Assembly (NCBI GenBank): GCA_964236535.1
Contig: CAXSEF010000001.1
Location: forward strand, 69,818 to 133,817
DNA: 64,000 nucleotides
Direction of reading: 5' to 3'
DNA from: an uncultured Acetobacteraceae bacterium
GTDB taxonomy: Bacteria; Pseudomonadota; Alphaproteobacteria; Acetobacterales; Acetobacteraceae
Positions 1-64,000 of the stretch are shown here, piece by piece. The notes under the pieces are model-generated. The model saw only the letters and a list, made by a program, of their open reading frames with translations, was not told the DNA's origin and searched no databases. Within the stretch, counting starts at the first letter, position 1. Each line of letters begins with the position of its first letter. Both the position numbers and the translations under genes were made by a program.

Positions 1-1748
<1,748 letters not shown>

Positions 1749-1820
1749 GGGGAGAGGATAGCAGGCCTGGGGTGCCGCGTCGGTCTTTCGTGCGCCGGTG
1801 CAGGGCTCCCAGGCTTGGCC

Positions 1821-1957
1821 GGCAAGCAAAGCAGGGCTGGGCTCTGCCCAGACCCGCCAAAGGCCTGAGGCCTCTGGAAACCCGTTTCTCAAGCATAGGG
1901 ATTCCAAAGGCTAGCCTTTGGCGGAGTCCAGAGGCGGAGCCTCTGGCCTTGCCTGCC
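1821..1957 (+). repeat. Stacked-hairpin intergenic repeat, full copy (modules A-B-C)
   Basis: Sequence is ggcaagcaaagcagggCTGGGCtctGCCCAGacccgccaaaggc ... CCAAAGGCtaGCCTTTGGcggagtCCAGAGGCggaGCCTCTGGccttgcctgcc. The termini are imperfect inverted repeats (ggcaagcaaagc / gccttgcctgcc). Confidence 0.8.
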
Positions 1958-1985
1958 GGCCGGTCCCGCCCAAGGCCCGTCGGTG

Positions 1986-2630
1986 CTACAGATCCAGTCG
2001 GGCCAGGAGCCCGGCGGTCATCGCGGCGCGGTCGGCGTTGGACATCCACGCACCGGTCAGATGGAGGGTGGCGAGTGCCGGCTGCCCGGCGATGTGGCCG
2101 GCGCGGAGCAGGGTGCGGCCGGCGGGGCTGGCGAGCACGGGCTGCGTGGGCCCGAAGCCGGCGAGGCTGTCGAAGCCGATGGCGACGATGTTGCGGGGAC
2201 GCATGGCGCGGACCATGCGCAGGACGCGCGCGGCGCAGAACTGCGCGATTTCGCGGCGCAGGGGGACGGGGACGGTGCGGCGCCAGGTGGCGAGGTCGGG
2301 CGCGCGCAGGAAGATCGCGTTGGTGCCGGTGCAGCCGGACAGCGCGGGGCCGAACATGCGGCGCATGTGGCGGGCCATCGGCCAGGGGGCGGTGGCGTAT
2401 TCGCAGGTCTGTGGCCAGGAGCCGCCGAGGTCGGCGCCGTGCTCGCGGTGCTGGCTGATCTCGGTGCCGCCGGGCTGGAGCCCGACGAACAGGATGGGGG
2501 GTTCGTCGAGCGGCGGGCCGTAGAGGATCTCGTAGCCGCGGGCCGCGGAACCGAGGGCGGGGGCAAGGCGGGCGTAGCGGCGCGCGGTCTCGGCGTAGAT
2601 GGCGCGGCAGGTGTGCGTGGGGTCGGGCAT
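1986..2630 (-). CDS. Hypothetical protein, possibly a uracil-DNA-glycosylase-like fold
   Basis: 214-aa ORF. PILFVGLQPGG resembles the UDG-superfamily motif A (GxxPG) and a C-terminal HLTGA resembles motif B. No other family recognised by eye. Confidence 0.5.
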   Translation of the reverse strand: MPDPTHTCRAIYAETARRYARLAPALGSAARGYEILYGPPLDEPPILFVGLQPGGTEISQHREHGADLGGSWPQTCEYATAPWPMARHMRRMFGPALSGCTGTNAIFLRAPDLATWRRTVPVPLRREIAQFCAARVLRMVRAMRPRNIVAIGFDSLAGFGPTQPVLASPAGRTLLRAGHIAGQPALATLHLTGAWMSNADRAAMTAGLLARLDL

Positions 2631-2877
2631 GGGCGGTGTGGCCGACGGTGCGTGCGGAGGGGCCGGACGCTGCGGGTCTGGCGTCCGGGAGGTTGGGGTC
2701 GGACGGCCGGGGCCGGGCGGCTTGTGCGTCGGAGGCAGGCTAGGCGTCGCAGCTGGGCGTGGAAAGCGCGCACGGGCCGCGTGACCTTTGGCGCGGCGGT
2801 CGGATGTTCATCGTGGATTCAGGTTTTGCGGCGATTGTCCATTCCGCGCCTAGGGACCAACAGCAAACGAGGCGGGG

Positions 2878-3843
2878 ATGAGCGATCTGGCCGACGTGCC
2901 GAACCTGGCTGAGGGCGAGGGCCTCGCGCCGGCCCTGGCGGGGGACAGGCGCAGGCAGGGACGGCCGCAGTACGTCAAGCGGCACCTTGTGCCACTGCTG
3001 CGCGGGTCGGCTTCGCCCGGCACGGATGCGGCGCCGGCACCGCCGCCATTGCCTTTGCCGGCGACGGGAACCAGCGGGGCGCCTGCGCGCGACAAGGCTT
3101 GCGCGGCGTGCCGGGAGGGCCAGGACATCTTCCCGTTCACGATGGCGTTCCAGCCGATCGTCGACTTGCAGGAGAGCCGGATCGACGCCTACGAGGCCCT
3201 GGTGCGCGGGCCGGGCGGCGAGGGCGCGGGGCACGTGCTGGGCCAGGTCACCGCGGAGAACACCTACGCGTTCGACCAGGCGTGCCGGGTGAGGGCGATC
3301 GAGCTGGCGGCGCGACTCGGGATCGACCGGCAGCTCAGCATCAACTTCCTGCCCAATGCCGTCTACCAGCCGCGGGCGTGCATCCAGGCGACGCTGCGTG
3401 CAGCGGCGCGAACCGGCTTCCCGCGCGACCGGCTCACCTTCGAGATCCTGGAGTCGGAGTCCGTCGCCGAGACGGCACATCTGCTGGAGATCATCCACGA
3501 GTATCGCCAGCAGGGATTCAAGATCGCGCTCGACGATTTCGGCACCGGGTATTCCGGGCTGGCGCGCCTCGCCCTGCTGAAGCCGGACATCATCAAGGTC
3601 GACCGGGTGCTGGCGCAGGACTGCGACAAGGACCGGGTGAGGCTCGCCATCATCGCGAGCCTTGTCACGCTGGGCGCGGAGATCGGCTCGAAGGTGGTCG
3701 TGGAGGGGGTGGAACAGGAACCGGAAGTGCGGGCGCTGCTCTCGGTCGGCGCGCGGTTCATCCAGGGCTTCTATTTCGCCAAGCCGGCGTTCGAGGCTGT
3801 CGCGCGCGACAGCACGATCCGCTGGCCCGAGCCGGTGGCGTAG
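2878..3843 (+). CDS. EAL-domain protein (putative c-di-GMP phosphodiesterase); start codon uncertain
   Basis: AFQPIVDL, YEALVRG, LSINFLP, FEILESE, KIALDDFGTGYSGL, VKVDR, VVEGVEQE and QGFYFAKP are the canonical EAL signature blocks. The first ~80 residues are low complexity, so the true start may be further downstream. Confidence 0.85.
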   Translation: MSDLADVPNLAEGEGLAPALAGDRRRQGRPQYVKRHLVPLLRGSASPGTDAAPAPPPLPLPATGTSGAPARDKACAACREGQDIFPFTMAFQPIVDLQESRIDAYEALVRGPGGEGAGHVLGQVTAENTYAFDQACRVRAIELAARLGIDRQLSINFLPNAVYQPRACIQATLRAAARTGFPRDRLTFEILESESVAETAHLLEIIHEYRQQGFKIALDDFGTGYSGLARLALLKPDIIKVDRVLAQDCDKDRVRLAIIASLVTLGAEIGSKVVVEGVEQEPEVRALLSVGARFIQGFYFAKPAFEAVARDSTIRWPEPVA

Positions 3844-3871
3844 CGGCGGGGCGGCGCCGGAGTCGGCTTCG

Positions 3872-4096
3872 CGGCCGGGGCCGTTCCTGCTCGGCGAGGC
3901 GTTCTCGGCGGCGGACGTGCTGTGGGCGCTGCGCTGGGCTGGACGATGCAGTTCAAGGTGGTGTCCGGAGCGGCCGGAGCTCGTGGCCTGCGTGGCGCAG
4001 GTGGTAGCGCGACCGGGGTTGTGCGGCGCGGAAGAAGGCTGCGGCGCTGACGGGGCTGGCAAGGATTGCTGTCGGCGCGGCGCCGGGTGTGGTTGA
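3872..4096 (+). pseudogene. Possible remnant of a glutathione S-transferase C-terminal domain
   Basis: One frame reads RPGPFLLGEAFSAADVLWALRWAG....PERPELVACVAQVVARPG. This resembles the GST C-terminal helices (FLLGExFSxADi ... aw..rv.aRPa). No N-terminal thioredoxin-like half is present, and the upstream part of this frame overlaps the EAL gene. Confidence 0.3.
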
Positions 4097-4299
4097 CAGC
4101 CTTGACCGGGGCCGTCTCGGGCCGCTGCAACCTGCGCCGGACCGTCATGCCCGCAAGCCCGAACTTCATGCGACGTTGATTCCGGGCGGCTCGCCGTCGC
4201 AGGTCCTCGCCCTGGACGAACGGTTCGGCTCCGCCGCCCAGCACAGGCCGCTTGTCGCACTGGCCGCGCTGCGCTAATCCCCGCGCCTTGTTCCAGTCT

Positions 4300-4384
<85 letters not shown>

Positions 4385-4424
4385 TCCAGCCTGCGCAGCC
4401 GCGCAACCATGAAAGTCACGGCCG

Positions 4425-5765
4425 ATGCAGGTCACCGAGACCCTCTCCGAAGGCCTCAAGCGCGCCTACACCGTCGTGGTGCCCGCCTCCGATATCGAGG
4501 GCAAGCGCGCGGCCAGGCTCGGGGAACTGGCTCGCACCCTGCGGCTGCCCGGTTTCCGACCCGGCAAGGTGCCCGCCGGCGTGGTGCGCCAGCGCTTCGG
4601 CCGCGAGGTGATGGCCGAGGTGCTGCAGCAGAGCGTCGACGACGCGACGCGCGCCGTGCTGACCGAGCGCGGCCTGCGCCCGGTGGGCCAGCCCAGCGTG
4701 GCGCTCAAGTCCATGCTGGAGCCCGGCACGGATGCCGCCGACCTCGAGTTCACCGTCGACATGGAACTGCTCCCCGAGATCGAACTGCCGGACTTCGCCT
4801 CGATCACCTTGGAGCGGCTACGGGCGGAGCCGTCGCCGGAGCAGATCGACGGCGCGCTGGCCGACATCGCGAAGCGCCAGCGCGAGCTGGTCGACGTCAC
4901 CGAGGACCGAGGTGCCGCGACCGGCGACACCCTGGTCGTCGATTTCCTTGGCAAGGTCGATGGCGTCCCGTTCGACCGCGGCGACGGCAAGGACATGCCG
5001 ATCGAGATCGGCGGCACCGGCTTCATCCCCGGCTTCTCCGAGCAGATGGAGGGCATGCGCCCCGGCGAGAGCCGCGTCATCGAGGTGACCTTTCCCGAGG
5101 CCTACCAGGAGGCCACCCTGGCCGGGAAGGCTGCCACCTTCGACATCGATGCCAAGGCGCTGAAAAGCCCGGTCGACGCGCCGCTCGACGACGCACTGGC
5201 ACAGAAGCTCGGCTTCGACGAAGGCATCGCCAAGCTGCGCGAGGTCGTGGCCCAGCAGATGCAGCGCGAGTACGACGGGCTGTCGCGGATGCGCACGAAG
5301 CGCACTCTGCTCGACGCGCTTGCCGGGCGTGCGAGCTTCGCCGCCCCCGAGACGCTGGTCGAGTCCGAGTTCCGCCAGATCTGGGACCGCGTCGAGGCCG
5401 ATCGCGCCGCCGGCAAGGCGGACGAGGAGGATGCGGGCAAGGACACCGACACTCTGCGCTCGGAATATCGCGCGATTGCCGAGCGCCGGGTCCGCCTGGG
5501 CCTGCTGCTCTCCGAGGTCGGCCGCGGCGCCGGCGTCACCGTGGGCCAGGACGAGATGGTGCGTGCCATGCGCCAGGAGGCCGGCCGCTACCCCGGGCAG
5601 GAGGCGCAGGTCATGGAGTTCTTCCGCAAGAACCCACAGGCTACCGACACGTTGCGCGGGCCGATCTTCGAGGACAAGGTGATCGACTACATTCTGGAGC
5701 TCGCCAAGATCGAGGAGCGTACCGTGTCCCCTGAGGAGCTGGCCAAGGACGCCGAGGCGGCCTGA
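4425..5765 (+). CDS. tig: Trigger factor
   Basis: 446 aa. Starts MQVTETLSEGLKRAYTVVVP, contains GFRPGKVP, and has an FKBP-type PPIase middle domain (GFIPGFSEQMEGM). Confidence 0.95.
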   Translation: MQVTETLSEGLKRAYTVVVPASDIEGKRAARLGELARTLRLPGFRPGKVPAGVVRQRFGREVMAEVLQQSVDDATRAVLTERGLRPVGQPSVALKSMLEPGTDAADLEFTVDMELLPEIELPDFASITLERLRAEPSPEQIDGALADIAKRQRELVDVTEDRGAATGDTLVVDFLGKVDGVPFDRGDGKDMPIEIGGTGFIPGFSEQMEGMRPGESRVIEVTFPEAYQEATLAGKAATFDIDAKALKSPVDAPLDDALAQKLGFDEGIAKLREVVAQQMQREYDGLSRMRTKRTLLDALAGRASFAAPETLVESEFRQIWDRVEADRAAGKADEEDAGKDTDTLRSEYRAIAERRVRLGLLLSEVGRGAGVTVGQDEMVRAMRQEAGRYPGQEAQVMEFFRKNPQATDTLRGPIFEDKVIDYILELAKIEERTVSPEELAKDAEAA

Positions 5766-5795
5766 AGCGAGCCGCCCCGGACCGGCCGCCCAAGG

Positions 5796-5868
5796 CCACA
5801 AACTCAGTTGTGGCGGTCCAGGGCGGCTCGCCCTGGCGGAGTCCTGGGGCAGAGTCTCTGGCCTTGCC
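5796..5868 (+). repeat. Stacked-hairpin repeat, partial copy (C-type end)
   Basis: Sequence is CCACAAactcagTTGTGGcggtCCAGGGCggctcGCCCTGGcggagtcctggggcagagtctctggccttgcc. Confidence 0.65.
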
Positions 5869-5976
5869 GCCTTCTGCGGCCGTGCACTGGACGCAGGCCC
5901 TGCGTGGCGTAATCTGTGCAAGGTTCATGACGGCGGTCCCCGTTCCGGGTTCCCGCCTCTCTAGGGATGCAGACAC

Positions 5977-6624
5977 ATGAGGGATCGTGACCCCGTCGAG
6001 GTCTATGCCAGCTCGCTGGTGCCGATGGTGGTCGAGCAGACCGCCCGCGGCGAGCGTGCGTTTGACATCTATTCGCGCCTGCTCAAGGAGCGGATCATCT
6101 TCCTGACCGGACCGGTCTACGATCACGTGAGCGCGGTGATCTGCGCGCAGCTGCTGTTCCTGGAGAGCGAGAATCCGGCCAAGGACATCTCGTTCTACAT
6201 CAACAGTCCGGGCGGCGTGGTCTCGGCCGGGCTCGCGATCTACGACACCATGCAGTACGTCCGCAGCCCGGTCAGCACCGTGTGCATCGGCCAGGCGGCG
6301 TCGATGGGCTCGCTGCTGCTCGCCGCCGGGCAAAAGGGCAAGCGTTACTGCCTGCCCAATGCGCGGGTGATGGTGCACCAGCCGTCCGGCGGCGCCCAGG
6401 GCCAGGCCTCCGACATCGAGATCCAGGCGGCCGAGATCCTCCACCTTCGCCAGCAGCTCAACGAGATCTATGAGCGCCACACCGGGCAGAGCCTGGAGGC
6501 GATCGAGCAGAAGCTGGAGCGCGACAGCTACATGTCGGCGCGCGAGGCGCTGGAGTTCGGCCTGATCGACGAGGTGGTGGAAAACCGCCCGGCCTCGGCC
6601 ACCGACGAGGCGATCAAGGTCTGA
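5977..6624 (+). CDS. clpP: ATP-dependent Clp protease proteolytic subunit
   Basis: 215 aa. Contains [31 protein letters not shown] (catalytic Ser) and MVHQPSGG. Confidence 0.95.
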
Positions 6625-6868
6625 CGAGCGCGAGCCGGGCGCCGGGCTGACGCGCGGCCCGCATGTCAGCCCCGCTGGCATGCCTGGGTGCCGGGTGTGC
6701 GACACGGATGGCGACCTGTGACGTTGCAGCCGATCCGGCTCGCCCATATCTGCACGGCCCCGCTGCGGCGCGGGAGTGGCGTGGTCTCTTGTCCGTTTCA
6801 CGGCCGGGAGCCTAGTATTGCCGGACGATCCCCGGCTGTGGCCGGGGGACGCCCGGGCAGGAGCGTGC

Positions 6869-8119
<1,251 letters not shown>

Positions 8120-8267
8120 GAGCCGCTGGCTCCGCCAGGCGGCAGGCCGCCCAGGCTGCACCGCCGCGGCGGCTGGTGTGCGAGGCTGTCCGGGTGCCGT
8201 GCGACATTGCCCGACCGCATGTCTCGTGCTTGGCATACCGGCGGGTTTCCGACCTCCGGGCGCGGAC

Positions 8268-8296
8268 CTTGTCCGGCGAACCGTCGCTGACGATAT
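8268..8296 (+). promoter_or_regulatory. Candidate RpoH (sigma-32)-type promoter upstream of lon
   Basis: CTTGTC, then 17 nt, then CGATAT, about 90 nt upstream of the lon ATG. It resembles the alphaproteobacterial heat-shock pattern CTTG-N17-CYTAT. Pattern match only. Confidence 0.25.
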
Positions 8297-8385
8297 CCCA
8301 CTCCGCCGGGCGATTTGCCCGTTCCAGCCGCGGCCGTGCCAGAGTGGGCGGCCTGCGGTTCCGACTGTCCTGATGGAGGTCACCG

Positions 8386-11124
<2,739 letters not shown>

Positions 11125-11234
11125 CGTGGCGTGGGCGGACGGCTTTGCGCTAGAGGGGCGCCACGGATGCGGCGCCACACGGACGACGGGCCGGGACCCC
11201 AGGTTCCGCTCCGGGCGCGTGGGCAGGGGGCGGA

Positions 11235-11531
11235 ATGAACAAGGCGGAGCTGGTCGACGCGGTGGCGGGAGCGGCCGAACTGCCGCGTACCAAGGCGGCC
11301 GAGGCGGTCGAGGCCGCACTGGCCGCGATCGAGGCGGCGCTGCAGCAGGGCAGCGAGGTGCGCCTGAGCGGCTTCGGCACCTTCATGCCGACCCGGCGCA
11401 AGGCCGCCAAGGGCCGCAACCCGCGCACCGGAGAGGTCATCGACCTGCCGGAGACCAGCTCGGTCCGCTTCAGGCCGGCGCGTATCTTCAAGCAGGTGGT
11501 CGCTCCCGCGGCTGCCGCTCCGGGCGGTTAG
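11235..11531 (+). CDS. hupB: DNA-binding protein HU
   Basis: 98 aa. Starts MNKAELVDAVA and contains GFGTF....RKAAKGRNPRTGEVIDLPETSSVRFRP. The TAG stop (11529-11531) lies inside the downstream tRNA-Val. Confidence 0.9.
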   Translation: MNKAELVDAVAGAAELPRTKAAEAVEAALAAIEAALQQGSEVRLSGFGTFMPTRRKAAKGRNPRTGEVIDLPETSSVRFRPARIFKQVVAPAAAAPGG

Positions 11532-11593
11532 CTCAGCGGTAGAGCGTCTCGTTTACACCGAGAGGGTCGGCGGTTCGATCCCGTCACCGCCCA
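11522..11593 (+). tRNA. tRNA-Val (anticodon TAC)
   Basis: Acceptor GGGCGGT/ACCGCCC. D-arm TAGCTCAGCGGTAGAGC. Anticodon stem TCTCG/CGAGA with loop TTTACAC. T-arm GGCGGTTCGATCCCGTC. No encoded CCA. Confidence 0.88.
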
Positions 11594-11605
11594 TTCCACG
11601 CGCCT

Positions 11606-11761
11606 AAGCAACGCCAGGCTTTGCCCGGGCCGTCGAAGGCCCGCCGCTGGCGTAGGCTTTCGGAACCCTTCTTGGTGTTCTCTTCCTGCGGCCGGGGTGT
11701 CCGATGCGTGTGGGTCTGGGGCCTCAAGGGCCCAGCGGCGTCCAGGGGCAGAACCCCTGCC
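11606..11761 (+). repeat. Stacked-hairpin repeat, diverged copy filling the tRNA-Val/tRNA-Asp spacer
   Basis: Left part is aagcaacgccaggctttgcccggg. Right part is tggggcctcaagggcccagcggcgtccaggggcagaacccctgcc. Compare the copy at 61760-61815. Confidence 0.5.
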
Positions 11762-11779
11762 TATCCCGGCAACGCAAGC

Positions 11780-11808
11780 TTGACGCCCGCCCGCCCGGGC
11801 CGTATCTG
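11780..11808 (+). promoter_or_regulatory. Candidate sigma-70-type promoter for tRNA-Asp
   Basis: TTGACG (11780-11785), a 17-nt spacer, then TATCTG (11803-11808). The tRNA 5' end is 11 nt downstream. Confidence 0.4.
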
Positions 11809-11818
11809 GCGCCTCGCT

Positions 11819-11895
<77 letters not shown>

Positions 11896-12081
11896 TGCAG
11901 CCTGTTACCAGCCCGAGCCCTGGTCCGCGCCTGCCCTCGCCGGACTGCTTACGACTGCACAGATGCGGCTGCATGCCGGTGGCCCCCTCCTGGCGGGAAG
12001 CGCGGTTGCAGCGTAGGATTGTGGGTGCGGGCAGCACGCGGTTGGTGTCGCCTGCGCAATCCCGGACGTGCGGAGGCTGTC

Positions 12082-12447
12082 GTGCAGGACCTGCTGGCCA
12101 ACTACTTTCCGATCGCGGTATTCCTGGGGCTGGCGGTGCTGATCGCGGGCGCCATGCTCGGTGGTTCGCTGCTCGCCGCGCGGCAGAAGCCCTACGCCGA
12201 GAAGCTTTCGGCCTACGAGTGCGGGTTCGAGCCGTTTGACGACGCGCGCCGGCGCTTCGACGTGCGGTTCTACCTGGTTGCCATCCTGTTCATCATCTTC
12301 GACCTGGAGGTGGCGTTCCTGTTCCCCTGGGCGGTCAGCCTCTCGCACATCGGGGTGTTCGGCTTCTTCTCGATGATGATGTTCCTTGCCGTCCTGACCG
12401 CCGGCTTCATCTACGAGTGGTGCAAGGGCGCGCTGGACTGGCAGTAG
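12082..12447 (+). CDS. nuoA: NADH-quinone oxidoreductase subunit A
   Basis: GTG start at 12082 preceded by GGAGG (12072-12076). Contains [41 protein letters not shown]. Confidence 0.88.
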
Positions 12448-12526
12448 GAACGGCGCTCCGCACCGACATGGCTTCCGGCCGCCCGGCGCAGCATGTGCGG
12501 CTTGGCGCAACGATAGGACCCGCGCG

Positions 12527-13099
12527 ATGAGTGCCTTCGAGACTGCCGCCTCGCCCGACGCCATGGCCTGGAACCGGGAGGCTCTGGCGCCCGGTTTGGA
12601 ACAGGATGCCGTGGTGCGCGGAATCACCGGCGAGATCACCGACAAGGGCTTCGTGGTCGCCAATGTCGACAAGCTGGTGAACTGGGCGCGTACCGGCAGC
12701 CTGTGGCCGATGACCTTCGGCCTGGCCTGCTGCGCGGTGGAGATGATCCACGCCTACATGCCGCGCTTCGACCTCGATCGCTTCGGCGTCATCCCGCGCG
12801 CCAGCCCGCGCCAGAGCGACGTGATGATCGTGGCCGGCACGCTGACCAACAAGATGGCCCCCGCTTTGCGCAAGGTCTACGACCAGATGCCGGAGCCGCG
12901 CTGGGTGATCTCGATGGGCTCCTGCGCCAACGGCGGCGGCTACTACCACTACTCGTACTCGGTGGTCCGCGGCTGCGACCGCATCGTGCCGGTCGACATC
13001 TACGTCCCCGGCTGCCCACCCACCGCGGAGGCGCTGGTCTACGGCATCATGCAGCTGCAGAAGAAGATCCGCCGCACCGGGACCATCCTGCGTGGCTGA
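12527..13099 (+). CDS. nuoB: NADH-quinone oxidoreductase subunit B
   Basis: Contains [30 protein letters not shown] and PGCPP (cluster N2 ligands). Confidence 0.95.
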
Positions 13100-13883
13100 T
13101 TCCGCGCCCGCCGCCGCCTCGGAGGCCGGCAAGCCGCCCGGGGTGCGCGCCATCGACCGCACCCTCACCGGCTTCGTCCCCGCAGCACCGCAGGGCGGCC
13201 TGTCCGCCGCGCAGGCCGCGAGGCTGGAGTCTCTGGCCGTCCTGCTCGCCACCGGCACTCCGGGCGTCTCGGCAGCGGCGCTGGAGCATGGCGAGCTGGT
13301 GGTGCATGCCTCGCGCGACGTGCTGATCCGGCTGATGCTGTTCCTGCGCGACGACCCGCGCTGCGCCTGCGAGCAGCTGATGGATCTGTGCGGCGTCGAC
13401 TGGCCGGAGCGCGCCGAGCGCTTCGAGGTGGTCTACAACCTGCTCTCCGTCAGCCTGAACCAGCGGGTCCGTGTCATCGTCCGCACCGACGAGATCCAGC
13501 CGGTGCCCTCCGTCCACGAGCTGTGGCCCTGCGCCACCTGGTGGGAGCGCGAGGCCTGGGACCTGTTCGGCATCCGCTTCTCCGGCCAGCCCGACCTGCG
13601 CCGCATCCTCACCGACTACGGCTTCGAGGGCCATCCGCTGCGCAAGGACTTCCCGCTGACCGGGCATGTCGAGGTCCGCTACGACGAGGACCGCAAGGCG
13701 GTGATCAACGAGCGCGTCCGCCTGCCGCAGGATTTCCGCAACTTCGACGCCATATCCCCTTGGGAAGGCATGGTGACGCTGCCGGGAGACGAGAAGGCGC
13801 ACGTGGCCCGCCAGGCCTCGGCCAGCGCGTCCGCCCCCGGCCTTGCCTCCCCTACGGCACCGATCCCTGGAGCCAAGCCATGA
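13092..13883 (+). CDS. nuoC: NADH-quinone oxidoreductase subunit C (start uncertain, low-complexity termini)
   Basis: Contains [51 protein letters not shown]. The GTG start overlaps the nuoB stop. Confidence 0.88.
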
Positions 13884-15205
13884 GCAGCGTCATCGAGCGC
13901 CCCGACCTTCCCGAGGTCACCGCCCCCAATCCGGGCGCGCATCCCGACTTCGTCCGCCCCGCCTCCGCTCCGGGTGCTGCCGGCCCGACACCGTCCGAGC
14001 AGGCCGCGGAGACCGGTTCGGGCTTGCGCAAGACCGTCGAGATCGACAGCCATGCGATGAACTTCGGCCCGCAGCACCCGGCCGCGCATGGCGTGCTGCG
14101 CCTGGTGATCGAGATGGACGGCGAGGTCGTCGAGCGGGCCGACCCGCATATCGGCCTGCTGCACCGCGGCACCGAGAAGCTGATCGAGTACAAGACCTAC
14201 ATGCAGGCGCTGCCGTATTTCGACCGTCTGGACTACGTGTCGCCGATGTGCATGGAGCACAGTTTCGCGCTGGCCACCGAGAAGCTGCTCGGCGTGGCGG
14301 CACCCGAGCGTGCGCAGTGGATCCGCACGATGTTCGCCGAGATTACCCGGGTGCTGAACCACCTGCTCAACATCACCACGTACGCGCTCGACGTCGGTGC
14401 CCTCACCCCGGTGCTCTGGGGCCACGAGGAGCGCGAGAAGCTGATGGAGTTCTACGAGCAGGCCTCTGGCGCACGGCTGCACGCCAACTACTTTCGCCCG
14501 GGCGGCGTCTCCAAGGACCTGCCCGCCGGTCTGGCGGACCGCATCGCGCAGTGGGCCGAGAGCTTCCCAAGGTTCATCGACGACCTGTCCAGCCTGCTGA
14601 CCGGCAACCGCATCTGGAAGCAGCGCACCGTCGACATCGGCATCATGAGCGCCGAGCAGGCGCTCGCCTGGGGCTTTACCGGGCCCTGCCTGCGCGCCTC
14701 CGGCGTGCCGTGGGACCTGCGCCGCAGCCAGCCGTACGACAAGTACGCCGAGGTCGAGTTCGACATCCCGGTCACCCGCAACGGTGACTGCTACGACCGC
14801 TATCTCGTGCGCATGGAGGAGATGCGCGAGAGCGTGCGCATCATCCGCCAGTGCCTCGACCGCATGCGCCCCGGCCCGGTCAAGGTGCAGGACCACAAGA
14901 TCTCGCCGCCGCGGCGCGAGGACATGAAGCGCTCGATGGAGGCGCTGATCCACCACTTCAAGCTGTTCACCGAGGGCTACCATGTTCCCGCCGGCGCCAC
15001 CTACACTGCGACCGAGAGCCCGAAAGGCGAGTTCGGCGTCTACCTGGTGGCCGACGGCAGCAACCGCCCGTACCGCTGCAAGGTGCGCCCGACCGGCTTT
15101 GCCCACCTGCAGGCGCTCGAGTTCATGAGCCGCCGTCACATGCTCGCCGACGCGGTCGCCTGCATCGGGTCGCTCGACCTGGTGTTCGGCGAGATCGACC
15201 GCTGA
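13880..15205 (+). CDS. nuoD: NADH-quinone oxidoreductase subunit D
   Basis: ATG 13880 overlaps the nuoC stop (ATGA). Contains [27 protein letters not shown] and [28 protein letters not shown]. Confidence 0.93.
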
Positions 15206-16143
15206 TGAGCGGCTCCGGCGTCGGCGGACCCCGCGACCCCGCCCGTCCCACCGAGGGCGGCCGCTCCGGCGGGGTCGGCAGCACCGCCACGGGCGGCAGC
15301 CCGCATCCGGGCGTTCCGGTCGGCGTCCCCGGCGGGGCGGTCATCGCCGATTCCGGCCTGCGCGGCCCGGCCCTCGGGGGCCTCGCCACCAACCCGCCGG
15401 GCCAGGCCGGCCCGCGCCCGGCGACGGGTGCGTTCTCCGCCGAGGTGATGGGCGGCGGCGCTCCCGGACCGCACCGCGACGAGCCCGACCACTTCGCCTT
15501 CGATGCCGAGAGCGAGGCGCATATCGGCCCGCTGCTCGCCAAGTACCCGCCGGGTCGCCAGGCCAGCGGCGTCATCCCGCTGCTGTACGAGGTGCAGAAC
15601 CAGCTGCGTCGCCAGACCGGCAGCGCCTGGGTGCCACGCGCGGCCATGGACACGGTGGCGCACCGCCTCGGCATGGCGCCGATCCGCGTCTATGAGGTCG
15701 CGACCTTCTACCTGATGTTCAACACCACGCCGGTCGGCCGCTACCACCTGCAGGTCTGCACCACCGCGCCGTGCTGGCTGCGCGGCTCGGACGACGTCAC
15801 CGACGCCTGCAAGCGCGTCGCCGGCATCGCGGGCTTCGGCGAGACCAGCGCCGACGGGCTGTTCACCATGACCTCGGTCGAGTGCCTCGGCGGCTGCGCC
15901 AACGCGCCCATCCTGCAGATCAACGACGACTACTACGAGGACGCCAGCGGCGCGCTTACCGAGGCGCTGCTGCTGTCGCTCAAGCGCGGCGACGCCCCGC
16001 CGCCCGCCGGCTCGCTGATCGGCCGCCAGGGCTCGGCGCCCGAAGGGGGGCCGCTCACCCTGCTCGAACTGACCGGCCCCGGCTACGAGGGACGCGGCCC
16101 CGCCGGCGACGGCGCCGGCACGCCGCACGGAAGGCAAGCCTGA
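15205..16143 (+). CDS. nuoE: NADH-quinone oxidoreductase subunit E with a ~95-aa Gly/Pro-rich N-terminal extension
   Basis: ATG 15205 overlaps the nuoD TGA. The extension has near-uniform G/C at codon position 3 in this frame. The core contains [14 protein letters not shown] and [11 protein letters not shown] (2Fe-2S ligands). Confidence 0.85.
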
Positions 16144-17468
16144 TGCTGAACGACCGCGACCGCATCTTCACCAACCTGTACGGCCTGCACGACTGGCACC
16201 TGGCGTCGGCGCGGAAACGCGGCGACTGGGACGGCACCGCCGCCATCCTCGCGCGCGGCCGCGATGCCATCGTCGACGAGATGAAGGCGTCCGGCCTGCG
16301 GGGTCGCGGCGGCGCCGGGTTCCCCACCGGCATGAAGTGGTCGTTCATGCCGAAGCAGTCCGACGGCCGCCCGCACTACCTCGTGGTCAACGCCGACGAG
16401 AGCGAGCCCGGCACCTGCAAGGACCGCGAGATCATGCGGCACGACCCGCAGAAGCTGGTCGAGGGCTGCCTGATCGCCTCGTTCGCGATGGGTGCGCACG
16501 CCTGCTACATCTACATCCGCGGCGAGTACTACAACGAGCACCTCAACCTGCAGGTCGCCGTCGACGAGGCGTACGCCTCCGGGCTGATCGGGCCGAACGC
16601 CTGCGGGTCGGGCTGGGATTTCGAGCTGTATCTGCACCGCGGCGCCGGCGCGTATATCTGTGGCGAGGAGACCGCGCTGCTGGAGAGCCTGGAGGGCAAG
16701 AAGGGCATGCCCCGGCTCAAGCCGCCGTTTCCCGCCGCCGTCGGCCTGTATGGCTGCCCGACCACCGTCAACAACGTCGAGACCATCGCCACCGCGCCCA
16801 CCATCCTGCGTCGCGGCGCCGCCTGGTTCTCCGGCTTCGGGCGGCCGAAGAACACCGGCACCAAGATCTTCTCGATCTCCGGGCATGTGAACAGGCCGTG
16901 CAACGTCGAGGAGGAGATGAGCATCCCGTTGCGCGAGCTCATCGACCGCCACTGCGGCGGAGTGCGCGGCGGCTGGGACAACCTGCTGGGCATCATCCCC
17001 GGCGGCTCGTCCACTCCGATCCTTGCCGCGGACGCCTGCGACGACGTGCTGATGGACTTCGACAGCCTGCGCGACGCCAAGAGCGCGCTGGGTACCGCCG
17101 CCGTCATCGTGCTCGACAAGTCGACCGACGTCATCAAGGCCATCGCCAACCTCGCGCATTTCTACAAGCACGAGACCTGCGGGCAGTGCACCCCGTGCCG
17201 CGAGGGCCTGGGGTGGATGATGCGCATCCTCGACCGCATGGTGGAGGGGCGCGCCGAGGTCGAGGAGATCGACATGCTCGACCAGGTCAGCCGGCAGATC
17301 GAGGGCCACACCATCTGCGCGCTGGCCGACGGCGCCGCGTGGCCGGTGCAGGGGCTGATCCGCAACTTCCGCCCGGTGATCGAGGAGCGTATCGCGGCGC
17401 GCAAGGCGCGGCAGGGGGGCGTCCGGGTCGCGCCGACGCCGGCGAACCTGCCGATGGCGGCGGAGTAG
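16143..17468 (+). CDS. nuoF: NADH-quinone oxidoreductase subunit F
   Basis: Starts [14 protein letters not shown]. Contains [37 protein letters not shown] and [12 protein letters not shown]. Confidence 0.95.
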
Positions 17469-17470
17469 GA

Positions 17471-17613
17471 AGCCAGGCCGGGCTCTGCCCGGACCCGCCA
17501 GGGCGCGCCGGCACACGTAGCGGCACCGCCCGAGGCGTCGTGCCGCAGGACTGAGATAGTGGTTTCCAAAGGCCTCGGGCCTTTGGTGGGTCCAGGGCAA
17601 AGCCCTGGCCTTT
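17471..17613 (+). repeat. Stacked-hairpin repeat between nuoF and nuoG
   Basis: Left part is agccaggCCGGGCtctGCCCGGacccgccaggg. Right part is tttCCAAAGGCctcgGGCCTTTGGtgggtCCAGGGCaaaGCCCTGGcc. It begins 2 nt after the nuoF TAG. Confidence 0.8.
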
Positions 17614-17632
17614 CTCCTGAGGGTCCAGACCA

Positions 17633-19747
17633 ATGACCAGGCTCACGATCGACGGCACCGAGGTCGAGGTTCCCGCCGGCAGCTCGGTGCTGCAGGCCTG
17701 CGAGGCCGTCGGCCGCGAGATCCCGCGGTTCTGCTACCATGAGCTGCTGTCGGTCGCCGGCAACTGTCGGATGTGCCTGGTCGAGGTGGAAAAGGCGCCC
17801 AAGCCGGTTGCGTCGTGTTCCTATCCGGTTGCCGAGAACATGGTTGTCCACACCGACAGCGAGATGGTGCGCCGGGCGCGGCGCGGGGTGATGGAGTTCC
17901 TGCTCATCAACCACCCGCTGGACTGCCCGATCTGCGACCAGGGCGGCGAGTGCGACCTGCAGGACCAGGCCTACGGCTACGGCATGGACCATTCCCGCTA
18001 CGCCGAGAACAAGCGCGTGGTGAAGGACAAGTACCTCGGCCCGATCGTGAAGACGATCATGACCCGCTGCATCCAGTGCACCCGCTGCGTGCGCTTCGCC
18101 ACCGAGGTGGCCGGCGTGCCGGAGCTGGGCGCCACGTCGCGCGGCGAGGGCATGGAGATCGGCACCTACGTGGAAAAGGCGCTGACCTCGGAGCTGTCCG
18201 GCAACCTCGTCGACATCTGCCCGGTGGGCGCGCTCACCTCCAAGCCGTACGCCTTCGTGGCCAGACCCTGGGAGCTGACCCACGCCGACGGCGTCGACGC
18301 GCTCGACGCGGTGGGCTCGTCGATCCGCATCGACGCCCGCGGGCCGGAGGTGCTGCGCATCCTGCCGCGCACCAACGACGCGGTGAACGAGGAATGGCTC
18401 GGCGACAAGTCGCGCCACTCGATCGACGGGCTCAAGCGCCGCCGCCTCGATCGTCCCTGGGTGCGCCGCGACGGCACGCTGAAGCCTGCCGGCTGGGGCG
18501 AGGCGTTCGCGGCGATCGCCGCCCGCCTGCACGGCCTTGCCGGCGAGCGCATCGGCGCCATCGCCGGCGACCTGTGCGACGCCGAGAGCATGCTGGCGCT
18601 GCGCGACCTCATGCACGCGCTCGGCTCGTCCAACCTCGATTGCCGGCAGGACGGCGCGGCGCTCGATGCGAGCCGGCGCGAGTTCTACACCTTCAACACC
18701 ACGATCGCCGGGATCGAGGAGGCCGACGCCATTCTCCTCGTCGGCACCAACCCGCGCCACGAGGCGCCGGTGCTCAACGCGCGCATCCGCAAGCGCTACC
18801 TTTCCGGCACCGGTGTCGCGATCGGCGCGATCGGCGCGCGCTGGGACCTGACCTACCCGGTCGCCTGGCTTGGCGACGGCCCGGGCGCGCTGGCGAACGT
18901 GCTCGACGCCTCGCAGCCTGACGGTGCCGGGGTATTCGCCAACGTGCTGCTCACCGCGAAGCGACCGATGATCATCGTGGGGCAGGCGGCCCTGGCGCGC
19001 CCCGACGGCGCGGCGATCCTTGCCGCCTGCTGGTCGCTCGCCGGTGCGATGGGGGCGCTGGAGCCGGACTGGCACGGCTTCAACGTGCTGCACACTGCGG
19101 CCGGCCGGGTGGGCGGGCTCGACCTCGGCTTCCTGCCGGGCAGCAGCACCGGCCTCGCCGCGGCAGGCGCCGCCGGCCGCGACCTCGCGGCGATGATGGG
19201 CGGCGGCGTCGACCTGCTGTGGCTGCTGGGTGCGGACGAGTTCGACACCGCGCGGATCGGGGCGGACACCTTCGTGGTCTACCAGGGCCACCACGGCGAC
19301 CGCGGTGCCGCCCGCGCCGACGTCATCCTGCCCGGCGCCGCCTACGTCGAGAAGCCCGGCACCTGGGTCAACACCGAGGGCCGGGTGCAGCGCGGCCTGC
19401 GCTCGGTGTTCCCGCCCGGTGACGCCCGCGAGGACTGGCGCATCCTGCGCGCATTCAGCGAGGTGGCGGGCCACGCCCTGCCGTACGACGACATCGACGC
19501 GCTGCGCACCCGGCTTGCGGCGGTCAATCCGGTATTCGCCCGCGAGGGCCTGCCGCGGTTCGGCGCGGCGGAGCGCACCGGCCCGCATGCCGTATTGCCG
19601 GTGGGCGCGCAGCCGATCGGCACGGCGCCGTTCGTCCCCGCGATCGCCGACTACTACCAGACCAACCCGATCAGCCGCGCGAGCCCGACCATGGCCGAGT
19701 GCACCGAGACCCTGACCCGCCCGGCCCTCCGGCAGGCCGCGGAGTAG
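17633..19747 (+). CDS. nuoG: NADH-quinone oxidoreductase subunit G
   Basis: 704 aa. Contains [39 protein letters not shown] and [10 protein letters not shown]. Confidence 0.95.
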
Positions 19748-19754
19748 ACCCGGC

Positions 19755-20765
19755 GTGGCGAACTTCTTCTATCACACCCTGCCCGGCCAGTTCGCGCTGA
19801 CGCTGGCCGAGACAGTTGCCATCATGGTGCCGCTGATGGTCAGCGTCGCCTTCATGACCTACGCCGAGCGCAAGATCCTCGCCGGCATGCAGATGCGCAA
19901 GGGCCCGAACGTGGTCGGGCCGTTCGGGCTGTGGCAGCCGTTCGCCGACGCCATCAAGATGGTGATGAAGGAGACCGTCGTTCCCACCGGCGCCAACCGC
20001 GTGCTGTTCCTGCTCGCCCCGGTGCTGACCTTCGTCCTGGCGATGATCGCCTGGGCGGTGATCCCGCTGGGCGACGGCTGGGCGATCGCCAACATCAACG
20101 TGGGCGTGCTCTACCTGTTCGCGATCAGCTCGCTCGGCGTCTACGGCATCATCATCGCCGGCTGGGCCAGCAACTCCAAGTACGCCTTCCTCGGCGCGTT
20201 GCGCTCGGCGGCGCAGATGGTCAGCTACGAGGTGTCCATCGGCCTGGTGATCGTCTGCGTGCTGCTGTGTGTGGGCAGCCTCAACCTCAACGACATCGTC
20301 CGCGCGCAGTCCCGTGTGTGGTTCTGCATCCCGCTGCTGCCGATGTTCGTGGTGTTCTTCATCTCATCGCTGGCCGAGACCAACCGTGCGCCGTTCGACC
20401 TTGCCGAGGGCGAGAGCGAGATCGTCGCCGGCTTCATGGTCGAATACAGCGCCATGTCGTTCGGCCTGTTCTTCCTCGGCGAATACGCCAACATGTTCCT
20501 GATGAGCGCGATGACCTCGATCCTGTTCCTGGGCGGGTGGCAGGCGCCGCTGGGGCTCACCTTCGTGCCCGGGACGGTGTGGTTTTTGCTCAAGATCGCG
20601 TTCGTGATGTTCATGTTCGTCTGGGTGCGCGCCACGTTCCCGCGCTTCCGGTACGACCAGCTGATGCGGCTGGGCTGGAAGGTGTTCCTGCCGCTGTCGC
20701 TGTTCTGGCTCGTGCTGACCGCCAGCGTGCTGATGGCGATGGGGTGGCTGCCGGACGGGGCGTAG
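19755..20765 (+). CDS. nuoH: NADH-quinone oxidoreductase subunit H
   Basis: 336 aa polytopic membrane protein. Contains [41 protein letters not shown] and [17 protein letters not shown]. Confidence 0.93.
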
Positions 20766-20965
20766 CAGGCAGGAAGGCCAGAGGCTCTGCCTCTGGACTC
20801 CGCTCAAGGCCAAGCCTTGAGAATCCTCATGAAAGAAGCTCGAAGCGCCAAGTTCCCGGGCGAGGCCTGAGAACAATGTCTATCTGGGTAAATGGTTTCC
20901 AAAGGCCTCCGGCCTTTGGCGGGTCTGGGCAGAGCCCACCCTTGCTTGCCTGCGGCTTGCTTGCC
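20766..20965 (-). repeat. Stacked-hairpin repeat (inverted orientation, with ~60-nt internal insert) between nuoH and nuoI
   Basis: It starts immediately after the nuoH TAG: caggcaggaaggCCAGAGGCtctGCCTCTGGactccgc. It ends tttCCAAAGGCctccGGCCTTTGGcgggtCTGGGCagaGCCCAcccttgcttgcctgc. Confidence 0.8.
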
Positions 20966-21013
20966 GGACGGTGCGGCGCGGTATATCCCGCCCGCAGGAC
21001 GTAGGGGTTGACG

Positions 21014-21502
21014 ATGGCGTTCCTGGATCGCACCGCGCGAAGCCTGCTGCTGGGCGAGCTGCTCGCCGGCATGGGGTTGACCTTCAGCTACCTGTTCAAG
21101 CCGAAGGTGACGATCAACTACCCGTTCGAGAAGAATCCGCTGAGCCCGCGCTTCAAGGGCGAGCACGCATTACGCCGCTACCCGAACGGCGAGGAGCGCT
21201 GCATCGCCTGCAAGCTGTGCGAGGCGGTGTGTCCGGCGCTGGCGATCACCATCGAGGCGGAGCCGCGCGAGGATGGCAGCAGGCGGACGACGCGCTACGA
21301 CATCGACATGACCAAGTGCATCTACTGCGGGCTGTGCGAGGAGTCGTGCCCGGTCGACGCGATCGTCGAGGGGCCGAACCTCGAATTCGCCACCGAGACC
21401 CGCGAGGAGCTGCTCTACGACAAGACCAAGCTGCTCGCCAACGGCGACCGCTGGGAGGTCGAGCTGGCCAAGCGGCTCGAGCTCGACGCCCCGTATCGCT
21501 GA
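21014..21502 (+). CDS. nuoI: NADH-quinone oxidoreductase subunit I
   Basis: ATG 21014 is preferred over the TTG at 21008 used in the ORF track. Two 4Fe-4S motifs are present: [12 protein letters not shown] and [12 protein letters not shown]. Confidence 0.92.
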
Positions 21503-21532
21503 GATGACCCGCACGCCCGAGGACCCGCGCCG

Positions 21533-22276
21533 TTGATCGCCACGCTGTTCTGGTATGTTTTCGCGACGATCCTGGTACTGTCGGCTGCGGCGGTCGTCAC
21601 CTCGCGCAATCCCGTCCACTCGGTGCTGTTCCTGATCCTCGCGTTCTTCAACGCGGCCGGGCTCTTCCTACTTGCCGGCGCCGAGTTCCTCGCCTTCATC
21701 CTGGTGATCGTCTACGTCGGCGCGGTGGCGGTGCTGTTCCTGTTCGTCGTGATGATGCTCGACGTGAACTTCACCGAGTTGCGCGAGGGCTTCCAGCGCT
21801 ACACACCGGTCGGCGCCGCCGTCGGCGTCATCCTGCTGGTCGAGCTGGGGATATTCCTGCTCGGCTGGCAGATCTCGCCCAGCAACGCCGCACTCCGCCT
21901 GTCGGCGATGCCGGCGGGCGTGTCGAATACCGCGGCGATCGGCCGGGTGCTGTATACCGACTATGCGTTCCTGTTCCAGGTGAGCGGGCTGATCCTGCTG
22001 GTCGCGATGATCGGCGCCATCGTGCTTACCCTGCGCGAGCGCAACACGTCGCGCCACCAGGACATCGCCCGCCAGCAGGCCCGCGACCCCGCCACCACGC
22101 TGTCGATGGTCCGCGCGCCGATCGGCGAGGGCGTGGGCACGATCCTGCGCCCGCTGCCTGAACCCGAACGGCAGCGCCACCCGGCGATCCTCGCACCCCA
22201 CGGCGACGCCCATGGCGACCACCCTACCCCGGAGGCCGTCGTCGCCGACCACGAGCGGCATGGAGGCCACACCTGA
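21533..22276 (+). CDS. nuoJ: NADH-quinone oxidoreductase subunit J (TTG start; C-terminal extension)
   Basis: Contains [51 protein letters not shown]. The tail after about residue 200 is hydrophilic and His/Pro-rich. Confidence 0.85.
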
Positions 22277-22599
22277 TGCCTGGTGCCGTGATGACAGTGA
22301 CGCTGGGCCACTATCTCGCGGTCGGCGCGATCCTGCTGGTGCTGGGCATATTCGGCATCTTCCTCAACCGGAAGAACGTCATCGTCATCCTGATGTCGAT
22401 CGAGCTGATCCTGCTCGCGGTCAACATCAACCTGGTGGCGTTCTCCGCGGCGCTCGGCGACCTCGCCGGCCAGGTGTTCGCGATGTTCGTGCTCACCGTC
22501 GCCGCCGCCGAGGCCGCGATCGGCCTGGCCATCGTCGTGACCTACTTCCGCAACCGCGGCTCGATCCAGGTCGAGGACGTGAACCTGATGAAGGGCTGA
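22276..22599 (+). CDS. nuoK: NADH-quinone oxidoreductase subunit K (alternative start at ATG 22291)
   Basis: Contains [24 protein letters not shown] and [16 protein letters not shown] 22276 overlaps the nuoJ TGA. Confidence 0.9.
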
Positions 22600-22601
22600 G
22601 G

Positions 22602-24530
22602 ATGCTCTACGCGACCGCCGTGTTCGCCCCGCTGCTCGGCTCGCTGATCGCAGGGCTGCTCGGCCGCGCCATCGGCGACAGGGCGGCCCAGGCGGTCACT
22701 ATCCTGCTGATGGGCGTGGCCGCGGCGTGCGGCACGTTGAACTGGGTCGGCTACGTCTGGGACGGCGGCGTTCCCGGCGCGCTGTCCATCGCCACCTGGA
22801 TGGATGTCGGAACCTTCCAGGTCGGCTGGGACCTGCACCAGGACACCATGTCGATCTCCATGGTTGCCATGGTGACCGTCGTCGCCACGCTGGTGCACGT
22901 CTACAGCGTCGGCTACATGGGCCACGAGCAGCAGCCGACCTACCGGTTCTTCTCCTACCTCAGCCTGTTCAGCTTCGCGATGCTGGCGCTGGTCAGCGCG
23001 GACAACCTGCTGCAGCTGTTCTTCGGCTGGGAGGGCGTGGGCCTCGCGAGCTACCTGCTGATCGGCTACTGGTACGACCGGCCGTCGGCCAATGCGGCTG
23101 CGATCAAGGCGATGGTGGTCAACCGCGTCGGCGACCTGTCGTTCGCAGTCGGCATCGCGCTGGTGTTCCTGCTGTTCGGCGCCATCGACTTCCCCACCAT
23201 CTTCGCCCACGTGGCGGACCACATGGACGCCACCTACCGGGTGTTCGGCACCTCCTTCCGCGCCTACGAGGTGATCGGCGTGCTGCTGTTCATCGGCGCG
23301 ATGGGCAAGTCGGCGCAGATCTTCCTGCACACCTGGCTGCCCGACGCGATGGAGGGCCCGACGCCGGTGTCCGCGCTGATCCATGCCGCCACCATGGTCA
23401 CCGCCGGGGTGTTCCTGGTCAGCCGCATGTCGCCGATCCTGGAGTTCGCGCCCGGCGCGCTGGAGATGGTCACCTTCGTCGGCGGCACGACCTGCTTCTT
23501 CGCGGCGACCGTCGCCGTGGTGCAGCCCGACATCAAGCGCGTGATCGCCTACAGCACCTGCTCGCAACTCGGCTACATGTTCATGGCCGCCGGCGTCGGC
23601 GCGTTCCAGGCCTCGATGTTCCATCTGTTCACTCATGCCTTCTTCAAGGCGCTGCTGTTCCTCTGCGCCGGCTCGGTGATCCACGCGATGCACGACGAGC
23701 AGGACATGTTCCGCATGGGCGGGCTGTGGCGGAAGATCCCGATCACCTACGTCTGCATGTGGGCCGGCAGCCTGGCGCTCGGCGGCATCTACCCGTTCGC
23801 CGGCTACTGGTCCAAGGACGCCATCCTGGAGAGCGCCTGGGCTGCCGACACCGGCGTCGGCCTGTACGCCTTCACGCTCGGCACCATCGCCGCCTTTCTC
23901 ACCGCGTTCTATTCCTGGCGCCTGCTCATCCTCACCTTCCACGGCGAGCCGTACGACCCCGAGAAGCGTGCGCGTGCCCATGAGAGCCCGGTCTGGATGT
24001 GGGGCCCGCTGGTGCTGCTCGCGGTCGGCGCGGTGTTCGCCGGGCTGCTGTTGAAGTCGTTGTTCATCGGCGAGGACCAGGGCTGGTTCTGGCGCGGCGC
24101 GATCTTCTCCGGCCCGAACAACCATGTCCTGCTGTCGGCCGAGCACGTCCCCACGCTGATCGCCCTGTTGCCCACCGTCATGGGGCTCGGCGGGATTGCG
24201 CTGGCCTACGCGATGTACATGGTCCGCCCCGCGCTGCCGACGCAGCTCGCCACGCGGTTGCGCCCGCTCTACCTGTTCCTGCTCAACAAGTGGTATTTCG
24301 ACGAGCTGTACGACCGCAGCTTCGTCCGCCCGGCGAAGTGGCTGGCCCGCGAGCTGTGGCACGTCGGCGACGAGCGGATCATCGACGGCTTCCCCAACGG
24401 CCTGGCTCTGCTCACCACCAACGGCTCGCGCCAGGTCGTGCGCATCCAGACCGGGTCGATCGCGGTGTACGCCTTCACCATGCTGATCGGCCTCGTGGGC
24501 CTGGTCAGCATCTTCCTCCTGACGCGCTAG
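22602..24530 (+). CDS. nuoL: NADH-quinone oxidoreductase subunit L
   Basis: Starts at ATG 22602 (MLYATAVFAPLLGSLIAG). Contains FFGWEGVGLASYLLIGYW, GKSAQIFLHTWLPDAMEGPTPVSALIHAATMV. Confidence 0.93.
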   Translation: MLYATAVFAPLLGSLIAGLLGRAIGDRAAQAVTILLMGVAAACGTLNWVGYVWDGGVPGALSIATWMDVGTFQVGWDLHQDTMSISMVAMVTVVATLVHVYSVGYMGHEQQPTYRFFSYLSLFSFAMLALVSADNLLQLFFGWEGVGLASYLLIGYWYDRPSANAAAIKAMVVNRVGDLSFAVGIALVFLLFGAIDFPTIFAHVADHMDATYRVFGTSFRAYEVIGVLLFIGAMGKSAQIFLHTWLPDAMEGPTPVSALIHAATMVTAGVFLVSRMSPILEFAPGALEMVTFVGGTTCFFAATVAVVQPDIKRVIAYSTCSQLGYMFMAAGVGAFQASMFHLFTHAFFKALLFLCAGSVIHAMHDEQDMFRMGGLWRKIPITYVCMWAGSLALGGIYPFAGYWSKDAILESAWAADTGVGLYAFTLGTIAAFLTAFYSWRLLILTFHGEPYDPEKRARAHESPVWMWGPLVLLAVGAVFAGLLLKSLFIGEDQGWFWRGAIFSGPNNHVLLSAEHVPTLIALLPTVMGLGGIALAYAMYMVRPALPTQLATRLRPLYLFLLNKWYFDELYDRSFVRPAKWLARELWHVGDERIIDGFPNGLALLTTNGSRQVVRIQTGSIAVYAFTMLIGLVGLVSIFLLTR

Positions 24531-24542
24531 GCCGCCGTCCTC

Positions 24543-26141
24543 ATGAACGCCGCCAACGCCGCGGGCTTCCCGATCCTCTCCCTCATCACCTTCCTGCCGC
24601 TGCTCGGCTGCGGGTTCATCATGTCGGTGCGCGGCGCCCCGGAAGTCGTCGCCAGCAATGCCCGCTGGGCCGCGCTGTGGACCAGCCTCGTGGTGTTCGT
24701 GATCTCGCTGGTGCTGTGGGTCCGCTTCGATCCGTCGCAGCCCGGCTACCAGTTCGTCGAGCACGCCACCTGGCTGCCGGAGTTCCGCGTCGGCTACGGC
24801 ATGGGCGTCGACGGCATCAGCGTGCTGCTTGTCCTGCTCTCGACCGCGCTCACGCCGATCTGCATTCTTGCCAGCTGGGAGTCCGTGCACTTCCGGGTCC
24901 GCGAGTACATGATCGCGTTCCTGGTGCTAGAGACCATGATGGTCGGCATGTTCTCGGCGACGGACTTCATCGTGTTCTACATGTTCTTCGAGGGCGTGCT
25001 GATCCCGATGTATCTCATCATCGGGGTCTGGGGCGGCACGCGGCGGGTCTATGCCTCGTTCAAGTTCTTCCTCTACACCTTCGCGGGGTCGGTGCTGATG
25101 CTGCTCGCCCTGCTGGCGATGTGGTTCACCGTCGGCACCACCGACATCCCGACGCTGCTCGCATACAGCTTCTCGCCGCGGATGCAGACCTGGCTGTTCC
25201 TCGCCTTTCTTGCCTCCTTCGCGGTCAAGGTGCCGATGTGGCCGGTGCATACCTGGCTGCCCGATGCCCACGTCGAGGCGCCGACCGCCGGTTCGGTCAT
25301 CCTTGCCGGCGTGCTGCTCAAGATCGGCGCATACGGGTTCCTGCGCTTCTCCGTGCCGATGCTGCCGCATGCCGCGCAGCAGTTCGCGCCGCTGATGTTC
25401 GCGCTCGGCGTGATCGCGGTGATCTACACCTCGCTCGTCGCCTTTGCGCAGACCGACATGAAGAAGCTGATCGCCTACTCCTCGATTGCGCACATGGGGG
25501 TTGTCGTCATCGGCATCTTCACCTTCGACGTGCAGGGCATCGAGGGGGCGCTGTTCCTCATGCTCAGCCACGGCATCGTCTCGGCGGCGATGTTCCTCTG
25601 CGTCGGCGTCGTCTACGACCGGCTGCACACCCGCGAGATCGCCCGCTACGGCGGGCTTGCCGTCACCATGCCGCTGTATGCCGCGGTGTTCATGGTGTTC
25701 ACCATGGGCAACATCGGCCTGCCCGGCACCTCCGGCTTCGTCGGCGAGTTCCTCGTGCTGGTCGGCGCCTTCCGGGTCAGTCTCTGGCTGGCTCTGCTCG
25801 GCAGCTTCGGCATGGTGCTCGGCGCGGTCTACGGCCTGTATCTGTATCGGCGCGTCATCTTCGGCCGCCTGACCCGCGACGACCTGCGCGGACTGCTCGA
25901 CCTGTCGCCGCGAGAGATCGGCATCTTCGCCCCGCTCGTGGTGCTCACCCTGTGGATGGGTGTCTATCCCAGCAGCTTCACGCAGTTCTTCGGCGCCAGC
26001 GTCGACTCGATGGTCGGGCACCACGAGGCGGCACTCGGGTTGCCGGGCACCGACCACCTCGCCCAGGCTGTCCCCGATATGGCGGCTGTCCCCGAACTGA
26101 CGGCGATGCCTGCCACCCCGACGGCGGAGCCGGCCCGATGA
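24543..26141 (+). CDS. nuoM: NADH-quinone oxidoreductase subunit M
   Basis: 532 aa. Contains [34 protein letters not shown] and [13 protein letters not shown]. Confidence 0.93.
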
Positions 26142-27700
26142 ACCCAGCCAGCACAGCCGCGGTCCCTGCCACGCTGTCGCCGCTTGCCGGCGGCCACGCC
26201 GCCGCCTCGGTGAATCCGGGCCTGATCGCCGGCCAGCCGCTTGCCGGCGCCGGACCCTCGGTCGGCGGCCTCTCGCACTGGGCGCTCGCGCTGCCTGAGA
26301 TCGTGCTCGCCGTCCTCGGCCTGCTGATCCTGATCTACGGCGTCACCCGCCCGAAGGAGTCGGCCACCGCCTGCACCGTGCTCGTGCTCGCCGCCCTGCT
26401 GGTCACCGCGGGCCTGGTGATCGAGTCGCCTGACGGCATCGCCTATGGCGGCCTGGTCGTCTCCGACGCCTTCAGCCGCTTCGCCCAGGTGCTGATCCTC
26501 GCCGGCGCCGCGCTCACCACCACTCTTGCGCTCGACTACAACGAGCGGCAGGACATCGCCCGCTTCGAGTTCCCGCTGCTGGTGCTGTTCTCCACCATCG
26601 GCATGCTGATCATGGCGCAGGCGGCCAGCCTGATGACCCTGTACATGGGGCTCGAACTGCAGTCGCTCGCGATCTACGTGCTCTGTTCGTTCGCCCGCGA
26701 CGACGTGCGTTCCTCGGAAGCCGGCCTCAAGTATTTCGTGCTCAGCGCGCTCGCCTCCGGCCTGCTGCTGTATGGCATCTCGCTATGCTACGGGTTCTCC
26801 GGCACCATGCAGTTCGGCCTGATCGCCCAGGCGCTGGCCGAGCCCACCGGCGGCGCTACCAATGTCGGCCTGGTCATCGGCATCGTGTTCATCGTCGCAG
26901 GGCTCGCCTTCAAGCTCTCGGCGGTGCCGTTCCACATGTGGACGCCCGACGTCTACGAGGGCGCGCCCACCCCTGTCACCGCATTCATGAGCACTGCTCC
27001 CAAGGTCGCCCCATTCGCGGTGCTGCTGCGCGCGATGATCGTCCCGTTCGGCCACGTCCTGCACGACTGGCAGCAGCTCATCATCCTGGTCTCGATCTGC
27101 TCGATGCTGCTGGGCAGCCTTGCCGCGATCGGCCAGACCAGCATCAAGCGGCTGATGGCGTACTCCTCGATCGGCCACATGGGCTACGCGCTGATCGGGC
27201 TGGCCGCCGGCACCGAGGCCGGCATCCGCGGCACGCTGATCTACCTCGTCACCTACGTGTTCATGAACGCAGGCACCTTCGCCTGCATCATCGCCATGCG
27301 CCGACGCGGCCGCGCGCTGGAACGCATCGCCGACCTCGGCGGGCTCGCCAAGACCGACCCGATGCTGGCGCTGACGATGGCCGTGCTGATGTTCAGCATG
27401 GCCGGCGTGCCGCCGATGTCCGGCTTCTTCGGCAAGCTGTTCGTGTTCCGCGCCGCGGTGCAGTCCGGTCTGTGGACGCTCGCCGTCATCGGCGTGCTCA
27501 CCAGCGTCATCGGGCTGTACTACTACCTGCGTGTCGTGAAGGTGATGTACTTCGACGAGGCCGAGGATGCCTTCGACACCCGCGCCGCCTCGCTCTCCTT
27601 CGTTGCCACCGCCGGCGGGCTGTTCACCTTCCTGTTCTTCCTGGTGCCTGCCCCGGTGGTCCAGGCCGCAGAAACCGCGGCGCAGGCGCTGTTCAATTGA
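26138..27700 (+). CDS. nuoN: NADH-quinone oxidoreductase subunit N (about 40-aa N-terminal extension)
   Basis: ATG 26138 overlaps the nuoM stop (ATGA). Contains [27 protein letters not shown] and [14 protein letters not shown]. Confidence 0.9.
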
Positions 27701-27712
27701 GCGCGGGGGGCG

Positions 27713-27953
27713 AGGCAGGCAGGCAAGAAAGGCCAGAGGCTCTGCCTCTGGACTCCGCTCAAGGCGAGGCCTTGAGAATCCATCTGGAAGGCGCCTCGGG
27801 GCACCTGCGACCAGACCATGCGGGACTTGGGAGCGCTTTGCGATCCTTCGGCCGCGTTGCGGGATCGCACCGACATGCGCCGGTCCCGGGGCGGCTCGCC
27901 CCTGGGGGGTCCCCGCTTCCAGGCCATGGGCAGCGCCCAGCCTGGCTTGCCTG
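27713..27953 (-). repeat. Stacked-hairpin repeat(s), composite or degenerate, downstream of nuoN
   Basis: Left part is aggcaggcaggcaagaaaggCCAGAGGCtctGCCTCTGGactccgctcaaggcgaggccttgagaatcc. Right part is gggcagcgcccagcctggcttgcctg. Confidence 0.65.
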
Positions 27954-27960
27954 ATCCGGT

Positions 27961-28770
27961 ATGCTTCTCGTCATCGACGCCGGCAACACCAACGTCGTGT
28001 TCGCGGTGCACGACGACACCCGCTGGGTCGGCAATTTCCGCATCGCGACCGAGTCGCAGCGCACCTCGGACGAGTATGCCGTATGGCTGATGGCGCTGCT
28101 CGCGCTGCGTGGCATCGACCCCGCACGGATCAGCGCGGCGGTGATCGGCACCGTGGTCCCGGCGGCGCTCTACCATCTGCGCCGGCTGTGCCGCGACTGG
28201 TTCGAGGTGGAGCCGCTGGTTGCCCGCTCGACGCTGCACTGGGGCTTCAAGATATGCGTCGACACCCCGGCCGAGGTCGGCGCCGACCGGCTGGTCAACG
28301 CGCTGGCCGCGCACGAGCGCTACGTGGGCCCGCTGGTGGTGATCGATTTCGGCACCGCGACAACATTCGACGTGGTAGACCAGGACGGATCATATATCGG
28401 CGGCGTGATCGCGCCTGGCATCAACCTGTCGATCGAGGCGCTGCACCAGGCCGCGGCACGCCTGCCGCGCATCGGCATCGGCCGGCCGCAGGCGGTGATC
28501 GGCCGCTCGACGGTGCCGGCCATGCAGTCCGGCATCTACTGGGGCTATGTCGGCCTGATCGAGGGGCTGGTTGCGCGCATCCAGGGCGAGTTCGACCGCC
28601 CGCTGAAGGTCGTGGCCACGGGGGGACTGGCGCCGCTGTTCTCCGAGGGGACGACGGTGATGGAGCGCATCGACCCCGACCTGACCCTTGACGGGTTGCG
28701 CATGTTGGCACAACGCAACCCAACACCCATATTGTCTCGTGACCGAACAAGACTGATTGAAGGCGATTAA
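27961..28770 (+). CDS. coaX: Type III pantothenate kinase
   Basis: Contains [38 protein letters not shown] and GGVIAPG. Confidence 0.92.
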
Positions 28771-30422
28771 TGAACGCGATGAGCGCAGACTTGGCCTTCC
28801 TGCCCCTGGGCGGGACGGGCGAGATCGGCATGAACCTGAACCTGTACCGGTGCAACGGCCACTGGCTTGCGGTCGATTGCGGCATCGGCTTCGGCGGGTC
28901 GGAGATGCCGGAGGTCGAGGTGATGATGCCCGACCCGGCCTTCATTGCCGAGCGGCGCGACAAGCTGGTCGGCCTTGTCATCACCCATGCCCATGAGGAC
29001 CACATCGGCGGCGTGGCCCATTTGTGGCGCCAGCTGCGCTGCCCGGTCTACGCGACCCCGTTCGCGGCCTCGGTGCTGCGCCGCAAGCTTGGCGAGGCGC
29101 AGCTCGTCAGCGAGGTGAAGATCCATGTGATCCAGCCCGGCGCCAGCTTCGACCTGGCGCCGTTCTCGCTGCAGTTCATCCGCGTCGCCCACTCGATCCC
29201 CGAGGCGCAGGCGCTGGTCATCCGCACCCCGCACGGCGTGGTGCTGCACACCGGCGACTGGAAGCTCGACGCCACCCCGATGGTCGGGCCGCCCACCGAC
29301 GAGGCGGCGCTGCAGGCGCTCGGCGACCAGGGCGTGCTGGCGATGGTGTGCGACAGCACCAACGCCCTGGTGGAGGGGCATTCCGGCTCCGAGTCCAACG
29401 TGCGCAGCTCGATGGCCGAGCTGATCGCGAGCCTGCACGGCCGCGGCCGCATCGCCGTGACCTGCTTCGCCAGCAACGTCGCCCGCGTCGAGAGCATCGC
29501 GCTGGCGGCGCGCGCTGCCGGGCGCTCGGTCGCCATGGTCGGCCGCTCCCTGCGCAACCTCGACCAGAGTGCGCGCGAGACCGGCTACCTGCGCGGCATC
29601 ACCGAGTTCGTGCCCGAGGACCAGGCCGGCTCGGTGCCCGACGAGAGCCTGCTGATGATGGTCACCGGCAGCCAGGGCGAGCCCCGCTCGGCGCTGGCCC
29701 GCATTGCGATGGACACCCACCCCAACATCGCGATGGGACCGGGCGACACCGTGGTGTTCAGCAGCCGCACCATCCCCGGCAACGAGCGCGCCATCGGCGT
29801 GGTGCAGGACAACCTGGTGCGGCGCGGCGTGCGGATCATCACCGCCGACGACCATCTGGTGCACGTCTCCGGACATCCCGCCCGCGACGAGCTGCGTCGC
29901 ATGTACGAGCTGGTCCGCCCGCGGTTCTCGGTGCCCGTGCATGGCGAGTGGCGGCACATGTCCTCGCACGCCGCGCTGGCGCAGGAGGCGGGCGCGATCC
30001 CGTTCCTGATCGAGGACGGCGACATCCTCAGCCTGTCCGGCAACCGCCCCGAGGTCGTGGACTCCGCCCCTGTCGGCCGCCTGGCGCTCGACGGCAACCG
30101 CCTGGTGCCGATCAACGGCGGGGTGCTGCAGGCGCGCCGGCGCATGCTGTTCAACGGCATGGTGATCGCCTCCATCGCGGTTGACAGCGAGGGCCACGTG
30201 CGCGGCATCCCCAAGGTCACCGCCCCTGGGCTGTTCGAACCCGACGAGCCCGAGGCGCTGCGCGTGGCAAAGGAGTTCGTCGCCGCGCTGGAGAGCCTGC
30301 CGCAGGCGCTGCGCCGCGACGATGCGCCGCTGCTCGACGCCGCCAAGTCCGCGCTGCGCCGCGCACTCGGCCGCCGGCTGCAGAAGCGCCCGCTCGTGGA
30401 CATCCATCTGCTGCGGGTCTGA
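28770..30422 (+). CDS. rnj: Ribonuclease J (metallo-beta-lactamase / beta-CASP family)
   Basis: 550 aa. Contains LPLGGTGEIGMN, ITHAHEDHIGG, CDSTNA and HVSGHP. Its ATG overlaps the coaX TAA by 1 nt. Confidence 0.9.
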   Translation: MNAMSADLAFLPLGGTGEIGMNLNLYRCNGHWLAVDCGIGFGGSEMPEVEVMMPDPAFIAERRDKLVGLVITHAHEDHIGGVAHLWRQLRCPVYATPFAASVLRRKLGEAQLVSEVKIHVIQPGASFDLAPFSLQFIRVAHSIPEAQALVIRTPHGVVLHTGDWKLDATPMVGPPTDEAALQALGDQGVLAMVCDSTNALVEGHSGSESNVRSSMAELIASLHGRGRIAVTCFASNVARVESIALAARAAGRSVAMVGRSLRNLDQSARETGYLRGITEFVPEDQAGSVPDESLLMMVTGSQGEPRSALARIAMDTHPNIAMGPGDTVVFSSRTIPGNERAIGVVQDNLVRRGVRIITADDHLVHVSGHPARDELRRMYELVRPRFSVPVHGEWRHMSSHAALAQEAGAIPFLIEDGDILSLSGNRPEVVDSAPVGRLALDGNRLVPINGGVLQARRRMLFNGMVIASIAVDSEGHVRGIPKVTAPGLFEPDEPEALRVAKEFVAALESLPQALRRDDAPLLDAAKSALRRALGRRLQKRPLVDIHLLRV

Positions 30423-30683
30423 ATGGGCTGGTTCACCGGGTTCGTGCTGTTCGCGCTGATCTGGTGGACCGTGCTGTTCGCCGTGCTGCCGCTGGGTGCC
30501 CAGCCGCTCGCCGACGCAGACCCCGCGAGCGGCTGGCGCGGCGCTCCCCGGCGCCCGCGGCTGCTGCGTACGGTGCTGCTGACGACGGCGGTATCTGCGG
30601 TGGTCTGGCTGGCGTGTTTTGTGGTGATCAGCAGCGACTGGCTAAGTTTTCGCCACGGCTGGCTGGCTCTGCCTGACGACTAG
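30423..30683 (+). CDS. DUF1467-family small membrane protein
   Basis: 86 aa with two TM segments. WWTVLFAVLPLG is typical of the alphaproteobacterial DUF1467 family. The ATG follows the rnj TGA directly. Confidence 0.75.
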   Translation: MGWFTGFVLFALIWWTVLFAVLPLGAQPLADADPASGWRGAPRRPRLLRTVLLTTAVSAVVWLACFVVISSDWLSFRHGWLALPDD

Positions 30684-30699
30684 GCTGGTCCAGGCCAGC

Positions 30700-30751
30700 C
30701 TGCACAGAGGCGCAGCATATCTCACGCGGATGCTGCAAAATCTCTGTGCAG
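30700..30751 (+). terminator. Long interrupted hairpin downstream of the rnj-DUF1467 unit (candidate terminator or processing site)
   Basis: CTGCACAGAG-gc-GCAGCAT-atctcacgcgg-ATGCTGC-aaaat-CTCTGTGCAG gives 17 paired positions. It is followed by ttggtcgattttca. Confidence 0.35.
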
Positions 30752-31105
30752 TTGGTCGATTTTCATAGACTGCCAGTCGGCTTGAAGCTGATTATTACGA
30801 CGGACAAACACTCTGTTGTCCGGTCGTGTGACTGGCGTTTCCTCCCCAAACTTGGCCCGCGTGCAATGCATGCGGGCCACCTTCTTGATATCACCGTGTC
30901 GGTATCTGTCACCTGTAAAGTTGTAATAGGTTTACTTCTTTCCCGGCGTGATTGTGCGCCGCACAAAGGTTGCAGGCGAGCCGCTGGCTTCGGTGCGCTT
31001 GCCCCGACACGACTGTCGCGGCAAGGGATCCGCAGTATAGCGCGCGCCCTGGCTCCCGCACCCGCCGCGCTGTAACCTCCGGCATTCCAGAGAACCGGAT
31101 GTCCG

Positions 31106-32479
31106 ATGCGCCTGTCCCGCTCCCTCGTGCCCACGCTTAAGGAAAACCCTGCCGAGGCGCAGATCGTCTCGCACCGGCTGATGCTGCGCGCCGGCCTGGT
31201 TCGCCAGAGTGCCGCCGGCATCTACGCCTGGCTGCCGGCGGGCCTGCGCGTGTTGCGCCGCATCGAGACGATCGTGCGGGAAGAACAGGATGCCGCCGGC
31301 GCGCAGGAACTGCTGATGCCGACAATCCAGCCCGCCGACCTGTGGCGCGAGAGCGGCCGCTACGACGACTACGGCCCCGAGATGCTGCGCGTGCGGGACC
31401 GCCACGAGCGCGACCTGCTGTACGGGCCGACCAACGAGGAGGTGCTGACCGACATCCTGCGGCACTCGGTCAAGTCGTACCGCGAGCTGCCGCAGACCCT
31501 GTACCACATCCAGTGGAAGTTCCGTGACGAGGTCCGCCCGCGCTTCGGCGTCATGCGCGGCCGCGAGTTCCTGATGAAGGACGCCTACAGCGTCGACCTC
31601 GACCATGCCGGAGCCGTGGTCAGCTACCGCCGGATGATGCTGGCCTACCTGCGGACGTTCCAGCGCCTCGGCGTGCAGGCGATCCCGATGCGCGCCGATA
31701 CCGGCCCGATCGGCGGCGAGCTGAGCCACGAGTTCATCATCCTGGCGCCGACCGGCGAGAGCCAGGTGTTCTACGACCAGGCGTTCGAGCACGAGGATTT
31801 CTCGACGTTCGCCGGCTATCCCGCCGCCCACGAGCTTGCCGGGTTCTACGACCGCATCACCGGACGCTATGCTGCCACCGAGGACATGCACGACCCCGCC
31901 GCCTGGGCCGCCGTGCCCCGCGAGCGCCAGCGCGAGGGCCGCGGCATCGAGGTCGGCCACATCTTCAACTTCGGCACCAAGTACAGCCGCCCGATGGGCT
32001 TCACCGTCGCCGGCCCGGACGGCAAGCCGGTGCACCCGGAGATGGGCAGCTACGGCATCGGCGTCTCCCGCCTGGTCGGCGCCCTGATCGAGGCCAGCCA
32101 TGACGAGGCCGGCATCGTCTGGCCCGAGAGCGTCGCCCCGTTCCGCGCCGCCATTCTCAACCTGCGCGTGGGCGACGCCGCCTGCGACGCCATCTGCGAA
32201 CGCCTCTATGCCGCGCTCGACCACGACGCGCTCTACGACGAGCGCGACGAGCGGGCCGGCGCCAAGTTCGCCGACGCCGACCTGATGGGTCACCCCTGGC
32301 AGCTTGTCGTCGGCCCGCGCGGCGCCAAGTCCGGCATTGTCGAGCTAAAGCGCCGCGTCCGCGGCTCGCCGGAGGGCGAGCGCACCGAGCTGTCCGTCGA
32401 GGACGCGCTCGCCCGCATCGCGGTTCCGCGCCCGGCAGCGGACGCGGCGGCCACCACCTCCGCCGCAGCCTCCGCCTGA
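31106..32479 (+). CDS. proS: Proline--tRNA ligase
   Basis: 457 aa. Contains [54 protein letters not shown] and [11 protein letters not shown]. Confidence 0.93.
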
Positions 32480-33837
32480 TGTTCAACGCCTTCGAGCGCG
32501 CCGTGGCCGGCCGCTACCTGCGCGCGCGGCGCGGCGAACGTTTCGTCTCGGTGATCGCGGTGTTCTCGCTCGTCGGCATTGCGCTCGGCGTCGCCACCCT
32601 GATCATCGTCATGTCGGTCATGAACGGCTTCAAGTCCGACCTGCTCGGCCGCATCCTCGGCCTCAACGGCGACCTGTCGATCTACAGCTCCGGCGCCTCG
32701 CTCTCCAACTACGACGCCATCCTGCAGAAGGTCCGCGCCGTTCCTGGCGTCACCTCCGCCGTCCCCCTCGTCGAGGGCCAGGTCCTGCTCAGCACCGACC
32801 GCGGCAGCACCGGCGGCCTGGTCCGCGGCACCCGCGCCGAGGACCTGCGCAACCTGCACGAGATCAGCGACAACATCCGCGCCGGCACGCTCGACGGCTT
32901 CGGCGCACCGGGGCCCGGTGGCCCCGGTGCAGGAGCGAATGACGGCATCGCCATCGGGCTGACCATGGCCGACCGTTTCGGCCTCGCCATCGGCTCGAAG
33001 CTCACGCTCGTCTCGCCGGAAGGGGCCGCGACCGCGTTCGGCACCATCCCCCGTGTCCGCGCCTACCGTGTCGCCGCCATCTTCCAGGCCGGCCTGAACG
33101 ACTACGACAGCACCTTCGTGTTCCTGCCGCTGGCGGCCGCCCAGACCTTCTTCCAGCGCCCCGGCCAGGCCACCCAGATCTCGGTCATGGTCGCCGACCC
33201 CGAGCGAGTCGGCCCCGTCACCCGCGCCATCCGCACCGCCCTCGACGTGCCCGCCGCCACGCCCGTCCCGCTCGCCCAGACGCTCGCCACGCCACCCGCC
33301 GCGCCACCGCCTGCGGCTGGCGCACAGCCTGCGCCGGTCCGCGTCGTCGACTGGACGCAGAGCAACAACAGCTTCTTCGCCGCCATCCAGGTCGAGCAGA
33401 ACGTCATGTTCCTCATCCTGACGCTCATTATCCTGGTGGCCGCCTTCAACGTCGTCAGCTCGCTGATCATGATGGTCAAGGACAAGACTCGCGACATCGC
33501 CGTGCTGCGCACCCTCGGCGCAGGCCGCGGCGCCATCCTGCGCATCTTCCTGATGTGCGGCGCCTCGGTGGGCGTTACCGGAACCCTGCTCGGCACCCTG
33601 CTCGGCGTGCTGTTCTGCGCCAACATCGAGCGCATCCGCCTCGCCCTGCAGTCCGTCACCGGCACCGACCTGTTCAACCCCGAGGTGTACTATCTCGAAC
33701 ACCTGCCGGCGAAGCTCGACTGGGCCGAGGTCACCCAGGTCATCGTCATGGCGCTGGTGCTTTCCCTGCTCGCTACCCTCTACCCGAGCTGGCGCGCCGC
33801 CCGCACCGACCCTGTCGAGGCGCTCCGCCATGAATGA
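32479..33837 (+). CDS. Lipoprotein-releasing ABC transporter permease (LolC/E family)
   Basis: 452 aa. Starts [34 protein letters not shown] and has a C-terminal FtsX-type domain ([10 protein letters not shown]). Its ATG overlaps the proS TGA. Confidence 0.88.
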
Positions 33838-34546
33838 CTTCGCACCCGGCCAGGCCCGCGCCGACACCGAAATCGCCCTCGCCCTGCGCGGGGTCACCCG
33901 GACCTACCGCAGCGAGGCCGGCCCGCTCGACGTCCTGCGCGGCGTCGACCTCGAACTGCGCGCCGGCGAGATCACCGCGCTCGTCGCCCCGTCAGGCACC
34001 GGCAAGTCCACCCTGCTGCACACCGCCGGCCTGCTCGAACGCCCGGACGCGGGGCACGTCCTCGTCGCCGGCCGCGACGCCGGCGCCCTCTCCGACCACG
34101 ACCGCACCCAGATCCGCAGCCGCGCCATCGGCTTCGTCTACCAGTTCCACCACCTGCTCGCCGAGTTCACCGCGCTGGAGAACATCGTGCTGCCGCAGAT
34201 GATCGCCGGCTGCCGCCGCCGCGAGGCCGAAGCCCGCGCCCACGGCCTGCTCGCCGCCTTCGGCCTTGCCGACCGCGCCCGCCACCTGCCCGGCAAGCTG
34301 TCCGGCGGCGAGCAGCAGCGCGTCGCCATCGCCCGCGCGCTCGCCAACGCGCCGCGTGTGCTCCTCGCCGACGAACCCACCGGCAACCTCGACGTCGCCA
34401 CCGCCGACCACGTGTTCGCCGAGCTCATGCACGCCGCCCGCGACCAGGGCACCGCCGCGCTGATCGCGACCCATAACACCGAGCTCGCCGCGCGCATGGA
34501 CCGCGTGGTCACCCTGCAGGACGGTGTGCTCGTGGAGCTGCGATAG
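33830..34546 (+). CDS. lolD: Lipoprotein-releasing ABC transporter ATP-binding protein
   Basis: Walker A is APSGTGKST, signature is [15 protein letters not shown], Walker B is [11 protein letters not shown]. It overlaps the permease gene by 8 nt. Confidence 0.92.
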
Positions 34547-34678
34547 CAGGCAAGGCTGGGCTCTGCCCAGACCCGCCAAAGGCCAGGGGCTTTTGGAAAC
34601 CTCTTCCTCAAGCACATGGATTCCAAAGGCTTGCCTTTGGCGGAGTGCAGAGGCAGAGCCTCTGGCCTTGCTTGCCTG
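34547..34678 (+). repeat. Stacked-hairpin repeat, full copy (A-B-C)
   Basis: It begins immediately after the lolD TAG: caggcaaggCTGGGCtctGCCCAGacccgccaaaggc ... CCAAAGGCttGCCTTTGGcggagtgCAGAGGCagaGCCTCTGgccttgcttgcctg. Confidence 0.85.
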
Positions 34679-34705
34679 AGCGGTCATGCTCAGGGCCTGT
34701 TGGTA

Positions 34706-35581
34706 TCAGACGCCCAGCGAAACCAGTGCCCGCTCAACACGTCCTCGCTCGGGCGTTGCCAGCGGCAGGATCGGCCTAGGGGGCTGCGCGTCGGTCAGGC
34801 CGAGAAGGTTGGCGGCCGCATAGGTCACACGCAGGCTGCTCAGCTCCTTGAACAGGGTCCAGAGCGGCTGAAGCGTGGCGTCGATCCGGCGCACGGCCTC
34901 GGCATCCCCGGCCTCGGCGGCGCGCATCAGCGCCAGCGCAGGGCCGGGCAGCAGGCCGCCAAGCACGCTGTACCAGGCGACGCCGCCCGCGAGCACGGCC
35001 CCCGCGGCGTTCCAGTCGCCGCTGTAGCCGATGGCGAAGCCGGCGGGCAGGCGCTGCCGCAGGGAATCGAGCTGCGCCACCACTTCGGAGCGCAGCGGCG
35101 CCGGGTTCTTGACGGCGACGACCCCCGGCAAGGTGCTCAATCGCACGATGAGGGAGTCGCTGAACGTGAAGTGGGTGGTGGCCGGATTGTTGTAGATGCA
35201 GAGCGGCAGATCGGTGGCTCCCGCGACGGCGGCGAAGTGCTGGTAGACCTCCTCGTCGCCGAGTGGGATGTAGGACACCGGCGCGAGCAGCAGCCCGTCC
35301 GCCCCGGCCGCCTGCGCGTCCCGTGCCAGGTCCTGTACGTCGCTGGTGCGAAGCGCGCCGACACCGACGATGATGGGGATGCGTCCGCCCAGGCCTCCCG
35401 CCGCTGCCTCGACCGCCCGCCGCCGCTCCCGCCGGCTCAGGTAGGCGTAGGTACCGGTGGAGCCGAGCAGGCCCACCGAATCCACCCCGGCGGCGTCGAG
35501 ACGCTGCAGCAGGGCGGCCAGGCCGGCGGTGTCAACGCGGCCCTGCTCGTCGGCCGGAGTGATGGAAGGCCGCGAGGCCAT
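34706..35581 (-). CDS. Dihydrodipicolinate synthase / N-acetylneuraminate lyase family protein
   Basis: 291 aa. Contains GVDSVGLLGSTGTYAYLSRRERRR, PIIVGVGALRT, GADGLLLAPVSY and IYNNP....F. Confidence 0.8.
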   Translation of the reverse strand: MASRPSITPADEQGRVDTAGLAALLQRLDAAGVDSVGLLGSTGTYAYLSRRERRRAVEAAAGGLGGRIPIIVGVGALRTSDVQDLARDAQAAGADGLLLAPVSYIPLGDEEVYQHFAAVAGATDLPLCIYNNPATTHFTFSDSLIVRLSTLPGVVAVKNPAPLRSEVVAQLDSLRQRLPAGFAIGYSGDWNAAGAVLAGGVAWYSVLGGLLPGPALALMRAAEAGDAEAVRRIDATLQPLWTLFKELSSLRVTYAAANLLGLTDAQPPRPILPLATPERGRVERALVSLGV

Positions 35582-35644
35582 GGAACAGCGGCATGCCGAC
35601 TTCCTTCGGCGGGGATCACAGCAGCCGCACCCCGGACGTGTGCC

Positions 35645-35695
35645 GGTCCAGGGCGGCTCGCCCTGGCGGGTCCGGGCAGAGCCCGGCCTTGCTGC
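35645..35695 (-). repeat. Stacked-hairpin repeat, half copy (A-type end) abutting the dadA stop
   Basis: Sequence is ggtCCAGGGCggctcGCCCTGGcgggtCCGGGCagaGCCCGGccttgctgc. It is directly followed by CTA, the complement of the dadA TAG. Confidence 0.75.
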
Positions 35696-37021
35696 CTACC
35701 GGTAGCGCGCCACCGCGAGGTCCTCGTGCTCGATGTTCGGCCGGCGGTCCGAGACCAGGTCGGCGGTAAGGCGGCCGGAGCCGCAGGCCATGGTCCAGCC
35801 CAGGGTGCCGTGGCCGGTGTTGAGGAACAGGTTGAGGTATCGGGTGGCGCCGACGATGGGGGTGCCGTCGGGAGTCATCGGGCGCAGGCCGGTCCAGAAC
35901 CTGGCATGGTTGAGGTCGCCGCCGTCGGGGAACAGGTCGCGCAGCGAGTGCTCCAGGGTGGCGCGGCGGGGGGCGCGGAGCCGGCGGCTGAAGCCTGCGA
36001 GTTCGGCGGTGCCGCCGACGCGGATGCGGTCGCCGAGGCGGGTGATGCCGACCTTGTAGGTCTCGTCCATGACGGTGGAGGCGGGGGCGGCGTCGGGGTT
36101 GGTGACCGGAAGGGTGAGGGAGTAGCCCTTCACCGGGTAGATCGGCAGCTCGATGCCCAGCGGCTTGAGCAGGAAGGGGGAGTAGCTGCCCAGCGCCAGG
36201 ACGTAGCGGTCGGCCTGGACGACTTCGTGCGCGGCGGCGGCGGCACGGCGCGCGGGGCGGCCGGAGATCGTGCCGCCGGCGGCGGGGACCGGGCCGGCGG
36301 GGGCGATGCGGACGCCGGTGATGCGTCCGGCCTCGTGGTCGAGCGCCTGGATCTCCACATCGTGGCGGAAGGTGACGCCGGCGGCGCTGGCGAGGCTGGC
36401 GAGGCGCTGGGTGAACTTGTGGGCGTCGCCGGTCTGGTCGCCGGGGAGGCGGAGGCCGCCGAGGACGCGGCCGGGCACGCGGGCGAGAGCGGGCTCGGCG
36501 CGGACGCAGCCGGCCTCGTCGAGCACCTCGTAGGCGACGCCGCCCTCGTCGAGGACGGCGGTGTCGTCACGGATGTGGTCGAGCTGCTTGCTGGTGCGGA
36601 ACAGCTGGAGCGTGCCCTGCTGGCGGGCGTCGTAGTCGATGCCGGTGCCGCTGCGCAGGTCGTCGAGGCAATCACGGCTGTATTCCGCGAGGCGGACCAT
36701 GCGGGCCTTGTTGACGTGGTAGGCGTCCTCGGTGCACTCGCGCAGCATGAGCGCGAGCCAGCGGTAGAGGGCGGGGTCGGTGCCCGGGAGCAGGACGAAG
36801 GGGCGGTGGCGCATCATCAGCCAGCGCAGCGCCTTGAGCGGGATGCCGGGCGCGGCCCAGGGGGCGGAGTAGCCGGGGGAGACCTGGCCGGCGTTGGCAT
36901 AGGTGGTCTCCATGCCGGGCTCGGCCTGGCGGTCGAGCACGGTGACCTGGTGGCCGGACTGGGCGAGGTACCAGGCGGTGGTGACGCCCACGACGCCGCT
37001 GCCGAGGACGGCGACCTTCAT
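35696..37021 (-). CDS. dadA: D-amino acid dehydrogenase (FAD-dependent)
   Basis: 441 aa. Starts [32 protein letters not shown] (Rossmann fold). Contains [22 protein letters not shown] and a C-terminal [14 protein letters not shown]. Confidence 0.88.
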
Positions 37022-37116
37022 CGGCTCAGGCCTGACATGTCGTCAGCCGGGCATCGGATTGGCGGGGGCACAGGGTCAGGTGCGCCCTGCGGTCGGGCGC
37101 ACGGGGCGGCCGTCCG

Positions 37117-39111
37117 TCACGCGGAGGCGCCGGCCGCGTGGGTGGGCAAGGTGCCGGAGGCGGGGTCGTGCCTGGTGGCAGTGGCGGACAGGCCGTGCTG
37201 CGCCAGGGTGGCGGGCGACACGTCGTCCGGGCGGGTGGTGATGCGGGCGGTGGAGCGGCCGCGGGTGAGCTGGTCCACGTCGCGGACGGCGCCGCGCGAG
37301 GCGCTGGTGGCGAGCGCGGCATAGGCGCGCAGCGCGGTGGAGACGACGCGGTCGCGGCGGATGGGGCGCCAGGCGTCGTCGCCGCGCGCCTCCATGCGGG
37401 CGCGGCGGGCGGCCATCTCGGTAGGGTCGACAGCGACGCGCAGGATGCGGTCGGGTATGTCGATCTCGATGCGGTCGCCCTCCTCGACAAGGCCGAGAGC
37501 GCCGCCCTCCGCCGCCTCGGGCGAGACGTGGCCGATCGCGAGGCCCGAGGTGCCGCCGGAGAAGCGGCCGTCGGTGACCAGCGCGCAGGATTTCCCCAGG
37601 CCCTTGGATTTCAGGTAGCTGGTCGGGTAGAGCATCTCCTGCATGCCGGGGCCGCCCTTGGGGCCCTCGTAGCGGATGACGACGACGTCGCCCGATGCCA
37701 CACGGTTGCCGAGGATGGCGTCGACGGCGGCGTCCTGGCTCTCGAAGATGCGGGCCGGGCCGGCGAAGGACAGGGCGGCGGGGTCCACGCCTGCGGTCTT
37801 CACGATGGCGCCGTCCTCGGCGATGTTGCCGTGCAGCACGGCCAGGCCGCCGTCGCGGCTGAAGGCGTGGGCACTGTCGCGGATGACGCCGGCTGCGCGG
37901 TCGAGGTCGAGCTCGTCGTATCGGCTGGCCTGGCTGAACGCCTCGACGGTGCGCACGCCACCGGGTGCCGCGCTGAACAGGAGGCGGGCCTCCGGGGCGG
38001 CGGTGGGCTCGGCGATATCCCATTTGGCGAGCGCATGGCCCAGCGTCTGGGCGTGCACGGTGGGGACGTCGTGGTGGATCAGTCCGGCGCGGTCGAGCTC
38101 GCCGAGCAGCGCCATGATGCCGCCGGCGCGATGGATGTCCTCCATGTGCACGTTGGCCACCGAGGGCGAGACCTTGCACAGGTTGGGGACGCGCCGGCTG
38201 AGGCGGTCGATGTCGGTGATCGCGAAATCCACGTGGCCCTCCTGCGCAGCGGCGAGCAAATGGAGGACGGTGTTGGTCGAGCCGCCCATGGCGATGTCGA
38301 GCGACATGGCGTTCTCGAATGCCTGGAAGCTCGCGATGGTGCGCGGCAGGGCAGTGGCGTCGTCCTGTTCGTACCAGCGACGGGCGAGGTCGACGATCAG
38401 CCAGCCGGCCTCGACGAACAGACGGCGGCGGTCGGCATGGGTGGCGAGCGTGCTGCCGTTGCCGGGGAGCGCCAGGCCGAGCGCCTCGGTCAGGCAGTTC
38501 ATGGAATTGGCGGTGAACATGCCGGAACAGGAGCCGCAGGTCGGGCAGGCCGAGCGCTCCATCACCTCGGCCTCGGCGTCACTCACCTGGGGATCGGCGG
38601 CGGCGACCATGGCGGTGATCAGGTCGGCGCGTCGGGTGATGCCGGCGGTGGTGATCTTGCCGGCTTCCATCGGGCCACCGGACACGAACACCGCAGGGAT
38701 GTTCAGCCGCATCGCCGCCATCAGCATGCCGGGGGTGATCTTGTCGCAGTTGGAGATGCAGACCAGCGCGTCGGCGCAGTGCGCCTCGACCATGTACTCG
38801 ACCGCGTCGGCGATCAGCTCGCGCGACGGCAGGCTGTACAGCATGCCCTGGTGGCCCATCGCGATGCCGTCGTCGACGGCGATGGTGTTGAATTCCTTGG
38901 CGACGCCACCGGCCGCCTCGATCTCGCGCGCCACCAACTGGCCGAGGTCCTTGAGGTGGACGTGGCCGGGGACGAACTGGGTGAACGAGTTGGCGACGGC
39001 GACGATCGGCTTGTTGAAGTCGCCGTCCTGCATGCCGGTGGCACGCCAGAGAGCGCGGGCTCCAGCCATGTTGCGGCCGTGGGTGCTGGTGCGGGAACGG
39101 TAGGCAGGCAT
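37117..39111 (-). CDS. ilvD: Dihydroxy-acid dehydratase (about 45-aa C-terminal extension)
   Basis: 664 aa. Contains [60 protein letters not shown] and [11 protein letters not shown]. Confidence 0.93.
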
Positions 39112-39160
39112 GCTGGGGTTTCCTCGGCGGCGCGGCGAAGGTTAGCGTTGCGGCGGTGGC

Positions 39161-39230
39161 GAAGGCCAGGACAGGCAGGCGCATGAAGGAGTTTGCCCCG
39201 AACCCGCCAGGGCAGACCGCCCTGGATCGG
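39161..39230. repeat. Weak, degenerate stacked-hairpin repeat fragment
   Basis: Sequence is gaaggccaggacaggcaggc ... gccccgaacccgCCAGGGCagaccGCCCTGGatc. It shows only partial similarity to the family. Confidence 0.35.
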
Positions 39231-39325
39231 GATTTCTCGGGTTTGCGGCACATGGGCACCGCGTGCAGGCCGGGACAAGGGATCAGCCTCTGACGGGTGC
39301 AGGGGCCGATCCCTGAGAGTGCCTG

Positions 39326-39499
39326 CTATAGGACGGCGTTGCCCGCGGTAAGTGCAAGGACCAGGAAAACCAGGAAGATCGCGAGGAAGACGAAGAACAG
39401 AATCTTGGCGATGCCCGCGGTCGCTGCGGACAGACCCGAGAAGCCGAAGAAGCCGGCGATAATAGAGATTACGGCGAAGATGATGGCGTAGCGCAGCAT
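39326..39499 (-). CDS. UPF0391 / DUF1328 small membrane protein (57 aa)
   Basis: Below the ORF-track size cutoff, so translated by hand: [57 protein letters not shown]. This is the typical UPF0391 (YtjA-like) sequence pattern. Confidence 0.8.
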
Positions 39500-39643
39500 G
39501 TCGAAGTGCTCCCACAGGTTCCGACGTCAGAGGTCAGACCCGGGACAACGTACTGACACATAGCCGGTTGCACAATCGCGTGACACGGCCGGTTGGCGCG
39601 ACGTGCGGCCGGAGCAGGTGCCCGGCCGCGCGTCGCAGCAGGC

Positions 39644-40165
39644 TCAGCGCGGAGAAAGCACCATGATCATCTGGCGGTTCTCCATGCGCGGCATCTGCTC
39701 GACCTTGGTCTTGTCGTCCATGTCGGTGCGGATGCGCTCCAGCACCTTCACTCCGAGGTCCTGGTGGGCCATCTCGCGGCCGCGAAAGCGCAGGGTGACC
39801 TTGACCTTGTCGCCCTCGTCGATGAACGAGTTCATGGCGCGCAACTTGACTTGGTAGTCATGGTCGTCGATATTTGGACGGACCTTGACCTCCTTGATCT
39901 CGATGACTTTCTGCTTCTTCTTGGCCTCGTTCTTCTTCTTCTGGGCTTCGTACTTGAACTTGCCATAGTCGACCATCTTGACGACGGGCGGGTCGGCGTT
40001 CGGGCTGATCTCGAGCAGGTCCAGGCCGATGGCGTAGGCTCTCAGCAACGCGTCGCGCGCGCCCATCACGCCCTGCATCTCGCCCTCGGCGTCGATCAGG
40101 CGCACCTGGGGAACGCGGATGTCCTCGTTAACTCTGGGTCCGTCGCGGCTCGGGGCGGCAGACAT
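39644..40165 (-). CDS. infC: Translation initiation factor IF-3 (start codon uncertain)
   Basis: Contains [48 protein letters not shown] and [19 protein letters not shown] chose ATG at 40165 (MSAAPSRDG..). The ORF track extends to 40390, but that upstream part is not IF-3-like. An in-frame ATA lies 5 codons upstream. Confidence 0.85.
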
Positions 40166-40423
40166 GGGTCCTCTGGCTATCGATCGTCTCCTTGGTCGTT
40201 TCGATGTCGCGGCATCGGGCGAGCCGCGGGGCAGTCTTGGGCTCTCCGTCGGGCCCGGGCAAGCATTCTCGTCGGCAGACGTTGACAAAGCATGACATGG
40301 GGGTGCAGGCGGCCGGCGTTCAAGCCTGAAGCGGCGGGCGGCACCGGGCAGAGGCCGGTCAGGACGCGAGTATGGGCTCTCCCATAGCACTATGCCGACG
40401 GCTTAAACAGGCCGTCCGAGCCG

Positions 40424-40549
40424 TGGGTGGGCTCCGCGCAGACCCGCCAGAGCCGGAATTGCTGAGGAACGCCCTGCCTTGAACATAAGGATTCTCGAGG
40501 CGTGCCTTGAGCGGAGTCCAGAGGCGGCGCTTCTGGACTTGCCTTGCAG
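40424..40549 (+). repeat. Stacked-hairpin repeat, diverged full copy
   Basis: Left part is gtgggctccgcgcagacccgccagagcc. Right part is ggattctcgaggcgtgccttgagcggagtCCAGAggcggcgctTCTGGacttgccttgc. Confidence 0.65.
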
Positions 40550-40554
40550 GCGTC

Positions 40555-41358
40555 TCAGGGGTCGTCCAGGGCCTCGCGCAGGCTGCGGAGGACGGCCGGC
40601 TCCGGGTCGAGCGGCGTGTCGTCGAGGCGGAGGAGCGCGCGCACGCCGAGGCTGGAGACGGCGAAGGCGGCCTGGGCCGGGCGCCCGGGGTGGAGGGGGG
40701 CCTCGCGGACGCCGCAGCGCTCGATCATCAGGGCGCGCGCGATGCCGGGCAGCGCGCCGTCGGCGAGTGGCGGGGTGAGCAGGGACGTGCCGGACAGCAG
40801 CACCAGGTTGGCGACCGTGGTCTCGGCGAGGCGGCCCTGAGTGTTGAGCAGCACCGCCTCGTCGGCGCCGCATGTGGCGGCTTCGCGGCGGGCGAGCAGG
40901 CTGTCGCCGTAGTTCAGCGACTTGATGCGCGACAGCGGGGAGAACTCGTTGCGCCGGGTGCCGCGAGCGACGACCGCGGTGATGGGGGTGATGGCGGCCG
41001 TGCCGGCGGCGACGGTGAGCAGGACGGTGGGACGGGCGTGCTCCGGTGGCGCGAGGCCGCGCGGTCCAGGGCCGCGGGTCAGGGTCAGGCGGGCCGAGCC
41101 GTCCGCCGCCTGGTTATCGGCGCAGAGCGCCATCAGGGCGTCGTGCAGCGCCGGGTCGGAGTGGGGCATGGCGATGTCGAGCAGGGCGGCGGCGGCGTGC
41201 AGGCGCCGGAGGTGGCGTTCCCAGTGCATGGGGCTGCCGGCGCGAATGCGGATGGTCTCGAACACGCCGTCGGCGAGGAGCAGGCCGCGGTCGGCGGGCG
41301 CGATGCGGGCGATTGCTTCCGACGTGAGCGCGCCGTCGAGCCAGACCGTCGGGCTCAT
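40555..41358 (-). CDS. pabC: Class IV aminotransferase-fold protein, probable aminodeoxychorismate lyase
   Basis: 267 aa. Contains RGLLLADGVFETIR, HLRRL, RIKSLNY and LLNT.G.LAE....N. It lies 16 nt downstream of pabB on the same strand. Confidence 0.7.
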   Translation of the reverse strand: MSPTVWLDGALTSEAIARIAPADRGLLLADGVFETIRIRAGSPMHWERHLRRLHAAAALLDIAMPHSDPALHDALMALCADNQAADGSARLTLTRGPGPRGLAPPEHARPTVLLTVAAGTAAITPITAVVARGTRRNEFSPLSRIKSLNYGDSLLARREAATCGADEAVLLNTQGRLAETTVANLVLLSGTSLLTPPLADGALPGIARALMIERCGVREAPLHPGRPAQAAFAVSSLGVRALLRLDDTPLDPEPAVLRSLREALDDP

Positions 41359-41374
41359 CCGCCGCAGGTCCGGG

Positions 41375-42886
41375 TCACCGTCCGAAGATGCGCAGCAGGG
41401 GTGCCACCTTGGTCAGCATCTCGTCGTACTCGTCGTCGGGGTCGGAATCGCTGACCACCGCGCCGCCGGCCTGGGCGACGATGCGCTCCGGGGTGAGCAC
41501 CAGGCTGCGGATGACGATCGAGCTGTCCATCGCGCCGTCGAAGCCGATCGCGACCACCGACCCGCAGTACGGGCCGCGGCGGGCGCCTTCCAGCGCGTCG
41601 ATGACCTCCAGGGCGCGTATCTTGGGTGCGCCGGTGACCGAGCCGCCGGGGAAGGTGGCGCGCAGCAGGTCGACCGCGCCGAGACCGGGCCGCAGGCGAC
41701 CGCGCACCACCGAGACCAGATGGTGCACGCTGGCGAAGCTCTCGACCCCGAACAGCGCGGGGACGGAGATGCTGCCGATGCGGCAGACACGGCCGAGATC
41801 ATTGCGCATCAGGTCGACGATCATCAGGTTCTCGGCGCGGTCCTTCTCGCTGTCGGCGAGCTCCTGCCTGAGCGCGTCGTCCTCGTCGGTGGTGGCGCCG
41901 CGCGGTCGGGTACCCTTGATCGGGCGGGTCTCGATCCAGCCATTCGCGTCGAGGCGGAGGAAGCGCTCGGGCGAGGCGCTGGCGAGGCAGAGGCGCGGGC
42001 CGCAGCGCAGGAAGGCGGCGAACGGGTTGGGGCTGGCGGCGTGCAACGCGAGGTGGACCGCCTCGGGGGCCAGGCCCGCCGGGCGGGGAGCCAGATGGCG
42101 CATGGAAACGTTGACCTCGAAGATGTCACCGGCGCGGATCAGCTCCTGCGCCTGGCGCACCCTGTCGGCGTAGCCGGCGCGGCCGAGCTCGGGCCGCCAG
42201 TCGAGCGGCGTCAGGGCGGGAGGTGGGGCCGTGACGTGTCGGGTGGTGGCCAGGCGGGCGATGGCGGCGGCGGCGCGGCGGGTCGCGCGCTCGGCACGGG
42301 CGCGCGGATCGGGTTCGGGCAGGCCGGACGCCAGCACCCAGGCGCGTCGCTCGGCGCGGTCGAAGCCGATGACGAGATCGTAGAGGCCGACCCAGAGGTC
42401 GGGGATGGCGAGGTCCTCGAGGTGACGGCACGGCAGGCGCTCGAGCCAGCGGCCGAGCCCGTAGCCGAGCAGGCCGACCGCGCCGCCAGCGAACGGCACC
42501 GGGCCGCAGCCGGGCTCCAGGCGGTGACGGCGCAGCTCGGCGGCGAGCACCGAGAACGGGTCGCCCTGAACCGCGACGCCGTCGACCCGCACGGCGCCGG
42601 CGGGGTGCGGGTCCCTGCCCTGCCCGGCCGGTGCCGCGGTGCCGCCGAGGCTCGTCCCGCGAGGACCCGCCTCGCACGTGATGGTGCGGAACGGCTCCAC
42701 GCAGAGGGTGCTGTAGCGGCTGCGACCGTCGATCGGGCCGGCGCTGTCGAGAAAGGCCAGTCCGGCGCTGCCGGCCCAGGCGGCGAAGGCGGCGGCGGGT
42801 TCGATCCAGGGCAGCTCGCGCACCAGCAGGCCGCGGCTCAGGCCGGGCGCGTTGCGGGGTTCCGGCGGGGAGATGGCGTTGCTCAT
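41375..42886 (-). CDS. pabB: Aminodeoxychorismate synthase component I (chorismate-binding enzyme)
   Basis: 503 aa. Contains DIFEVNVS, GTRPRG, DRAENLMIVDLMRNDLGRV, FPGGSVTGAPKIRA and RGPYCGS. Confidence 0.8.
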   Translation of the reverse strand: MSNAISPPEPRNAPGLSRGLLVRELPWIEPAAAFAAWAGSAGLAFLDSAGPIDGRSRYSTLCVEPFRTITCEAGPRGTSLGGTAAPAGQGRDPHPAGAVRVDGVAVQGDPFSVLAAELRRHRLEPGCGPVPFAGGAVGLLGYGLGRWLERLPCRHLEDLAIPDLWVGLYDLVIGFDRAERRAWVLASGLPEPDPRARAERATRRAAAAIARLATTRHVTAPPPALTPLDWRPELGRAGYADRVRQAQELIRAGDIFEVNVSMRHLAPRPAGLAPEAVHLALHAASPNPFAAFLRCGPRLCLASASPERFLRLDANGWIETRPIKGTRPRGATTDEDDALRQELADSEKDRAENLMIVDLMRNDLGRVCRIGSISVPALFGVESFASVHHLVSVVRGRLRPGLGAVDLLRATFPGGSVTGAPKIRALEVIDALEGARRGPYCGSVVAIGFDGAMDSSIVIRSLVLTPERIVAQAGGAVVSDSDPDDEYDEMLTKVAPLLRIFGR

Positions 42887-42944
42887 CGCGGCGCGAGAGC
42901 GTCCGGACGCCGGAACGAGCCGACTGCCGGCTGCGCTCGCACGC

Positions 42945-43589
42945 TCAGATCCGCTCGCTCACCGCGATTGCGACCTTGCAGCCGGTCTTGATCAGCGCGC
43001 AGAGCACCTTGTAGCCCGGCGTCAGCTCGGCCTCGTTGTCCAGGCCGATGTCGCGGTGCTCCAGCTCCTCCTCGCGGAAGGCGTCGATGGTGGCGCGCAG
43101 CTCGGCCTCGTCCTCGCCGAGCGCCTCGTACTGGGCGGCGTAGTGCTCGTCGATCGCCTCCTCGACGGCGACCGTGCAGGCCATCGCGGCTCGCTCGCCG
43201 AGGGCTGCGGTCGCGGCGCCGAGCGCGAAGCCGGCAATGTGCCAGAGTGGCAGCAGCAGGGTCGGGCGGACACGGCGGCTGGCGACCAGGCCGGCGAAGG
43301 TGTCGAGGTGGACCTGCTCCTGGGCCTGCATGTGGCGCAGGATGTCGGCCTTGTCGCTCGCGTGCAGGACGGCGAGCTGGCCCTGGTAGATGCGCTTGGC
43401 GCCGTATTCGCCGGCGTGGTCGACGCGAATCAGGCGCTCCAGGAACTGGCGCGGGGTCGGGTCGCCGGGCAGACGGGCGCCAGCGGGGCGCGGCGGCGGG
43501 CTTGCGGCGGGGCGCGTGGGGGGATCCGATGCGGTCGAGGCCGTAGAAGCGAGGGCTGTCCCGGCGTTCAGGCTGGTGTGGTCGTCCAT
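42945..43589 (-). CDS. coq7: Demethoxyubiquinone hydroxylase, COQ7 family (di-iron carboxylate)
   Basis: Start set at ATG 43589 (MDDHTSL), preceded by GGAGG. Contains RVDHAGEYGAKRIYQGQ, EQVHL, VEEAIDEHY and EEELEHRD (ExxH di-iron motifs). Confidence 0.85.
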   Translation of the reverse strand: MDDHTSLNAGTALASTASTASDPPTRPAASPPPRPAGARLPGDPTPRQFLERLIRVDHAGEYGAKRIYQGQLAVLHASDKADILRHMQAQEQVHLDTFAGLVASRRVRPTLLLPLWHIAGFALGAATAALGERAAMACTVAVEEAIDEHYAAQYEALGEDEAELRATIDAFREEELEHRDIGLDNEAELTPGYKVLCALIKTGCKVAIAVSERI

Positions 43590-44179
43590 GGCTGCCTCCG
43601 CGCGCTGCGTGACAGGGAGATGGCGAGACCGGCGGCGAACACCAGGGCGTACAGGCCGCCGAACGCCGCCATCGACACCGGCAGACCCGGCACCAGGAAG
43701 GTGGGCGCCTCGCAGGGCTTGGATGGATGGGCGGGCATCGCGGCAAGGCGCGCCGCGAGGGCGCTGGCGGCGGTGGCGGGGTCGGCGGCGCCAGTGGGAA
43801 GGGCGGCGGCGAGGCGCGGCGCGGCGCATTCGGGCAGCGGGCTCGGCCACCACCCCTGCTCGACGCCGACATGCAGCGCGCCGAGCCCGGCAGCCACGCC
43901 GAAGGCGGCGGCGGCGAGCCAGAGCAGCGCGCGCGCGCCACGCGGGCGCAGCACGGCAGCCAGCAGCGCGAGGGCGATCACCACCCGGTACGGCCAGCGC
44001 TCGACCAGGCAGAGCGCGCAGGGCACCAGGCCGGCGAGGCGCTCCGCACCCTGTGCCACCGCGAGGGCGAACGCGCCGCCGCTCGCCGCGGCGAGCGCCA
44101 GCCCGGTGTTGCGCTGCGGCGGCGTGGCCACGCCGCGGGCGGGCGTGACCTGGGCAGTGTTGCCGGATGCTTCGCTCAT
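43568..44179 (-). CDS. dsbB: Disulfide bond formation protein B family
   Basis: 203 aa with about four TM segments. PCALCLVERWPY matches the DsbB CxxC-I/L-x-ER motif. A second Cys pair is present (PLPECAAP ... KPCEAP). The 3' end overlaps coq7 by 22 nt. Confidence 0.75.
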   Translation of the reverse strand: MSEASGNTAQVTPARGVATPPQRNTGLALAAASGGAFALAVAQGAERLAGLVPCALCLVERWPYRVVIALALLAAVLRPRGARALLWLAAAAFGVAAGLGALHVGVEQGWWPSPLPECAAPRLAAALPTGAADPATAASALAARLAAMPAHPSKPCEAPTFLVPGLPVSMAAFGGLYALVFAAGLAISLSRSARRQPWTTTPA

Positions 44180-44409
44180 GGTCCTGCTATGAACTGGCGG
44201 GACGGCCGGAACAACCCGTCGCGGCGATCGTTGCAGTTCAGTGGCGGTCTCGGCTGCGGTCGAGCTTTGGGCGCGTTTCTTGGAAGCGGCGTGACTGGAC
44301 GCGCCAATACTCCGCGGCGGCGAGCCTGTTCATGTCGCTGTGCACCACTCTTGCTTGGCGCGGGTGGCACCTGTACGTTTGGGCGACCAATACGGTTCGG
44401 AGAACGAGA

Positions 44410-44775
44410 ATGAATCTGCGCGGTCTGCTGGATACCGTCCGCAATGCCCTCGGTCAGGGCGGCAAGGCGACCAGCCCTGCGCCGTCCGCTGCGCCGCGCC
44501 CCGCTGCGCCGACACCTCGCCCGGTGTCCGCCGCGCCCCCTGCCCCGATTTCGGCACCGGTCCCGGCACCGGTGGAGGATTCGGCGGCCAAGACCCCTGC
44601 CCTGTCGACCACGGCCACCCTGGTCCGCTCGGTGCGCGCCGGCGGACAGGTGCTGCCGGCGGGCACCGCGGTGCGTATCGTGACCATCCACGGCAAGGGC
44701 AGCGCCTACACCGTACAGTTCAGCGCATCCGCAGCGATGGCAACGATTGAAGGCGGCGCCCTGCGCATCGGCTGA
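44410..44775 (+). CDS. Hypothetical protein (Pro/Ala-rich linker plus a small beta-rich C-terminal domain)
   Basis: ATG 44410 is preceded by GGAG. The 121-aa product begins MNLRGLLDTVRNALGQGG. Codon position 3 is G/C-rich in this frame. No family recognised. Confidence 0.45.
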   Translation: MNLRGLLDTVRNALGQGGKATSPAPSAAPRPAAPTPRPVSAAPPAPISAPVPAPVEDSAAKTPALSTTATLVRSVRAGGQVLPAGTAVRIVTIHGKGSAYTVQFSASAAMATIEGGALRIG

Positions 44776-44973
44776 AAGCCTGTTCGGGACTCCACTCTGC
44801 CGGTCATCTGACGCGCTTGCGCCGTGCTCCGATGCTCAAGGCCCTCCTGGGGGCCGCTCCGCTCCGATGCTCGCACAAGCGCGCCAGCTGACTCGGCAGA
44901 GCGAGTTCGCGGAGAAGCTTTCAGGCACTCGATCGGCCCTGGACGGGCTCAAGGGTATTCACGGGCATGGAGG

Positions 44974-45033
44974 CCGGTCCGGGGGCGGCTCGCCTCTGGC
45001 GGGTCTGGGCAGAGCCCAGCCTTGGCTTTGCTG
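44974..45033 (-). repeat. Stacked-hairpin repeat, half copy (A-type end) abutting a stop codon
   Basis: Sequence is ccggtccgggggcggctcgcctctggcgggtCTGGGCagaGCCCAGccttggctttgctg. It is followed directly by CTA, the complement of the flavoprotein gene's TAG. Confidence 0.75.
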
Positions 45034-46584
45034 CTAGTACACGTCGCGCTGGTAGCGCCCCTGGCGGGCGAGGGTGGCGATCCATTCCCTGGCCTGGGGC
45101 TCGTCGAGCCCGCCCTGTGTCATGGCGACCCGACGGAGCGCCAGGTCGACGTCGCGGGCCATGCGCGAGGCGTCGCCGCAGACGTAGAACGCGGCCCCGC
45201 CCTGCAGCCAGCGCCACAGCCTCTCGCCGTGCTCGGCCATGCGGTCCTGCACGTAGATCTTGCGCGCCTGGTCGCGCGAAAAGGCGGTGTCGAGGCGGCC
45301 GAGGGTGCCGTCGGCCAGCCAGGCCCGCAGTTCGGTCTCGAACAGGAAGTCGGTGGACTGGTGCTGGTCGCCGAAGAACAGCCAGGTGCGGCCTTTCAGG
45401 CCGAGGGCGGCACGCTCCTGCAGGAAGGCGCGGAACGGGGCGATGCCGGTGCCGGGACCGCACATGATGACCGCAATTGCGGGGTCGGCGGGCAGGCGGA
45501 AATGGCTGGTGGTGACGCTGACCGGGATCGGGCCGTGGGTGTGGGCGTGGTGGGCGAGGAAGGCGCTGGCGATGCCGAGGCGGGTGCGGCCGCGTCGCTC
45601 GGCGCGGACCACGCCGACGCAGAGGTGCACCTGGCCGGGGGTGGCGCGCGGCGATGAGGCGATCGAATACAGGCGGGGCTTGAGCGCGGGGAGCGAGCGC
45701 GCGAGGTCGGCTGGCGCGGGGCGGGCGGAGGGAAAGGCCTGCAGCAGGTCGAGCAGGTCGGCGTCGGCGGGCTCGGCGCCGTCGTCGGTGAGGCGGCGCA
45801 GGGCGGCGGCGTGGTCCGGGTCGGATGCGCTCATCGCCAGGAGGTCGGTGGTGCGGTCCTGCGGGCGGGCGATGTCGTACTGGGTGGCGAAGGCCTCGCG
45901 CAGCGGGCGCTCCCGGCCGTCGGGACAGGCGACGGGCTCGTCGCCGCTGGCGCCCATGGCGGCGAGGGTGGCGTCGAGCAGAACGGGGTCGTTGGGCGCG
46001 GCGATACCGAGGCTGTCGCCAGCCTCGTAGCGCAGGCCGCTGGTTTCGAGGTCGATGACCACGTGGCGGACGTCCTTGGCGGAGCCGTCGGCGGTGAGGC
46101 GGGTGGCAGAGAGCACGCGCGCCATGACGGGCGCGGCCTTGCTGGCCGGCAGCGCGGCAGGGGCGGTGGAGGTGGCCGGTGTGGCTGCAGGGGTGGCGGC
46201 GAGCAGCTCCTTGATCCTGCGCTGCGTGGGCCTGGCGCCGGGGACGCAGAGGCTGGTAGCGGTCTCGACGCCATCGGCGAGGGCCTCGGCGTAGGTCTGG
46301 CAGAGGTAGCCGCACTGGCCGCAGTCGAGCTGCGCCATCGCCGCCATCAGGGTGCGCCGGAGCGGCTTGCCGGCGGCGAGCGACAGGCGCTCGTCCATCT
46401 CCAGCGCCGGGTCGTGCCAGGGGAACTCCTCGTCGTCGGGGAGCGCCTCGCCGGCCGGCAGCGGGGGCTGGGCAGCGCTGGAGCCGTAGAGGCCGGCGAG
46501 GAAACCGTTGAGCCAGGCGCGCTGCTGCGGGGTGAACGGGGCGTTGTCGGGGATCATTGGGGTCGGTGGGGTGATCGCGTTCAT
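45034..46584 (-). CDS. Sulfite/nitrite reductase flavoprotein-like subunit (FAD/NAD(P)H domains, no flavodoxin domain)
   Basis: Start set at ATG 46584 (MNAITPP...). The longer track ORF reads into a repeat. Contains a Cys motif LDCGQCGYLCQTY, an FAD-binding motif RLYSIASS, and GPGTGIAPFRAF plus YVCGDA (NADPH domain). Confidence 0.82.
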   Translation of the reverse strand: MNAITPPTPMIPDNAPFTPQQRAWLNGFLAGLYGSSAAQPPLPAGEALPDDEEFPWHDPALEMDERLSLAAGKPLRRTLMAAMAQLDCGQCGYLCQTYAEALADGVETATSLCVPGARPTQRRIKELLAATPAATPATSTAPAALPASKAAPVMARVLSATRLTADGSAKDVRHVVIDLETSGLRYEAGDSLGIAAPNDPVLLDATLAAMGASGDEPVACPDGRERPLREAFATQYDIARPQDRTTDLLAMSASDPDHAAALRRLTDDGAEPADADLLDLLQAFPSARPAPADLARSLPALKPRLYSIASSPRATPGQVHLCVGVVRAERRGRTRLGIASAFLAHHAHTHGPIPVSVTTSHFRLPADPAIAVIMCGPGTGIAPFRAFLQERAALGLKGRTWLFFGDQHQSTDFLFETELRAWLADGTLGRLDTAFSRDQARKIYVQDRMAEHGERLWRWLQGGAAFYVCGDASRMARDVDLALRRVAMTQGGLDEPQAREWIATLARQGRYQRDVY

Positions 46585-46610
46585 CGCTCGGGTTCTGGGA
46601 GGAGACAACT

Positions 46611-46675
46611 CAGGCAAAGAAAGGCGAGGCCAGGGCTCTGCCCTGGACCTGCTGGGGCCTGAGGCCCCAGACCCA
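46611..46675 (+). repeat. Stacked-hairpin repeat, short variant
   Basis: Sequence is caggcaaagaaaggcgaggCCAGGGCtctGCCCTGGacctgCTGGGGCCtgaGGCCCCAGaccc. Confidence 0.7.
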
Positions 46676-46800
46676 AACATGAAAGAGGCGGCACACTGGT
46701 GGGCTTTGTGCCGCTCGGCTTTTCGCATGCCGGTCCAGAAGTGCTGCCCCTGACGGGTCCGCGTCTTGGGCGAGGGGGCAATGCCCTTGCCTTGACTGCT

Positions 46801-48762
46801 TCAAGGGTGCGCGCCCGGGTCGGCCTCGGTCGGAACCTGATCGCCGATGTCGGGCGAGGGTGGGGCGCCGCCGGCCAATGCGGCGAGCTCGTTTTCGGAA
46901 CGGGTGCGGGTCCAGGCCTGGAAGCTGTCGGCGGCGGTGCGGGTGGACTGCCAGGCGCGGAGCAGGCCGAGGACGACCGGCTGGATCTCGTCGGCCGGGA
47001 TCTTCTCGCGGATCTTCCGGCCGACGGCCTGCCCGACGCCGGCACCGCCGCCGAGGTGGAGGTCGTAGCCCTCGACCATGTCCTCGCCGCGCTCGACCTT
47101 GGCGCCGATCAGCCCGATGTCGCCGACGTAATGCTGGGCGCAGGAGTTGTGGCAGCCGGTGAGGTGGATGTTCACGGGCTGGTCGACGGTGATCGCGGCG
47201 TCCAGCGCGTCGGCGAGGCTGGCGGCGTCCTGCTTGGTGTAGGCGTTGGCGAACTTGCAGCCGGCGGCGCCGGTGCAGGCGACGAGGCCGGCGCGCAGCG
47301 GGGAGGCGTCGGTGGCCAGGCCGAGGGCGCGGATCGCGGCGACGGCCTCGGGGAGGCCGTCGTCGGGGATGTCGCTGAGCAGCAGGTTCTGCCAGACGGT
47401 GAGGCGGATGGTGCCGGAGCCGTGGCGCTCGGCAATGTCGGCGAGGCCGCGCGCCTGGTCGGTGGTGATGCGGCCGACGCGGCAGAGCACGCCGACGTAG
47501 GACAGCCCGGGCTGCTTCTGCCTGTGGACGCCGAGGTGGGCGTGGCGGTCCTGCGGCGGGCCGGGCAGGATCGCGGCGTCGGCAATGCGATGCAGCGGCG
47601 TGGTCTCTCCCGGGGCGAGCGGGGGCATCGCCGTGCCGCGGCCTGGAGTGGCGGGACCGGGCCCGGCTGCCGGCCCGAGCTCGGCCTCGACGGCGTCCAG
47701 GAAGCGGGGCAGGCCCCAGGCGTCGAGCAGGTACTTCAGGCGGGACTTGGCACGGTCGGTGCGGCTGCCGTGGCGTATCCAGACACGCAGCACGGCGTCG
47801 GCGACGCGGGTGGCGTGCTCGGGGTGCAGGACGCAGCCGGTGGGGCGGGCGAAATCGCGGTGGCCGGTGATGCCGCCGAGCGCCAGGCGGTAGTAGAGGC
47901 CCGGCTCGATGCCGTGGCCGGGCTCGACGCGGACGGCGGAGAAGCCGACGTCGTTGGTGTCCTCGAGCGTGGGAATGACGCCGCCGCCGTCGTAGGCGAT
48001 GTTGAACTTGCGTGGCAGGCCGTAGAGCACCCGGTGGTTGAGGATATGGAAGTGCATCGCCCGGGCATGCGGACGGGTATCGAGCAGCTCCTGGGGGTCG
48101 ATGCCGGCGGTGGCCGCGCCGGTGACGTTGCGGATGTTGTCGGCGCCGGAGCCGCGGGCGGTCATGCCCAGCTCCTGCAGGCGGGTCAGGAGCCTCGGGC
48201 CGTTGGCGGCCTGGATCTCGCGGAGCTGCAGGTTGCAGCGGGTGGTGCAGTCCAGGAACGGGGCGGCCAGCGCGTCGGCGATGTCGGCGAGGCCGCGCAG
48301 CTGGTGGGCTTCGAGAATGCCGCCGGGGATGCGCAGCCGGCACATGAAGGCGTCCTGGGTGGGACCCACGTAGAACAGGCCGTGCCAGCGGGTCAGGAAG
48401 TTGTCGTCGCCCTTGGGGAACGTGCGGCGGGCGGCGCGGGCCTCCAGCTCGTCCCAGCGGTCGAGGGGGTGGCGGGCGCGCTTGGCGCGTTCGATCGGGG
48501 AGAGCTTGCCGCCTTTCGCGAGTAGGTCGTCCTGGGCGGCGCGCTGCAGGTCGGCGGGGTCGGCGGGCTCGGCGGCTGCGGGGGGGCCGCAGGCCGGGGC
48601 GAGCGGCAGGCCGACGGCGGCACGCCGCGCCTCGACGCCAGCCATGAAGCCCTTGAGGTACTCCTGCTGCTCGTCGGAAAAGGCGCCGGACGGGGCATCG
48701 GTGGCCGGGCCGGCGACCGACGCCGAGGGTGCGGGAACGGCCGGGATGTCGTGGTCGGGCAT
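46801..48762 (-). CDS. Sirohaem/[4Fe-4S] nitrite-or-sulfite reductase haemoprotein (NirA/CysI family)
   Basis: Start set at ATG 48762 (MPDHDIP...). Contains FMCRLRIPGG, RCNLQLREI, cluster ligands ACTGAAGCKFA and LTGCHNSCAQH. 653 aa. Confidence 0.85.
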   Translation of the reverse strand: MPDHDIPAVPAPSASVAGPATDAPSGAFSDEQQEYLKGFMAGVEARRAAVGLPLAPACGPPAAAEPADPADLQRAAQDDLLAKGGKLSPIERAKRARHPLDRWDELEARAARRTFPKGDDNFLTRWHGLFYVGPTQDAFMCRLRIPGGILEAHQLRGLADIADALAAPFLDCTTRCNLQLREIQAANGPRLLTRLQELGMTARGSGADNIRNVTGAATAGIDPQELLDTRPHARAMHFHILNHRVLYGLPRKFNIAYDGGGVIPTLEDTNDVGFSAVRVEPGHGIEPGLYYRLALGGITGHRDFARPTGCVLHPEHATRVADAVLRVWIRHGSRTDRAKSRLKYLLDAWGLPRFLDAVEAELGPAAGPGPATPGRGTAMPPLAPGETTPLHRIADAAILPGPPQDRHAHLGVHRQKQPGLSYVGVLCRVGRITTDQARGLADIAERHGSGTIRLTVWQNLLLSDIPDDGLPEAVAAIRALGLATDASPLRAGLVACTGAAGCKFANAYTKQDAASLADALDAAITVDQPVNIHLTGCHNSCAQHYVGDIGLIGAKVERGEDMVEGYDLHLGGGAGVGQAVGRKIREKIPADEIQPVVLGLLRAWQSTRTAADSFQAWTRTRSENELAALAGGAPPSPDIGDQVPTEADPGAHP

Positions 48763-48776
48763 GAGCGGACCTGCGC

Positions 48777-49628
48777 CTACGAGGTGGCCAGAACCCGGGT
48801 GCCGCGAGGGGCGGCTTCGGTGGTGGTCTCGGCATCTTCGTGGGCGTGGTCGTGGGCGATGTAGAGCGCCAGGCCGGTGAAGGTGAAGCCGCCGACCAGG
48901 TTGCCGACGATGACCGGCAGCTCGTTCCACAGCAGGTATTGGACGACGGTCGCCGGGGCGCCGAGCATCAGCCCGAGCGGGAACAACGCCATGTTGACGA
49001 CGGTATGCTCGAAGCTCAGGGCGAAGAAGATCACGATCGGCGGCCAGCAGCCGATGATCTTGCCGGCCGAGGTGCTGGCGGCGAGGCCCATGGTGATGCC
49101 GAGCACGACCAGCCAGTTGCACAGCATGGCCTTGACGAACACGGTCAGCAGGCCGGCGGTGCCGAGCGCCTCGTAGCCGGCCGAGCGGGCGGCGACGGCG
49201 GCGCGGATGCGATCACCCACCGGGCCGCCGGTGTCGTGTCCGGCGCTGGTGAGTGCGATCCACATGAGGAGGGCGAAGAGCAGGGAGCCCGCGTAGTTGC
49301 CGACGAAGGTCAGCACCCAGTTGCGCACCAGCTGGGCCATGGTGGCGCGGCGGGCGATCACCGCCATCGGCAGCAGGGCGAAGGAGCCGGTGATCAGGTC
49401 GAGGCCGAGCACCATGATGATCGCCAGGCCGACCGGGAAGACCAGCGCGCCGACGATCGGCAGGCCGGTCTGCGCGGTGGCGGTGAAAGCGAAGGTGGTG
49501 GCCACGCCGAGGATGGCGCCGGCGAGCGCAGAGCGCACCAGGAGGCGGGCGGCCGACAGGCGGGCGCGGGTTGCCCCGTACTCGACCATGATGCCCACGA
49601 GACGGGCAGGAGTGATGACTTCGCTCAT
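48777..49628 (-). CDS. Formate/nitrite transporter (FNT) family channel
   Basis: Start set at ATG 49628 (MSEVITP...). 283 aa with about six TM segments. Contains GLDLITGSF, AMLCNWLV and ALSFEHTVVNM (the FNT signature region). Confidence 0.85.
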   Translation of the reverse strand: MSEVITPARLVGIMVEYGATRARLSAARLLVRSALAGAILGVATTFAFTATAQTGLPIVGALVFPVGLAIIMVLGLDLITGSFALLPMAVIARRATMAQLVRNWVLTFVGNYAGSLLFALLMWIALTSAGHDTGGPVGDRIRAAVAARSAGYEALGTAGLLTVFVKAMLCNWLVVLGITMGLAASTSAGKIIGCWPPIVIFFALSFEHTVVNMALFPLGLMLGAPATVVQYLLWNELPVIVGNLVGGFTFTGLALYIAHDHAHEDAETTTEAAPRGTRVLATS

Positions 49629-49768
49629 TGCGGCGATGTTCCCGGATGCACGACGGAACCGGGCGCCCCGGCGAGCGGGGCTGCGGGTGCCGCATGCCGT
49701 CGGCGGACGCAACGTTCGTACCAGGGCTTGCCAGGGACTGCACGCCACAAGCACTGGGGCTGCACGCC

Positions 49769-49868
49769 GCAAGCAAGGCTGGGCTTTGCCCAGACCCACC
49801 AGAGGCCGCGGGCCTCTGGACACCATCTGGTCAGGGGCTGTGGCTGCACGTCTCCTGGCCTTTGCTGC
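49769..49868 (+). repeat. Stacked-hairpin repeat, partial copy (A-type start)
   Basis: Sequence is gcaagcaaggCTGGGCtttGCCCAGacccaCCAGAGGCCgcgGGCCTCTGGacacc ... ctcctggcctttgctgc. Confidence 0.7.
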
Positions 49869-49963
49869 GTTCGGTTTTCCACCAGGGCGCCGCTGGCGTT
49901 TGCCGGCGGCGCACGCCACGCTGGCTGCGCAGGGCCCGACCGGCCGCCTGGGGAGAGACGCGG

Positions 49964-50437
49964 ATGACGGGACGGATCGAGGCCAGGCTGGCGGAGCTCG
50001 GGATCGTGCTGCCCAGGCCGATGGCGCCGGTGGCCAACTACGTGCCGACGGTGGCGAGCGGGCGGCTGGTCACGGTGTCGGGGCAGCTGCCGATGCAGGA
50101 CGGCGCGCTGGCGGCCGCGGGACGGCTTGGCGACGGGGTGGACGTCGAGGCGGGACAGGCGGCGGCGCGGCTGTGCCTGGTCAACGTGCTCGCGCAGCTG
50201 CGGGCGGCCTGCGGGGGGGATCTGGACCGGGTGGTGCGGGTGGTGCGGCTGGGCGGGTTCATCGCGGCCGCGGCCGAGTTCACGCAGCACGCGCAGGTGA
50301 TGAACGGGGCGTCGGACCTCGCGGTCGCGGTGTTCGGCGACGCGGGGCGGCACGCGCGCAGCACGGTGGGGGTGGCGTCGCTGCCGCTGGGGGCGGCGGT
50401 GGAGGTCGAGGGGGCGTTCGAGGTCGAACCCGGATAG
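49964..50437 (+). CDS. RidA/YjgF-family protein
   Basis: ATG 49964 is preceded by GGGAGAG. 157 aa. Contains LPRPMAPVANYVP....GRLVTVSGQLP and ARSTVGVASLPLGAAVEVE. Confidence 0.8.
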   Translation: MTGRIEARLAELGIVLPRPMAPVANYVPTVASGRLVTVSGQLPMQDGALAAAGRLGDGVDVEAGQAAARLCLVNVLAQLRAACGGDLDRVVRVVRLGGFIAAAAEFTQHAQVMNGASDLAVAVFGDAGRHARSTVGVASLPLGAAVEVEGAFEVEPG

Positions 50438-50530
50438 GCACGCCGGACCAGGCTCTGGCCGGAGCGGGCAAGGCCGGCTGGAGGGGCGACCGGCGGGCGT
50501 ATTGCCCGACGCCGGACCGGACGGCAGACG

Positions 50531-50596
50531 CCTTGAGGGTGCGGGTTGGGGGGCTCAGCCCCAGCGGAATACAGAGGCAGAGCCTCTGGCCTTGCC
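50531..50596 (+). repeat. Stacked-hairpin repeat, half copy (C-type end)
   Basis: Sequence is ccttgagggtgcgggttgGGGGCTcaGCCCCagcggaataCAGAGGCagaGCCTCTGgccttgcc. Confidence 0.75.
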
Positions 50597-50636
50597 TTGA
50601 CCTTCCCTCGCCCGCCGCCGCCGCCATATCCGGGGG

Positions 50637-51818
50637 ATGCCGGACGCAAAGCCGACCCTGAGCCTGAGTCTGCACCGTTCGATCCACGAGATCGCACCCG
50701 ACGACTGGGACGCCTGCGCGGGGCCGGACAATCCGTTCGTCTCGTTCGCATTCCTGTCGGCGGTCGAGGACAGCGGGTCGGCGGGGTCGCGGACAGGGTG
50801 GCTGCCGCAGCACGCGGCGCTGCGCGATGCGGGCGGGCGGCTGGTGGCCTGTGCGCCGATGTATGCCAAGGCGCACAGCTACGGCGAGTATGTATTCGAT
50901 CACGGCTGGGCGGCGGCGTTCGAGCGGGCGGGCGGGGATTACTACCCGAAGCTGCAGGTGGCCTCGCCGTTCAGCCCGGTGACCGGGCCGCGCCTGCTGC
51001 TGCGGGCGGATTCGGGCATGGCGCCGGGGGCGTTGCGGCTCGCCCTGGCGGACGCGCTGACGCAGGCGTGCCGGCAGCTCGACCTCAGCTCGGTGCACGC
51101 GACGTTCTGCACCGAGGCGGAGTGGGCGCAGCTCGGGGAGGCGGGATGGCTGGCGCGGGTGGGCACGCAGTTCCACTGGGAGAACGCGGGCTATGCGGGA
51201 TTTGACGATTTCCTCGGCGCGTTGTCGTCGCGCAAGCGCAAGACGCTGCGGCGGGAGCGGCGGGATGCGCAGGCGTGCGGGCTGGAGTTCCTGACCCTGC
51301 GCGGGCCGGAGATCGAGGCCAAGCACTGGGAGGCGTTCTTCCGGTTCTACCACTCCACGGTGGATCGCAAGTGGGGCAATGCGTATCTGACGAAGAAGTT
51401 CTTTCCGTTGCTTGGGGAGCGGCTGGGGGAACGAGTGGTGCTGATGCTGGCGATGGAAGCGGGCCGGCCGGTGGCGGGGGCGCTGAACCTGCAGGGTTCG
51501 GACGCGCTGTACGGGCGGAACTGGGGGGCCGCGGGGGAGTGGCCGTTCCTGCATTTCGAGCTGTGCTATTACCGGGCGATCGACTACGCGATCGAGCACG
51601 GGCTGGCGCGGGTCGAGGCGGGGGCGCAGGGCGAGCACAAGATCCAGCGGGGGTATCGGCCGCGGCCGACGTACTCGGCGCACTGGATCGCGCATCGGGG
51701 GCTGCGGGCGGCGGTAGCGGAGTTCCTGGAGCTGGAGCGGCCGGCGCGGCTGGAGGAGATGGCGGAGCTGGACCTGCTGTCGCCGTATCGGCGGGACGGG
51801 GACGCTGAGGCGGGGTGA
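50637..51818 (+). CDS. DUF482 / FemAB-like GNAT-fold acyltransferase family protein
   Basis: 393 aa. Contains WDACAGPDNPFVSFAFLSAVEDSGS, PMYAKAHSYGEYVFDHGWA, YYPKLQVASPFSPVTGPRLL and FELCYYRAIDYAIEHGL. Confidence 0.8.
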   Translation: MPDAKPTLSLSLHRSIHEIAPDDWDACAGPDNPFVSFAFLSAVEDSGSAGSRTGWLPQHAALRDAGGRLVACAPMYAKAHSYGEYVFDHGWAAAFERAGGDYYPKLQVASPFSPVTGPRLLLRADSGMAPGALRLALADALTQACRQLDLSSVHATFCTEAEWAQLGEAGWLARVGTQFHWENAGYAGFDDFLGALSSRKRKTLRRERRDAQACGLEFLTLRGPEIEAKHWEAFFRFYHSTVDRKWGNAYLTKKFFPLLGERLGERVVLMLAMEAGRPVAGALNLQGSDALYGRNWGAAGEWPFLHFELCYYRAIDYAIEHGLARVEAGAQGEHKIQRGYRPRPTYSAHWIAHRGLRAAVAEFLELERPARLEEMAELDLLSPYRRDGDAEAG

Positions 51819-53788
51819 ATGCAGCGGTTCTAGTGAAGAACGGAATAGGGCGAGGTCTTTCTAGGTCGTTAAGGGCTTGGTCAAGGACGGGTTGGTGGAA
51901 AACTTACGTAGGCTTGGCCGACAAATAAACGGCATACAGAGCGCCGGAAGCGGATAATCGTCGTTCACTTTGCATTGTAGAAGGTTGTTGGCTGGCGGGT
52001 TGCTTCGGCCGAGCTGTGTGATAACAAATCAAAGTTCCAAAGCCAGTCAAGATGGAAGGCGAGCCAGAACGATTTATAAGACAAGGTTTGGCGGATTGGT
52101 GCGGTGCTGCAACGAATGAGCCTGTGGAACCGGCGCTGTTAGATATAGCCAGCTAAGGAAGCTAAGGAATGCCGAAAAAGATCTGGAAAGTTGGTGAGGT
52201 CTTTGGCATCGGCCGAGATTTGCCAACTAATTATGTCGAGCGGTTTGGAATAGATGACAAACTTATTAATAATTTAACTCGCGATCAGCATCTTGTAATT
52301 TACGGAAGCTCAAAGCAAGGCAAGACTTGCCTTAGAAAACATTGCTTGCAAGACGTGGATTATATCGTAGTTTCTTGTTTAAATAATATGGATTTACGTC
52401 AACTGCACTCCGTAATTTTGAAAAGTGCTGGCTATGTGGTGCAAGAGTCATCGACTAGAACAATTGACGGCAAAGCAAAAGTAGAAGCCAAGTTTGGCGT
52501 AAAATTTGGCATTCCGGGCATTGCTAAGGCAACATTAGGAACAGGCGCTGAGGTTGGAGCCGGTGTCACAGATGAGAGCATTACTAAACATCTTGAGCTA
52601 GATCCCAGCGATGCCAATGAAATTATTGGGGCGTTGCAAGAAATAAAGTTTACAAGATATATTGTGCTTGAAGATTTTCATTATCTTCCATATGAGACGC
52701 AGCAAGACTTTGCATTTGCATTGAAAGTATTCCACGAGAATTCTAAGATAACTTTTATAATAGTAGCAGTTTGGCGTGAAGAAAATCGATTAATTCTATT
52801 TAATGGGGATCTAACTGGTCGGGTTATTCCGATAGACGCAGACGCATGGGATGACACGCAGCTCAACAAAGTTATGTCTGATGGCGAACATTTGCTTAAC
52901 ATTCAGCTTCCCTCCCAATTCAAGTCTGAAGTAATTAAGGGCTGCTCTGAAAGCGTTTACATAGTTCAAGAAGTGTGTCACAGAGCATGCACGGAAAGTG
53001 GTTTGCACGAGACCGCAAGTAACTTTAGAAATATAATACCGACTAGAGCCCCATTAGATTACATTCAAGAGATAGTTCGAGAGCAAAGTGGCAGATATAA
53101 GGTATTTTTGCAGAACTTCTCGTTTGGCTTTCAGACCACTGATTTAGAAATGTATAAATGGATACTTTTTCCTATTATAAAGTCTAACGTTGATCTTCTT
53201 GAGAAGGGTTTGAGTTATAACTACATTAAATCTTTTATTGAAAGTAAACACCCGGAAGGTAACAGACTTAAGCCCGGAAATTTGACTCAGGCACTTCAGC
53301 TTCTGAGTAAGCTGCAAATCGCAAAAAACTTTAAGCCGTTTATCCTGGATTATGACAGCGCAAATCTCTTGCTATCTATTGTTGATAAAGGATTCTTAAT
53401 ATGGCTGAGTGGACAGGATCGCTCTGCTTTATTAGAGTTGATTGATCTGCCTGTTAGCTAATTTGTCAGTATTCTGGAGAATAGTTTTAGAGTTTTCCTA
53501 CTCTTGATTGATAAGACCTATAATAGGTGAGAGAACACAAGGATTCTAACTTAGACAGCGTGCGGAAAACGGGTGATTGCGTCACCTCGTCATTGGGCTA
53601 CGGCGGCGTTCACGGTGGTCCGTTGCGCCACTGTATACCAAACTCTGCTGGCTTATGCCCATGTACGGGAAGCCCCGAAACAAATTTTCCCGCACATGCA
53701 GTTTGAAACGGAACAAGGCCGGCGTAACTGAGGCTTTCGCCCAACGGCACAATGTTGGCGCTGTGCCGGAGGGCTTTTGTTACGCGGG
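51819..53788. other. AT-rich genomic islet (putative horizontally acquired DNA) with a single cargo gene
   Basis: Hand counts of 60-nt lines give about 70% G+C in flanking genes, about 40-58% in 51841-52140, and about 32-45% in 52169-53461. The switch occurs right at the stop codon of the DUF482 gene and at the repeat/thrS 3' end. No integrase, transposase, tRNA or flanking direct repeat was seen. Confidence 0.8.
52169..53461 (+). CDS. Orphan P-loop NTPase (ATPase_2 / ORC-Cdc6-like AAA core), function unknown
   Basis: It is the only long ORF in the islet (430 aa). An AAGGA SD lies 9 nt upstream. Walker A is GSSKQGKT (aa 46-53, nt 52304-52327). Walker B-like is YIVLEDF (aa 164-170, nt 52658-52678) followed by HYLP, as in the archaeal-ATPase-type DEFQYL motif. 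A hydrophobic strand ITFIIVAVW follows. The C-terminal ~190 aa are helical with no recognisable nuclease or effector motif. Confidence 0.8.
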   Translation: MPKKIWKVGEVFGIGRDLPTNYVERFGIDDKLINNLTRDQHLVIYGSSKQGKTCLRKHCLQDVDYIVVSCLNNMDLRQLHSVILKSAGYVVQESSTRTIDGKAKVEAKFGVKFGIPGIAKATLGTGAEVGAGVTDESITKHLELDPSDANEIIGALQEIKFTRYIVLEDFHYLPYETQQDFAFALKVFHENSKITFIIVAVWREENRLILFNGDLTGRVIPIDADAWDDTQLNKVMSDGEHLLNIQLPSQFKSEVIKGCSESVYIVQEVCHRACTESGLHETASNFRNIIPTRAPLDYIQEIVREQSGRYKVFLQNFSFGFQTTDLEMYKWILFPIIKSNVDLLEKGLSYNYIKSFIESKHPEGNRLKPGNLTQALQLLSKLQIAKNFKPFILDYDSANLLLSIVDKGFLIWLSGQDRSALLELIDLPVS

Positions 53789-53843
53789 TTTGGGGGCTCA
53801 GCCCCCAGCGGAGTCCAGAGGCAGAGCCTCTGGCCTTGCTGCC
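53789..53843 (+). repeat. Stacked-hairpin repeat, half copy (C-type end), overlapping the thrS 3' end
   Basis: Sequence is tttGGGGGCTcaGCCCCCagcggagtCCAGAGGCagaGCCTCTGGccttgctgcc. The thrS stop (complement of 53798-53800) lies in the loop of the first hairpin. Confidence 0.8.
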
Positions 53844-55774
53844 GCTTGACCTGACCTGAGATCCGGCGGCGTCGCCTCGGCCGCGAGCAGGGCTACGGCG
53901 TCGGCGAGGTTGAGGACCTCCTGGGCCGGGCTGCCGAGGCGGCGCAGCGCGACGGTGCCTTCCTCGGCCTCGCGGCGGCCGACGACGAGCAGCAGCGGCA
54001 CGTGGGCGAGGCTGTGCTCGCGGACCTTGGCGTTGATCTTCTCGTTGCGCAGGTCGGTGCGGACGGAGAGGCCGGCGGCGCGGAGCTGGCCGGCGACGAT
54101 CTCGGCGTAGGGGTTGGCGTCGGAGACGATGGTGGCGACGACGGCCTGGACCGGGGCAAGCCAGAGCGGGAAGCGGCCGGCGTACTGCTCGATGAGGATG
54201 CCGAGGAAGCGCTCGAAGCTGCCGAGGATGGCGCGGTGGAGCATGACGGGGCGGACCTTGGCGCCGTCCTCGGCGATGTAGGCGGCGTCGAGGCGCGAGG
54301 GCAGGAAGAAGTCGACCTGCAGGGTGCCGCACTGCCAGTCGCGGCCGATGGCGTCGCGCAGGACGAACTCGAGCTTGGGGCCGTAGAAGGCGCCTTCGCC
54401 GGGGTTGACCTCGTAGTCCACGCCGGCGATGCGGCAAGCCTTGATGAGGGCGGCTTCGGCGCGGTCCCAGGTGGCGTCGTCGCCGGTGCGGGTGGTGGGG
54501 CGGTCGGCGAACTTGATGCGGAACTCGGGGAAGCCGAAGTCGGCGTAGACCGAGCGCAGCAGGGCCACGAAGCGGGCGGTCTCCTCGGCGACCTGGGCCT
54601 CGGTGCAGAAGATGTGGGCGTCGTCCTGGGTGAAGGCGCGGACGCGCATGATGCCGTGCAGGGCGCCGGAGGGTTCGTAGCGGTGGCAGGCGCCGAACTC
54701 GGCCATGCGCAGGGGCAGCTCGCGGTAGCTGCGCAGGCCGTGGTTGAAGATCTGGACGTGGCAGGGGCAGTTCATCGGCTTGAGGGCGAGGTCCTTGTCC
54801 TCGTCCTCGACGCGGGCGACGAACATGTGCTCGCGGTACTTTTCCCAGTGGCCGGAGCGTTCCCACAGGTTGCGGTCGACGAGCTGGGGGGTGCGGACCT
54901 CGGCGTAGCCGTTGGTGTCGAGGCGGCGGCGCATGTAGGACTCGCAGGTGCGATAGAGGCGCCAGCCCTTCTCGTGCCAGAAGATGCTGCCGGTGGCTTC
55001 CTCCTGGATGTGGAACAGGTCCATCTCGCGGCCGAGGCGGCGGTGGTCGCGGCGCTCGGCTTCCTCCAGGCGGTGCAGGTAGGCGTCGAGCTCCGATCTG
55101 TCGCGCCAGGCGGTGCCGTAGATGCGGCTGAGCATGGCGTTGCGGTGGTCGCCACGCCAGTACGCGCCGGCGACCTTCATCAGCTTGAAGGCGGGGCCGA
55201 TGTCGGCGGTGGCGCGCATGTGCGGGCCGCGGCAGAGGTCGATCCAGTCGCCCTGGCTGTAGAGGGTGATGACCTGGTCGATCCCGAGGTCGTGGATCAG
55301 CTCGGCCTTGTAGGACTCGCCGCGGGCCTCGAAGAAGGCGATGGCATCGTCGCGGTCGCGGACCTCGCGGGCGAAGGGGCTGTTGCGCGCGATGATCTCG
55401 CGCATGCGGGCCTCGATGGCGGGGAAGTCCTCGGTGGTGAACGGGGTGTCGCGGGCGAAGTCGTAGTAGAACCCGTCCTCGATCAAGGGGCCGATGGTGA
55501 CCTGGGTGCCGGGGTAGAGCGACTGCACGGCCTCGGCGAGCACGTGGGCGGTGTCGTGGCGGATCAGCTCCAGGGCGTCGGGGTCGCGGCGGGTGACGAA
55601 GCGGACCTGGGCGTCGTGCTCGATCGGGCGGGCGAGATCCTGGAGCGCACCGTCGACGCGCATCGCGAGTGCCGCCTTGGCGAGGCCGGGGCCGATGTCG
55701 GCGGCGAGCGCAGTGCCGGTCACCGGGGCCTCGAAGCGGCGGATCGAGCCGTCGGGCAGGGTGATTGCGGGCAT
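53798..55774 (-). CDS. thrS: Threonine--tRNA ligase
   Basis: 658 aa. Starts [14 protein letters not shown] (TGS domain). Contains HVLAEAV, class II motifs FRHEPSG-like ([11 protein letters not shown]) and [10 protein letters not shown]. Confidence 0.95.
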
Positions 55775-55892
55775 GGCGCGGGCTCCTCGGGAATTGCGGG
55801 CCTGGGCGGCCCTGGCCTGACGCCAGGAAGGGCGTTGCGCTCAGGCGTCGACGGGCCGGGTGTCGGCAGGGCGGGCGACGTTCTCTATGGCG

Positions 55893-56927
55893 TCAGGCCA
55901 GGGCCGCCGCAACCTGTTCGGTGCCGAGCTGGCGGAGGTCGGCCACGCGCAGCACCGCGACCTGGCCCGGGGCGCCGCGCGGGGCGGTGAGCGCGGGGTC
56001 GCTGGTGTCGGAGAACAGCACCAGGCAGCGCCGGCCGAGTGCTGCGGCGAGGTGCATCGGGCCGGTGTCGTTGCCGACGACGAGGCTGGCGCCGGCGAGC
56101 ACGGCGGCCAGCGTCGCGAGGTCGGTGCGGCCCGTGAGGTCGGTGGCGTCCGGGCAGGCGGTGCGGATGGCGGCGGCGAGCGGGCCGTCGACGGAGCTGC
56201 CCACGACGACCGCGGCGAGGCCGCGCCTGTGCAGGGTGCGGGCCAGCTGGCCGAAGCGCTCGGCCGGCCAGCGCTTCTCCGGCCGGTGCGGGGCGGCGCC
56301 AGGCACCAGCACGGCGAAGGCTGCGGGCAGCGGCGGGACCGGCGCGGCGGCAAGCCAGGCGAGGTCGGGCCATGGCGACGCGACGGCGGGCGACGCGACG
56401 GCTGCGGCCGGACGCGCGGCAGCGGGTTCGGCCGGTGCTGGGATACCGGCGTGGGCGAGCTGGTCGCGCTGGCGGTCGATCGTGTGAATGGCGTTGCGGG
56501 CGGGGTTGGCGTGCGGCAGCGAGCAGCCGGGCGCGATGCCGGACCAGGGCGGGCGGCCGGCGAGGCGGTGGTAGTGTCCGGACCGGGCGGAGGTCTGCAG
56601 GTCGTAGACCAGGTCGTAGCCTGGGCCTGGGCCGCGGCCGGGTCCGTCGCCTGGGCCGGGGTCTGCGGCGCTGTGGGGGCCGCGCAGGGTGCGGCGCAGG
56701 CGCACGAGGCCGGGGAGGTCCCACCACTGGGGGCGGCGATCGATGTCCACGTGGTCGAACCAGGGCGCGCGCGCGGCGAGCGGCGCGAATGGCCGCGTGG
56801 TGAGCAGGGTGATGCGGGCGCCGGGATGGTGGGCGCGGATCGCGGCGAAGGCGGGAAAGGAGAGCACGAAGTCGCCGAGCGCGCCGAGGCGGATCACCAG
56901 GATGCGCAAGGCGGGCTCAGCGCGCAT
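55893..56927 (-). CDS. Glycosyltransferase family 9 (heptosyltransferase-like)
   Basis: 344 aa. Contains RILVIRLGALGDFVLSFPAFAAIRAHHP, GAAPHRPEKRWP and VVGNDTGPMHLAAA. Confidence 0.85.
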   Translation of the reverse strand: MRAEPALRILVIRLGALGDFVLSFPAFAAIRAHHPGARITLLTTRPFAPLAARAPWFDHVDIDRRPQWWDLPGLVRLRRTLRGPHSAADPGPGDGPGRGPGPGYDLVYDLQTSARSGHYHRLAGRPPWSGIAPGCSLPHANPARNAIHTIDRQRDQLAHAGIPAPAEPAAARPAAAVASPAVASPWPDLAWLAAAPVPPLPAAFAVLVPGAAPHRPEKRWPAERFGQLARTLHRRGLAAVVVGSSVDGPLAAAIRTACPDATDLTGRTDLATLAAVLAGASLVVGNDTGPMHLAAALGRRCLVLFSDTSDPALTAPRGAPGQVAVLRVADLRQLGTEQVAAALA

Positions 56928-56933
56928 GCGCGC

Positions 56934-58109
56934 TCAGCCGAGCAGCTCGTTGTAGACGGCCAGCGTCGCCGCCTGCATGCGGCTCGCGGTGAAGCGGGCG
57001 AGCACGGCCGCGCGGGCCTGCGCGGCGAGCAGCGCGCGCTCGTCCTCGGTCAGACGCAGGACCACGTCGAGCGTGGCAGCGAGTGCGGCGGCGTCATGGG
57101 CGGGCACCCTCCAGCCGGTGACGCCGGGCTCGACGGTCTCTGCCGCCCCGCCCAGCGCGCCGGCGATCACCGGGCGGCCCATGGCCTGCGCCTCGATCAC
57201 CACGCGGCCGAACGGTTCGGGGCGCAGCGAGGCGCTGACCACGACATCGGCGAGCATCAGGGCGGCGGGCATGTCATCGCAGTGGCCGGCAAGGCGCAGG
57301 CGGCGGCTCAGGCCGAGGCGGTCGGCGTGGGCGAGCAGTTCGGCGACGTAGCGCTCCCGGCCGTCCTCGCCGCCGACGAACACCGCGCACAGGTCGGGGC
57401 GGTCGAGGCGGGCGAGGGCGTCGAGCAGGATGCCATGGCCCTTCCAGCGGGTCAGGCGCGCCGGCAGCATCACCACACGCATGCCGTCCGGGACGCGCCA
57501 GGCGCTGGCCAGGCGGTACAGGCGCTCGCCGGAAACGATGTTCGGGTCGAAGGCCGTGGGATCGACGCCGCGCGGGATGACGCGCAGGCGGGCGGCGGGG
57601 ACGGCGTGGCGGTCGGCGAGCTGGCGGGCGACATAGTCGCTGATGGCGATGACCCGCTCGCCGCGCGCCATCACCGCGTTGTAGGCGCGCTTGCCCGGCA
57701 GCCCTTCGCCGTAGACGCCGTGCCAGGTGGTGACGAAGCGGGTGGGGGTGCGGCGCGCCGCGAGCCAGGCCGACCAGCCGGGGGCACGCGAGCGGGCGTG
57801 CACCAGGTCGACGCGCTCGCTGCGGATCAGCGCGGCGAGACGGGCGGCGTTGCGCCAGATGCTGAGCGGGTCCTTGGTCATCAGGTCGAGCCAGACATGC
57901 CGGCCGCCGGCGTGCTCGACGAGCTTGACCATGCGGCCGCCTGCGCTCGCGACCAGGGCACGGCCGCCGGCGTCGGTGATCGCCTGGGTCATCTCGACGG
58001 TGCCGCGCTCGACGCCGCCCGCGGACAGCGCGGGGAGAACCTGCAGGATCGTGGCGCCTGGTGGCAGGTCGGGCCGCGTCTCCGGGAGTGGGTGTGGGTG
58101 CAGCAGCAT
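56934..58109 (-). CDS. Glycosyltransferase family 4 (GT-B, group 1)
   Basis: Start set at ATG 58109 (MLLHPHP...). 391 aa. Contains ILQVLPALSAGGVERG and the C-terminal EPFGRVVIEAQAMGRPVIA (EX7E region). Confidence 0.82.
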   Translation of the reverse strand: MLLHPHPLPETRPDLPPGATILQVLPALSAGGVERGTVEMTQAITDAGGRALVASAGGRMVKLVEHAGGRHVWLDLMTKDPLSIWRNAARLAALIRSERVDLVHARSRAPGWSAWLAARRTPTRFVTTWHGVYGEGLPGKRAYNAVMARGERVIAISDYVARQLADRHAVPAARLRVIPRGVDPTAFDPNIVSGERLYRLASAWRVPDGMRVVMLPARLTRWKGHGILLDALARLDRPDLCAVFVGGEDGRERYVAELLAHADRLGLSRRLRLAGHCDDMPAALMLADVVVSASLRPEPFGRVVIEAQAMGRPVIAGALGGAAETVEPGVTGWRVPAHDAAALAATLDVVLRLTEDERALLAAQARAAVLARFTASRMQAATLAVYNELLG

Positions 58110-58204
58110 GGCCGCCGGCTCATAGCATGGGCTGCCGGGGGGGCCAGCACCGGCGCGGCTGCCAGGGGATGCCCGCCGGGCGGCAGGGCCTATATGGCTA
58201 CGCC

Positions 58205-58714
58205 GTGAGCAAGCGCCGCCCTGTCGATCCGCGCCAGGCCGACCTGTTCGAGGCTCCGGCCCCGAGCGGGCGGGATGACGACGAGCCGGCGAGCCCGAGC
58301 GAAGGCGAGGGTCCTGCCCATGACCCGCAAGGGGCCGGGATGCCGGCCGACCCCGTGTTGGCAAGGCCGCGCCCCGCACGGGTCGCTGCGCCCGCCGAGC
58401 CGAGGGCCGGGGATGAGATCGGGCGAGTGCAGTTCCGCCGCGTCGAGCCTGCGGGCTACCGCGCGACCGACCGGCCGGATGCGTTCCTGTACAGCGTCGT
58501 CACGCGCGACGTGGCCGAACGGCTGCTGTGCCGTGGCATGCCTCGTCAGGATCTGCCGCTTCTGGTCGAACGCGACGCCGTGGCAGGACTTCTGGCAGCG
58601 GTCGGGGCCGAGCTCGGCTGGAGCGACGAGCAGCCCGGCTGCATTGTCGTGCTGCGGGTTCGCCGCGGCGAGGTCGGCGGCGATGTGCCCCAGGCGCTGC
58701 GGCGGGCTGGGTGA
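58205..58714 (+). CDS. Hypothetical protein (disordered N-terminal half, ~90-aa folded C-terminal half)
   Basis: GTG 58205 is the first plausible start (MSKRRPVDPRQADLFE...). Its stop overlaps the next gene's GTG (GTGA). No family recognised. Confidence 0.45.
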   Translation: MSKRRPVDPRQADLFEAPAPSGRDDDEPASPSEGEGPAHDPQGAGMPADPVLARPRPARVAAPAEPRAGDEIGRVQFRRVEPAGYRATDRPDAFLYSVVTRDVAERLLCRGMPRQDLPLLVERDAVAGLLAAVGAELGWSDEQPGCIVVLRVRRGEVGGDVPQALRRAG

Positions 58715-59499
58715 GCGGCGTGGAGATGCTCGACCGCGGCGACGGCGTGCGGCTCGCGCAGATCGCGCAGGCGGGGCGTTCGCCGACCGTGGTGTTCCTG
58801 CCCGGCTTCCGCAGCGACATGGCAGACGAGAAGGCGACGGCGTTGGCGGCGTTCTGCACATCGCGCGGCCAGGCGATGCTGCGACTCGATTTGTCCGGGC
58901 AGGGGCGCAGCGGGGGGCGGTTCGAGGACGGCACCATCGGGCGCTGGGCGGCCGACGCACTGGTGCTGCTGGACCGTGTCGCGGGGCCGCTGCTGCTGGT
59001 GGGCTCGTCGATGGGCGGGTGGATCGCGCTGCTGCTGGCGCTGGCGCGACCGGAGCGGGTCGTGGGGCTGGTCGGCGTCGCCGCCGCACCGGACTTCACC
59101 GAGGAGCTGATGTGGGGCGCGATGCTTCCGGTCGAGCAGGAGGCGCTGCTGCGTCACGGGGTGCTGATGGTGCCGAACGCCTACGGCCCGGCATTCCCGC
59201 TGACGCTGGCGCTGATCGAGGACGGGCGGCGGCATCTGCTGCTGGGCGGCCCGATCGCGCTGCGCTGCCCGGTGCGGCTGCTGCATGGGCAGGCGGATAC
59301 GGAGGTGCCGTGGCAGACGGCGCTGCGGATCGCCGGGCGGCTGGAAGGCGACGACGTGCGGGTGACGCTGGTCAAGGATGCGACGCACCGGTTCTCGCGG
59401 GCGCCGGACCTGGTAGTGGTGTGCTCGGCGGTGGGGGAGCTGCTGGACAAAGGCGGGGGAAAGCCAGGCTGGGCTCCGCCAGGACCCGCTGGGGCCTGA
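58711..59499 (+). CDS. Alpha/beta-fold hydrolase (start at GTG 58711 or ATG 58726)
   Basis: Contains VVFLPGFRSDM, the nucleophile elbow GSSMGG, and LLHGQADTEVP...THRF. The last 13 codons lie inside a stacked-hairpin repeat. Confidence 0.8.
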   Translation: MSGVEMLDRGDGVRLAQIAQAGRSPTVVFLPGFRSDMADEKATALAAFCTSRGQAMLRLDLSGQGRSGGRFEDGTIGRWAADALVLLDRVAGPLLLVGSSMGGWIALLLALARPERVVGLVGVAAAPDFTEELMWGAMLPVEQEALLRHGVLMVPNAYGPAFPLTLALIEDGRRHLLLGGPIALRCPVRLLHGQADTEVPWQTALRIAGRLEGDDVRVTLVKDATHRFSRAPDLVVVCSAVGELLDKGGGKPGWAPPGPAGA

Positions 59500-59612
59500 G
59501 GCCCCAGACCCACACATGTCTGGGGGCAAGCCCGGCTTGTAGTGCCGCTGGCTCGAAGTCGTGGTTTCCGAAGGGCTCTGCCTTCTGGCGGGTCCGGGTA
59601 GAGACCGGCTGC
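59461..59612. repeat. Stacked-hairpin repeat, full-length variant with A-type modules at both ends
   Basis: Left part is aagccaggctgggctccgccaggacccgCTGGGGCCtgaGGCCCCAGaccc. Right part is tttccgaagggctctgccttctggcgggtccgggtagagaccggctgc. It is followed directly by CTA, the complement of the SDR gene's TAG. Confidence 0.75.
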
Positions 59613-60485
59613 CTACTGGGCCTCCGCCGCGAGGATTGCCGCAAGCCCGTCGCGGTAGGTCGGGTAGCGCCAGCGCAGCCCGAGGGCGCGCTGGGTCGCC
59701 TCGCACGCGACCTTGCGGTCCTCGGCCCAGAACGACAGCGCCATCGGGCTCATCGTGCCCATGGCGGCTGCGAAATCCAGCTCGGGCGGCGGGTCAATGC
59801 CGAGCAGGCGGGCGGCCTCGGCGATGTAGTCGGCGCTCTCGGCGGGTGCGTCGTCGGACAGGTTGAGCACGCGCGGGCGGGCGACGTCCTGGGCCATGGC
59901 AGCCAGCACGGCCGCAGCGATGTCGTCGCGGTGGATGCGGCCGAACATGTGTCCGGTCTTGCGCACGCGGCGCGCCCGGCCGGCGCGCAGCTCGGCGAAC
60001 GGAGAGCGGCCCGGGCCGTAGATGCCGGCGAGGCGGAACAGGTCGAGCCGGTCGCCGGTGACGCCACGCCAGGCGGCCTCGGCCTCGACGCGGCGGCAGC
60101 CGCGGGCGGAACGCGGCGCGACCGGGGTGGTCTCGTCGACCCAGGCGCCGCCGCGGTCGCCATAGACGCCCGTGGTGGACAGGTAGCCGACCCAGGCGAG
60201 GCGCGGGGCGGCGGCGATGGCGGCAGCGTGGCGGGCGAGGACCGGGTCGCCGGGCTGGCCGGGGTCGGCCTCGGTGGGCGCGGCGGTGGCGAGGATGTGG
60301 GTGGCGGCGGGCAGGATCTCGTCCGCGGCGTCGAAGGGGATGACGTCGATGCCGGGCGGGGTCGCCTGGGGCGCGGCAGGGCCACGATGGGTGCCGGTGA
60401 CCGTCCAGCCGGCGACGGCGGCGCGGCGGGCGACCTCGGTGCCGCAGTAGCCCAGGCCGAAGACGAGAAGATGACGCGCGCTCAT
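59613..60485 (-). CDS. NAD(P)-binding SDR / epimerase-family protein
   Basis: 290 aa. Starts LLVFGLGYCGTEVARR (a Rossmann GxGxxG variant). Contains YLSTTGVYGD and RLAGIYGPGR. Confidence 0.75.
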   Translation of the reverse strand: MSARHLLVFGLGYCGTEVARRAAVAGWTVTGTHRGPAAPQATPPGIDVIPFDAADEILPAATHILATAAPTEADPGQPGDPVLARHAAAIAAAPRLAWVGYLSTTGVYGDRGGAWVDETTPVAPRSARGCRRVEAEAAWRGVTGDRLDLFRLAGIYGPGRSPFAELRAGRARRVRKTGHMFGRIHRDDIAAAVLAAMAQDVARPRVLNLSDDAPAESADYIAEAARLLGIDPPPELDFAAAMGTMSPMALSFWAEDRKVACEATQRALGLRWRYPTYRDGLAAILAAEAQ

Positions 60486-60526
60486 GGTGGTTTGCCGCTC
60501 CCCGGGCTGGCTTGTAGGCTGGGCTC

Positions 60527-61666
60527 ATGAGTACACGCACGGCACTCTTTGGCGGGGCCGGCCTCCTGCTGGCCAGCCTTGCCGTCGCCTGGATGGCGGG
60601 GCCCGGAAGTCCCAGGCGTGCGGCTCCTGCGCTGGAGGCCGCGGCAATGGGCGCTCCAGCGGGCGTCCTTGCGGATCCTGCCGTTACGGGACAGCCGGGT
60701 CGGTCCGGCGGGGCTGCGGCGTCCGGCCTGGCGGATGGCGCCGCTGCGCAGGTGGCGTCGGCGCACTCCGCTGCAAGCGCCGGCACCGCCGCCGGTGCGA
60801 ACGGCGGAGCGAGTGCCGGGCCGGGCGAGGCACCCTCCCCTGTCGCTGCCGCGGTGCCGGCGCCCGGCGAGGGGCCGGGGGTTGCGGGGCCCGATGGCGT
60901 GCCCGCAGCCGAGGCGCCGGACCACGCGGCGACGGAGGGCGATGCCGGAGAGGCGCTGCCGCTGCCGCCGGTGTCGCCTCGGCTGGGCGAGGGCCGCGAC
61001 TACGAGCACTGCATGGACATGATGGCGAGCGATCCGTCCGGCGCGCTGGCCTTCGCCGAGGCGTGGGTGGCGACCGGCGGCGGCGACAGCGCACAGCACT
61101 GTCAGGCGCTGGCGCAGGTCGAGCTGGGCGACCCAGGGGTCGGCGCCGAGCTGCTCGATCGGGTGGCGCAGACCAGCGCCGCGCCGGCGCTGTCGCGTGC
61201 GGCGGTGTTCGGGCAGGCGGACCAGGCGTGGATGATGGCCGGCGACGCAGGGCGGGCCTATGCTTCGGCGACGCTGGCCCTGACGCTGTCGCCCGACGAC
61301 CCGGACCTGCTGATCGACCGTGCGGTGGCCGCAGCAACGCTGGGGCGGTTCCGCGAGGTCACCGACGACCTCGACCGGGCGCTCGAGCTGGAGCCGCGCC
61401 GGGTGGACGCGCTGGTGTATCGCGCGGCGGCGCAGCGGCACCTGGAGCACCTCGATCTCGCCTCGGACGACCTCGCGCGAGCCTTCTCGCTCGACCCGGA
61501 CGACCCGGACGCGCTGCTGGAGCGCGGGATCGACCGGCAGCGCGCCGGCGACCTGACAGGCGCACGGGCCGACTGGGAGCGGGCGACGGCGCTCGCCCCG
61601 GACACGCCGACCGGGGATCTGGCGCAGCAGGACCTGTCGCTGCTGGAGGCGGGGCCGCCGCGGTAG
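60527..61666 (+). CDS. Membrane-anchored or secreted tetratricopeptide-repeat protein
   Basis: 379 aa. It has an N-terminal hydrophobic segment LFGGAGLLLASLAVAW, an Ala/Gly/Pro-rich linker, then TPR-like helices (AYASATLALTLSPDDPDLLIDRA..., ALELEPRRVDALVYRA). Confidence 0.75.
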   Translation: MSTRTALFGGAGLLLASLAVAWMAGPGSPRRAAPALEAAAMGAPAGVLADPAVTGQPGRSGGAAASGLADGAAAQVASAHSAASAGTAAGANGGASAGPGEAPSPVAAAVPAPGEGPGVAGPDGVPAAEAPDHAATEGDAGEALPLPPVSPRLGEGRDYEHCMDMMASDPSGALAFAEAWVATGGGDSAQHCQALAQVELGDPGVGAELLDRVAQTSAAPALSRAAVFGQADQAWMMAGDAGRAYASATLALTLSPDDPDLLIDRAVAAATLGRFREVTDDLDRALELEPRRVDALVYRAAAQRHLEHLDLASDDLARAFSLDPDDPDALLERGIDRQRAGDLTGARADWERATALAPDTPTGDLAQQDLSLLEAGPPR

Positions 61667-61824
61667 GAAGGCAGGGCCTGGGCTTTGCCCAGACCCGCCA
61701 GGGGCGAGCCGCCCCTCGACCGGCCCATGGAAGGCAGAGGGCGGGGCAGTGTGCTTTTCATGTGTGGGGCTGGGGCTCAGGCCCAGCGGAGTCCAGAGGC
61801 GGCGCCTCTGGACTGCCTTGCTCC
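61667..61824 (+). repeat. Stacked-hairpin repeat, full copy
   Basis: It begins immediately after the TAG of the TPR gene: gaaggcagggcCTGGGCtttGCCCAGacccgccagggg. It ends ggGGCTcagGCCCagcggagtCCAGAGGCggcGCCTCTGGactgccttgctcc. Confidence 0.8.
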
Positions 61825-61828
61825 GGAC

Positions 61829-62497
61829 TCAGAAGTCGAGGTCCGGGTAGTGCGCCGGCGGGATGACGCCGCTGACGCGGTCCTGCAGCAGCGGGCGGAA
61901 GCTGGGGCGCGACTTCATCCGCGCGTACCACTCCCGCGCCGGCTGGGACAGCGACCAGTCGACGTCGGAGGCGAAGTCGAGCGCCGAAAGGTGGCCGGCG
62001 GCGGCGAAGTCAGCGAGCGAGAGGGTGTCGCCAGCGAGCCAGCGCCGGGTCTCGGCGAGCCAGCCCAGGTAGGCGAGGTGGTGGCGCAGGTTGGCGTAGC
62101 CGGCGCGCAGGGCGGCTGCGTCGGGCTCGCCGCGGCCGGACAGGCGCTTCATGAACTTCTCGCCGAGCAGGTTGGCGGTGACGTCGGACGCGAACTTGCC
62201 GTCGAACCAGGCGACGAGCCGGCGGACCTCGATCCGCTCGGCGAAGCTGCTGCCGAGCAGGGGCATGTCGGGATAGACCTCCTCGAGGTACTCGCCGATG
62301 ACGCCGGAATCGGGCACCACGAGGCCGCTGTCTTCGACCAGGGTGGGGACGGTGCCGGCTGGGTTCATCTCTAGGTATTCGGGGCGGCGCTCCCAGACCT
62401 TCTCGACGCGCAGCTCGAACGGCAGGCGCTTCTCGGACAGCACGAGGCGGACCTTGCGGGCGGTGGGCGACAGAGGGAGGTGGTACAGGACGCGCAT
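61829..62497 (-). CDS. Glutathione S-transferase
   Basis: 222 aa. Starts MRVLYHLPLSPTARKVRLVLSEK, contains NPAGTVPTLVED, and has a C-terminal helical domain with LSLADFAAAG. Confidence 0.85.
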   Translation of the reverse strand: MRVLYHLPLSPTARKVRLVLSEKRLPFELRVEKVWERRPEYLEMNPAGTVPTLVEDSGLVVPDSGVIGEYLEEVYPDMPLLGSSFAERIEVRRLVAWFDGKFASDVTANLLGEKFMKRLSGRGEPDAAALRAGYANLRHHLAYLGWLAETRRWLAGDTLSLADFAAAGHLSALDFASDVDWSLSQPAREWYARMKSRPSFRPLLQDRVSGVIPPAHYPDLDF

Positions 62498-62662
62498 TGC
62501 CGGCGCTTATCGCACCCGCGGTCCGGCGCGCCAAGGGATGCACGCATGACGTGTGTCACGGCGCCCGGCTAAGGAAGCGGGGCGACACGGGCTGTCTGTG
62601 CCTGCCCATCTGGCCTGCCCCGGCGGAGCCGGGCGGAACCCCGCCTCGCCTGCCGCTGGGCT

Positions 62663-64000
62663 TCAGGCCCGGCGTGCGTCCTCGCTCTGTGGCAGGTGGA
62701 GCGGCTGATCCAGGTACTTCACGTATTCCCTGGGCACGACCTGCCAGAATTTGCCGACCTGCTTCTCCCAGTCGTGCAGGAGCATGGCGCCGTAGCGGCT
62801 GTTGGTGGCCTTGGTGTGCCGGCCGACGAGGCCCTGCAGCGTCGCCTGCCAGTGCGGGGTGGCGACGCGGTTCCAGCCGAGGGTGTCAGGGTTGACCCGC
62901 TTCTCGAACAGCCCGTCGGCGTCGTAGACGAACGCCATCCCTCCGGTGAAGCCCGCGCCGAAATTGTCGCCGGTGCGGCCGAGCACGACGACGGTGCCGC
63001 CGGTCATGTACTCGCAGCAGTTCGAGCCGCAGCCCTCGATGACGGCGGTGGCGCCGGAGTTGCGCACCGCGAAGCGCTCGCCGGCCTGGCCGGCGGCGAA
63101 CAGCTCGCCGGCAGTCGCGCCGTAGAGGCAGGTGTTGCCGATGATGGTGTTGTCCTGGCTGACCAGGGTGGACGAGACCGCGGTGCGGACGACGATCGAG
63201 GCGCCGGACAGGCCCTTGCCCACGTAGTCGTTGGCGTCGCCGATCATGTCGATGCGCAGGCCCTGCACCGCGAAGGCGCCGAGCGACTGGCCGGCCGAGC
63301 CGCGCAGGCGGACGGTGACATGGCCGGACTGCAGCCCCGTCATGCCGAAGCGCCGGGTGATGCGCGAGGACAGCTTGGTGCCGATGGCGCGGTGGGTGTT
63401 CCGCACGCCGTATTCGAGCTGCATCTTCTCGCCATGCGCGAACAGCGGGGTCGCATCCTCGATCATCTGCGCGTCCAGCGTCTCCGGCACCTCGTTACGG
63501 CCCTCGCGGGTGCAGTAGCGGGCGTGGGCGCCAGGGTCGGCCTGGGCGAGCAGCGGGTTGAGGTCGAGGTCGTCGAGCAGCTCCGAGCCGCGGCTGACCT
63601 GGCGCAGCATGTCGGTCCGCCCGATCACGTCGGCCAGCGTGCGCGCGCCCAGCAAAGCAAGAATCTCGCGCACCTCCTCGGCGATGAAGGAGAACAGGTT
63701 GATGACCTTCTCCGGGGTGCCCTCGAACTTCTTCCGCAGGGTGTCGTCCTGGGTGCAGACGCCGACCGGGCAGGTATTGGAATGGCACTGCCGCACCATG
63801 ATGCAGCCCATCGCGACCAGCGAGGTGGTGCCGATGCCGAACTCCTCGGCGCCGAGCATGGCGGCGATCACCACGTCGCGCCCGGTCCTGAGGCCGCCGT
63901 CGGTGCGCAGCTTCACACGGTGGCGCAGACGGTTGAGCATCAGCACCTGGTGCGCCTCTGACAGGCCCATCTCCCAGGGCAGGCCCGCGTACTTCACCGA
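62663..64000 (-). CDS. gltB: Glutamate synthase large subunit, C-terminal part (5' end beyond window)
   Basis: Contains KYAGLPWEMGLSEAHQVLMLNRLR, GAEEFGIGTTSLVAMGCIMVRQCHSNTCPVGVCTQD and the GXGXG beta-helix domain (GDANDYVGKGLSGA, AVIEGCGSNCCEYMTGG). The frame is open to 64000. Confidence 0.93.
   Translation of the reverse strand, partial: SVKYAGLPWEMGLSEAHQVLMLNRLRHRVKLRTDGGLRTGRDVVIAAMLGAEEFGIGTTSLVAMGCIMVRQCHSNTCPVGVCTQDDTLRKKFEGTPEKVINLFSFIAEEVREILALLGARTLADVIGRTDMLRQVSRGSELLDDLDLNPLLAQADPGAHARYCTREGRNEVPETLDAQMIEDATPLFAHGEKMQLEYGVRNTHRAIGTKLSSRITRRFGMTGLQSGHVTVRLRGSAGQSLGAFAVQGLRIDMIGDANDYVGKGLSGASIVVRTAVSSTLVSQDNTIIGNTCLYGATAGELFAAGQAGERFAVRNSGATAVIEGCGSNCCEYMTGGTVVVLGRTGDNFGAGFTGGMAFVYDADGLFEKRVNPDTLGWNRVATPHWQATLQGLVGRHTKATNSRYGAMLLHDWEKQVGKFWQVVPREYVKYLDQPLHLPQSEDARRA

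Follow-up and report, generated by a model that had tools for sequence, protein, structure and literature searches.

The window (the whole 64,000-nt stretch of DNA analyzed, from an uncultured, lichen-associated Acetobacteraceae bacterium) holds 22–23 copies of a short repeat unit at 17 intergenic loci, as identified by a covariance-model search (E ≤ 0.01). The basic unit is ~60 nt long and comprises a variable hairpin A, the core GCGG(A/G)GTC, a hairpin B and the tail CCTTGCYTGCC. Units of two types, T1 and T2, occur singly or as inverted doublets, so that the repeat as a whole ranges from ~60 to 200 bases. The copies in the window are the following:

1826..1988, doublet: T2 arm 1826–1883 (minus), conserved spacer, T1 arm 1898–1957 (plus); 32.6 + 79.3 bits
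5812..5872, plus strand, single unit whose hairpin A is the cassette CCAGGGCGGCTCGCCCTGG; 62.3 bits, E 1.4e-16
11710..11771, plus strand, diverged single unit; 35 bits, E 2e-8
17467..17619, doublet: units 17467–17518 (minus) and 17560–17619 (plus); covariance model
20767..20950, doublet with long spacer: T1 20767–20827 (minus), T2 20893–20950 (plus); 79.4 + 34.5 bits
27722..27782, minus strand, single T1 unit; 79.9 bits, E 8e-22
34545..34708, canonical 123-nt doublet: T2 34545–34602 (minus), T1 34617–34676 (plus); covariance model
35642..35697, plus strand, single T2-type unit; 43.7 bits
39160..39231, minus strand, degenerate unit, a weak candidate; 18.2 bits, E 0.002 only
40417..40547, doublet: decayed left arm 40417–40472, intact T1-type right arm 40488–40547 (plus); right arm 59.2 bits
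44973..45030, plus strand, single T2-type unit; 24.5 bits, E 3e-5
46619..46676, minus strand, single unit whose hairpin A is the cassette CTGGGGCCTGAGGCCCCAG; 43.6 bits
49768..49825, minus strand, single T2-type unit; 31.7 bits, E 2e-7
50541..50600, plus strand, single T1-type unit whose hairpin A is the cassette GGGGCTCAGCCCC; 52.7 bits
53784..53844, plus strand, single T1 unit; 79 bits
59458..59617, doublet with diverged arms: 59458–59513 (minus), 36 bits; 59562–59617 (plus), 16.2 bits (E 0.0085)
61666..61822, doublet with long spacer: 61666–61724 (minus), 61764–61822 (plus); 20.8 + 51.1 bits

The first-pass annotation had proposed a dense repeat family of about 17 copies in this window, and both the family and the number of loci are borne out: all 14 copies that it listed are real and lie at or within ~15 nt of where it placed them, while the clear units 27722–27782 and 11710–11771 and the weak 39160–39231 were missing from its list. 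A copy at 40424 that had been called full has an intact right arm but a degenerate left arm (61% identity to the reference). The recurrent peptide GWALPRPAKG, which had been flagged as spurious, is indeed the translation of repeat sequence (GGC TGG GCT CTG CCC AGA CCC GCC AAA GGC). The single unit 27722..27782 shares 89% identity with 20771–20835 over 65 nt, and unit 46619..46676 has a very weak possible partner at 46729–46800 (E 0.58). Among the curated Rfam models, only tRNAs scored above the gathering threshold in the window, and the best match on a repeat copy was a chance microRNA (21.8 bits against a 93-bit threshold).

Several of these copies are tightly fitted to the ends of genes. The T1 extension of doublet 1826..1988 reaches ~1988, where it ends on the stop, CTA (TAG), that closes minus-strand ORF 1986–2630, and that of doublet 34545..34708 ends at the TCA (TGA) stop, 34706, of a minus-strand DHDPS-family gene. 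The tail of unit 35642..35697 adjoins the TAG stop of a minus-strand DAO-family gene (35696–37021), and a further minus-strand gene, starting at 45034, has its TAG stop next to the tail of unit 44973..45030. The thrS gene (minus-strand ORF 53798–55774, assigned by its domains) has its final codons and stop within unit 53784..53844. Copies also lie within the nuo operon: doublet 17467..17619 fills the nuoF-nuoG junction, with a tail adjoining the nuoF TAG stop (17466–17468) and the nuoG ATG at 17633, doublet 20767..20950 occupies the nuoH-nuoI junction, and unit 27722..27782 is found 22 nt past the nuoN stop. Unit 11710..11771 sits between two tRNA genes (11522–11593 and 11819–11892).

The order of modules is invariant across copies. 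The three modules previously described thus do occur in constant order, but a more accurate description is a pair of inverted arms with the succession hairpin A–GCGG(A/G)GTC–hairpin B–CCTTGC tail in each; likewise, the copies called half are the basic unit, and those called full are head-to-head doublets of T1 and T2. Throughout the genome, 263 unit pairs are oriented with tails outward, compared to 1 with tails inward and 18 in tandem, and by unit type T1+T2 pairs (104) outnumber same-type pairs (22); about 490 units are single. The T2+T1 doublet is a 123-nt near-palindrome with CTTAAG at the center of the conserved spacer, and pairwise identity over its consensus has a median of 87.5%. Many T1 and T2 tails run on for ~40 more conserved bases, forming extra homologous inverted ends, which brings the longest form of the doublet to >200 bp. 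Doublets can be folded either into four stacked hairpins or into one long hairpin. The proposal of one dispersed family with inverted termini, present in both orientations and exchanging hairpin cassettes, therefore holds, given the fixed architecture and the compensatory stem changes described below.

Across the whole 3.86-Mb genome we found about 1,040 units (1,042 non-overlapping) at 760 loci, making up 1.9% of the DNA, a density that is REP/BIME-like as had been suggested. An nhmmer search gave 1,045 matches in the genome and 0 in the reversed, non-complemented genome. Allowing ≤1 mismatch, GCAGGCAAGGC was found 14 times against 3.6 expected, a count reached in 0/100 shuffles, and the exact 32-mer GCGGAGTCCAGAGGCAGAGCCTCTGGCCTTGC occurs 159 times in the genome. 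Logan contigs of the source lichen metagenome and of two others end at the repeats, where word depth rises ~100-fold, which shows that the family is not an assembly artefact; of the 454 contig ends, 54 are no more than 100 nt away from a unit. No real match to the repeat was obtained in plasmid and phage collections, and a literature text search did not find the motif strings in published papers. The family is apparently undescribed, although small bacterial repeats of this general kind (REPs, BIMEs and REPINs) are well known.

Pairing in the stems is maintained. Stem cells are paired in 94.5% of cases, compared to 86.5% in shuffles, while sliding the pairing partner by 1–3 columns as a control leaves 19–53% paired; 7 of the 8 base pairs of hairpin A show changes on both sides. 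The stems thus vary through compensatory changes. Single-strand folds gave z scores of -3.2 to -4.9, with doublet 34545..34708 at -42.6 kcal/mol (z -4.9). Within the genome, loops and the central spacer are 3–4 times more variable than stems (per-site difference 0.36 and 0.29, respectively, against 0.09 in stems). Cores and tails, not stems, were the anchors for picking copies in the consensus and variation analyses, so the low variation of cores and tails is partly circular. Among 595 doublet pairs just 2 reach ≥97% identity, so nothing points to a very recent burst.

Gene calls for the genome came from a home-made GC3 caller and cover only 70% of it; by these calls, 6% of units lie inside genes, and the share of gaps occupied by units is 46% for convergent, 18–21% for tandem and 17% for divergent (promoter) gaps. 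Convergent gaps are favored and coding sequence is avoided. Orientation relative to transcription is unbiased, both for doublets (19 vs 21) and for single units (80 vs 66, p 0.28), and single units with the tail upstream lie a median of 7.5 nt from stop codons. The suggestion that the adjoining stop is always TAG was rejected: an excess of TAG holds genome-wide only ≤10 nt from the tail anchor (18/36 stops vs a 26.8% baseline, p 0.0026), with 10/55 at 11–25 nt. Intrinsic terminators were also rejected, as no T run follows the hairpins (CCTTGC or GCGGAGTC is found on one strand and ACYCCGCC on the other) and as copies sit inside an operon, between nuoF/G and nuoH/I. Copies adjoin or overlap gene ends, sometimes supply the stop codon, and are tolerated inside operons; they might also have a positive function, for instance shielding mRNA 3' ends.

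The copies differ considerably between related species. In 144 syntenic gaps, the repeat was present only in the relative in 48, only in the source genome in 23, and in both in 21, where the copies are often unlike in type or number. Copies are thus gained and lost in intergenic DNA on the timescale separating species, and a presence/absence difference could reflect loss as well as gain. With only 75–90% identity between the genomes compared, neither an exact empty site nor a terminus or a target duplication could be delimited. No insertion was directly observed, and the near-duplicate contigs C14 and C21 showed no repeat-linked indels. Scans of the genome and its relatives with covariance and HMM models, as the first-pass annotation had proposed, show the family to be both genome-wide and Acetobacteraceae-wide; generic palindromes with no shared module order, or a repeat confined to the window, were not what was found. 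The covariance model detected the unit in 75 of 121 sampled Acetobacteraceae genera (membership by record titles), complete genomes included, and in only 1 weak case among 200 other genomes of the same class. The repeat consensus is identical across genera, and the 32-mer GCGGAGTCCAGAGGCAGAGCCTCTGGCCTTGC is 100% identical in genus g75.

A cognate RAYT/IS200-like transposase, for which the first-pass annotation had recommended a search, is absent from the genome, from 6 same-genus genomes and from all complete carrier genomes tested. PF01797 (Y1/RAYT) gave 0 matches in the source genome (98.8% complete) and the 6 same-genus genomes, and 23 of the 27 high-copy carriers lack it, among them all five with complete genomes, while control genomes were positive. 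Tblastn with Acetobacteraceae RAYT-like proteins gave a best E of 0.04. On these searches, a RAYT/IS200 partner was rejected. IS110 was rejected as a mobilizer, being present in 13/23 carriers vs 7/20 non-carriers and missing from three complete carrier genomes.

The repeat was compared to known systems. REP/REPIN-RAYT systems are found in Pseudomonas and Enterobacteria, where REPIN doublets are served by RAYT transposases (PMC3116915; PMC3733652). The Acetobacteraceae repeat resembles these in several ways: its hairpin units are short, GC-rich, extragenic, present in the hundreds and enriched after genes; a linear motif next to the hairpin is conserved; inverted unit pairs form a longer hairpin doublet, seemingly the copied entity; and many single units resemble decayed doublets. 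It differs in lacking a RAYT/Y1 gene in the source genome or genus, in being limited to one alphaproteobacterial family, and in having two hairpins per arm and arms systematically of different types (T1, T2). Furthermore, no GTAG/CGTC tetranucleotide is present at the foot of any hairpin in the unit and doublet consensus; instead, GCGG(A/G)GTC is conserved between two hairpins. It is analogous to the BIMEs of E. coli (Y and Z units), in build only, as a mosaic in which palindromic units of two types alternate in orientation and are joined by conserved linkers, and it shares their location at gene ends and inside operons. IS1397 inserts into E. coli BIMEs, and here both IS1595-type copies lie in the repeat's spacer, so that in both cases insertion sequences enter the repeat itself. 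There is however no sequence relation to BIMEs, and the Acetobacteraceae doublet is nearly a single 123-nt palindrome. RIMEs are Rhizobium-specific intergenic mosaic elements of 100–200 bp with inverted ends, also from Alphaproteobacteria, and like MITEs they appear similar to the present repeat in being intergenic mosaics of 100–200 bp with inverted ends, whereas no reproducible target duplication and no parent insertion sequence were found for the Acetobacteraceae repeat. REPs with a CGTC tag, for example the palindromic repeats of Rickettsia, are likewise a high-copy palindromic family for which no dedicated transposase has been found (PMC3733652), but carry another tag and sequence, while only ~6% of the Acetobacteraceae units are inside called genes.

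On this evidence, the repeat is probably a non-coding, non-autonomous palindromic family of the REP/BIME/REPIN kind, specific to Acetobacteraceae and with a partner other than a RAYT/IS200 Y1 enzyme. The copied entity would most likely be the head-to-head T2+T1 doublet, sometimes with ~40 nt of extra inverted ends, which as a single strand would fold into the four stacked hairpins or the one long hairpin. Constant stems and core, drifting loops and spacer, and a 32-mer unchanged across genera imply a conserved trans-acting partner, which would be encoded by these bacteria and recognize the hairpin-core-hairpin motif; our searches yielded no candidate for this protein. A more specific version, which we put forward tentatively, is that these are REPIN-like replicators without RAYT, inherited vertically across the whole family and served by an unrecognized single-copy, family-specific enzyme acting on hairpin-GCGGRGTC-hairpin.

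Selection in place for some host function accounts for the clustering of variation in loops no less well than selection for mobility does. The elements might accordingly be fixed and no longer, or rarely, mobile, with hairpin modules selected at gene ends for mRNA 3'-end protection from exonucleases, differing decay of operon segments or ribosome stalling near stops; by analogy, they may also bind nucleoid proteins or gyrase. Such roles have been reported for E. coli REPs and BIMEs. The within-genome conservation of stems and their compensatory changes, the enrichment at convergent gene ends close to stops, the positions at nuoF/G, nuoH/I and past nuoN, the consensus shared across genera and the scarcity of near-identical full-length pairs are all in line with this explanation. 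It is nevertheless doubtful, as orientation relative to transcription is unbiased, divergent gaps are occupied too, and the highly variable presence at orthologous sites is unexpected for sites needed by particular genes.

We consider it unlikely that the family is a classical MITE, derived from a DDE insertion sequence by internal deletion and mobilized in trans through its terminal inverted repeats; the first-pass annotation had called the architecture MITE-like. The inverted arms of the doublets do give it terminal inverted repeats and a size of ~100–400 bp as in MITEs, the long form adds its homologous inverted ends, and T-N-A directly follows the long-form end in 29% of cases vs 2% in the background. 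IS1031 of Acetobacter xylinum duplicates TNA, and the parent might be an IS5/IS1031-type element of this kind; TCA flanks one clean two-ended copy at either end. This suggestive signal was however not reproducible in two-ended copies, of which only 2/12 candidates had matching flanking triplets, most with loosely defined ends. Nor was a parent with the same ends found: in an exhaustive search of this draft genome, two insertion-sequence families had identifiable terminal inverted repeats, and the ends of both (IS1595-type GTAGTTGCCAAACCCAC, IS5-type GACCGTGTTGCAYGGA) are unrelated to the repeat. The only transposase between tails-outward units is of the IS1595 type; that element carries terminal inverted repeats of its own, shows an 8-bp duplication and is inserted into the repeat. 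The few genes flanked by such units are housekeeping genes. The ~490 single units and family-wide vertical persistence would also be unusual for a MITE. Finally, that these are ordinary REPINs whose RAYT was missed through an incomplete MAG or a divergent gene is very improbable: the architecture of inverted hairpin-unit doublets with many decayed single units would fit, and weak Y1/RAYT-like genes occur in 4/27 carrier genomes (one with a unit ~300 bp away), but the PF01797 and tblastn results given above and the lack of GTAG/CGTC at the hairpin foot speak against it.

The family makes up ~2% of these genomes, and short-read assemblies break at its copies; it gives rise to false ORFs, and real genes such as thrS take their final codons and stop from it. 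Acetobacteraceae MAGs dominate lichen and moss metagenomes, and a model of the repeat would improve their annotation and binning. REPIN-like populations that are homogeneous and of high copy number are considered RAYT-dependent. A highly conserved, RAYT-less repeat of a single family makes it possible to test whether another partner enzyme, or host selection alone, is at work, and the 75 carrier and 46 non-carrier genera offer a ready phyletic contrast for locating such a partner. If true, a family-specific enzyme serving RAYT-less REPIN-like repeats would be a second, independent domesticated 'repeat-keeper' system.

The basic unit of the repeat, about 60 nt long, consists of two hairpins, A and B, with a linear core between them and a tail (CCTTGC(C/T)TGCC) after hairpin B, a simpler rule to which the three modules A, B and C of the first-pass annotation could be reduced. 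Hairpin A is a variable cassette, with examples including TTCCAAAGGC-n3-GCCTTTGG, TCTCAAGGC..GCCTTGAGA, CCAGGGCGG..CGCCCTGG and TGGGGGC..GCCCCCA. Of the two main unit types, T1 combines GCGGAGTC as its core with CCAGAGGC-AGA-GCCTCTGG as hairpin B, and T2 combines GCGGGTC with C(T/C)GGGC-AGA-GCCC(A/G)G. Neighbouring units lie with their tails outward in 263 cases, compared to 18 in tandem and a single case of tails inward, and the pairs combine T1 with T2 (104) rather than two units of the same type (22). The form of doublet seen most often, GCAAGGCTGGGCTCTGCCCAGACCCGCCAAAGGCCTGAGGCCTTTGGAAACCCGTTCCTTAAGCATAGGGATTCCAAAGGCTCGGCCTTTGGCGGAGTCCAGAGGCAGAGCCTCTGGCCTTGC, spans 123 nt and is nearly palindromic around a central CTTAAG. 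The extension CCTG(A/G)CCGGTCACGCTCAAGGCCNGTTGGTA follows roughly one in four T1 tails, and a homologous extension is found on T2 tails, so that the longest form gains about 40 bases of inverted ends. As single strands, the doublets are predicted to adopt two folds, either four stacked hairpins or one long hairpin; the predicted fold energy of the window copy at 34541-34682 is -42.6 kcal/mol (z -4.9).

Scanned in full-model mode with a covariance model for a single unit, the window gave 22-23 units at 17 loci: six doublets are clear and a seventh (40417-40547) has one decayed arm, and the rest are nine single units and one weak candidate. All copies listed previously from inspection of the sequence are present, but the list had missed the units at 27722-27782 and 11710-11771. 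The latter is diverged and flanked by tRNA genes (11522-11593 and 11819-11892). The terminal 11-mer alone is also enriched in the window, with 14 matches versus 3.6 expected.

The genome (3.86 Mb in 227 contigs, roughly 70% G+C, 98.8% complete), in which the window spans 69818-133817 of contig C1, is lichen-associated, its DNA being found almost entirely in one lichen metagenome. An iterated nhmmer profile returned 1,045 matches, of which 1,042 do not overlap, spread over 760 loci and covering 74 kb, and none in the reversed, non-complemented genome, a control that retains composition and palindromes. One 32-mer, GCGGAGTCCAGAGGCAGAGCCTCTGGCCTTGC, occurs exactly 159 times. Contigs break at the repeats, where word depth is up about 100-fold in the source metagenome and in two other lichen metagenomes, and the repeat family is therefore not an artefact of binning or assembly. 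Three contig pairs (C14/C21, C101/C127 and C167/C178) are 90-95% identical over 3 to >25 kb, and the bin seems either to mix two related strains or to contain a large replicon that is duplicated. The window further contains an islet of 46% G+C (51819-53788) between a FemAB-like gene and thrS, with one ORF of 430 aa (52169-53461, + strand) that has no Pfam match; the islet is missing from two other lichen metagenomes that contain its neighbours.

Across 24 different T1 units, stem cells were paired in 94.5% of cases, versus 86.5% in shuffles, and pairing fell to 19-53% when the partner was slid by 1-3 columns; in hairpin A, changes were found on both sides in 7 of the 8 pairs. Stems differed by 0.09 per site, loops by 0.36 and the central spacer by 0.29. 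Cores and tails vary even less than stems, a constancy that is partly circular, since both served as anchors for picking copies. The 35 canonical doublets have a median pairwise identity of 87.5%, with only 2 of 595 pairs reaching at least 97%.

Of 121 genera sampled from the Acetobacteraceae, 75 carry the unit according to the covariance model (61 positions, 16 base pairs); complete genomes are among the carriers, and the hit counts per genome are often lower bounds. The 200 other genomes of the class gave only one weak case, which doubles as a control of specificity. The 32-mer recurs unchanged in another genus, and its partner arm there follows the same hairpin/GACCCCG/hairpin plan with stems that are different yet still paired. 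Related contigs carrying the repeat come from records titled as uncultured Acetobacteraceae or Rhodospirillales MAGs. It is also carried by MAGs titled “Janthinobacterium lividum” (L006-L014 and others; JBPBQS..., JBPBQX...), which are syntenic with the present genome at 75-88% identity; the organism name on those records looks wrong. No match to the repeat was found in Rfam, in plasmid and phage collections or in the searchable literature.

Against 2,509 genes called with a rough home-made GC3-based caller (70% of the genome covered), only 6% of units lay mostly within genes. Repeats were commonest in convergent gaps (46% occupied), against 18-21% for co-directional and 17% for divergent gaps, and their orientation relative to transcription was random (doublets 19 vs 21; single units 80 vs 66, p 0.28). 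Within the nuo operon of the window, the gaps between nuoF and nuoG and between nuoH and nuoI are filled by copies, and one copy follows nuoN; none of these is followed by a T run, and the repeats are probably not efficient terminators in either orientation. The tails adjoin genes, with a median of 7.5 nt to the upstream stop codon for single units with the tail upstream. Of 36 stops at most 10 nt from the tail anchor, 18 were TAG, versus 26.8% genome-wide (p 0.0026), an excess that was gone at 11-25 nt (10/55); in the window, seven flush stops between 17466 and 61668 are TAG. The repeated CCTG/CTTG motifs of the tail are one transition away from CTA, the complement of TAG, and frames running into a tail would thus tend to terminate there. 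The thrS frame (minus strand, 53798-55774) and the ORF at 58711-59499 end within the units at 53784-53844 and 59458-59513, respectively, and their last codons and stops are therefore repeat-derived.

Turnover between species was assessed by aligning 92 contig pieces from relatives to the present genome, with flanking genes 75-90% identical, a divergence too high for exact empty sites or duplications. In 144 syntenic gaps, the repeat was present only in the relative in 48, only here in 23, in both in 21 and in neither in 52; as the relatives' pieces had been selected as repeat carriers, the 23 “only here” cases alone form an unbiased class. Directly after nuoI, for example, 14 nt in the window (21507-21520) correspond to a 146-nt doublet in a relative. 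Where both species had a repeat, its type, number or position was frequently unlike.

The Y1 transposase that normally moves REP/REPIN repeats (RAYT, PF01797) was absent from the present genome, 6 congeneric genomes and another 18 from the Acetobacteraceae, as well as from 23 of 27 high-copy carriers, five complete genomes among them, while control genomes were positive. The remaining 4 carriers encode weak Y1/RAYT-like genes of 194-307 aa (loci L097-L100; genomes G065, G073, G131 and G056), three of which (L097, L098 and L100) share the starting motif ...YRRN-(L/R)-(I/V)-PG-(A/G)-TYFF, and of the four, only the gene in G131 lies no more than about 300 bp from a repeat unit. As queries, these proteins found nothing in the present genome. 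IS110 was rejected as mobiliser because its distribution does not track the repeat, and an IS5-type element (four copies) as parent because its ends are unrelated. Genes between tails-outward units were housekeeping genes with one exception, an IS1595-type transposase, whose element is present in two copies.

IS1595-family insertion sequence copies in the present genome, outside the window
Contig C32, ~186-1830: IS1595-family insertion sequence
Contig C57, ~60-2410: IS1595-family insertion sequence

The element encodes a zinc-ribbon and DDE transposase, and its terminal inverted repeats end GTAGTTGCCAAACCCAC. Having terminal inverted repeats of its own and being inserted into the repeat, it was rejected as the parent. 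Both copies lie between the two arms of a repeat doublet, in its central spacer. An exact 8-bp duplication (TTTGGAAA) flanks the C57 copy, and the two flanks of the C32 copy read TTTGGAAA and TTTGAAAA. The element thus appears to target the repeat, resembling in this choice the insertion sequences for which REP/BIME elements are known targets. The bases following the ends of long-form repeats read T-N-A in 29% of cases versus 2% in the background, and a consistent target duplication was not seen in two-ended copies. Membership of the repeat among MITEs is unproven.

The repeat family is thus large, structured, intergenic and palindromic, specific to the Acetobacteraceae and built on doublets, with turnover between species and no RAYT. 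It matches REP/BIME/REPIN elements in build and behaviour, but lacks two features that define the REP-RAYT system, the RAYT gene and the GTAG/CGTC tag. Palindromic families without a RAYT, such as the CGTC repeats, have already been reported (PMC3733652), and the present repeat is therefore best regarded as a new family of a known kind; that a new partner enzyme behind it is yet to be discovered is a minority reading. The doublet is probably what is copied, and a conserved partner acting in trans probably reads the hairpin-core-hairpin motif, as the same sequence persists from genus to genus despite the variation of loops and spacers. Such a partner could be a transposase of a type not yet recognised, or a host factor binding DNA or RNA through which the copies become useful where they lie. 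The variable sites between species together with the unbiased orientation speak against an RNA role tied to a particular gene or strand, and the scarcity of near-identical full-length copies argues against a recent burst and for constraint acting on the copies in place.

Follow-up and report, generated by a model that had tools for sequence, protein, structure and literature searches.

A compositionally foreign islet in an Acetobacteraceae genome carries one gene of the candidate phage defence family PDC-S59

A segment of about 1.97 kb (positions 51819-53786) in the window, that is, the whole 64-kb stretch of DNA analysed from an uncultured Acetobacteraceae bacterium, is compositionally foreign and lies in the terminator-side gap of two convergent housekeeping genes. 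From its composition and its absence from related loci, we infer that it is horizontally acquired accessory DNA carrying one intact gene, and the predicted product is, by profile match, a new member of a catalogued single-gene candidate family without a described mechanism, PDC-S59. The explanation that we favour, with moderate confidence, is a foreign islet bearing a PDC-S59 NTPase that is a putative one-protein anti-phage or anti-mobile-element module. The islet and its flanks are arranged as follows.

50637-51818, plus strand: left flanking host gene FemAB_like (formerly DUF482); Pfam PF04339, E = 7.5e-156; GC3 90%
51819-52168 (350 nt), no strand: left arm, non-coding, 50.9% G+C, no detectable relatives
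52155-52159, plus strand: Shine-Dalgarno-like AAGGA, 9 nt before the ATG, from reading of the sequence; a second AAGGA at 52164-52168
52169-53461, plus strand: cargo gene, intact, 430 aa, PDC-S59 family by PADLOC match; 39.5% G+C, GC3 37%
53462-53786 (325 nt), no strand: right arm, non-coding, G+C climbing from about 32% to about 60%, no detectable relatives
53787-53839, no strand: REP-like element, a complete copy with two hairpins, from alignment of copies; forms the right border
53798-55774, minus strand: right flanking host gene thrS, convergent with the cargo gene; Pfam tRNA-synt_2b, HGTP_anticodon, tRNA_SAD and TGS

The top-scoring AT-rich segment of the window was 51828-53716 (42.5% G+C against a background of about 70%; score 255), and the runner-up, 30717-30941, scored only 16. 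Sliding-window G+C fell to 34-54% at about 51.8-53.7 kb versus 65-81% to either side, and every 350-nt window outside the islet had at least 53.7% G+C (mean 70.6%, sd 4.1). The tetranucleotide L1 distance between the islet and the rest of the window was 0.99; for other 2-kb segments, the mean was 0.36 and the maximum 0.46. An earlier sequence-only reading had proposed from hand counts an AT-rich islet of about 2 kb with a single cargo ORF between the DUF482 gene and a convergent thrS. The computed profiles confirmed the islet, the Pfam matches confirmed both neighbours, and the computed G+C was 39.5% for the cargo gene and 50.9% for the left arm. The right arm had 51.2% G+C, or 50.5% when the arm is taken to stop at the REP-like element. 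The GC3 of the cargo gene was 37%, versus 90% for the DUF482 gene and 95% for thrS. The same reading had described the compositional shift as abrupt, which held for the left border, immediately 3' of the DUF482 stop codon (51816-51818), but not for the right border, which is graded: G+C is 32-38% up to about 53560 and 50-62% up to about 53760, after which the REP-like element begins.

Neither arm gave a sign of its origin. The left arm holds only short ORFs of at most 50 aa that are not gene-like, has no Rfam match and folds unremarkably as RNA (z = -0.5), and no promoter-like site was found in it. In the right arm there was no credible ORF, the only Rfam match was below threshold, and the RNA fold was weak (z = -2.4). 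DNA and translated searches of both arms against plasmids, phages and 225 fetched loci gave no match. The failure of the sequence-only reading to find a tRNA, integrase, transposase or flanking repeat was borne out: the islet encodes no integrase or transposase, the nearest tRNA lies at window position 11.8 kb, 40 kb from the islet, and a comparison of the two border zones gave neither direct nor inverted repeats reaching 8 nt, hence no target-site duplication and no terminal inverted repeat.

The REP-like element at the right border takes in the thrS stop codon and the last 13 codons. The window contains at least nine copies, eight of them with at most 3 mismatches where 0.01 would be expected by chance; other copies lie at 50543-50595 and 40510-40542, and variation in hairpin 1 among the aligned copies is compensatory. 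The 53-nt repeat pair at 50543 and 53787 was considered as the two ends of an island and rejected in favour of a dispersed REP-like element. The islet thus shares with classical genomic islands an atypical composition, absence from relatives and an accessory cargo, but unlike classical integrative islands it has no integrase, tRNA, direct repeats or element ends, and it carries one gene only.

The surroundings are not the otherwise syntenic core region that had been assumed from the sequence. Among 79 DUF482 loci of relatives, none carries thrS at a distance of 6 kb or less. The gene directly after thrS is infC in the closest thrS relatives and in about 30 of 80 thrS loci, whereas in the window infC lies about 13.6 kb away, with 13.4 kb plus the islet between the two genes:

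39644-40170, minus strand: infC, start coordinate approximate; Pfam IF3_N and IF3_C

Consistent with this, tblastx of the relatives' regions downstream of thrS matched the window at 39620-40250, the position of infC. From these comparisons, the islet sits at a lineage-specific gene-order breakpoint, as opposed to a conserved junction that it entered cleanly. The cargo gene was absent from all 79 DUF482 and 80 thrS loci, whose nearest relatives share 88% (DUF482) and 79% (ThrS) protein identity. Exact-protein look-ups of DUF482 and ThrS for an empty-site comparison returned no match, and only one distant metagenome contig (ThrS 61% identical) has convergent thrS and DUF482 genes, separated by a GC-rich spacer of about 105 nt.

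The cargo protein matched the PADLOC model PDLC05049 (PDC-S59) with E = 1.9e-71 and 239 bits, residues 7-412 of 430 aligning with model positions 4-399 of 428. PDC-S59 is a single-gene phage defence candidate predicted by "guilt by embedding" (Payne et al., bioRxiv 10.1101/2024.01.29.577857), and the PDC models were derived from genes that lie inside BREX, DISARM or type I restriction-modification systems (bioRxiv 10.1101/2024.01.29.577857). Our literature search found no paper mentioning PDC-S59 or its E. coli homologue WP_000402159, and no experiment on the family. A homologue search with the cargo protein yielded 1950 homologues, the nearest 68% identical, and the family comprises 406 clusters at 50% identity (E <= 1e-30), ranging from Acetobacteraceae to P2 prophages of E. 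coli. In a clustering of about 15 billion proteins at 90% identity, the cargo protein itself forms a singleton. Its relatives are lone genes with different neighbours in every context examined, without a fixed partner or conserved flanks; DNA similarity between copies (about 65% identical) ends at the limits of the ORF, and in 43 of 43 family loci examined the gene was AT-richer than its own locus. In the closest relatives, 67-68% identical, the gene again stands alone between housekeeping genes, and no element surrounds it. In being lone and partnerless, the window gene and its relatives fit the definition of the "S" class; unlike the embedded PDC genes, the window copy lies outside any defence system, among housekeeping genes.

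The following parts of the cargo gene were recognised by alignment of 60 homologues and from a structure model.

52304-52327, plus strand: Walker A motif GSSKQGKT, residues 46-53; invariant or nearly so in 60 homologues
52433-52600, plus strand: family-specific insert between Walker A and Walker B, residues 89-144, from alignment of 60 homologues
52661-52675, plus strand: Walker B-like motif IVLED, residues 165-169, followed by invariant FHYL
53189-53458, plus strand: predicted C-terminal winged-helix domain, residues 341-430, from the secondary structure of the model

Around Walker B, residues E168, D169, F170, H171, Y172 and L173 are invariant among the 60 aligned homologues, and so are H361, L367, G370, N371, Q374 and L376 of the winged-helix pattern HP..L..GN..Q.L, in which P362 is nearly so. 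The AlphaFold2 model (pLDDT 85.6, pTM 0.81) has an alpha-beta-alpha core with a helical lid, which together with the Walker A and acidic Walker B motifs places the protein among the AAA+/P-loop NTPases; we predict from the model an AAA+/STAND-like NTPase module, then a helical lid, then a winged helix at the C-terminus. The insert starts with a beta-hairpin and continues as a Gly-, Ser-, Thr- and Glu-rich variable loop, with pLDDT below 50 at residues 111-138. One weak ETX_MTX2 match in a relative had raised the idea of a pore-forming role for this Gly-rich insert, which was dropped because the loop is hydrophilic and variable. Neither Pfam nor the structure model revealed an effector or repeat domain, and the chain stops after the winged helix.

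A search by sequence for relatives of solved structure found none. Foldseek with the model gave 173 PDB matches at E <= 0.001, the best 50 of the 173 being mostly AAA+ proteins, with matches to Cdc6/Orc1, RFC, the archaeal ATPase 2qen and CED-4; these are generic AAA+ similarities with TM-scores of at most 0.48. Best among them were Orc1/Cdc6 and 2qen-type ATPases (E = 1e-6 to 4e-5, TMq up to 0.48). The predicted AAA+ core, lid and winged helix resemble those of Orc1/Cdc6 and archaeal Walker-type ATPases (2qby_A, 1fnn_A, 2qen; AAA_22, ATPase_2), and the top match is the Cdc6/Orc1 chain 2qby_A, at a TM-score of only 0.42 and 11% identity; a winged-helix-like C-terminus is predicted for the cargo protein. 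Unlike Orc1/Cdc6-type proteins, to which identity is 11-13%, the cargo protein shows an additional beta-hairpin plus loop separating Walker A from Walker B and Pfam scores below the cut-offs, and its context suggests no replication role. The Pfam AAA_22 (PF13401) match to the cargo protein scored 17.1 bits (E = 0.007), under the gathering cut-off of 27; 53 of 60 relatives matched AAA_22 at E <= 0.01 (best 1.1e-6), and 7 of 60 gave a weak TniB match. A TniB or IstB ATPase would be encoded beside a cognate transposase, but none is present in the islet and none recurs among 135 neighbouring ORFs of relatives.

The order of NTPase, helical and winged-helix domains also resembles the minimal core of STAND NTPases (CED-4/Apaf-1-like, Avs, nSTAND), but unlike these the cargo protein has neither sensor repeats nor an effector, so that it is not classed as a STAND protein. 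A few relatives gave weak nSTAND Pfam matches, and a few are fused to nSTAND3. An Acetobacter vaccinii plasmid encodes a TIR-fused paralogue. Its alignment covers residues 4-335 (hhalign probability 98.3%) and is followed by a TIR_2 domain; the paralogue has VDDFHRL at the Walker B position and no beta-hairpin insert. Only paralogues, not the window protein, carry a TIR or a second NTPase.

The genomic contexts of relatives differ. One lies within a toxin-antitoxin cluster, one at the end of a P2-like prophage together with a KAP NTPase, an M78 peptidase and Dam, and one on a plasmid beside an Abi gene and BrnTA; plasmid copies also lie beside parAB and near repC. IMG/VR holds 48 full-length family copies, proviruses included, and GenBank phage records gave no protein match to the cargo. 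Copies in P2 prophages, including those of 11 of 5426 complete E. coli genomes, sit between the gpA replication endonuclease gene and the portal gene; this interval is the cos-proximal defence hotspot that Rousset et al. 2022 (PMC9122126) describe in P2-like prophages. Table S5 of that study lists the homologue from E. coli, WP_000402159, five times, as "hypothetical", and the protein is outside the set of systems evaluated there (PMC9122126). The homologues in exactly this gpA-portal slot are 47-50% identical to the window protein and AT-rich relative to the prophage; unlike them, the window copy is not within a prophage. Known defence genes were rare among 135 neighbouring ORFs scanned around relatives, with one match each to AbiTii, PD-T4-7, BrxP, PDC-S68 and a type II methyltransferase, and no transposase or replication partner recurred in 43 contexts. 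In the window, the neighbours of the cargo gene are housekeeping genes, none of them a defence gene. The guess made from sequence, that such an islet would hide a defence or addiction function, fits both the PDC-S59 match and the occurrence of relatives in known defence hotspots, and we regard a defence role of the cargo protein as plausible.

Four other explanations were weighed. That the islet is an assembly chimera or contaminant read-through might be suspected from the extreme abruptness of the left border, but we consider it very improbable indeed: a separately assembled Logan contig (L001, run ERR10807076), possibly from the same read set as the window assembly, is 100% identical across both junctions and includes 55 nt of the DUF482 gene at one end and 34 nt of the REP-like element at the other. 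Scarcely more credible is an old vertical resident whose AT-richness is held by selection, for example through silencing by nucleoid proteins. Selection on composition could explain why all 43 copies are AT-richer than the host locus though they are about 65% identical in DNA, but the gene is missing from every one of the DUF482 and thrS loci of relatives, its GC3 of 37% against 90-95% indicates no amelioration, the non-coding arms are compositionally atypical too, and the protein is a singleton cluster.

The two remaining explanations, unlikely to about the same degree, concern what the islet once was and what its protein does. It might be the last remnant of a decayed prophage or integrative element, the gene being an accessory "moron" with eroded arms and a host benefit that is perhaps gone. 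Prophages and plasmids often carry relatives as cargo, the islet sits at a rearrangement breakpoint, and the arms have an intermediate G+C of about 51% and no assignable function, all of which would suit decay; yet the arms resemble no phage, plasmid or fetched locus in DNA or translated searches, no fragment of an integrase or structural gene is left in the islet, the ORF is intact with every family-invariant motif, and the closest relatives also stand alone between housekeeping genes with no element around them. Alternatively, the cargo could be an orphaned ORC/Cdc6-, TniB- or IstB-like ATPase of DNA transactions (replication, partition or selection of transposition targets) and not an immune factor. 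The weak AAA_22 and TniB matches of relatives point that way, as do a best structural match that is Cdc6/Orc1 bound to origin DNA and the plasmid copies next to parAB or near repC. Against it stand the 43 contexts without a recurring transposase or replication partner, the origin of the PADLOC model in genes embedded in restriction or BREX systems, the variable gpA-portal hotspot, which fits an accessory rather than a core phage role, and the existence of the TIR-fused paralogue.

If the favoured reading of a foreign islet with a PDC-S59 defence NTPase is right, the DNA would have arrived by horizontal transfer, through illegitimate recombination or through recombination near the REP element, and would have inserted at the gene-order breakpoint, disrupting nothing essential. 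Read-through from the DUF482 gene, or else a left-arm promoter that escaped recognition, probably drives transcription of the cargo gene, and its product probably acts as a one-protein module against phages or mobile elements. A cue from the invader would lead to ATP-dependent oligomerisation of the NTPase module, and the winged helix and the beta-hairpin insert would engage nucleic acid, so that replication of the invader is blocked or the cell is arrested. This killing or blocking step is a guess, because the cargo protein has no effector domain. A more specific and more doubtful proposal is that a lone 430-aa AAA+/STAND-like NTPase, equipped with a winged helix and the beta-hairpin insert but without an enzymatic effector, is sufficient for immunity to phages or plasmids by a mechanism not yet described, such as nucleotide-driven assembly on invader DNA that blocks its replication. 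The family's AT-richness, which persists whatever the host, could contribute to its regulation, for instance through silencing that infection lifts.

The islet had been named from the sequence as the most likely location of anything new in the window. This stands insofar as the family has no described mechanism, but not in that the family is already catalogued as PDC-S59; because the sole intact gene belongs to a widespread, catalogued candidate family, we regard the islet as real but fairly ordinary. For the source genome, an acquired accessory gene would account for the sole compositional anomaly of the 64-kb window, at a site where the usual thrS-infC pair is split. For the family, a large group of lone candidate genes appears repeatedly at a P2-prophage site that is a proven defence hotspot, E. 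coli included, and its members, if protective, would represent a minimal, NTPase-only immune module.

The low-GC islet holds one real ORF and is flanked by convergent genes:

50637-51818, + strand, FemAB_like/DUF482 gene (left flank)
52169-53461, + strand, cargo gene, 430 aa
53798-55774, - strand, thrS (right flank), with its stop codon inside the REP-like element at 53787-53839

In a sliding-window profile, G+C content was 34-54% at ~51.8-53.7 kb compared with 65-81% around it. A maximum-scoring-segment scan of the window delimited the AT-rich block at 51828-53716 (42.5% G+C, score 255), with the second-best segment scoring 16. The lowest G+C of any 350-nt stretch outside the islet was 53.7% across the whole window, and the tetranucleotide distance of the islet from the rest of the window was 0.99, the highest value for other segments of 2 kb being 0.46. 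The cargo gene had a GC3 of 37%, against 90% for DUF482 and 95% for thrS. The compositional anomaly is genuine and the only one in the window. The left border is sharp and coincides with the DUF482 stop codon, and the right border is gradual, finishing at the complete REP-like element. The second-lowest G+C patch of the window (30717-30941; ~49% over 225 nt, apparently intergenic) is far weaker, with a segment score of 16 versus 255.

An AAGGA sequence lies 9 nt 5' of the cargo-gene ATG. The left (350 nt) and right (325 nt) arms, each ~51% G+C, contained no credible ORFs, no Rfam families and no convincing RNA structure, and no promoter-like sites were found in the left arm. The arms had no similarity to plasmids, phages or the 225 fetched loci. 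Within the 64-kb window no tRNA lay within 40 kb of the islet; there was no integrase or transposase in it, and no direct or inverted repeats of at least 8 nt at its borders. The low-GC islet with its abrupt left border, and the absence of a tRNA, integrase, transposase and flanking direct repeats, as described in the sequence-only reading, were both borne out.

The repeat which that reading had placed at the right border is indeed there, but it belongs to a dispersed element of ~55 nt with two hairpins and at least nine copies in the window, the conserved cores of which are at the following positions:

1929, 5844, 20776, 27731, 34648, 40510, 50572, 53816, 61794

Eight copies had at most three mismatches, versus 0.01 expected by chance. 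Hairpin 1 differs among copies yet is palindromic throughout, and hairpin 2, CCAGAGGC-AGA-GCCTCTGG, is nearly invariant. The thrS frame enters the element (53798-53839), so that its final 13 codons and stop codon are repeat-encoded; most ThrS relatives align just to about residue 637-646 of 658.

We compared the locus with those of relatives of its host, an Acetobacteraceae bacterium. The closest DUF482 relatives (88% protein identity) came from uncultured Acetobacteraceae. The pair of RidA-like and DUF482 genes upstream of the islet was kept in relatives, and the sequence downstream of DUF482 varied by lineage; across 79 related loci it never included thrS, the cargo gene or a patch of low G+C. 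The heptosyltransferase-thrS pair was kept in 14 relatives, and infC came directly after thrS both in the nearest relatives on the thrS side and in ~30 of 80 loci. In the window this adjacency is broken by the islet and ~13.4 kb of housekeeping genes of native composition:

39644-40170 (~39.6-40.2 kb), infC
40510-40542, REP-like copy at one end of this block
53787-53839, REP-like copy at the other end

The block carries pabC- and pabB-like genes, COQ7, sulfite/nitrite reductase subunits, a formate/nitrite transporter, and the RidA-like and DUF482 genes. The displacement of infC and the absence of thrS from the 79 DUF482 loci place the islet at a lineage-specific breakpoint, outside any conserved syntenic junction; the surroundings are not "otherwise syntenic", as first supposed. 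In a distant metagenome contig (L148), thrS is convergent with a FemAB_like/DUF482 gene with a RidA-like gene beyond, which is the window arrangement without the islet. Its GC-rich spacer of ~105 nt with a hairpin (6981-7085) shows what an empty islet site would look like. In L051, from one of the two closest relatives (88% identity in DUF482), ~4 kb (1966-5983) separates the RidA-like gene from DUF482. The window has no more than a REP-like copy there (50543-50595); the neighbourhood is therefore variable on both sides of DUF482.

The cargo protein had no NCBIfam match and only a sub-threshold AAA_22 match in Pfam. The PADLOC model PDC-S59 covered it nearly end to end (E = 1.9e-71). PDC models are "phage defence candidates" derived from genes embedded in BREX, DISARM and type I RM systems (Payne et al., bioRxiv 10.1101/2024.01.29.577857). 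The family is large, with 1950 matches among 90% clusters and 2266 matching 50% representatives at E <= 0.001 (406 at E <= 1e-30); most of the best 150 of the 2266 are stand-alone proteins with a length of 420-450 aa. The cargo gene is a new member of this already known candidate family, and its allele in the window is a singleton whose closest relative is 68% identical. In a confident AlphaFold2 model (pLDDT 85.6, pTM 0.81), the protein comprises a P-loop alpha-beta-alpha core, a helical lid and, at its C-terminus, a winged-helix-like domain that bears the invariant motif HP..L..GN..Q.L. Between Walker A (GSSKQGKT) and the Walker B-like IVLED, which FHYL follows, the family has a beta-hairpin of its own and a loop that is hydrophilic and variable. 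Foldseek matches (Cdc6/Orc1, RFC subunits, RuvBL, archaeal ATPase 2qen, CED-4) were generic, with TM-scores of at most 0.48, and no related solved structure was detectable by sequence search. No effector domain was found in the protein. We propose that it may act as a nucleotide-dependent switch that binds nucleic acid.

The family gene is always solitary, and DNA similarity among copies ends at the ORF ends. Family genes were 6-20 G+C points below their locus in 43/43 loci examined. Their contexts vary. The two closest relatives have only housekeeping neighbours; another lies in a toxin-antitoxin cluster flanked by pyrimidine and LPS genes, and one is at a P2-like prophage end with a KAP NTPase, an M78 peptidase and Dam. 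Plasmid-borne relatives adjoin parAB, are near repC, or lie beside an Abi gene and BrnTA. Known defence genes were present but sparse among 135 ORFs neighbouring relatives. IMG/VR held 48 full-length family copies. Several of these, and 11 of 5426 complete E. coli genomes, carry the gene in the P2-family prophage interval between the gpA replication endonuclease and portal genes, a cos-proximal hotspot shown to house anti-phage systems (Rousset et al., 2022; PMC9122126). The E. coli homologue WP_000402159 is listed five times in Table S5 of that study as "hypothetical" and is absent from its table of systems evaluated. Its hotspot companions vary (DUF4145 protein, KAP NTPase or hypothetical WP_001059831; L226:4853-5593 and PMC9122126 Table S5), which fits an independent module shuffled inside the hotspot. 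An Acetobacter plasmid encodes a paralogue in which the module lacks the hairpin insert and precedes a TIR domain. Fusions to an nSTAND3 NTPase or alpha/beta hydrolase occur in a few relatives. A Leisingera plasmid has an alpha/beta-hydrolase gene immediately 5' of the homologue (L093:5514-6545), and the 669-aa relative P0202 joins an alpha/beta-hydrolase-like N-terminus to the NTPase module; such a hydrolase may be functionally linked to the module in one sub-branch of the family.

The locus is best read as an acquired accessory islet with a single gene, for an NTPase of the PDC-S59 family; the islet's foreign origin and the protein's family membership are well supported. An assembly artefact is less likely: the separately assembled public contig L001 spans both junctions and is identical to the window, which speaks against a chimera. 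We also consider it less likely that the islet is what remains of a decayed element, that the cargo is an orphan replication- or transposition-type ATPase, or that the gene is an old resident held AT-rich by selection.

Within the reading of an acquired islet, the cargo protein is most likely a one-protein anti-phage or anti-mobile-element module, a putative role assigned by association. The finding is of moderate interest, chiefly for the size of the PDC-S59 family, the absence of an effector in it and the scope for testing it directly through its homologue in the E. coli P2 hotspot.

Follow-up and report, generated by a model that had tools for sequence, protein, structure and literature searches.

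The open reading frame lying between a FemAB-like gene and thrS in the window (by which we mean the whole 64,000-nucleotide stretch of DNA analyzed here) encodes an AAA+ NTPase that is a member of PDC-S59, an already catalogued family that is itself a computational candidate. On balance, we favor the reading that this ORC/Cdc6-RFC-STAND-like NTPase is a horizontally acquired, self-contained anti-phage/MGE defense protein with a non-enzymatic output. An anti-MGE defense role as such is probable for this protein, and the contexts in which its homologs occur (nesting within Hma and a P2 prophage hotspot) make plausible the defense role that was suggested in the initial annotation of this DNA. For this genome, the locus represents an ordinary, very recent horizontal gain of one candidate defense gene beside thrS.

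Family membership and predicted fold

The PADLOC profile for PDC-S59 matches residues 7–412 of the protein over profile positions 4–399 of 428 (E = 1.9e-71, 239 bits), so that the gene does not constitute an undescribed system, as had been supposed from its sequence. The PADLOC matches are limited to this family and to a weak match to PDC-S01 over the P-loop region (E = 0.008). PDC-S59 is a single-gene candidate in PADLOC-DB (Payne et al., bioRxiv 10.1101/2024.01.29.577857), and one of 145 “guilt-by-embedding” phage-defense candidates, defined by their location inside BREX, DISARM or type I RM systems; the PDC label is a prediction. A literature search for PDC-S59 under several spellings found no paper naming or testing S59 and no experiment on any member of the family, and nothing was found in the literature on AAA_22 and TIR in combination with anti-phage activity. 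In its near full-length profile match and single-gene organization, the window gene is the same as PDC-S59 and nothing sets it apart, although homologs are embedded in defense systems (two Hma loci) whereas the window copy lies outside any defense locus.

The Pfam check put forward in the initial annotation returned no match at threshold: PF13401 (AAA_22) scored 17.1 bits against a cutoff of 27 (E = 0.007), and PF01637 (ATPase_2) and PF13191 (AAA_16) gave no match even at E values up to 10. Sequence searches of the PDB and NCBIfam also gave no match, no TIR domain was matched in Pfam or PADLOC (the protein ends where the TIR of the sister family discussed below starts), and the 430 residues contain neither sensor repeats nor an effector domain.

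Despite differing in sequence from the proteins that it resembles, being only 10–13% identical to ORC/Cdc6-type AAA+ proteins and matching no Pfam family at threshold, the protein is predicted to have an RFC/Orc1-Cdc6/PAB2304-like AAA+ fold, not an ABC fold. Using the full-length AlphaFold2 model (pLDDT 86.4, pTM 0.81), we obtained Foldseek matches to RFC, Orc1/Cdc6 and PAB2304 at E ~1e-6, with PAB2304 as the best global structural match (2qen, TM 0.46/0.55), followed by Orc1/Cdc6 (2qby_A, TM 0.42/0.47) and RFC. This agrees with the ORC-like or archaeal ATPase_2-like fold anticipated in the initial annotation, whose open reading frame, Walker A motif and Walker B-like stretch YIVLEDFHYLP (aa 164–174) are likewise all present (Table 1). 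The nearest fold relatives are ORC/Cdc6-type AAA+ proteins (2qby, 1fnn), RFC subunits, PAB2304 (2qen, ATPase_2) and the stand-alone BrxD of type 2 BREX. The window protein shares with ORC/Cdc6-type proteins the AAA+ core, an insert that follows strand 2, a conserved arginine preceding strand 5 and, past the core, a helical bundle. Unlike the ORC/Cdc6 replication genes, however, the window gene is not a replication gene, and is patchily distributed and horizontally transferred.

Table 1. Coordinates of the ATPase gene, its islet, the features of the encoded protein, and the two flanking genes (positions in the window)
Feature	Position	Strand	Remarks
AAA+ NTPase CDS, PADLOC PDC-S59 family	52169..53461	+	ATG start, 430 aa, ORF list
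Islet, 5′ non-coding part	51820..52168	+	GC ~0.47–0.57; sequence read
Islet, AT-rich 3′ tail	53462..53550	+	GC >0.55 again from ~53550
N-terminal segment VFGIxRDxPxNYVERxxIDDKLxxxLTRxxH, aa 8–40, ahead of strand 1	52190..52288	+	
Walker A/P-loop GSSKQGKT, aa 46–53	52304..52327	+	G46, S48, K49, Q50, G51, K52 and T53 invariant (34 homologs)
Family-specific insertion after strand 2, aa 76–160	52394..52648	+	AlphaFold2 secondary structure
Gly/Glu/Ala-rich disordered loop, aa 111–138, core of the “Gly-rich insert”	52499..52582	+	pLDDT <50
Walker B box YIVLEDFHYL, aa 164–173, “hhhhED” variant	52658..52687	+	
R218, putative arginine finger	52820..52822	+	Immediately before strand 5 (aa 219–223)
C-terminal half, aa 226–430: lid-like helical bundle and helix/beta-hairpin module	52844..53458	+	
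FemAB-like/GNAT N-acyltransferase, native left flank, outside the system	50637..51818	+	PF04339, E = 7.5e-156
thrS (threonyl-tRNA synthetase), native right flank, outside the system	53798..55774	−	ORF list

Among known defense ATPases, the STAND/Avs proteins show a similar NTPase-helical-(winged-helix-like) “NOD” layout and a two-acid, switch-type Walker B, and their logic of sensing, oligomerization and output is alike; relatives and fusion partners give weak nSTAND Pfam matches. They are, however, typically ~1000 aa or more in length, whereas the window protein has 430 residues without TPR, WD40 or LRR repeats or an effector, and matches no PADLOC Avs or NLR model. Septu, Gabija, PARIS and Lamassu combine an ABC-, SMC- or OLD-type ATPase with an effector, whereas the window protein is an AAA+ protein that matches none of those models. 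[quoted passage not shown]

Genomic setting of the gene and its homologs

The gene occupies an islet of ~1.7 kb, placed between the FemAB-like gene and thrS. Its GC content is 39.5%, compared to 73.1% for its flanks in the window, and the GC profile begins to drop directly past the stop codon of the FemAB-like gene. This contrast in the GC content of the ATPase gene was absent from the initial annotation. The islet is absent beside FemAB-like orthologs in relatives (88–89% identity), the closest of which have other variable cargo downstream and not thrS, and no ATPase homolog was found at 80 related thrS loci from metagenomes (≤79% identity), only one of which has an adjacent FemAB gene. For the FemAB-like protein, a search for an identical sequence gave no match. 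The region around the islet is variable in this lineage, and the comparison with these FemAB-like and thrS loci gave no precise insertion borders.

No direct or inverted repeats were found bracketing the islet, and no Rfam or tRNA elements at it; there is no transposase within it and no transposase or integrase flanking the ATPase gene in the window. Its 5′ part carries two tandem copies of the 9-mer GCTAAGGAA at 52152–52169, which set a Shine-Dalgarno-like AAGGA motif at 52155–52159, 9 nt 5′ of the ATG; no consensus sigma-70 promoter was seen 5′ of this ATG, and no terminator-like site 3′ of the stop codon. Non-coding flanks are not conserved between the window and the homolog loci, where the best DNA identity (~65%) is confined to the CDS. 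The window copy is solitary amid housekeeping genes, without local defense context, and the islet is a foreign, horizontally acquired single-gene cassette, acquired very recently.

We collected at least 1950 homologs, 34 of which were used for scoring conservation. The family is almost always 415–450 aa in length, and is found at ~50% identity, in a patchy manner, across many bacterial phyla and in haloarchaea, with 217 pattern-confirmed matches among 185,579 species genomes. The gene lies at least 5 GC points under its flanks at 72 of 74 loci, with a median upstream gap of 271 nt at the homolog loci. No conserved neighbor family was found within 5 kb on each side at 81 loci, where the commonest neighbors, ABC transporters, occur at 8, and among 144 nearest neighbors in other genomes no family occurs more than three times and defense genes are a minority. 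Two recurrent clusters considered as conserved partners, namely ABC transporters and ribonucleotide reductases, were set aside as housekeeping coincidences. The description of this protein in the initial annotation as a stand-alone P-loop NTPase without a partner gene is thus borne out both in the window, where there is none, and in these 81 loci, where none is conserved.

At two loci (L009 and L035), HmaA and HmaB (both E = 0) flank the homolog on either side, all three genes having one orientation. In 13 proviral contigs, it adjoins the P2-type portal gene gpQ (portal identity 58–100%), and a gpA match is also present in all nine gpQ-adjacent loci where the left side is covered. The gpA-gpQ interval of P2 is the old/tin anti-phage hotspot (PMC9122126). 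We observed no bias toward provirus ends, as 9 of 40 contigs have the homolog in the terminal 15% compared to ~12 expected, and no match in deposited phage genomes. One homolog lies beside AbiTii on a conjugative plasmid, and another (L172) amid PIN, HigBA and MazE modules (toxin-antitoxin).

Architecture of the protein and its insertion

Much of the architecture can be read against an ATPase-TIR sister family of unnamed single proteins (~505 aa, at least 2264 members, Pfam AAA_22 and TIR_2), exemplified by WP_168200140.1 from an Acetobacter vaccinii plasmid, to which the window-ATPase family aligns in hhalign over 346 columns (99.2% probability, E = 7.5e-20). The two families have in common the N-terminal segment, Walker A, a (D/E)DFH(Y/R)L Walker B, the putative arginine-finger region, a lid containing a C-H-x-x-C helix, and the helix/hairpin module at the C-terminus. 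The sister family is likewise found in mobile or defense contexts, with integrases and MazEF as flanks, but has a C-terminal TIR, resembling NAD+-hydrolase TIRs such as AbTIR, whereas the window protein has neither a TIR nor any other enzyme domain.

The N-terminal segment, which aligns with the N-terminus of the sister family, lies in a region with V11, G13, R16, P19, Y22, R25, D29, R38 and H41 invariant across the 34 homologs. The Walker B residues E168, D169, F170, H171, Y172 and L173 are invariant in the same set, as are N212, G213, D214, L215 and R218 ahead of strand 5, and the Walker B box is aligned to VIVDDFHRL in the sister family. The position of R218 matches an ORC/Cdc6 hallmark, pointing to a possible arginine-finger role. 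The two Walker motifs lie 110 aa apart in the window protein and 106–113 aa apart across PDC-S59, compared to 44–48 aa in the sister family, from which a ~62–65-aa insertion holding the Gly-rich loop is missing.

In the AlphaFold2 model, this insertion follows strand 2 (aa 65–69), and comprises a helix (76–86), a beta-hairpin (89–109), a flexible loop, a strand (142–144) and a helix (149–158), with G88, G101, K104, D145, D148 and N150 invariant across the 34 homologs. An insert after strand 2 and an arginine before strand 5 are hallmark positions of ORC/Cdc6 proteins (PMC12839542), and in the model the insertion sits at the helix-extension-helix/initiator-specific-motif position of ORC/Cdc6-type AAA+ proteins. 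Its “extension” is the beta-hairpin plus a 27-aa loop, and any equivalence to the helix-extension-helix would be one of position; ORC/Cdc6-type proteins have a short helix-extension-helix, whereas the window protein has the beta-hairpin and long Gly-rich loop instead.

The ~110-residue gap between the Walker motifs, with a Gly/Ala/Lys-rich segment, is present as described in the initial annotation. Of the 32 residues of this segment, KAKVEAKFGVKFGIPGIAKATLGTGAEVGAGV (aa 102–133), 7 are Gly, 6 are Ala and 5 are Lys. What the family retains is the ~62–65-aa insertion with its Gly-rich loop of fixed length (23–28 aa family-wide), but not the Gly/Ala/Lys sequence itself. This loop (aa 111–138) is the sole disordered stretch of the AlphaFold2 model, and the least conserved in sequence of the whole protein (majority-residue frequency 0.38). 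Family-wide, Gly makes up 20% of the loop and Glu 13%, compared to 6% Gly for the whole protein, and the insertion also carries an acidic LELDxxDxND element. Being acidic, the Gly/Glu-rich loop is a poor fit with direct DNA contact. Membrane activity of the loop was considered and discarded, since hydropathy over 19 residues reaches at most 1.18 and homologs have a loop rich in Gly, Glu, Ser and Thr. A second P-loop at GIPGIAKAT, within the loop, was also dismissed: its BLASTP alignment to GPSGIGKT of the sister family is a gapless-alignment artifact, and the segment is not conserved.

The C-terminal half is aligned with the part of the sister family that precedes its TIR. Its ~200 residues are mostly helical in the AlphaFold2 model, with two short strands, and give no Pfam, NCBIfam or PDB-sequence match, in line with the helical C-terminal part without effector motif noted in the initial annotation; no enzyme domain is identifiable in it. 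Modeled alone, this half has a pLDDT of 93.3, and a Foldseek search of residues 226–430 against the PDB gave a best E value of 0.049 with TM ≤0.33, and MarR-type matches at E ~1. By secondary structure, the topology of the C-terminal module is winged-helix-like, with Foldseek matches at E ≥0.05 only. Since the separate high-confidence model has no significant structural match in the PDB, we no longer claim that it contains an Orc1-type winged helix or a concealed nuclease, for instance one of PD-(D/E)xK fold.

Proposed mode of action and competing explanations

In the mechanism that we propose, the protein would first bind ATP, a step with support at the motif level from the canonical Walker A and the invariant “hhhhED” Walker B. 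The module itself would then recognize a phage-derived cue, whether nucleic acid or nucleoprotein; the sensor would be located within the shared module because the sister family consists only of this module and a TIR. Recognition would lead to ATP-dependent oligomerization through R218 as arginine finger, as its position and invariance suggest. In the sister family, such an oligomer would switch on the C-terminal TIR NADase. PDC-S59 has no enzyme domain, and its insertion, with the K104 hairpin, the fixed-length loop and the acidic LELDxxDxND element, would be placed where ORC/Cdc6 proteins contact DNA. Because of these two features, the oligomer may itself be the effector, trapping phage DNA, or a replication or packaging nucleoprotein, stoichiometrically or acting on it as a roadblock.

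We regard a non-enzymatic trap of this kind as a tentative mechanism for the PDC-S59 protein. Somewhat more doubtful is the full form of the proposal, namely that of an AAA+ switch without enzymatic effector, in which the insertion has taken over the output role of the TIR and the oligomer blocks phage nucleoprotein. P2 Tin, a single protein without enzymatic activity, poisons the ssDNA-binding protein and in this way blocks the replication of T-even phages, and therefore provides a precedent for stoichiometric interference; it comes from the same gpA-gpQ hotspot as PDC-S59 homologs, the analogy being functional only, with no relationship in sequence or fold expected. If the mechanism is true, enzymatic and steric outputs would be exchangeable on one sensor scaffold. 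PDC-S59, if it defends, would join a small number of immune ATPases without a nuclease, NADase, protease or membrane effector, and it would then have to be asked how an AAA+ oligomer halts phage on its own. The sister pair, one with a TIR and without the insertion and the other with the insertion and without a TIR, is a ready comparison for separating sensing from output.

Since the window protein has no effector domain, the same observations could be accounted for by an ATPase that is a sensor or switch only, acting via an unlinked or host effector or modulating the systems that embed it, such as Hma. Kindred modules are normally joined to effectors, such as the TIR of the sister family, the alpha/beta-hydrolase of a fusion protein (P0327) and the PD-(D/E)xK domain of PDC-S01 and PDC-S27; fusions within the family are rare, and comprise this hydrolase and an nSTAND3 NTPase. 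The nesting within Hma at two loci and a separate alpha/beta-hydrolase gene just upstream of a Leisingera plasmid homolog would fit such partner dependence. However, the neighbor counts given above (no family more than three times among 144 nearest neighbors, or at more than 8 of 81 loci) reveal no recurrent partner, and the gene moves alone into distant hosts, from bacteria to haloarchaea, with no conservation of its flanks. Its movement across such different hosts speaks against the need for a particular host partner, and we consider partner dependence unlikely.

A self-contained defense protein also has to be weighed against a role outside defense, either in the maintenance or transposition of mobile elements, as a TniB/TnsC/IstB-like AAA_22 ATPase, or as selfish cargo. 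The subthreshold AAA_22 match would be in line with this, as would the weak TniB matches seen in some relatives, the occurrence on plasmids (once beside ParAB) and, for others, in prophages, and the predictive nature of the PDC label. We nevertheless find this explanation improbable: the window protein has no TniB Pfam match and no adjacent TniA/TnsB transposase, neither transposases, integrases nor inverted repeats flank the gene in the window, and none of these recurs near homologs. Moreover, the sites that homologs occupy in P2-like prophages and Hma systems belong to accessory defense cargo rather than to genes for core replication or transposition, and the sister family bears a TIR domain.

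Less probable again is an abortive-infection toxin, the triggered oligomer of which would waste ATP or titrate an essential host protein, leading to cell arrest. The ATPase motifs and putative arginine finger are intact, the sister TIR is NADase-like (AbTIR) such that metabolic collapse could have been retained here in analogous form, and one homolog lies amid the toxin-antitoxin modules mentioned above. The “ED” Walker B, however, is like that of slow switch-type NTPases, and unlike that of high-turnover motors; STAND NTPases, which have “DD” Walker B boxes, are of the slow switch type. Nor, to our knowledge, has any plain AAA+ ATPase been described that defends by depleting ATP.

Finally, a decayed remnant of a TIR-type or multigene system, surviving as a non-functional or decoy ATPase, is very improbable, even though the TIR of the sister family is missing here and the islet is tiny and isolated: almost all of the 407 homolog clusters (50% identity, E ≤1e-30) are of full length and stand alone, positions that do not vary across phyla number in the dozens, the open reading frame is intact, and the family has gained its own conserved 62–65-aa insertion, all of which points to purifying selection for a functional design in its own right and argues against the “remnant of a larger system” considered in the initial annotation.

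Family assignment and fold of the islet ATPase

Judged by its sequence, the 430-aa ATPase belongs to a known candidate family: the PADLOC-DB profile PDC-S59, a single-gene phage defence candidate, matches it near full-length (E = 1.9e-71, residues 7–412 against profile positions 4–399 of 428), such that the initial annotation's description of the gene as undescribed does not stand. The sole Pfam match is a sub-threshold AAA_22 (E = 0.007), searches of NCBIfam and of PDB sequences with the protein gave no match, and each of the at least 1950 homologs is annotated "hypothetical". Phage defence candidates (PDCs) were proposed on the basis of members embedded in BREX, DISARM or type I RM loci, and are predictions that their own authors term untested (10.1101/2024.01.29.577857). 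As S59 is not named in the text and searched supplements of that paper, and is not one of the candidates assayed in a later study (10.1101/2024.09.26.614923), the family is already catalogued, but still uncharacterised. PHROG phrog_6841 (unknown function) weakly matches the window protein (E = 2e-9, residues 35–281), and there are thus remote relatives among catalogued phage proteins, despite a search of deposited phage genomes giving no homolog.

The features that the initial annotation had described, namely the position of the reading frame, both Walker motifs and the 110 residues between them, the Gly/Ala/Lys-rich string, and the lack of a candidate partner beside the gene, where the neighbours are a FemAB-like gene and thrS, were all confirmed. 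Across 34 aligned homologs, G46, S48–T53 and E168–L173 are invariant.

Features of the ATPase gene, its protein and its neighbours (nucleotide positions are those of the window)
Feature	Position	Strand	Detail
ATPase ORF	52169..53461	+	ATG start, 430 aa
Walker A GSSKQGKT	aa 46-53		window protein
Walker B-like YIVLEDFHYLP	aa 164-174		window protein
Gly/Ala/Lys-rich string KAKVEAKFGVKFGIPGIAKATLGTGAEVGAGV	aa 102-133		window protein
FemAB-like N-acyltransferase gene	50637-51818		neighbour; PF04339 E=7.5e-156
thrS	53798-55774	minus	neighbour

A feature that this annotation did not mention is the low GC of the islet (39.5% for the gene against a background of 73.1%), which extends from just behind the stop codon of the preceding gene to ~53550, so that the foreign segment is only ~1.7 kb. 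An integrase, a tRNA, an Rfam element and bracketing repeats were all looked for in the islet and none was found, nor was a consensus promoter upstream of the gene. A perfect tandem of two GCTAAGGAA copies (52152–52169) lies directly 5' of the ATG, its last base being the A of the start codon, and yields two AAGGA motifs, one 9 nt 5' of the ATG and the other abutting it. Logan contig L001 (2057 bp, run ERR10807076) corresponds to window 51764–53820 with 100% identity to the islet and ends near both GC transitions, which indicates that the islet assembled as its own contig in those data. Elsewhere in the window, GC is also below the 70–75% background at 20000–28000 (0.64–0.69, with an AT skew that is strongly negative and reaches −0.33) and at 39000–40000 (0.625).

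The AlphaFold2 model of the window protein built with the family alignment (pLDDT 86.4, pTM 0.81) is disordered only at residues 111–138. Foldseek matches in the PDB comprise RFC subunits, archaeal Orc1/Cdc6 (2qby_A, 1fnn), RuvBL and PAB2304 (2qen), with E of ~1e-6 and the top TM for PAB2304 (0.46/0.55), which supports at the level of fold the earlier comparison with ORC-like and ATPase_2-like proteins. In the model, strand 65–69 is followed by the elements of an insertion (helix 76–86, a hairpin and loop, and helix 149–158), the invariant R218 is predicted just ahead of strand 219–223, and the chain is predicted to be helical beyond residue 226; these three elements would correspond in position to hallmarks of ORC/Cdc6-type AAA+ proteins. 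Loop 111–138 is the least conserved segment of the family (0.38), with a family-wide length of 23–28 aa, 20% Gly (6% overall) and 13% Glu, and G88, G101, K104, D145, D148 and N150 are invariant in the flanking hairpin and LELDxxDxND element. The C-terminal half, modeled separately (pLDDT 93.3), has no significant Foldseek match in the PDB (best E = 0.049, TM ≤0.33), and no concealed enzyme fold was detected in it; it shows only weak echoes of the RFC/RuvB lid and winged-helix region, and of MarR, and a DNA-binding winged helix is no more than plausible from the predicted topology. No segment of the protein reaches membrane-helix hydrophobicity. A lid helix carries a C-H-x-x-C motif (VCHRAC, window 52976–52990, aa 270–274; C274 invariant, C270 at least 90% conserved) that may bind a metal or be redox-active.

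Spread of the family and origin of the window copy

A HMMER search of 1.84 billion cluster representatives gave 407 clusters at E≤1e-30 and 2266 at E≤1e-3, full-length members being almost all 415–450 aa, and one-genome-per-species assemblies contain 217 pattern-confirmed loci. Identity is ~50% throughout Alpha-, Beta- and Gammaproteobacteria, Acidobacteriota, Cyanobacteria, Actinomycetota, Firmicutes and Bacteroidota, as well as in one CPR bacterium and two haloarchaea, and in 72 of the 74 loci with enough flank for comparison the gene lies at least 5 GC points under its surroundings (mean difference 15 points). Taken together, this is a signature of frequent horizontal transfer.

The window gene is absent from all 80 related thrS loci, whereas the pairing of GT9 with thrS on the opposite flank is conserved. 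It is also missing at the closest FemAB-like orthologs, where the other side of that gene carries variable toxin-antitoxin, IS and HNH cargo. This points to a lineage-specific acquisition in a neighborhood that is variable in the window's lineage. At the DNA level, the window gene is at most ~65% identical to a homolog, and the similarity is confined to the CDS. At L088–L091, loci of the closest relatives with an 88–89% identical FemAB-like protein, the interval between the RidA-like and FemAB-like genes contains variable cargo that includes toxin-antitoxin pairs (Phd/PIN, HicB/PIN_3), fragments of IS elements, and one gene each of the HNH and HTH_3 types; in the window, these two genes (49628–50437 and 50637–51818) are adjacent.

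When the ORFs within ±5 kb of 81 loci were clustered all against all, no recurrent neighbor emerged, the largest clusters being ABC transporters (8 loci) and ribonucleotide reductases (4 loci), and no Pfam or PADLOC family occurs in more than 3 of the 144 nearest neighbors scanned. The gap upstream of the gene has a median of 271 nt, and neighbors lie in mixed orientation. The reading as a single-gene system holds.

Genomic contexts, sister family and proposed function

The contexts of homologs are heterogeneous, but some are telling. In a Faecalibacterium MAG (L009) and a rumen Clostridia MAG (L035), HmaA and HmaB (both E = 0) enclose the homolog, and the genes share one strand. Homologs occur on 50 IMG/VR contigs, and in 13 proviral loci the homolog adjoins a P2-type portal (58–100% identity), with a gpA match in 9 of these; at L181 it is flanked by P2 replication gene A (phrog_91) and by portal, terminase, scaffold and major-head genes. 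The P2 gpA–gpQ interval is the old/tin anti-phage hotspot (PMC9122126). Other copies adjoin AbiTii on a conjugative Shewanella plasmid, sit amid PIN, HigBA and MazE modules, or, in Burkholderia gladioli, are accompanied by P2-like tail genes and by genes for a Dam methylase and a Peptidase_M78 protein. Many, including those of the window and of homolog P0002, are surrounded by housekeeping genes, and homologs show no bias toward provirus ends. A clade with ~28% identity to the window protein (L213, similarly L214 and L216–L218) resides in lambdoid prophages, with a DnaC-like helicase-loader gene on one side and ninB on the other, a slot that differs from the P2 hotspot used by the ~48%-identity clade.

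The plasmid-borne WP_168200140.1 of Acetobacter vaccinii (496 aa), which lies between two integrase genes with mazEF adjoining, carries a PDC-S59-like module followed by a TIR domain. A search seeded by its ATPase part gave at least 2264 proteins of ~505 aa (AAA_22 + TIR_2), and profile-profile comparison of this sister family with PDC-S59 (probability 99.2%, E = 7.5e-20) aligns 346 columns, spanning essentially all of the PDC-S59 protein. The TIR domain is akin to NAD+-hydrolase TIRs such as AbTIR. Unlike PDC-S59, in which the Walker motifs are 106–113 aa apart, the sister family has a spacing of 44–48 aa and lacks the insertion, which is here defined as the distinguishing feature of PDC-S59. 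The sister family shares the C-H-x-x-C motif, with LLCHKLC at the position aligned with VCHRAC.

We consider a defence role for PDC-S59 likely, as supported by the invariant, intact nucleotide-binding motifs, the AAA+ fold, the single-gene organization, horizontal transfer, the occupation of established defence slots and the homology with the TIR-bearing family; the P2-hotspot and Hma-embedding evidence and the sister family itself are new here. The initial annotation's stand-alone, ORC-like, probable defence NTPase is thus retained, and the window gene is a good lead for experiments rather than a surprise. The shared module would sense an invader and oligomerize upon ATP binding, with R218 as the putative arginine finger; the "ED" Walker B suggests switch-like rather than motor-like action. 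Oligomerization would switch on the TIR domain of the sister family; in PDC-S59, the insertion, predicted to lie where ORC/Cdc6 proteins touch DNA, and the C-terminal module may enable the oligomer to act directly, by trapping or blocking a nucleic acid or nucleoprotein of the phage. Tin is a functional precedent for stoichiometric interference from the same P2 locus. We advance this trapping mechanism tentatively, as possible rather than probable.

Among rival accounts, the ATPase may instead rely on an unlinked partner or on neighboring systems; here the Hma-embedded copies stand beside the lack of any recurrent neighbor. Alternatively, it may cause abortive infection through ATP drain or host-factor sequestration, or serve a mobile element outside defence. 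Least likely is a decayed remnant, one of the two readings offered in the initial annotation, as the conservation of the family speaks against it.

Conflict systems typically keep a conserved core and swap effector-type domains. In rare cases, PDC-S59 proteins are fusions: P0379 and P0384 include an nSTAND3 NTPase, and P0327 (669 aa) begins with an alpha/beta-hydrolase whose nucleophile elbow reads THSLGG. On a Leisingera plasmid (L084:5514–6542), the homolog is preceded, at a distance of ~450 nt, by an alpha/beta-hydrolase gene in the same orientation, and these two hydrolases possibly mark a hydrolase-effector sub-lineage.
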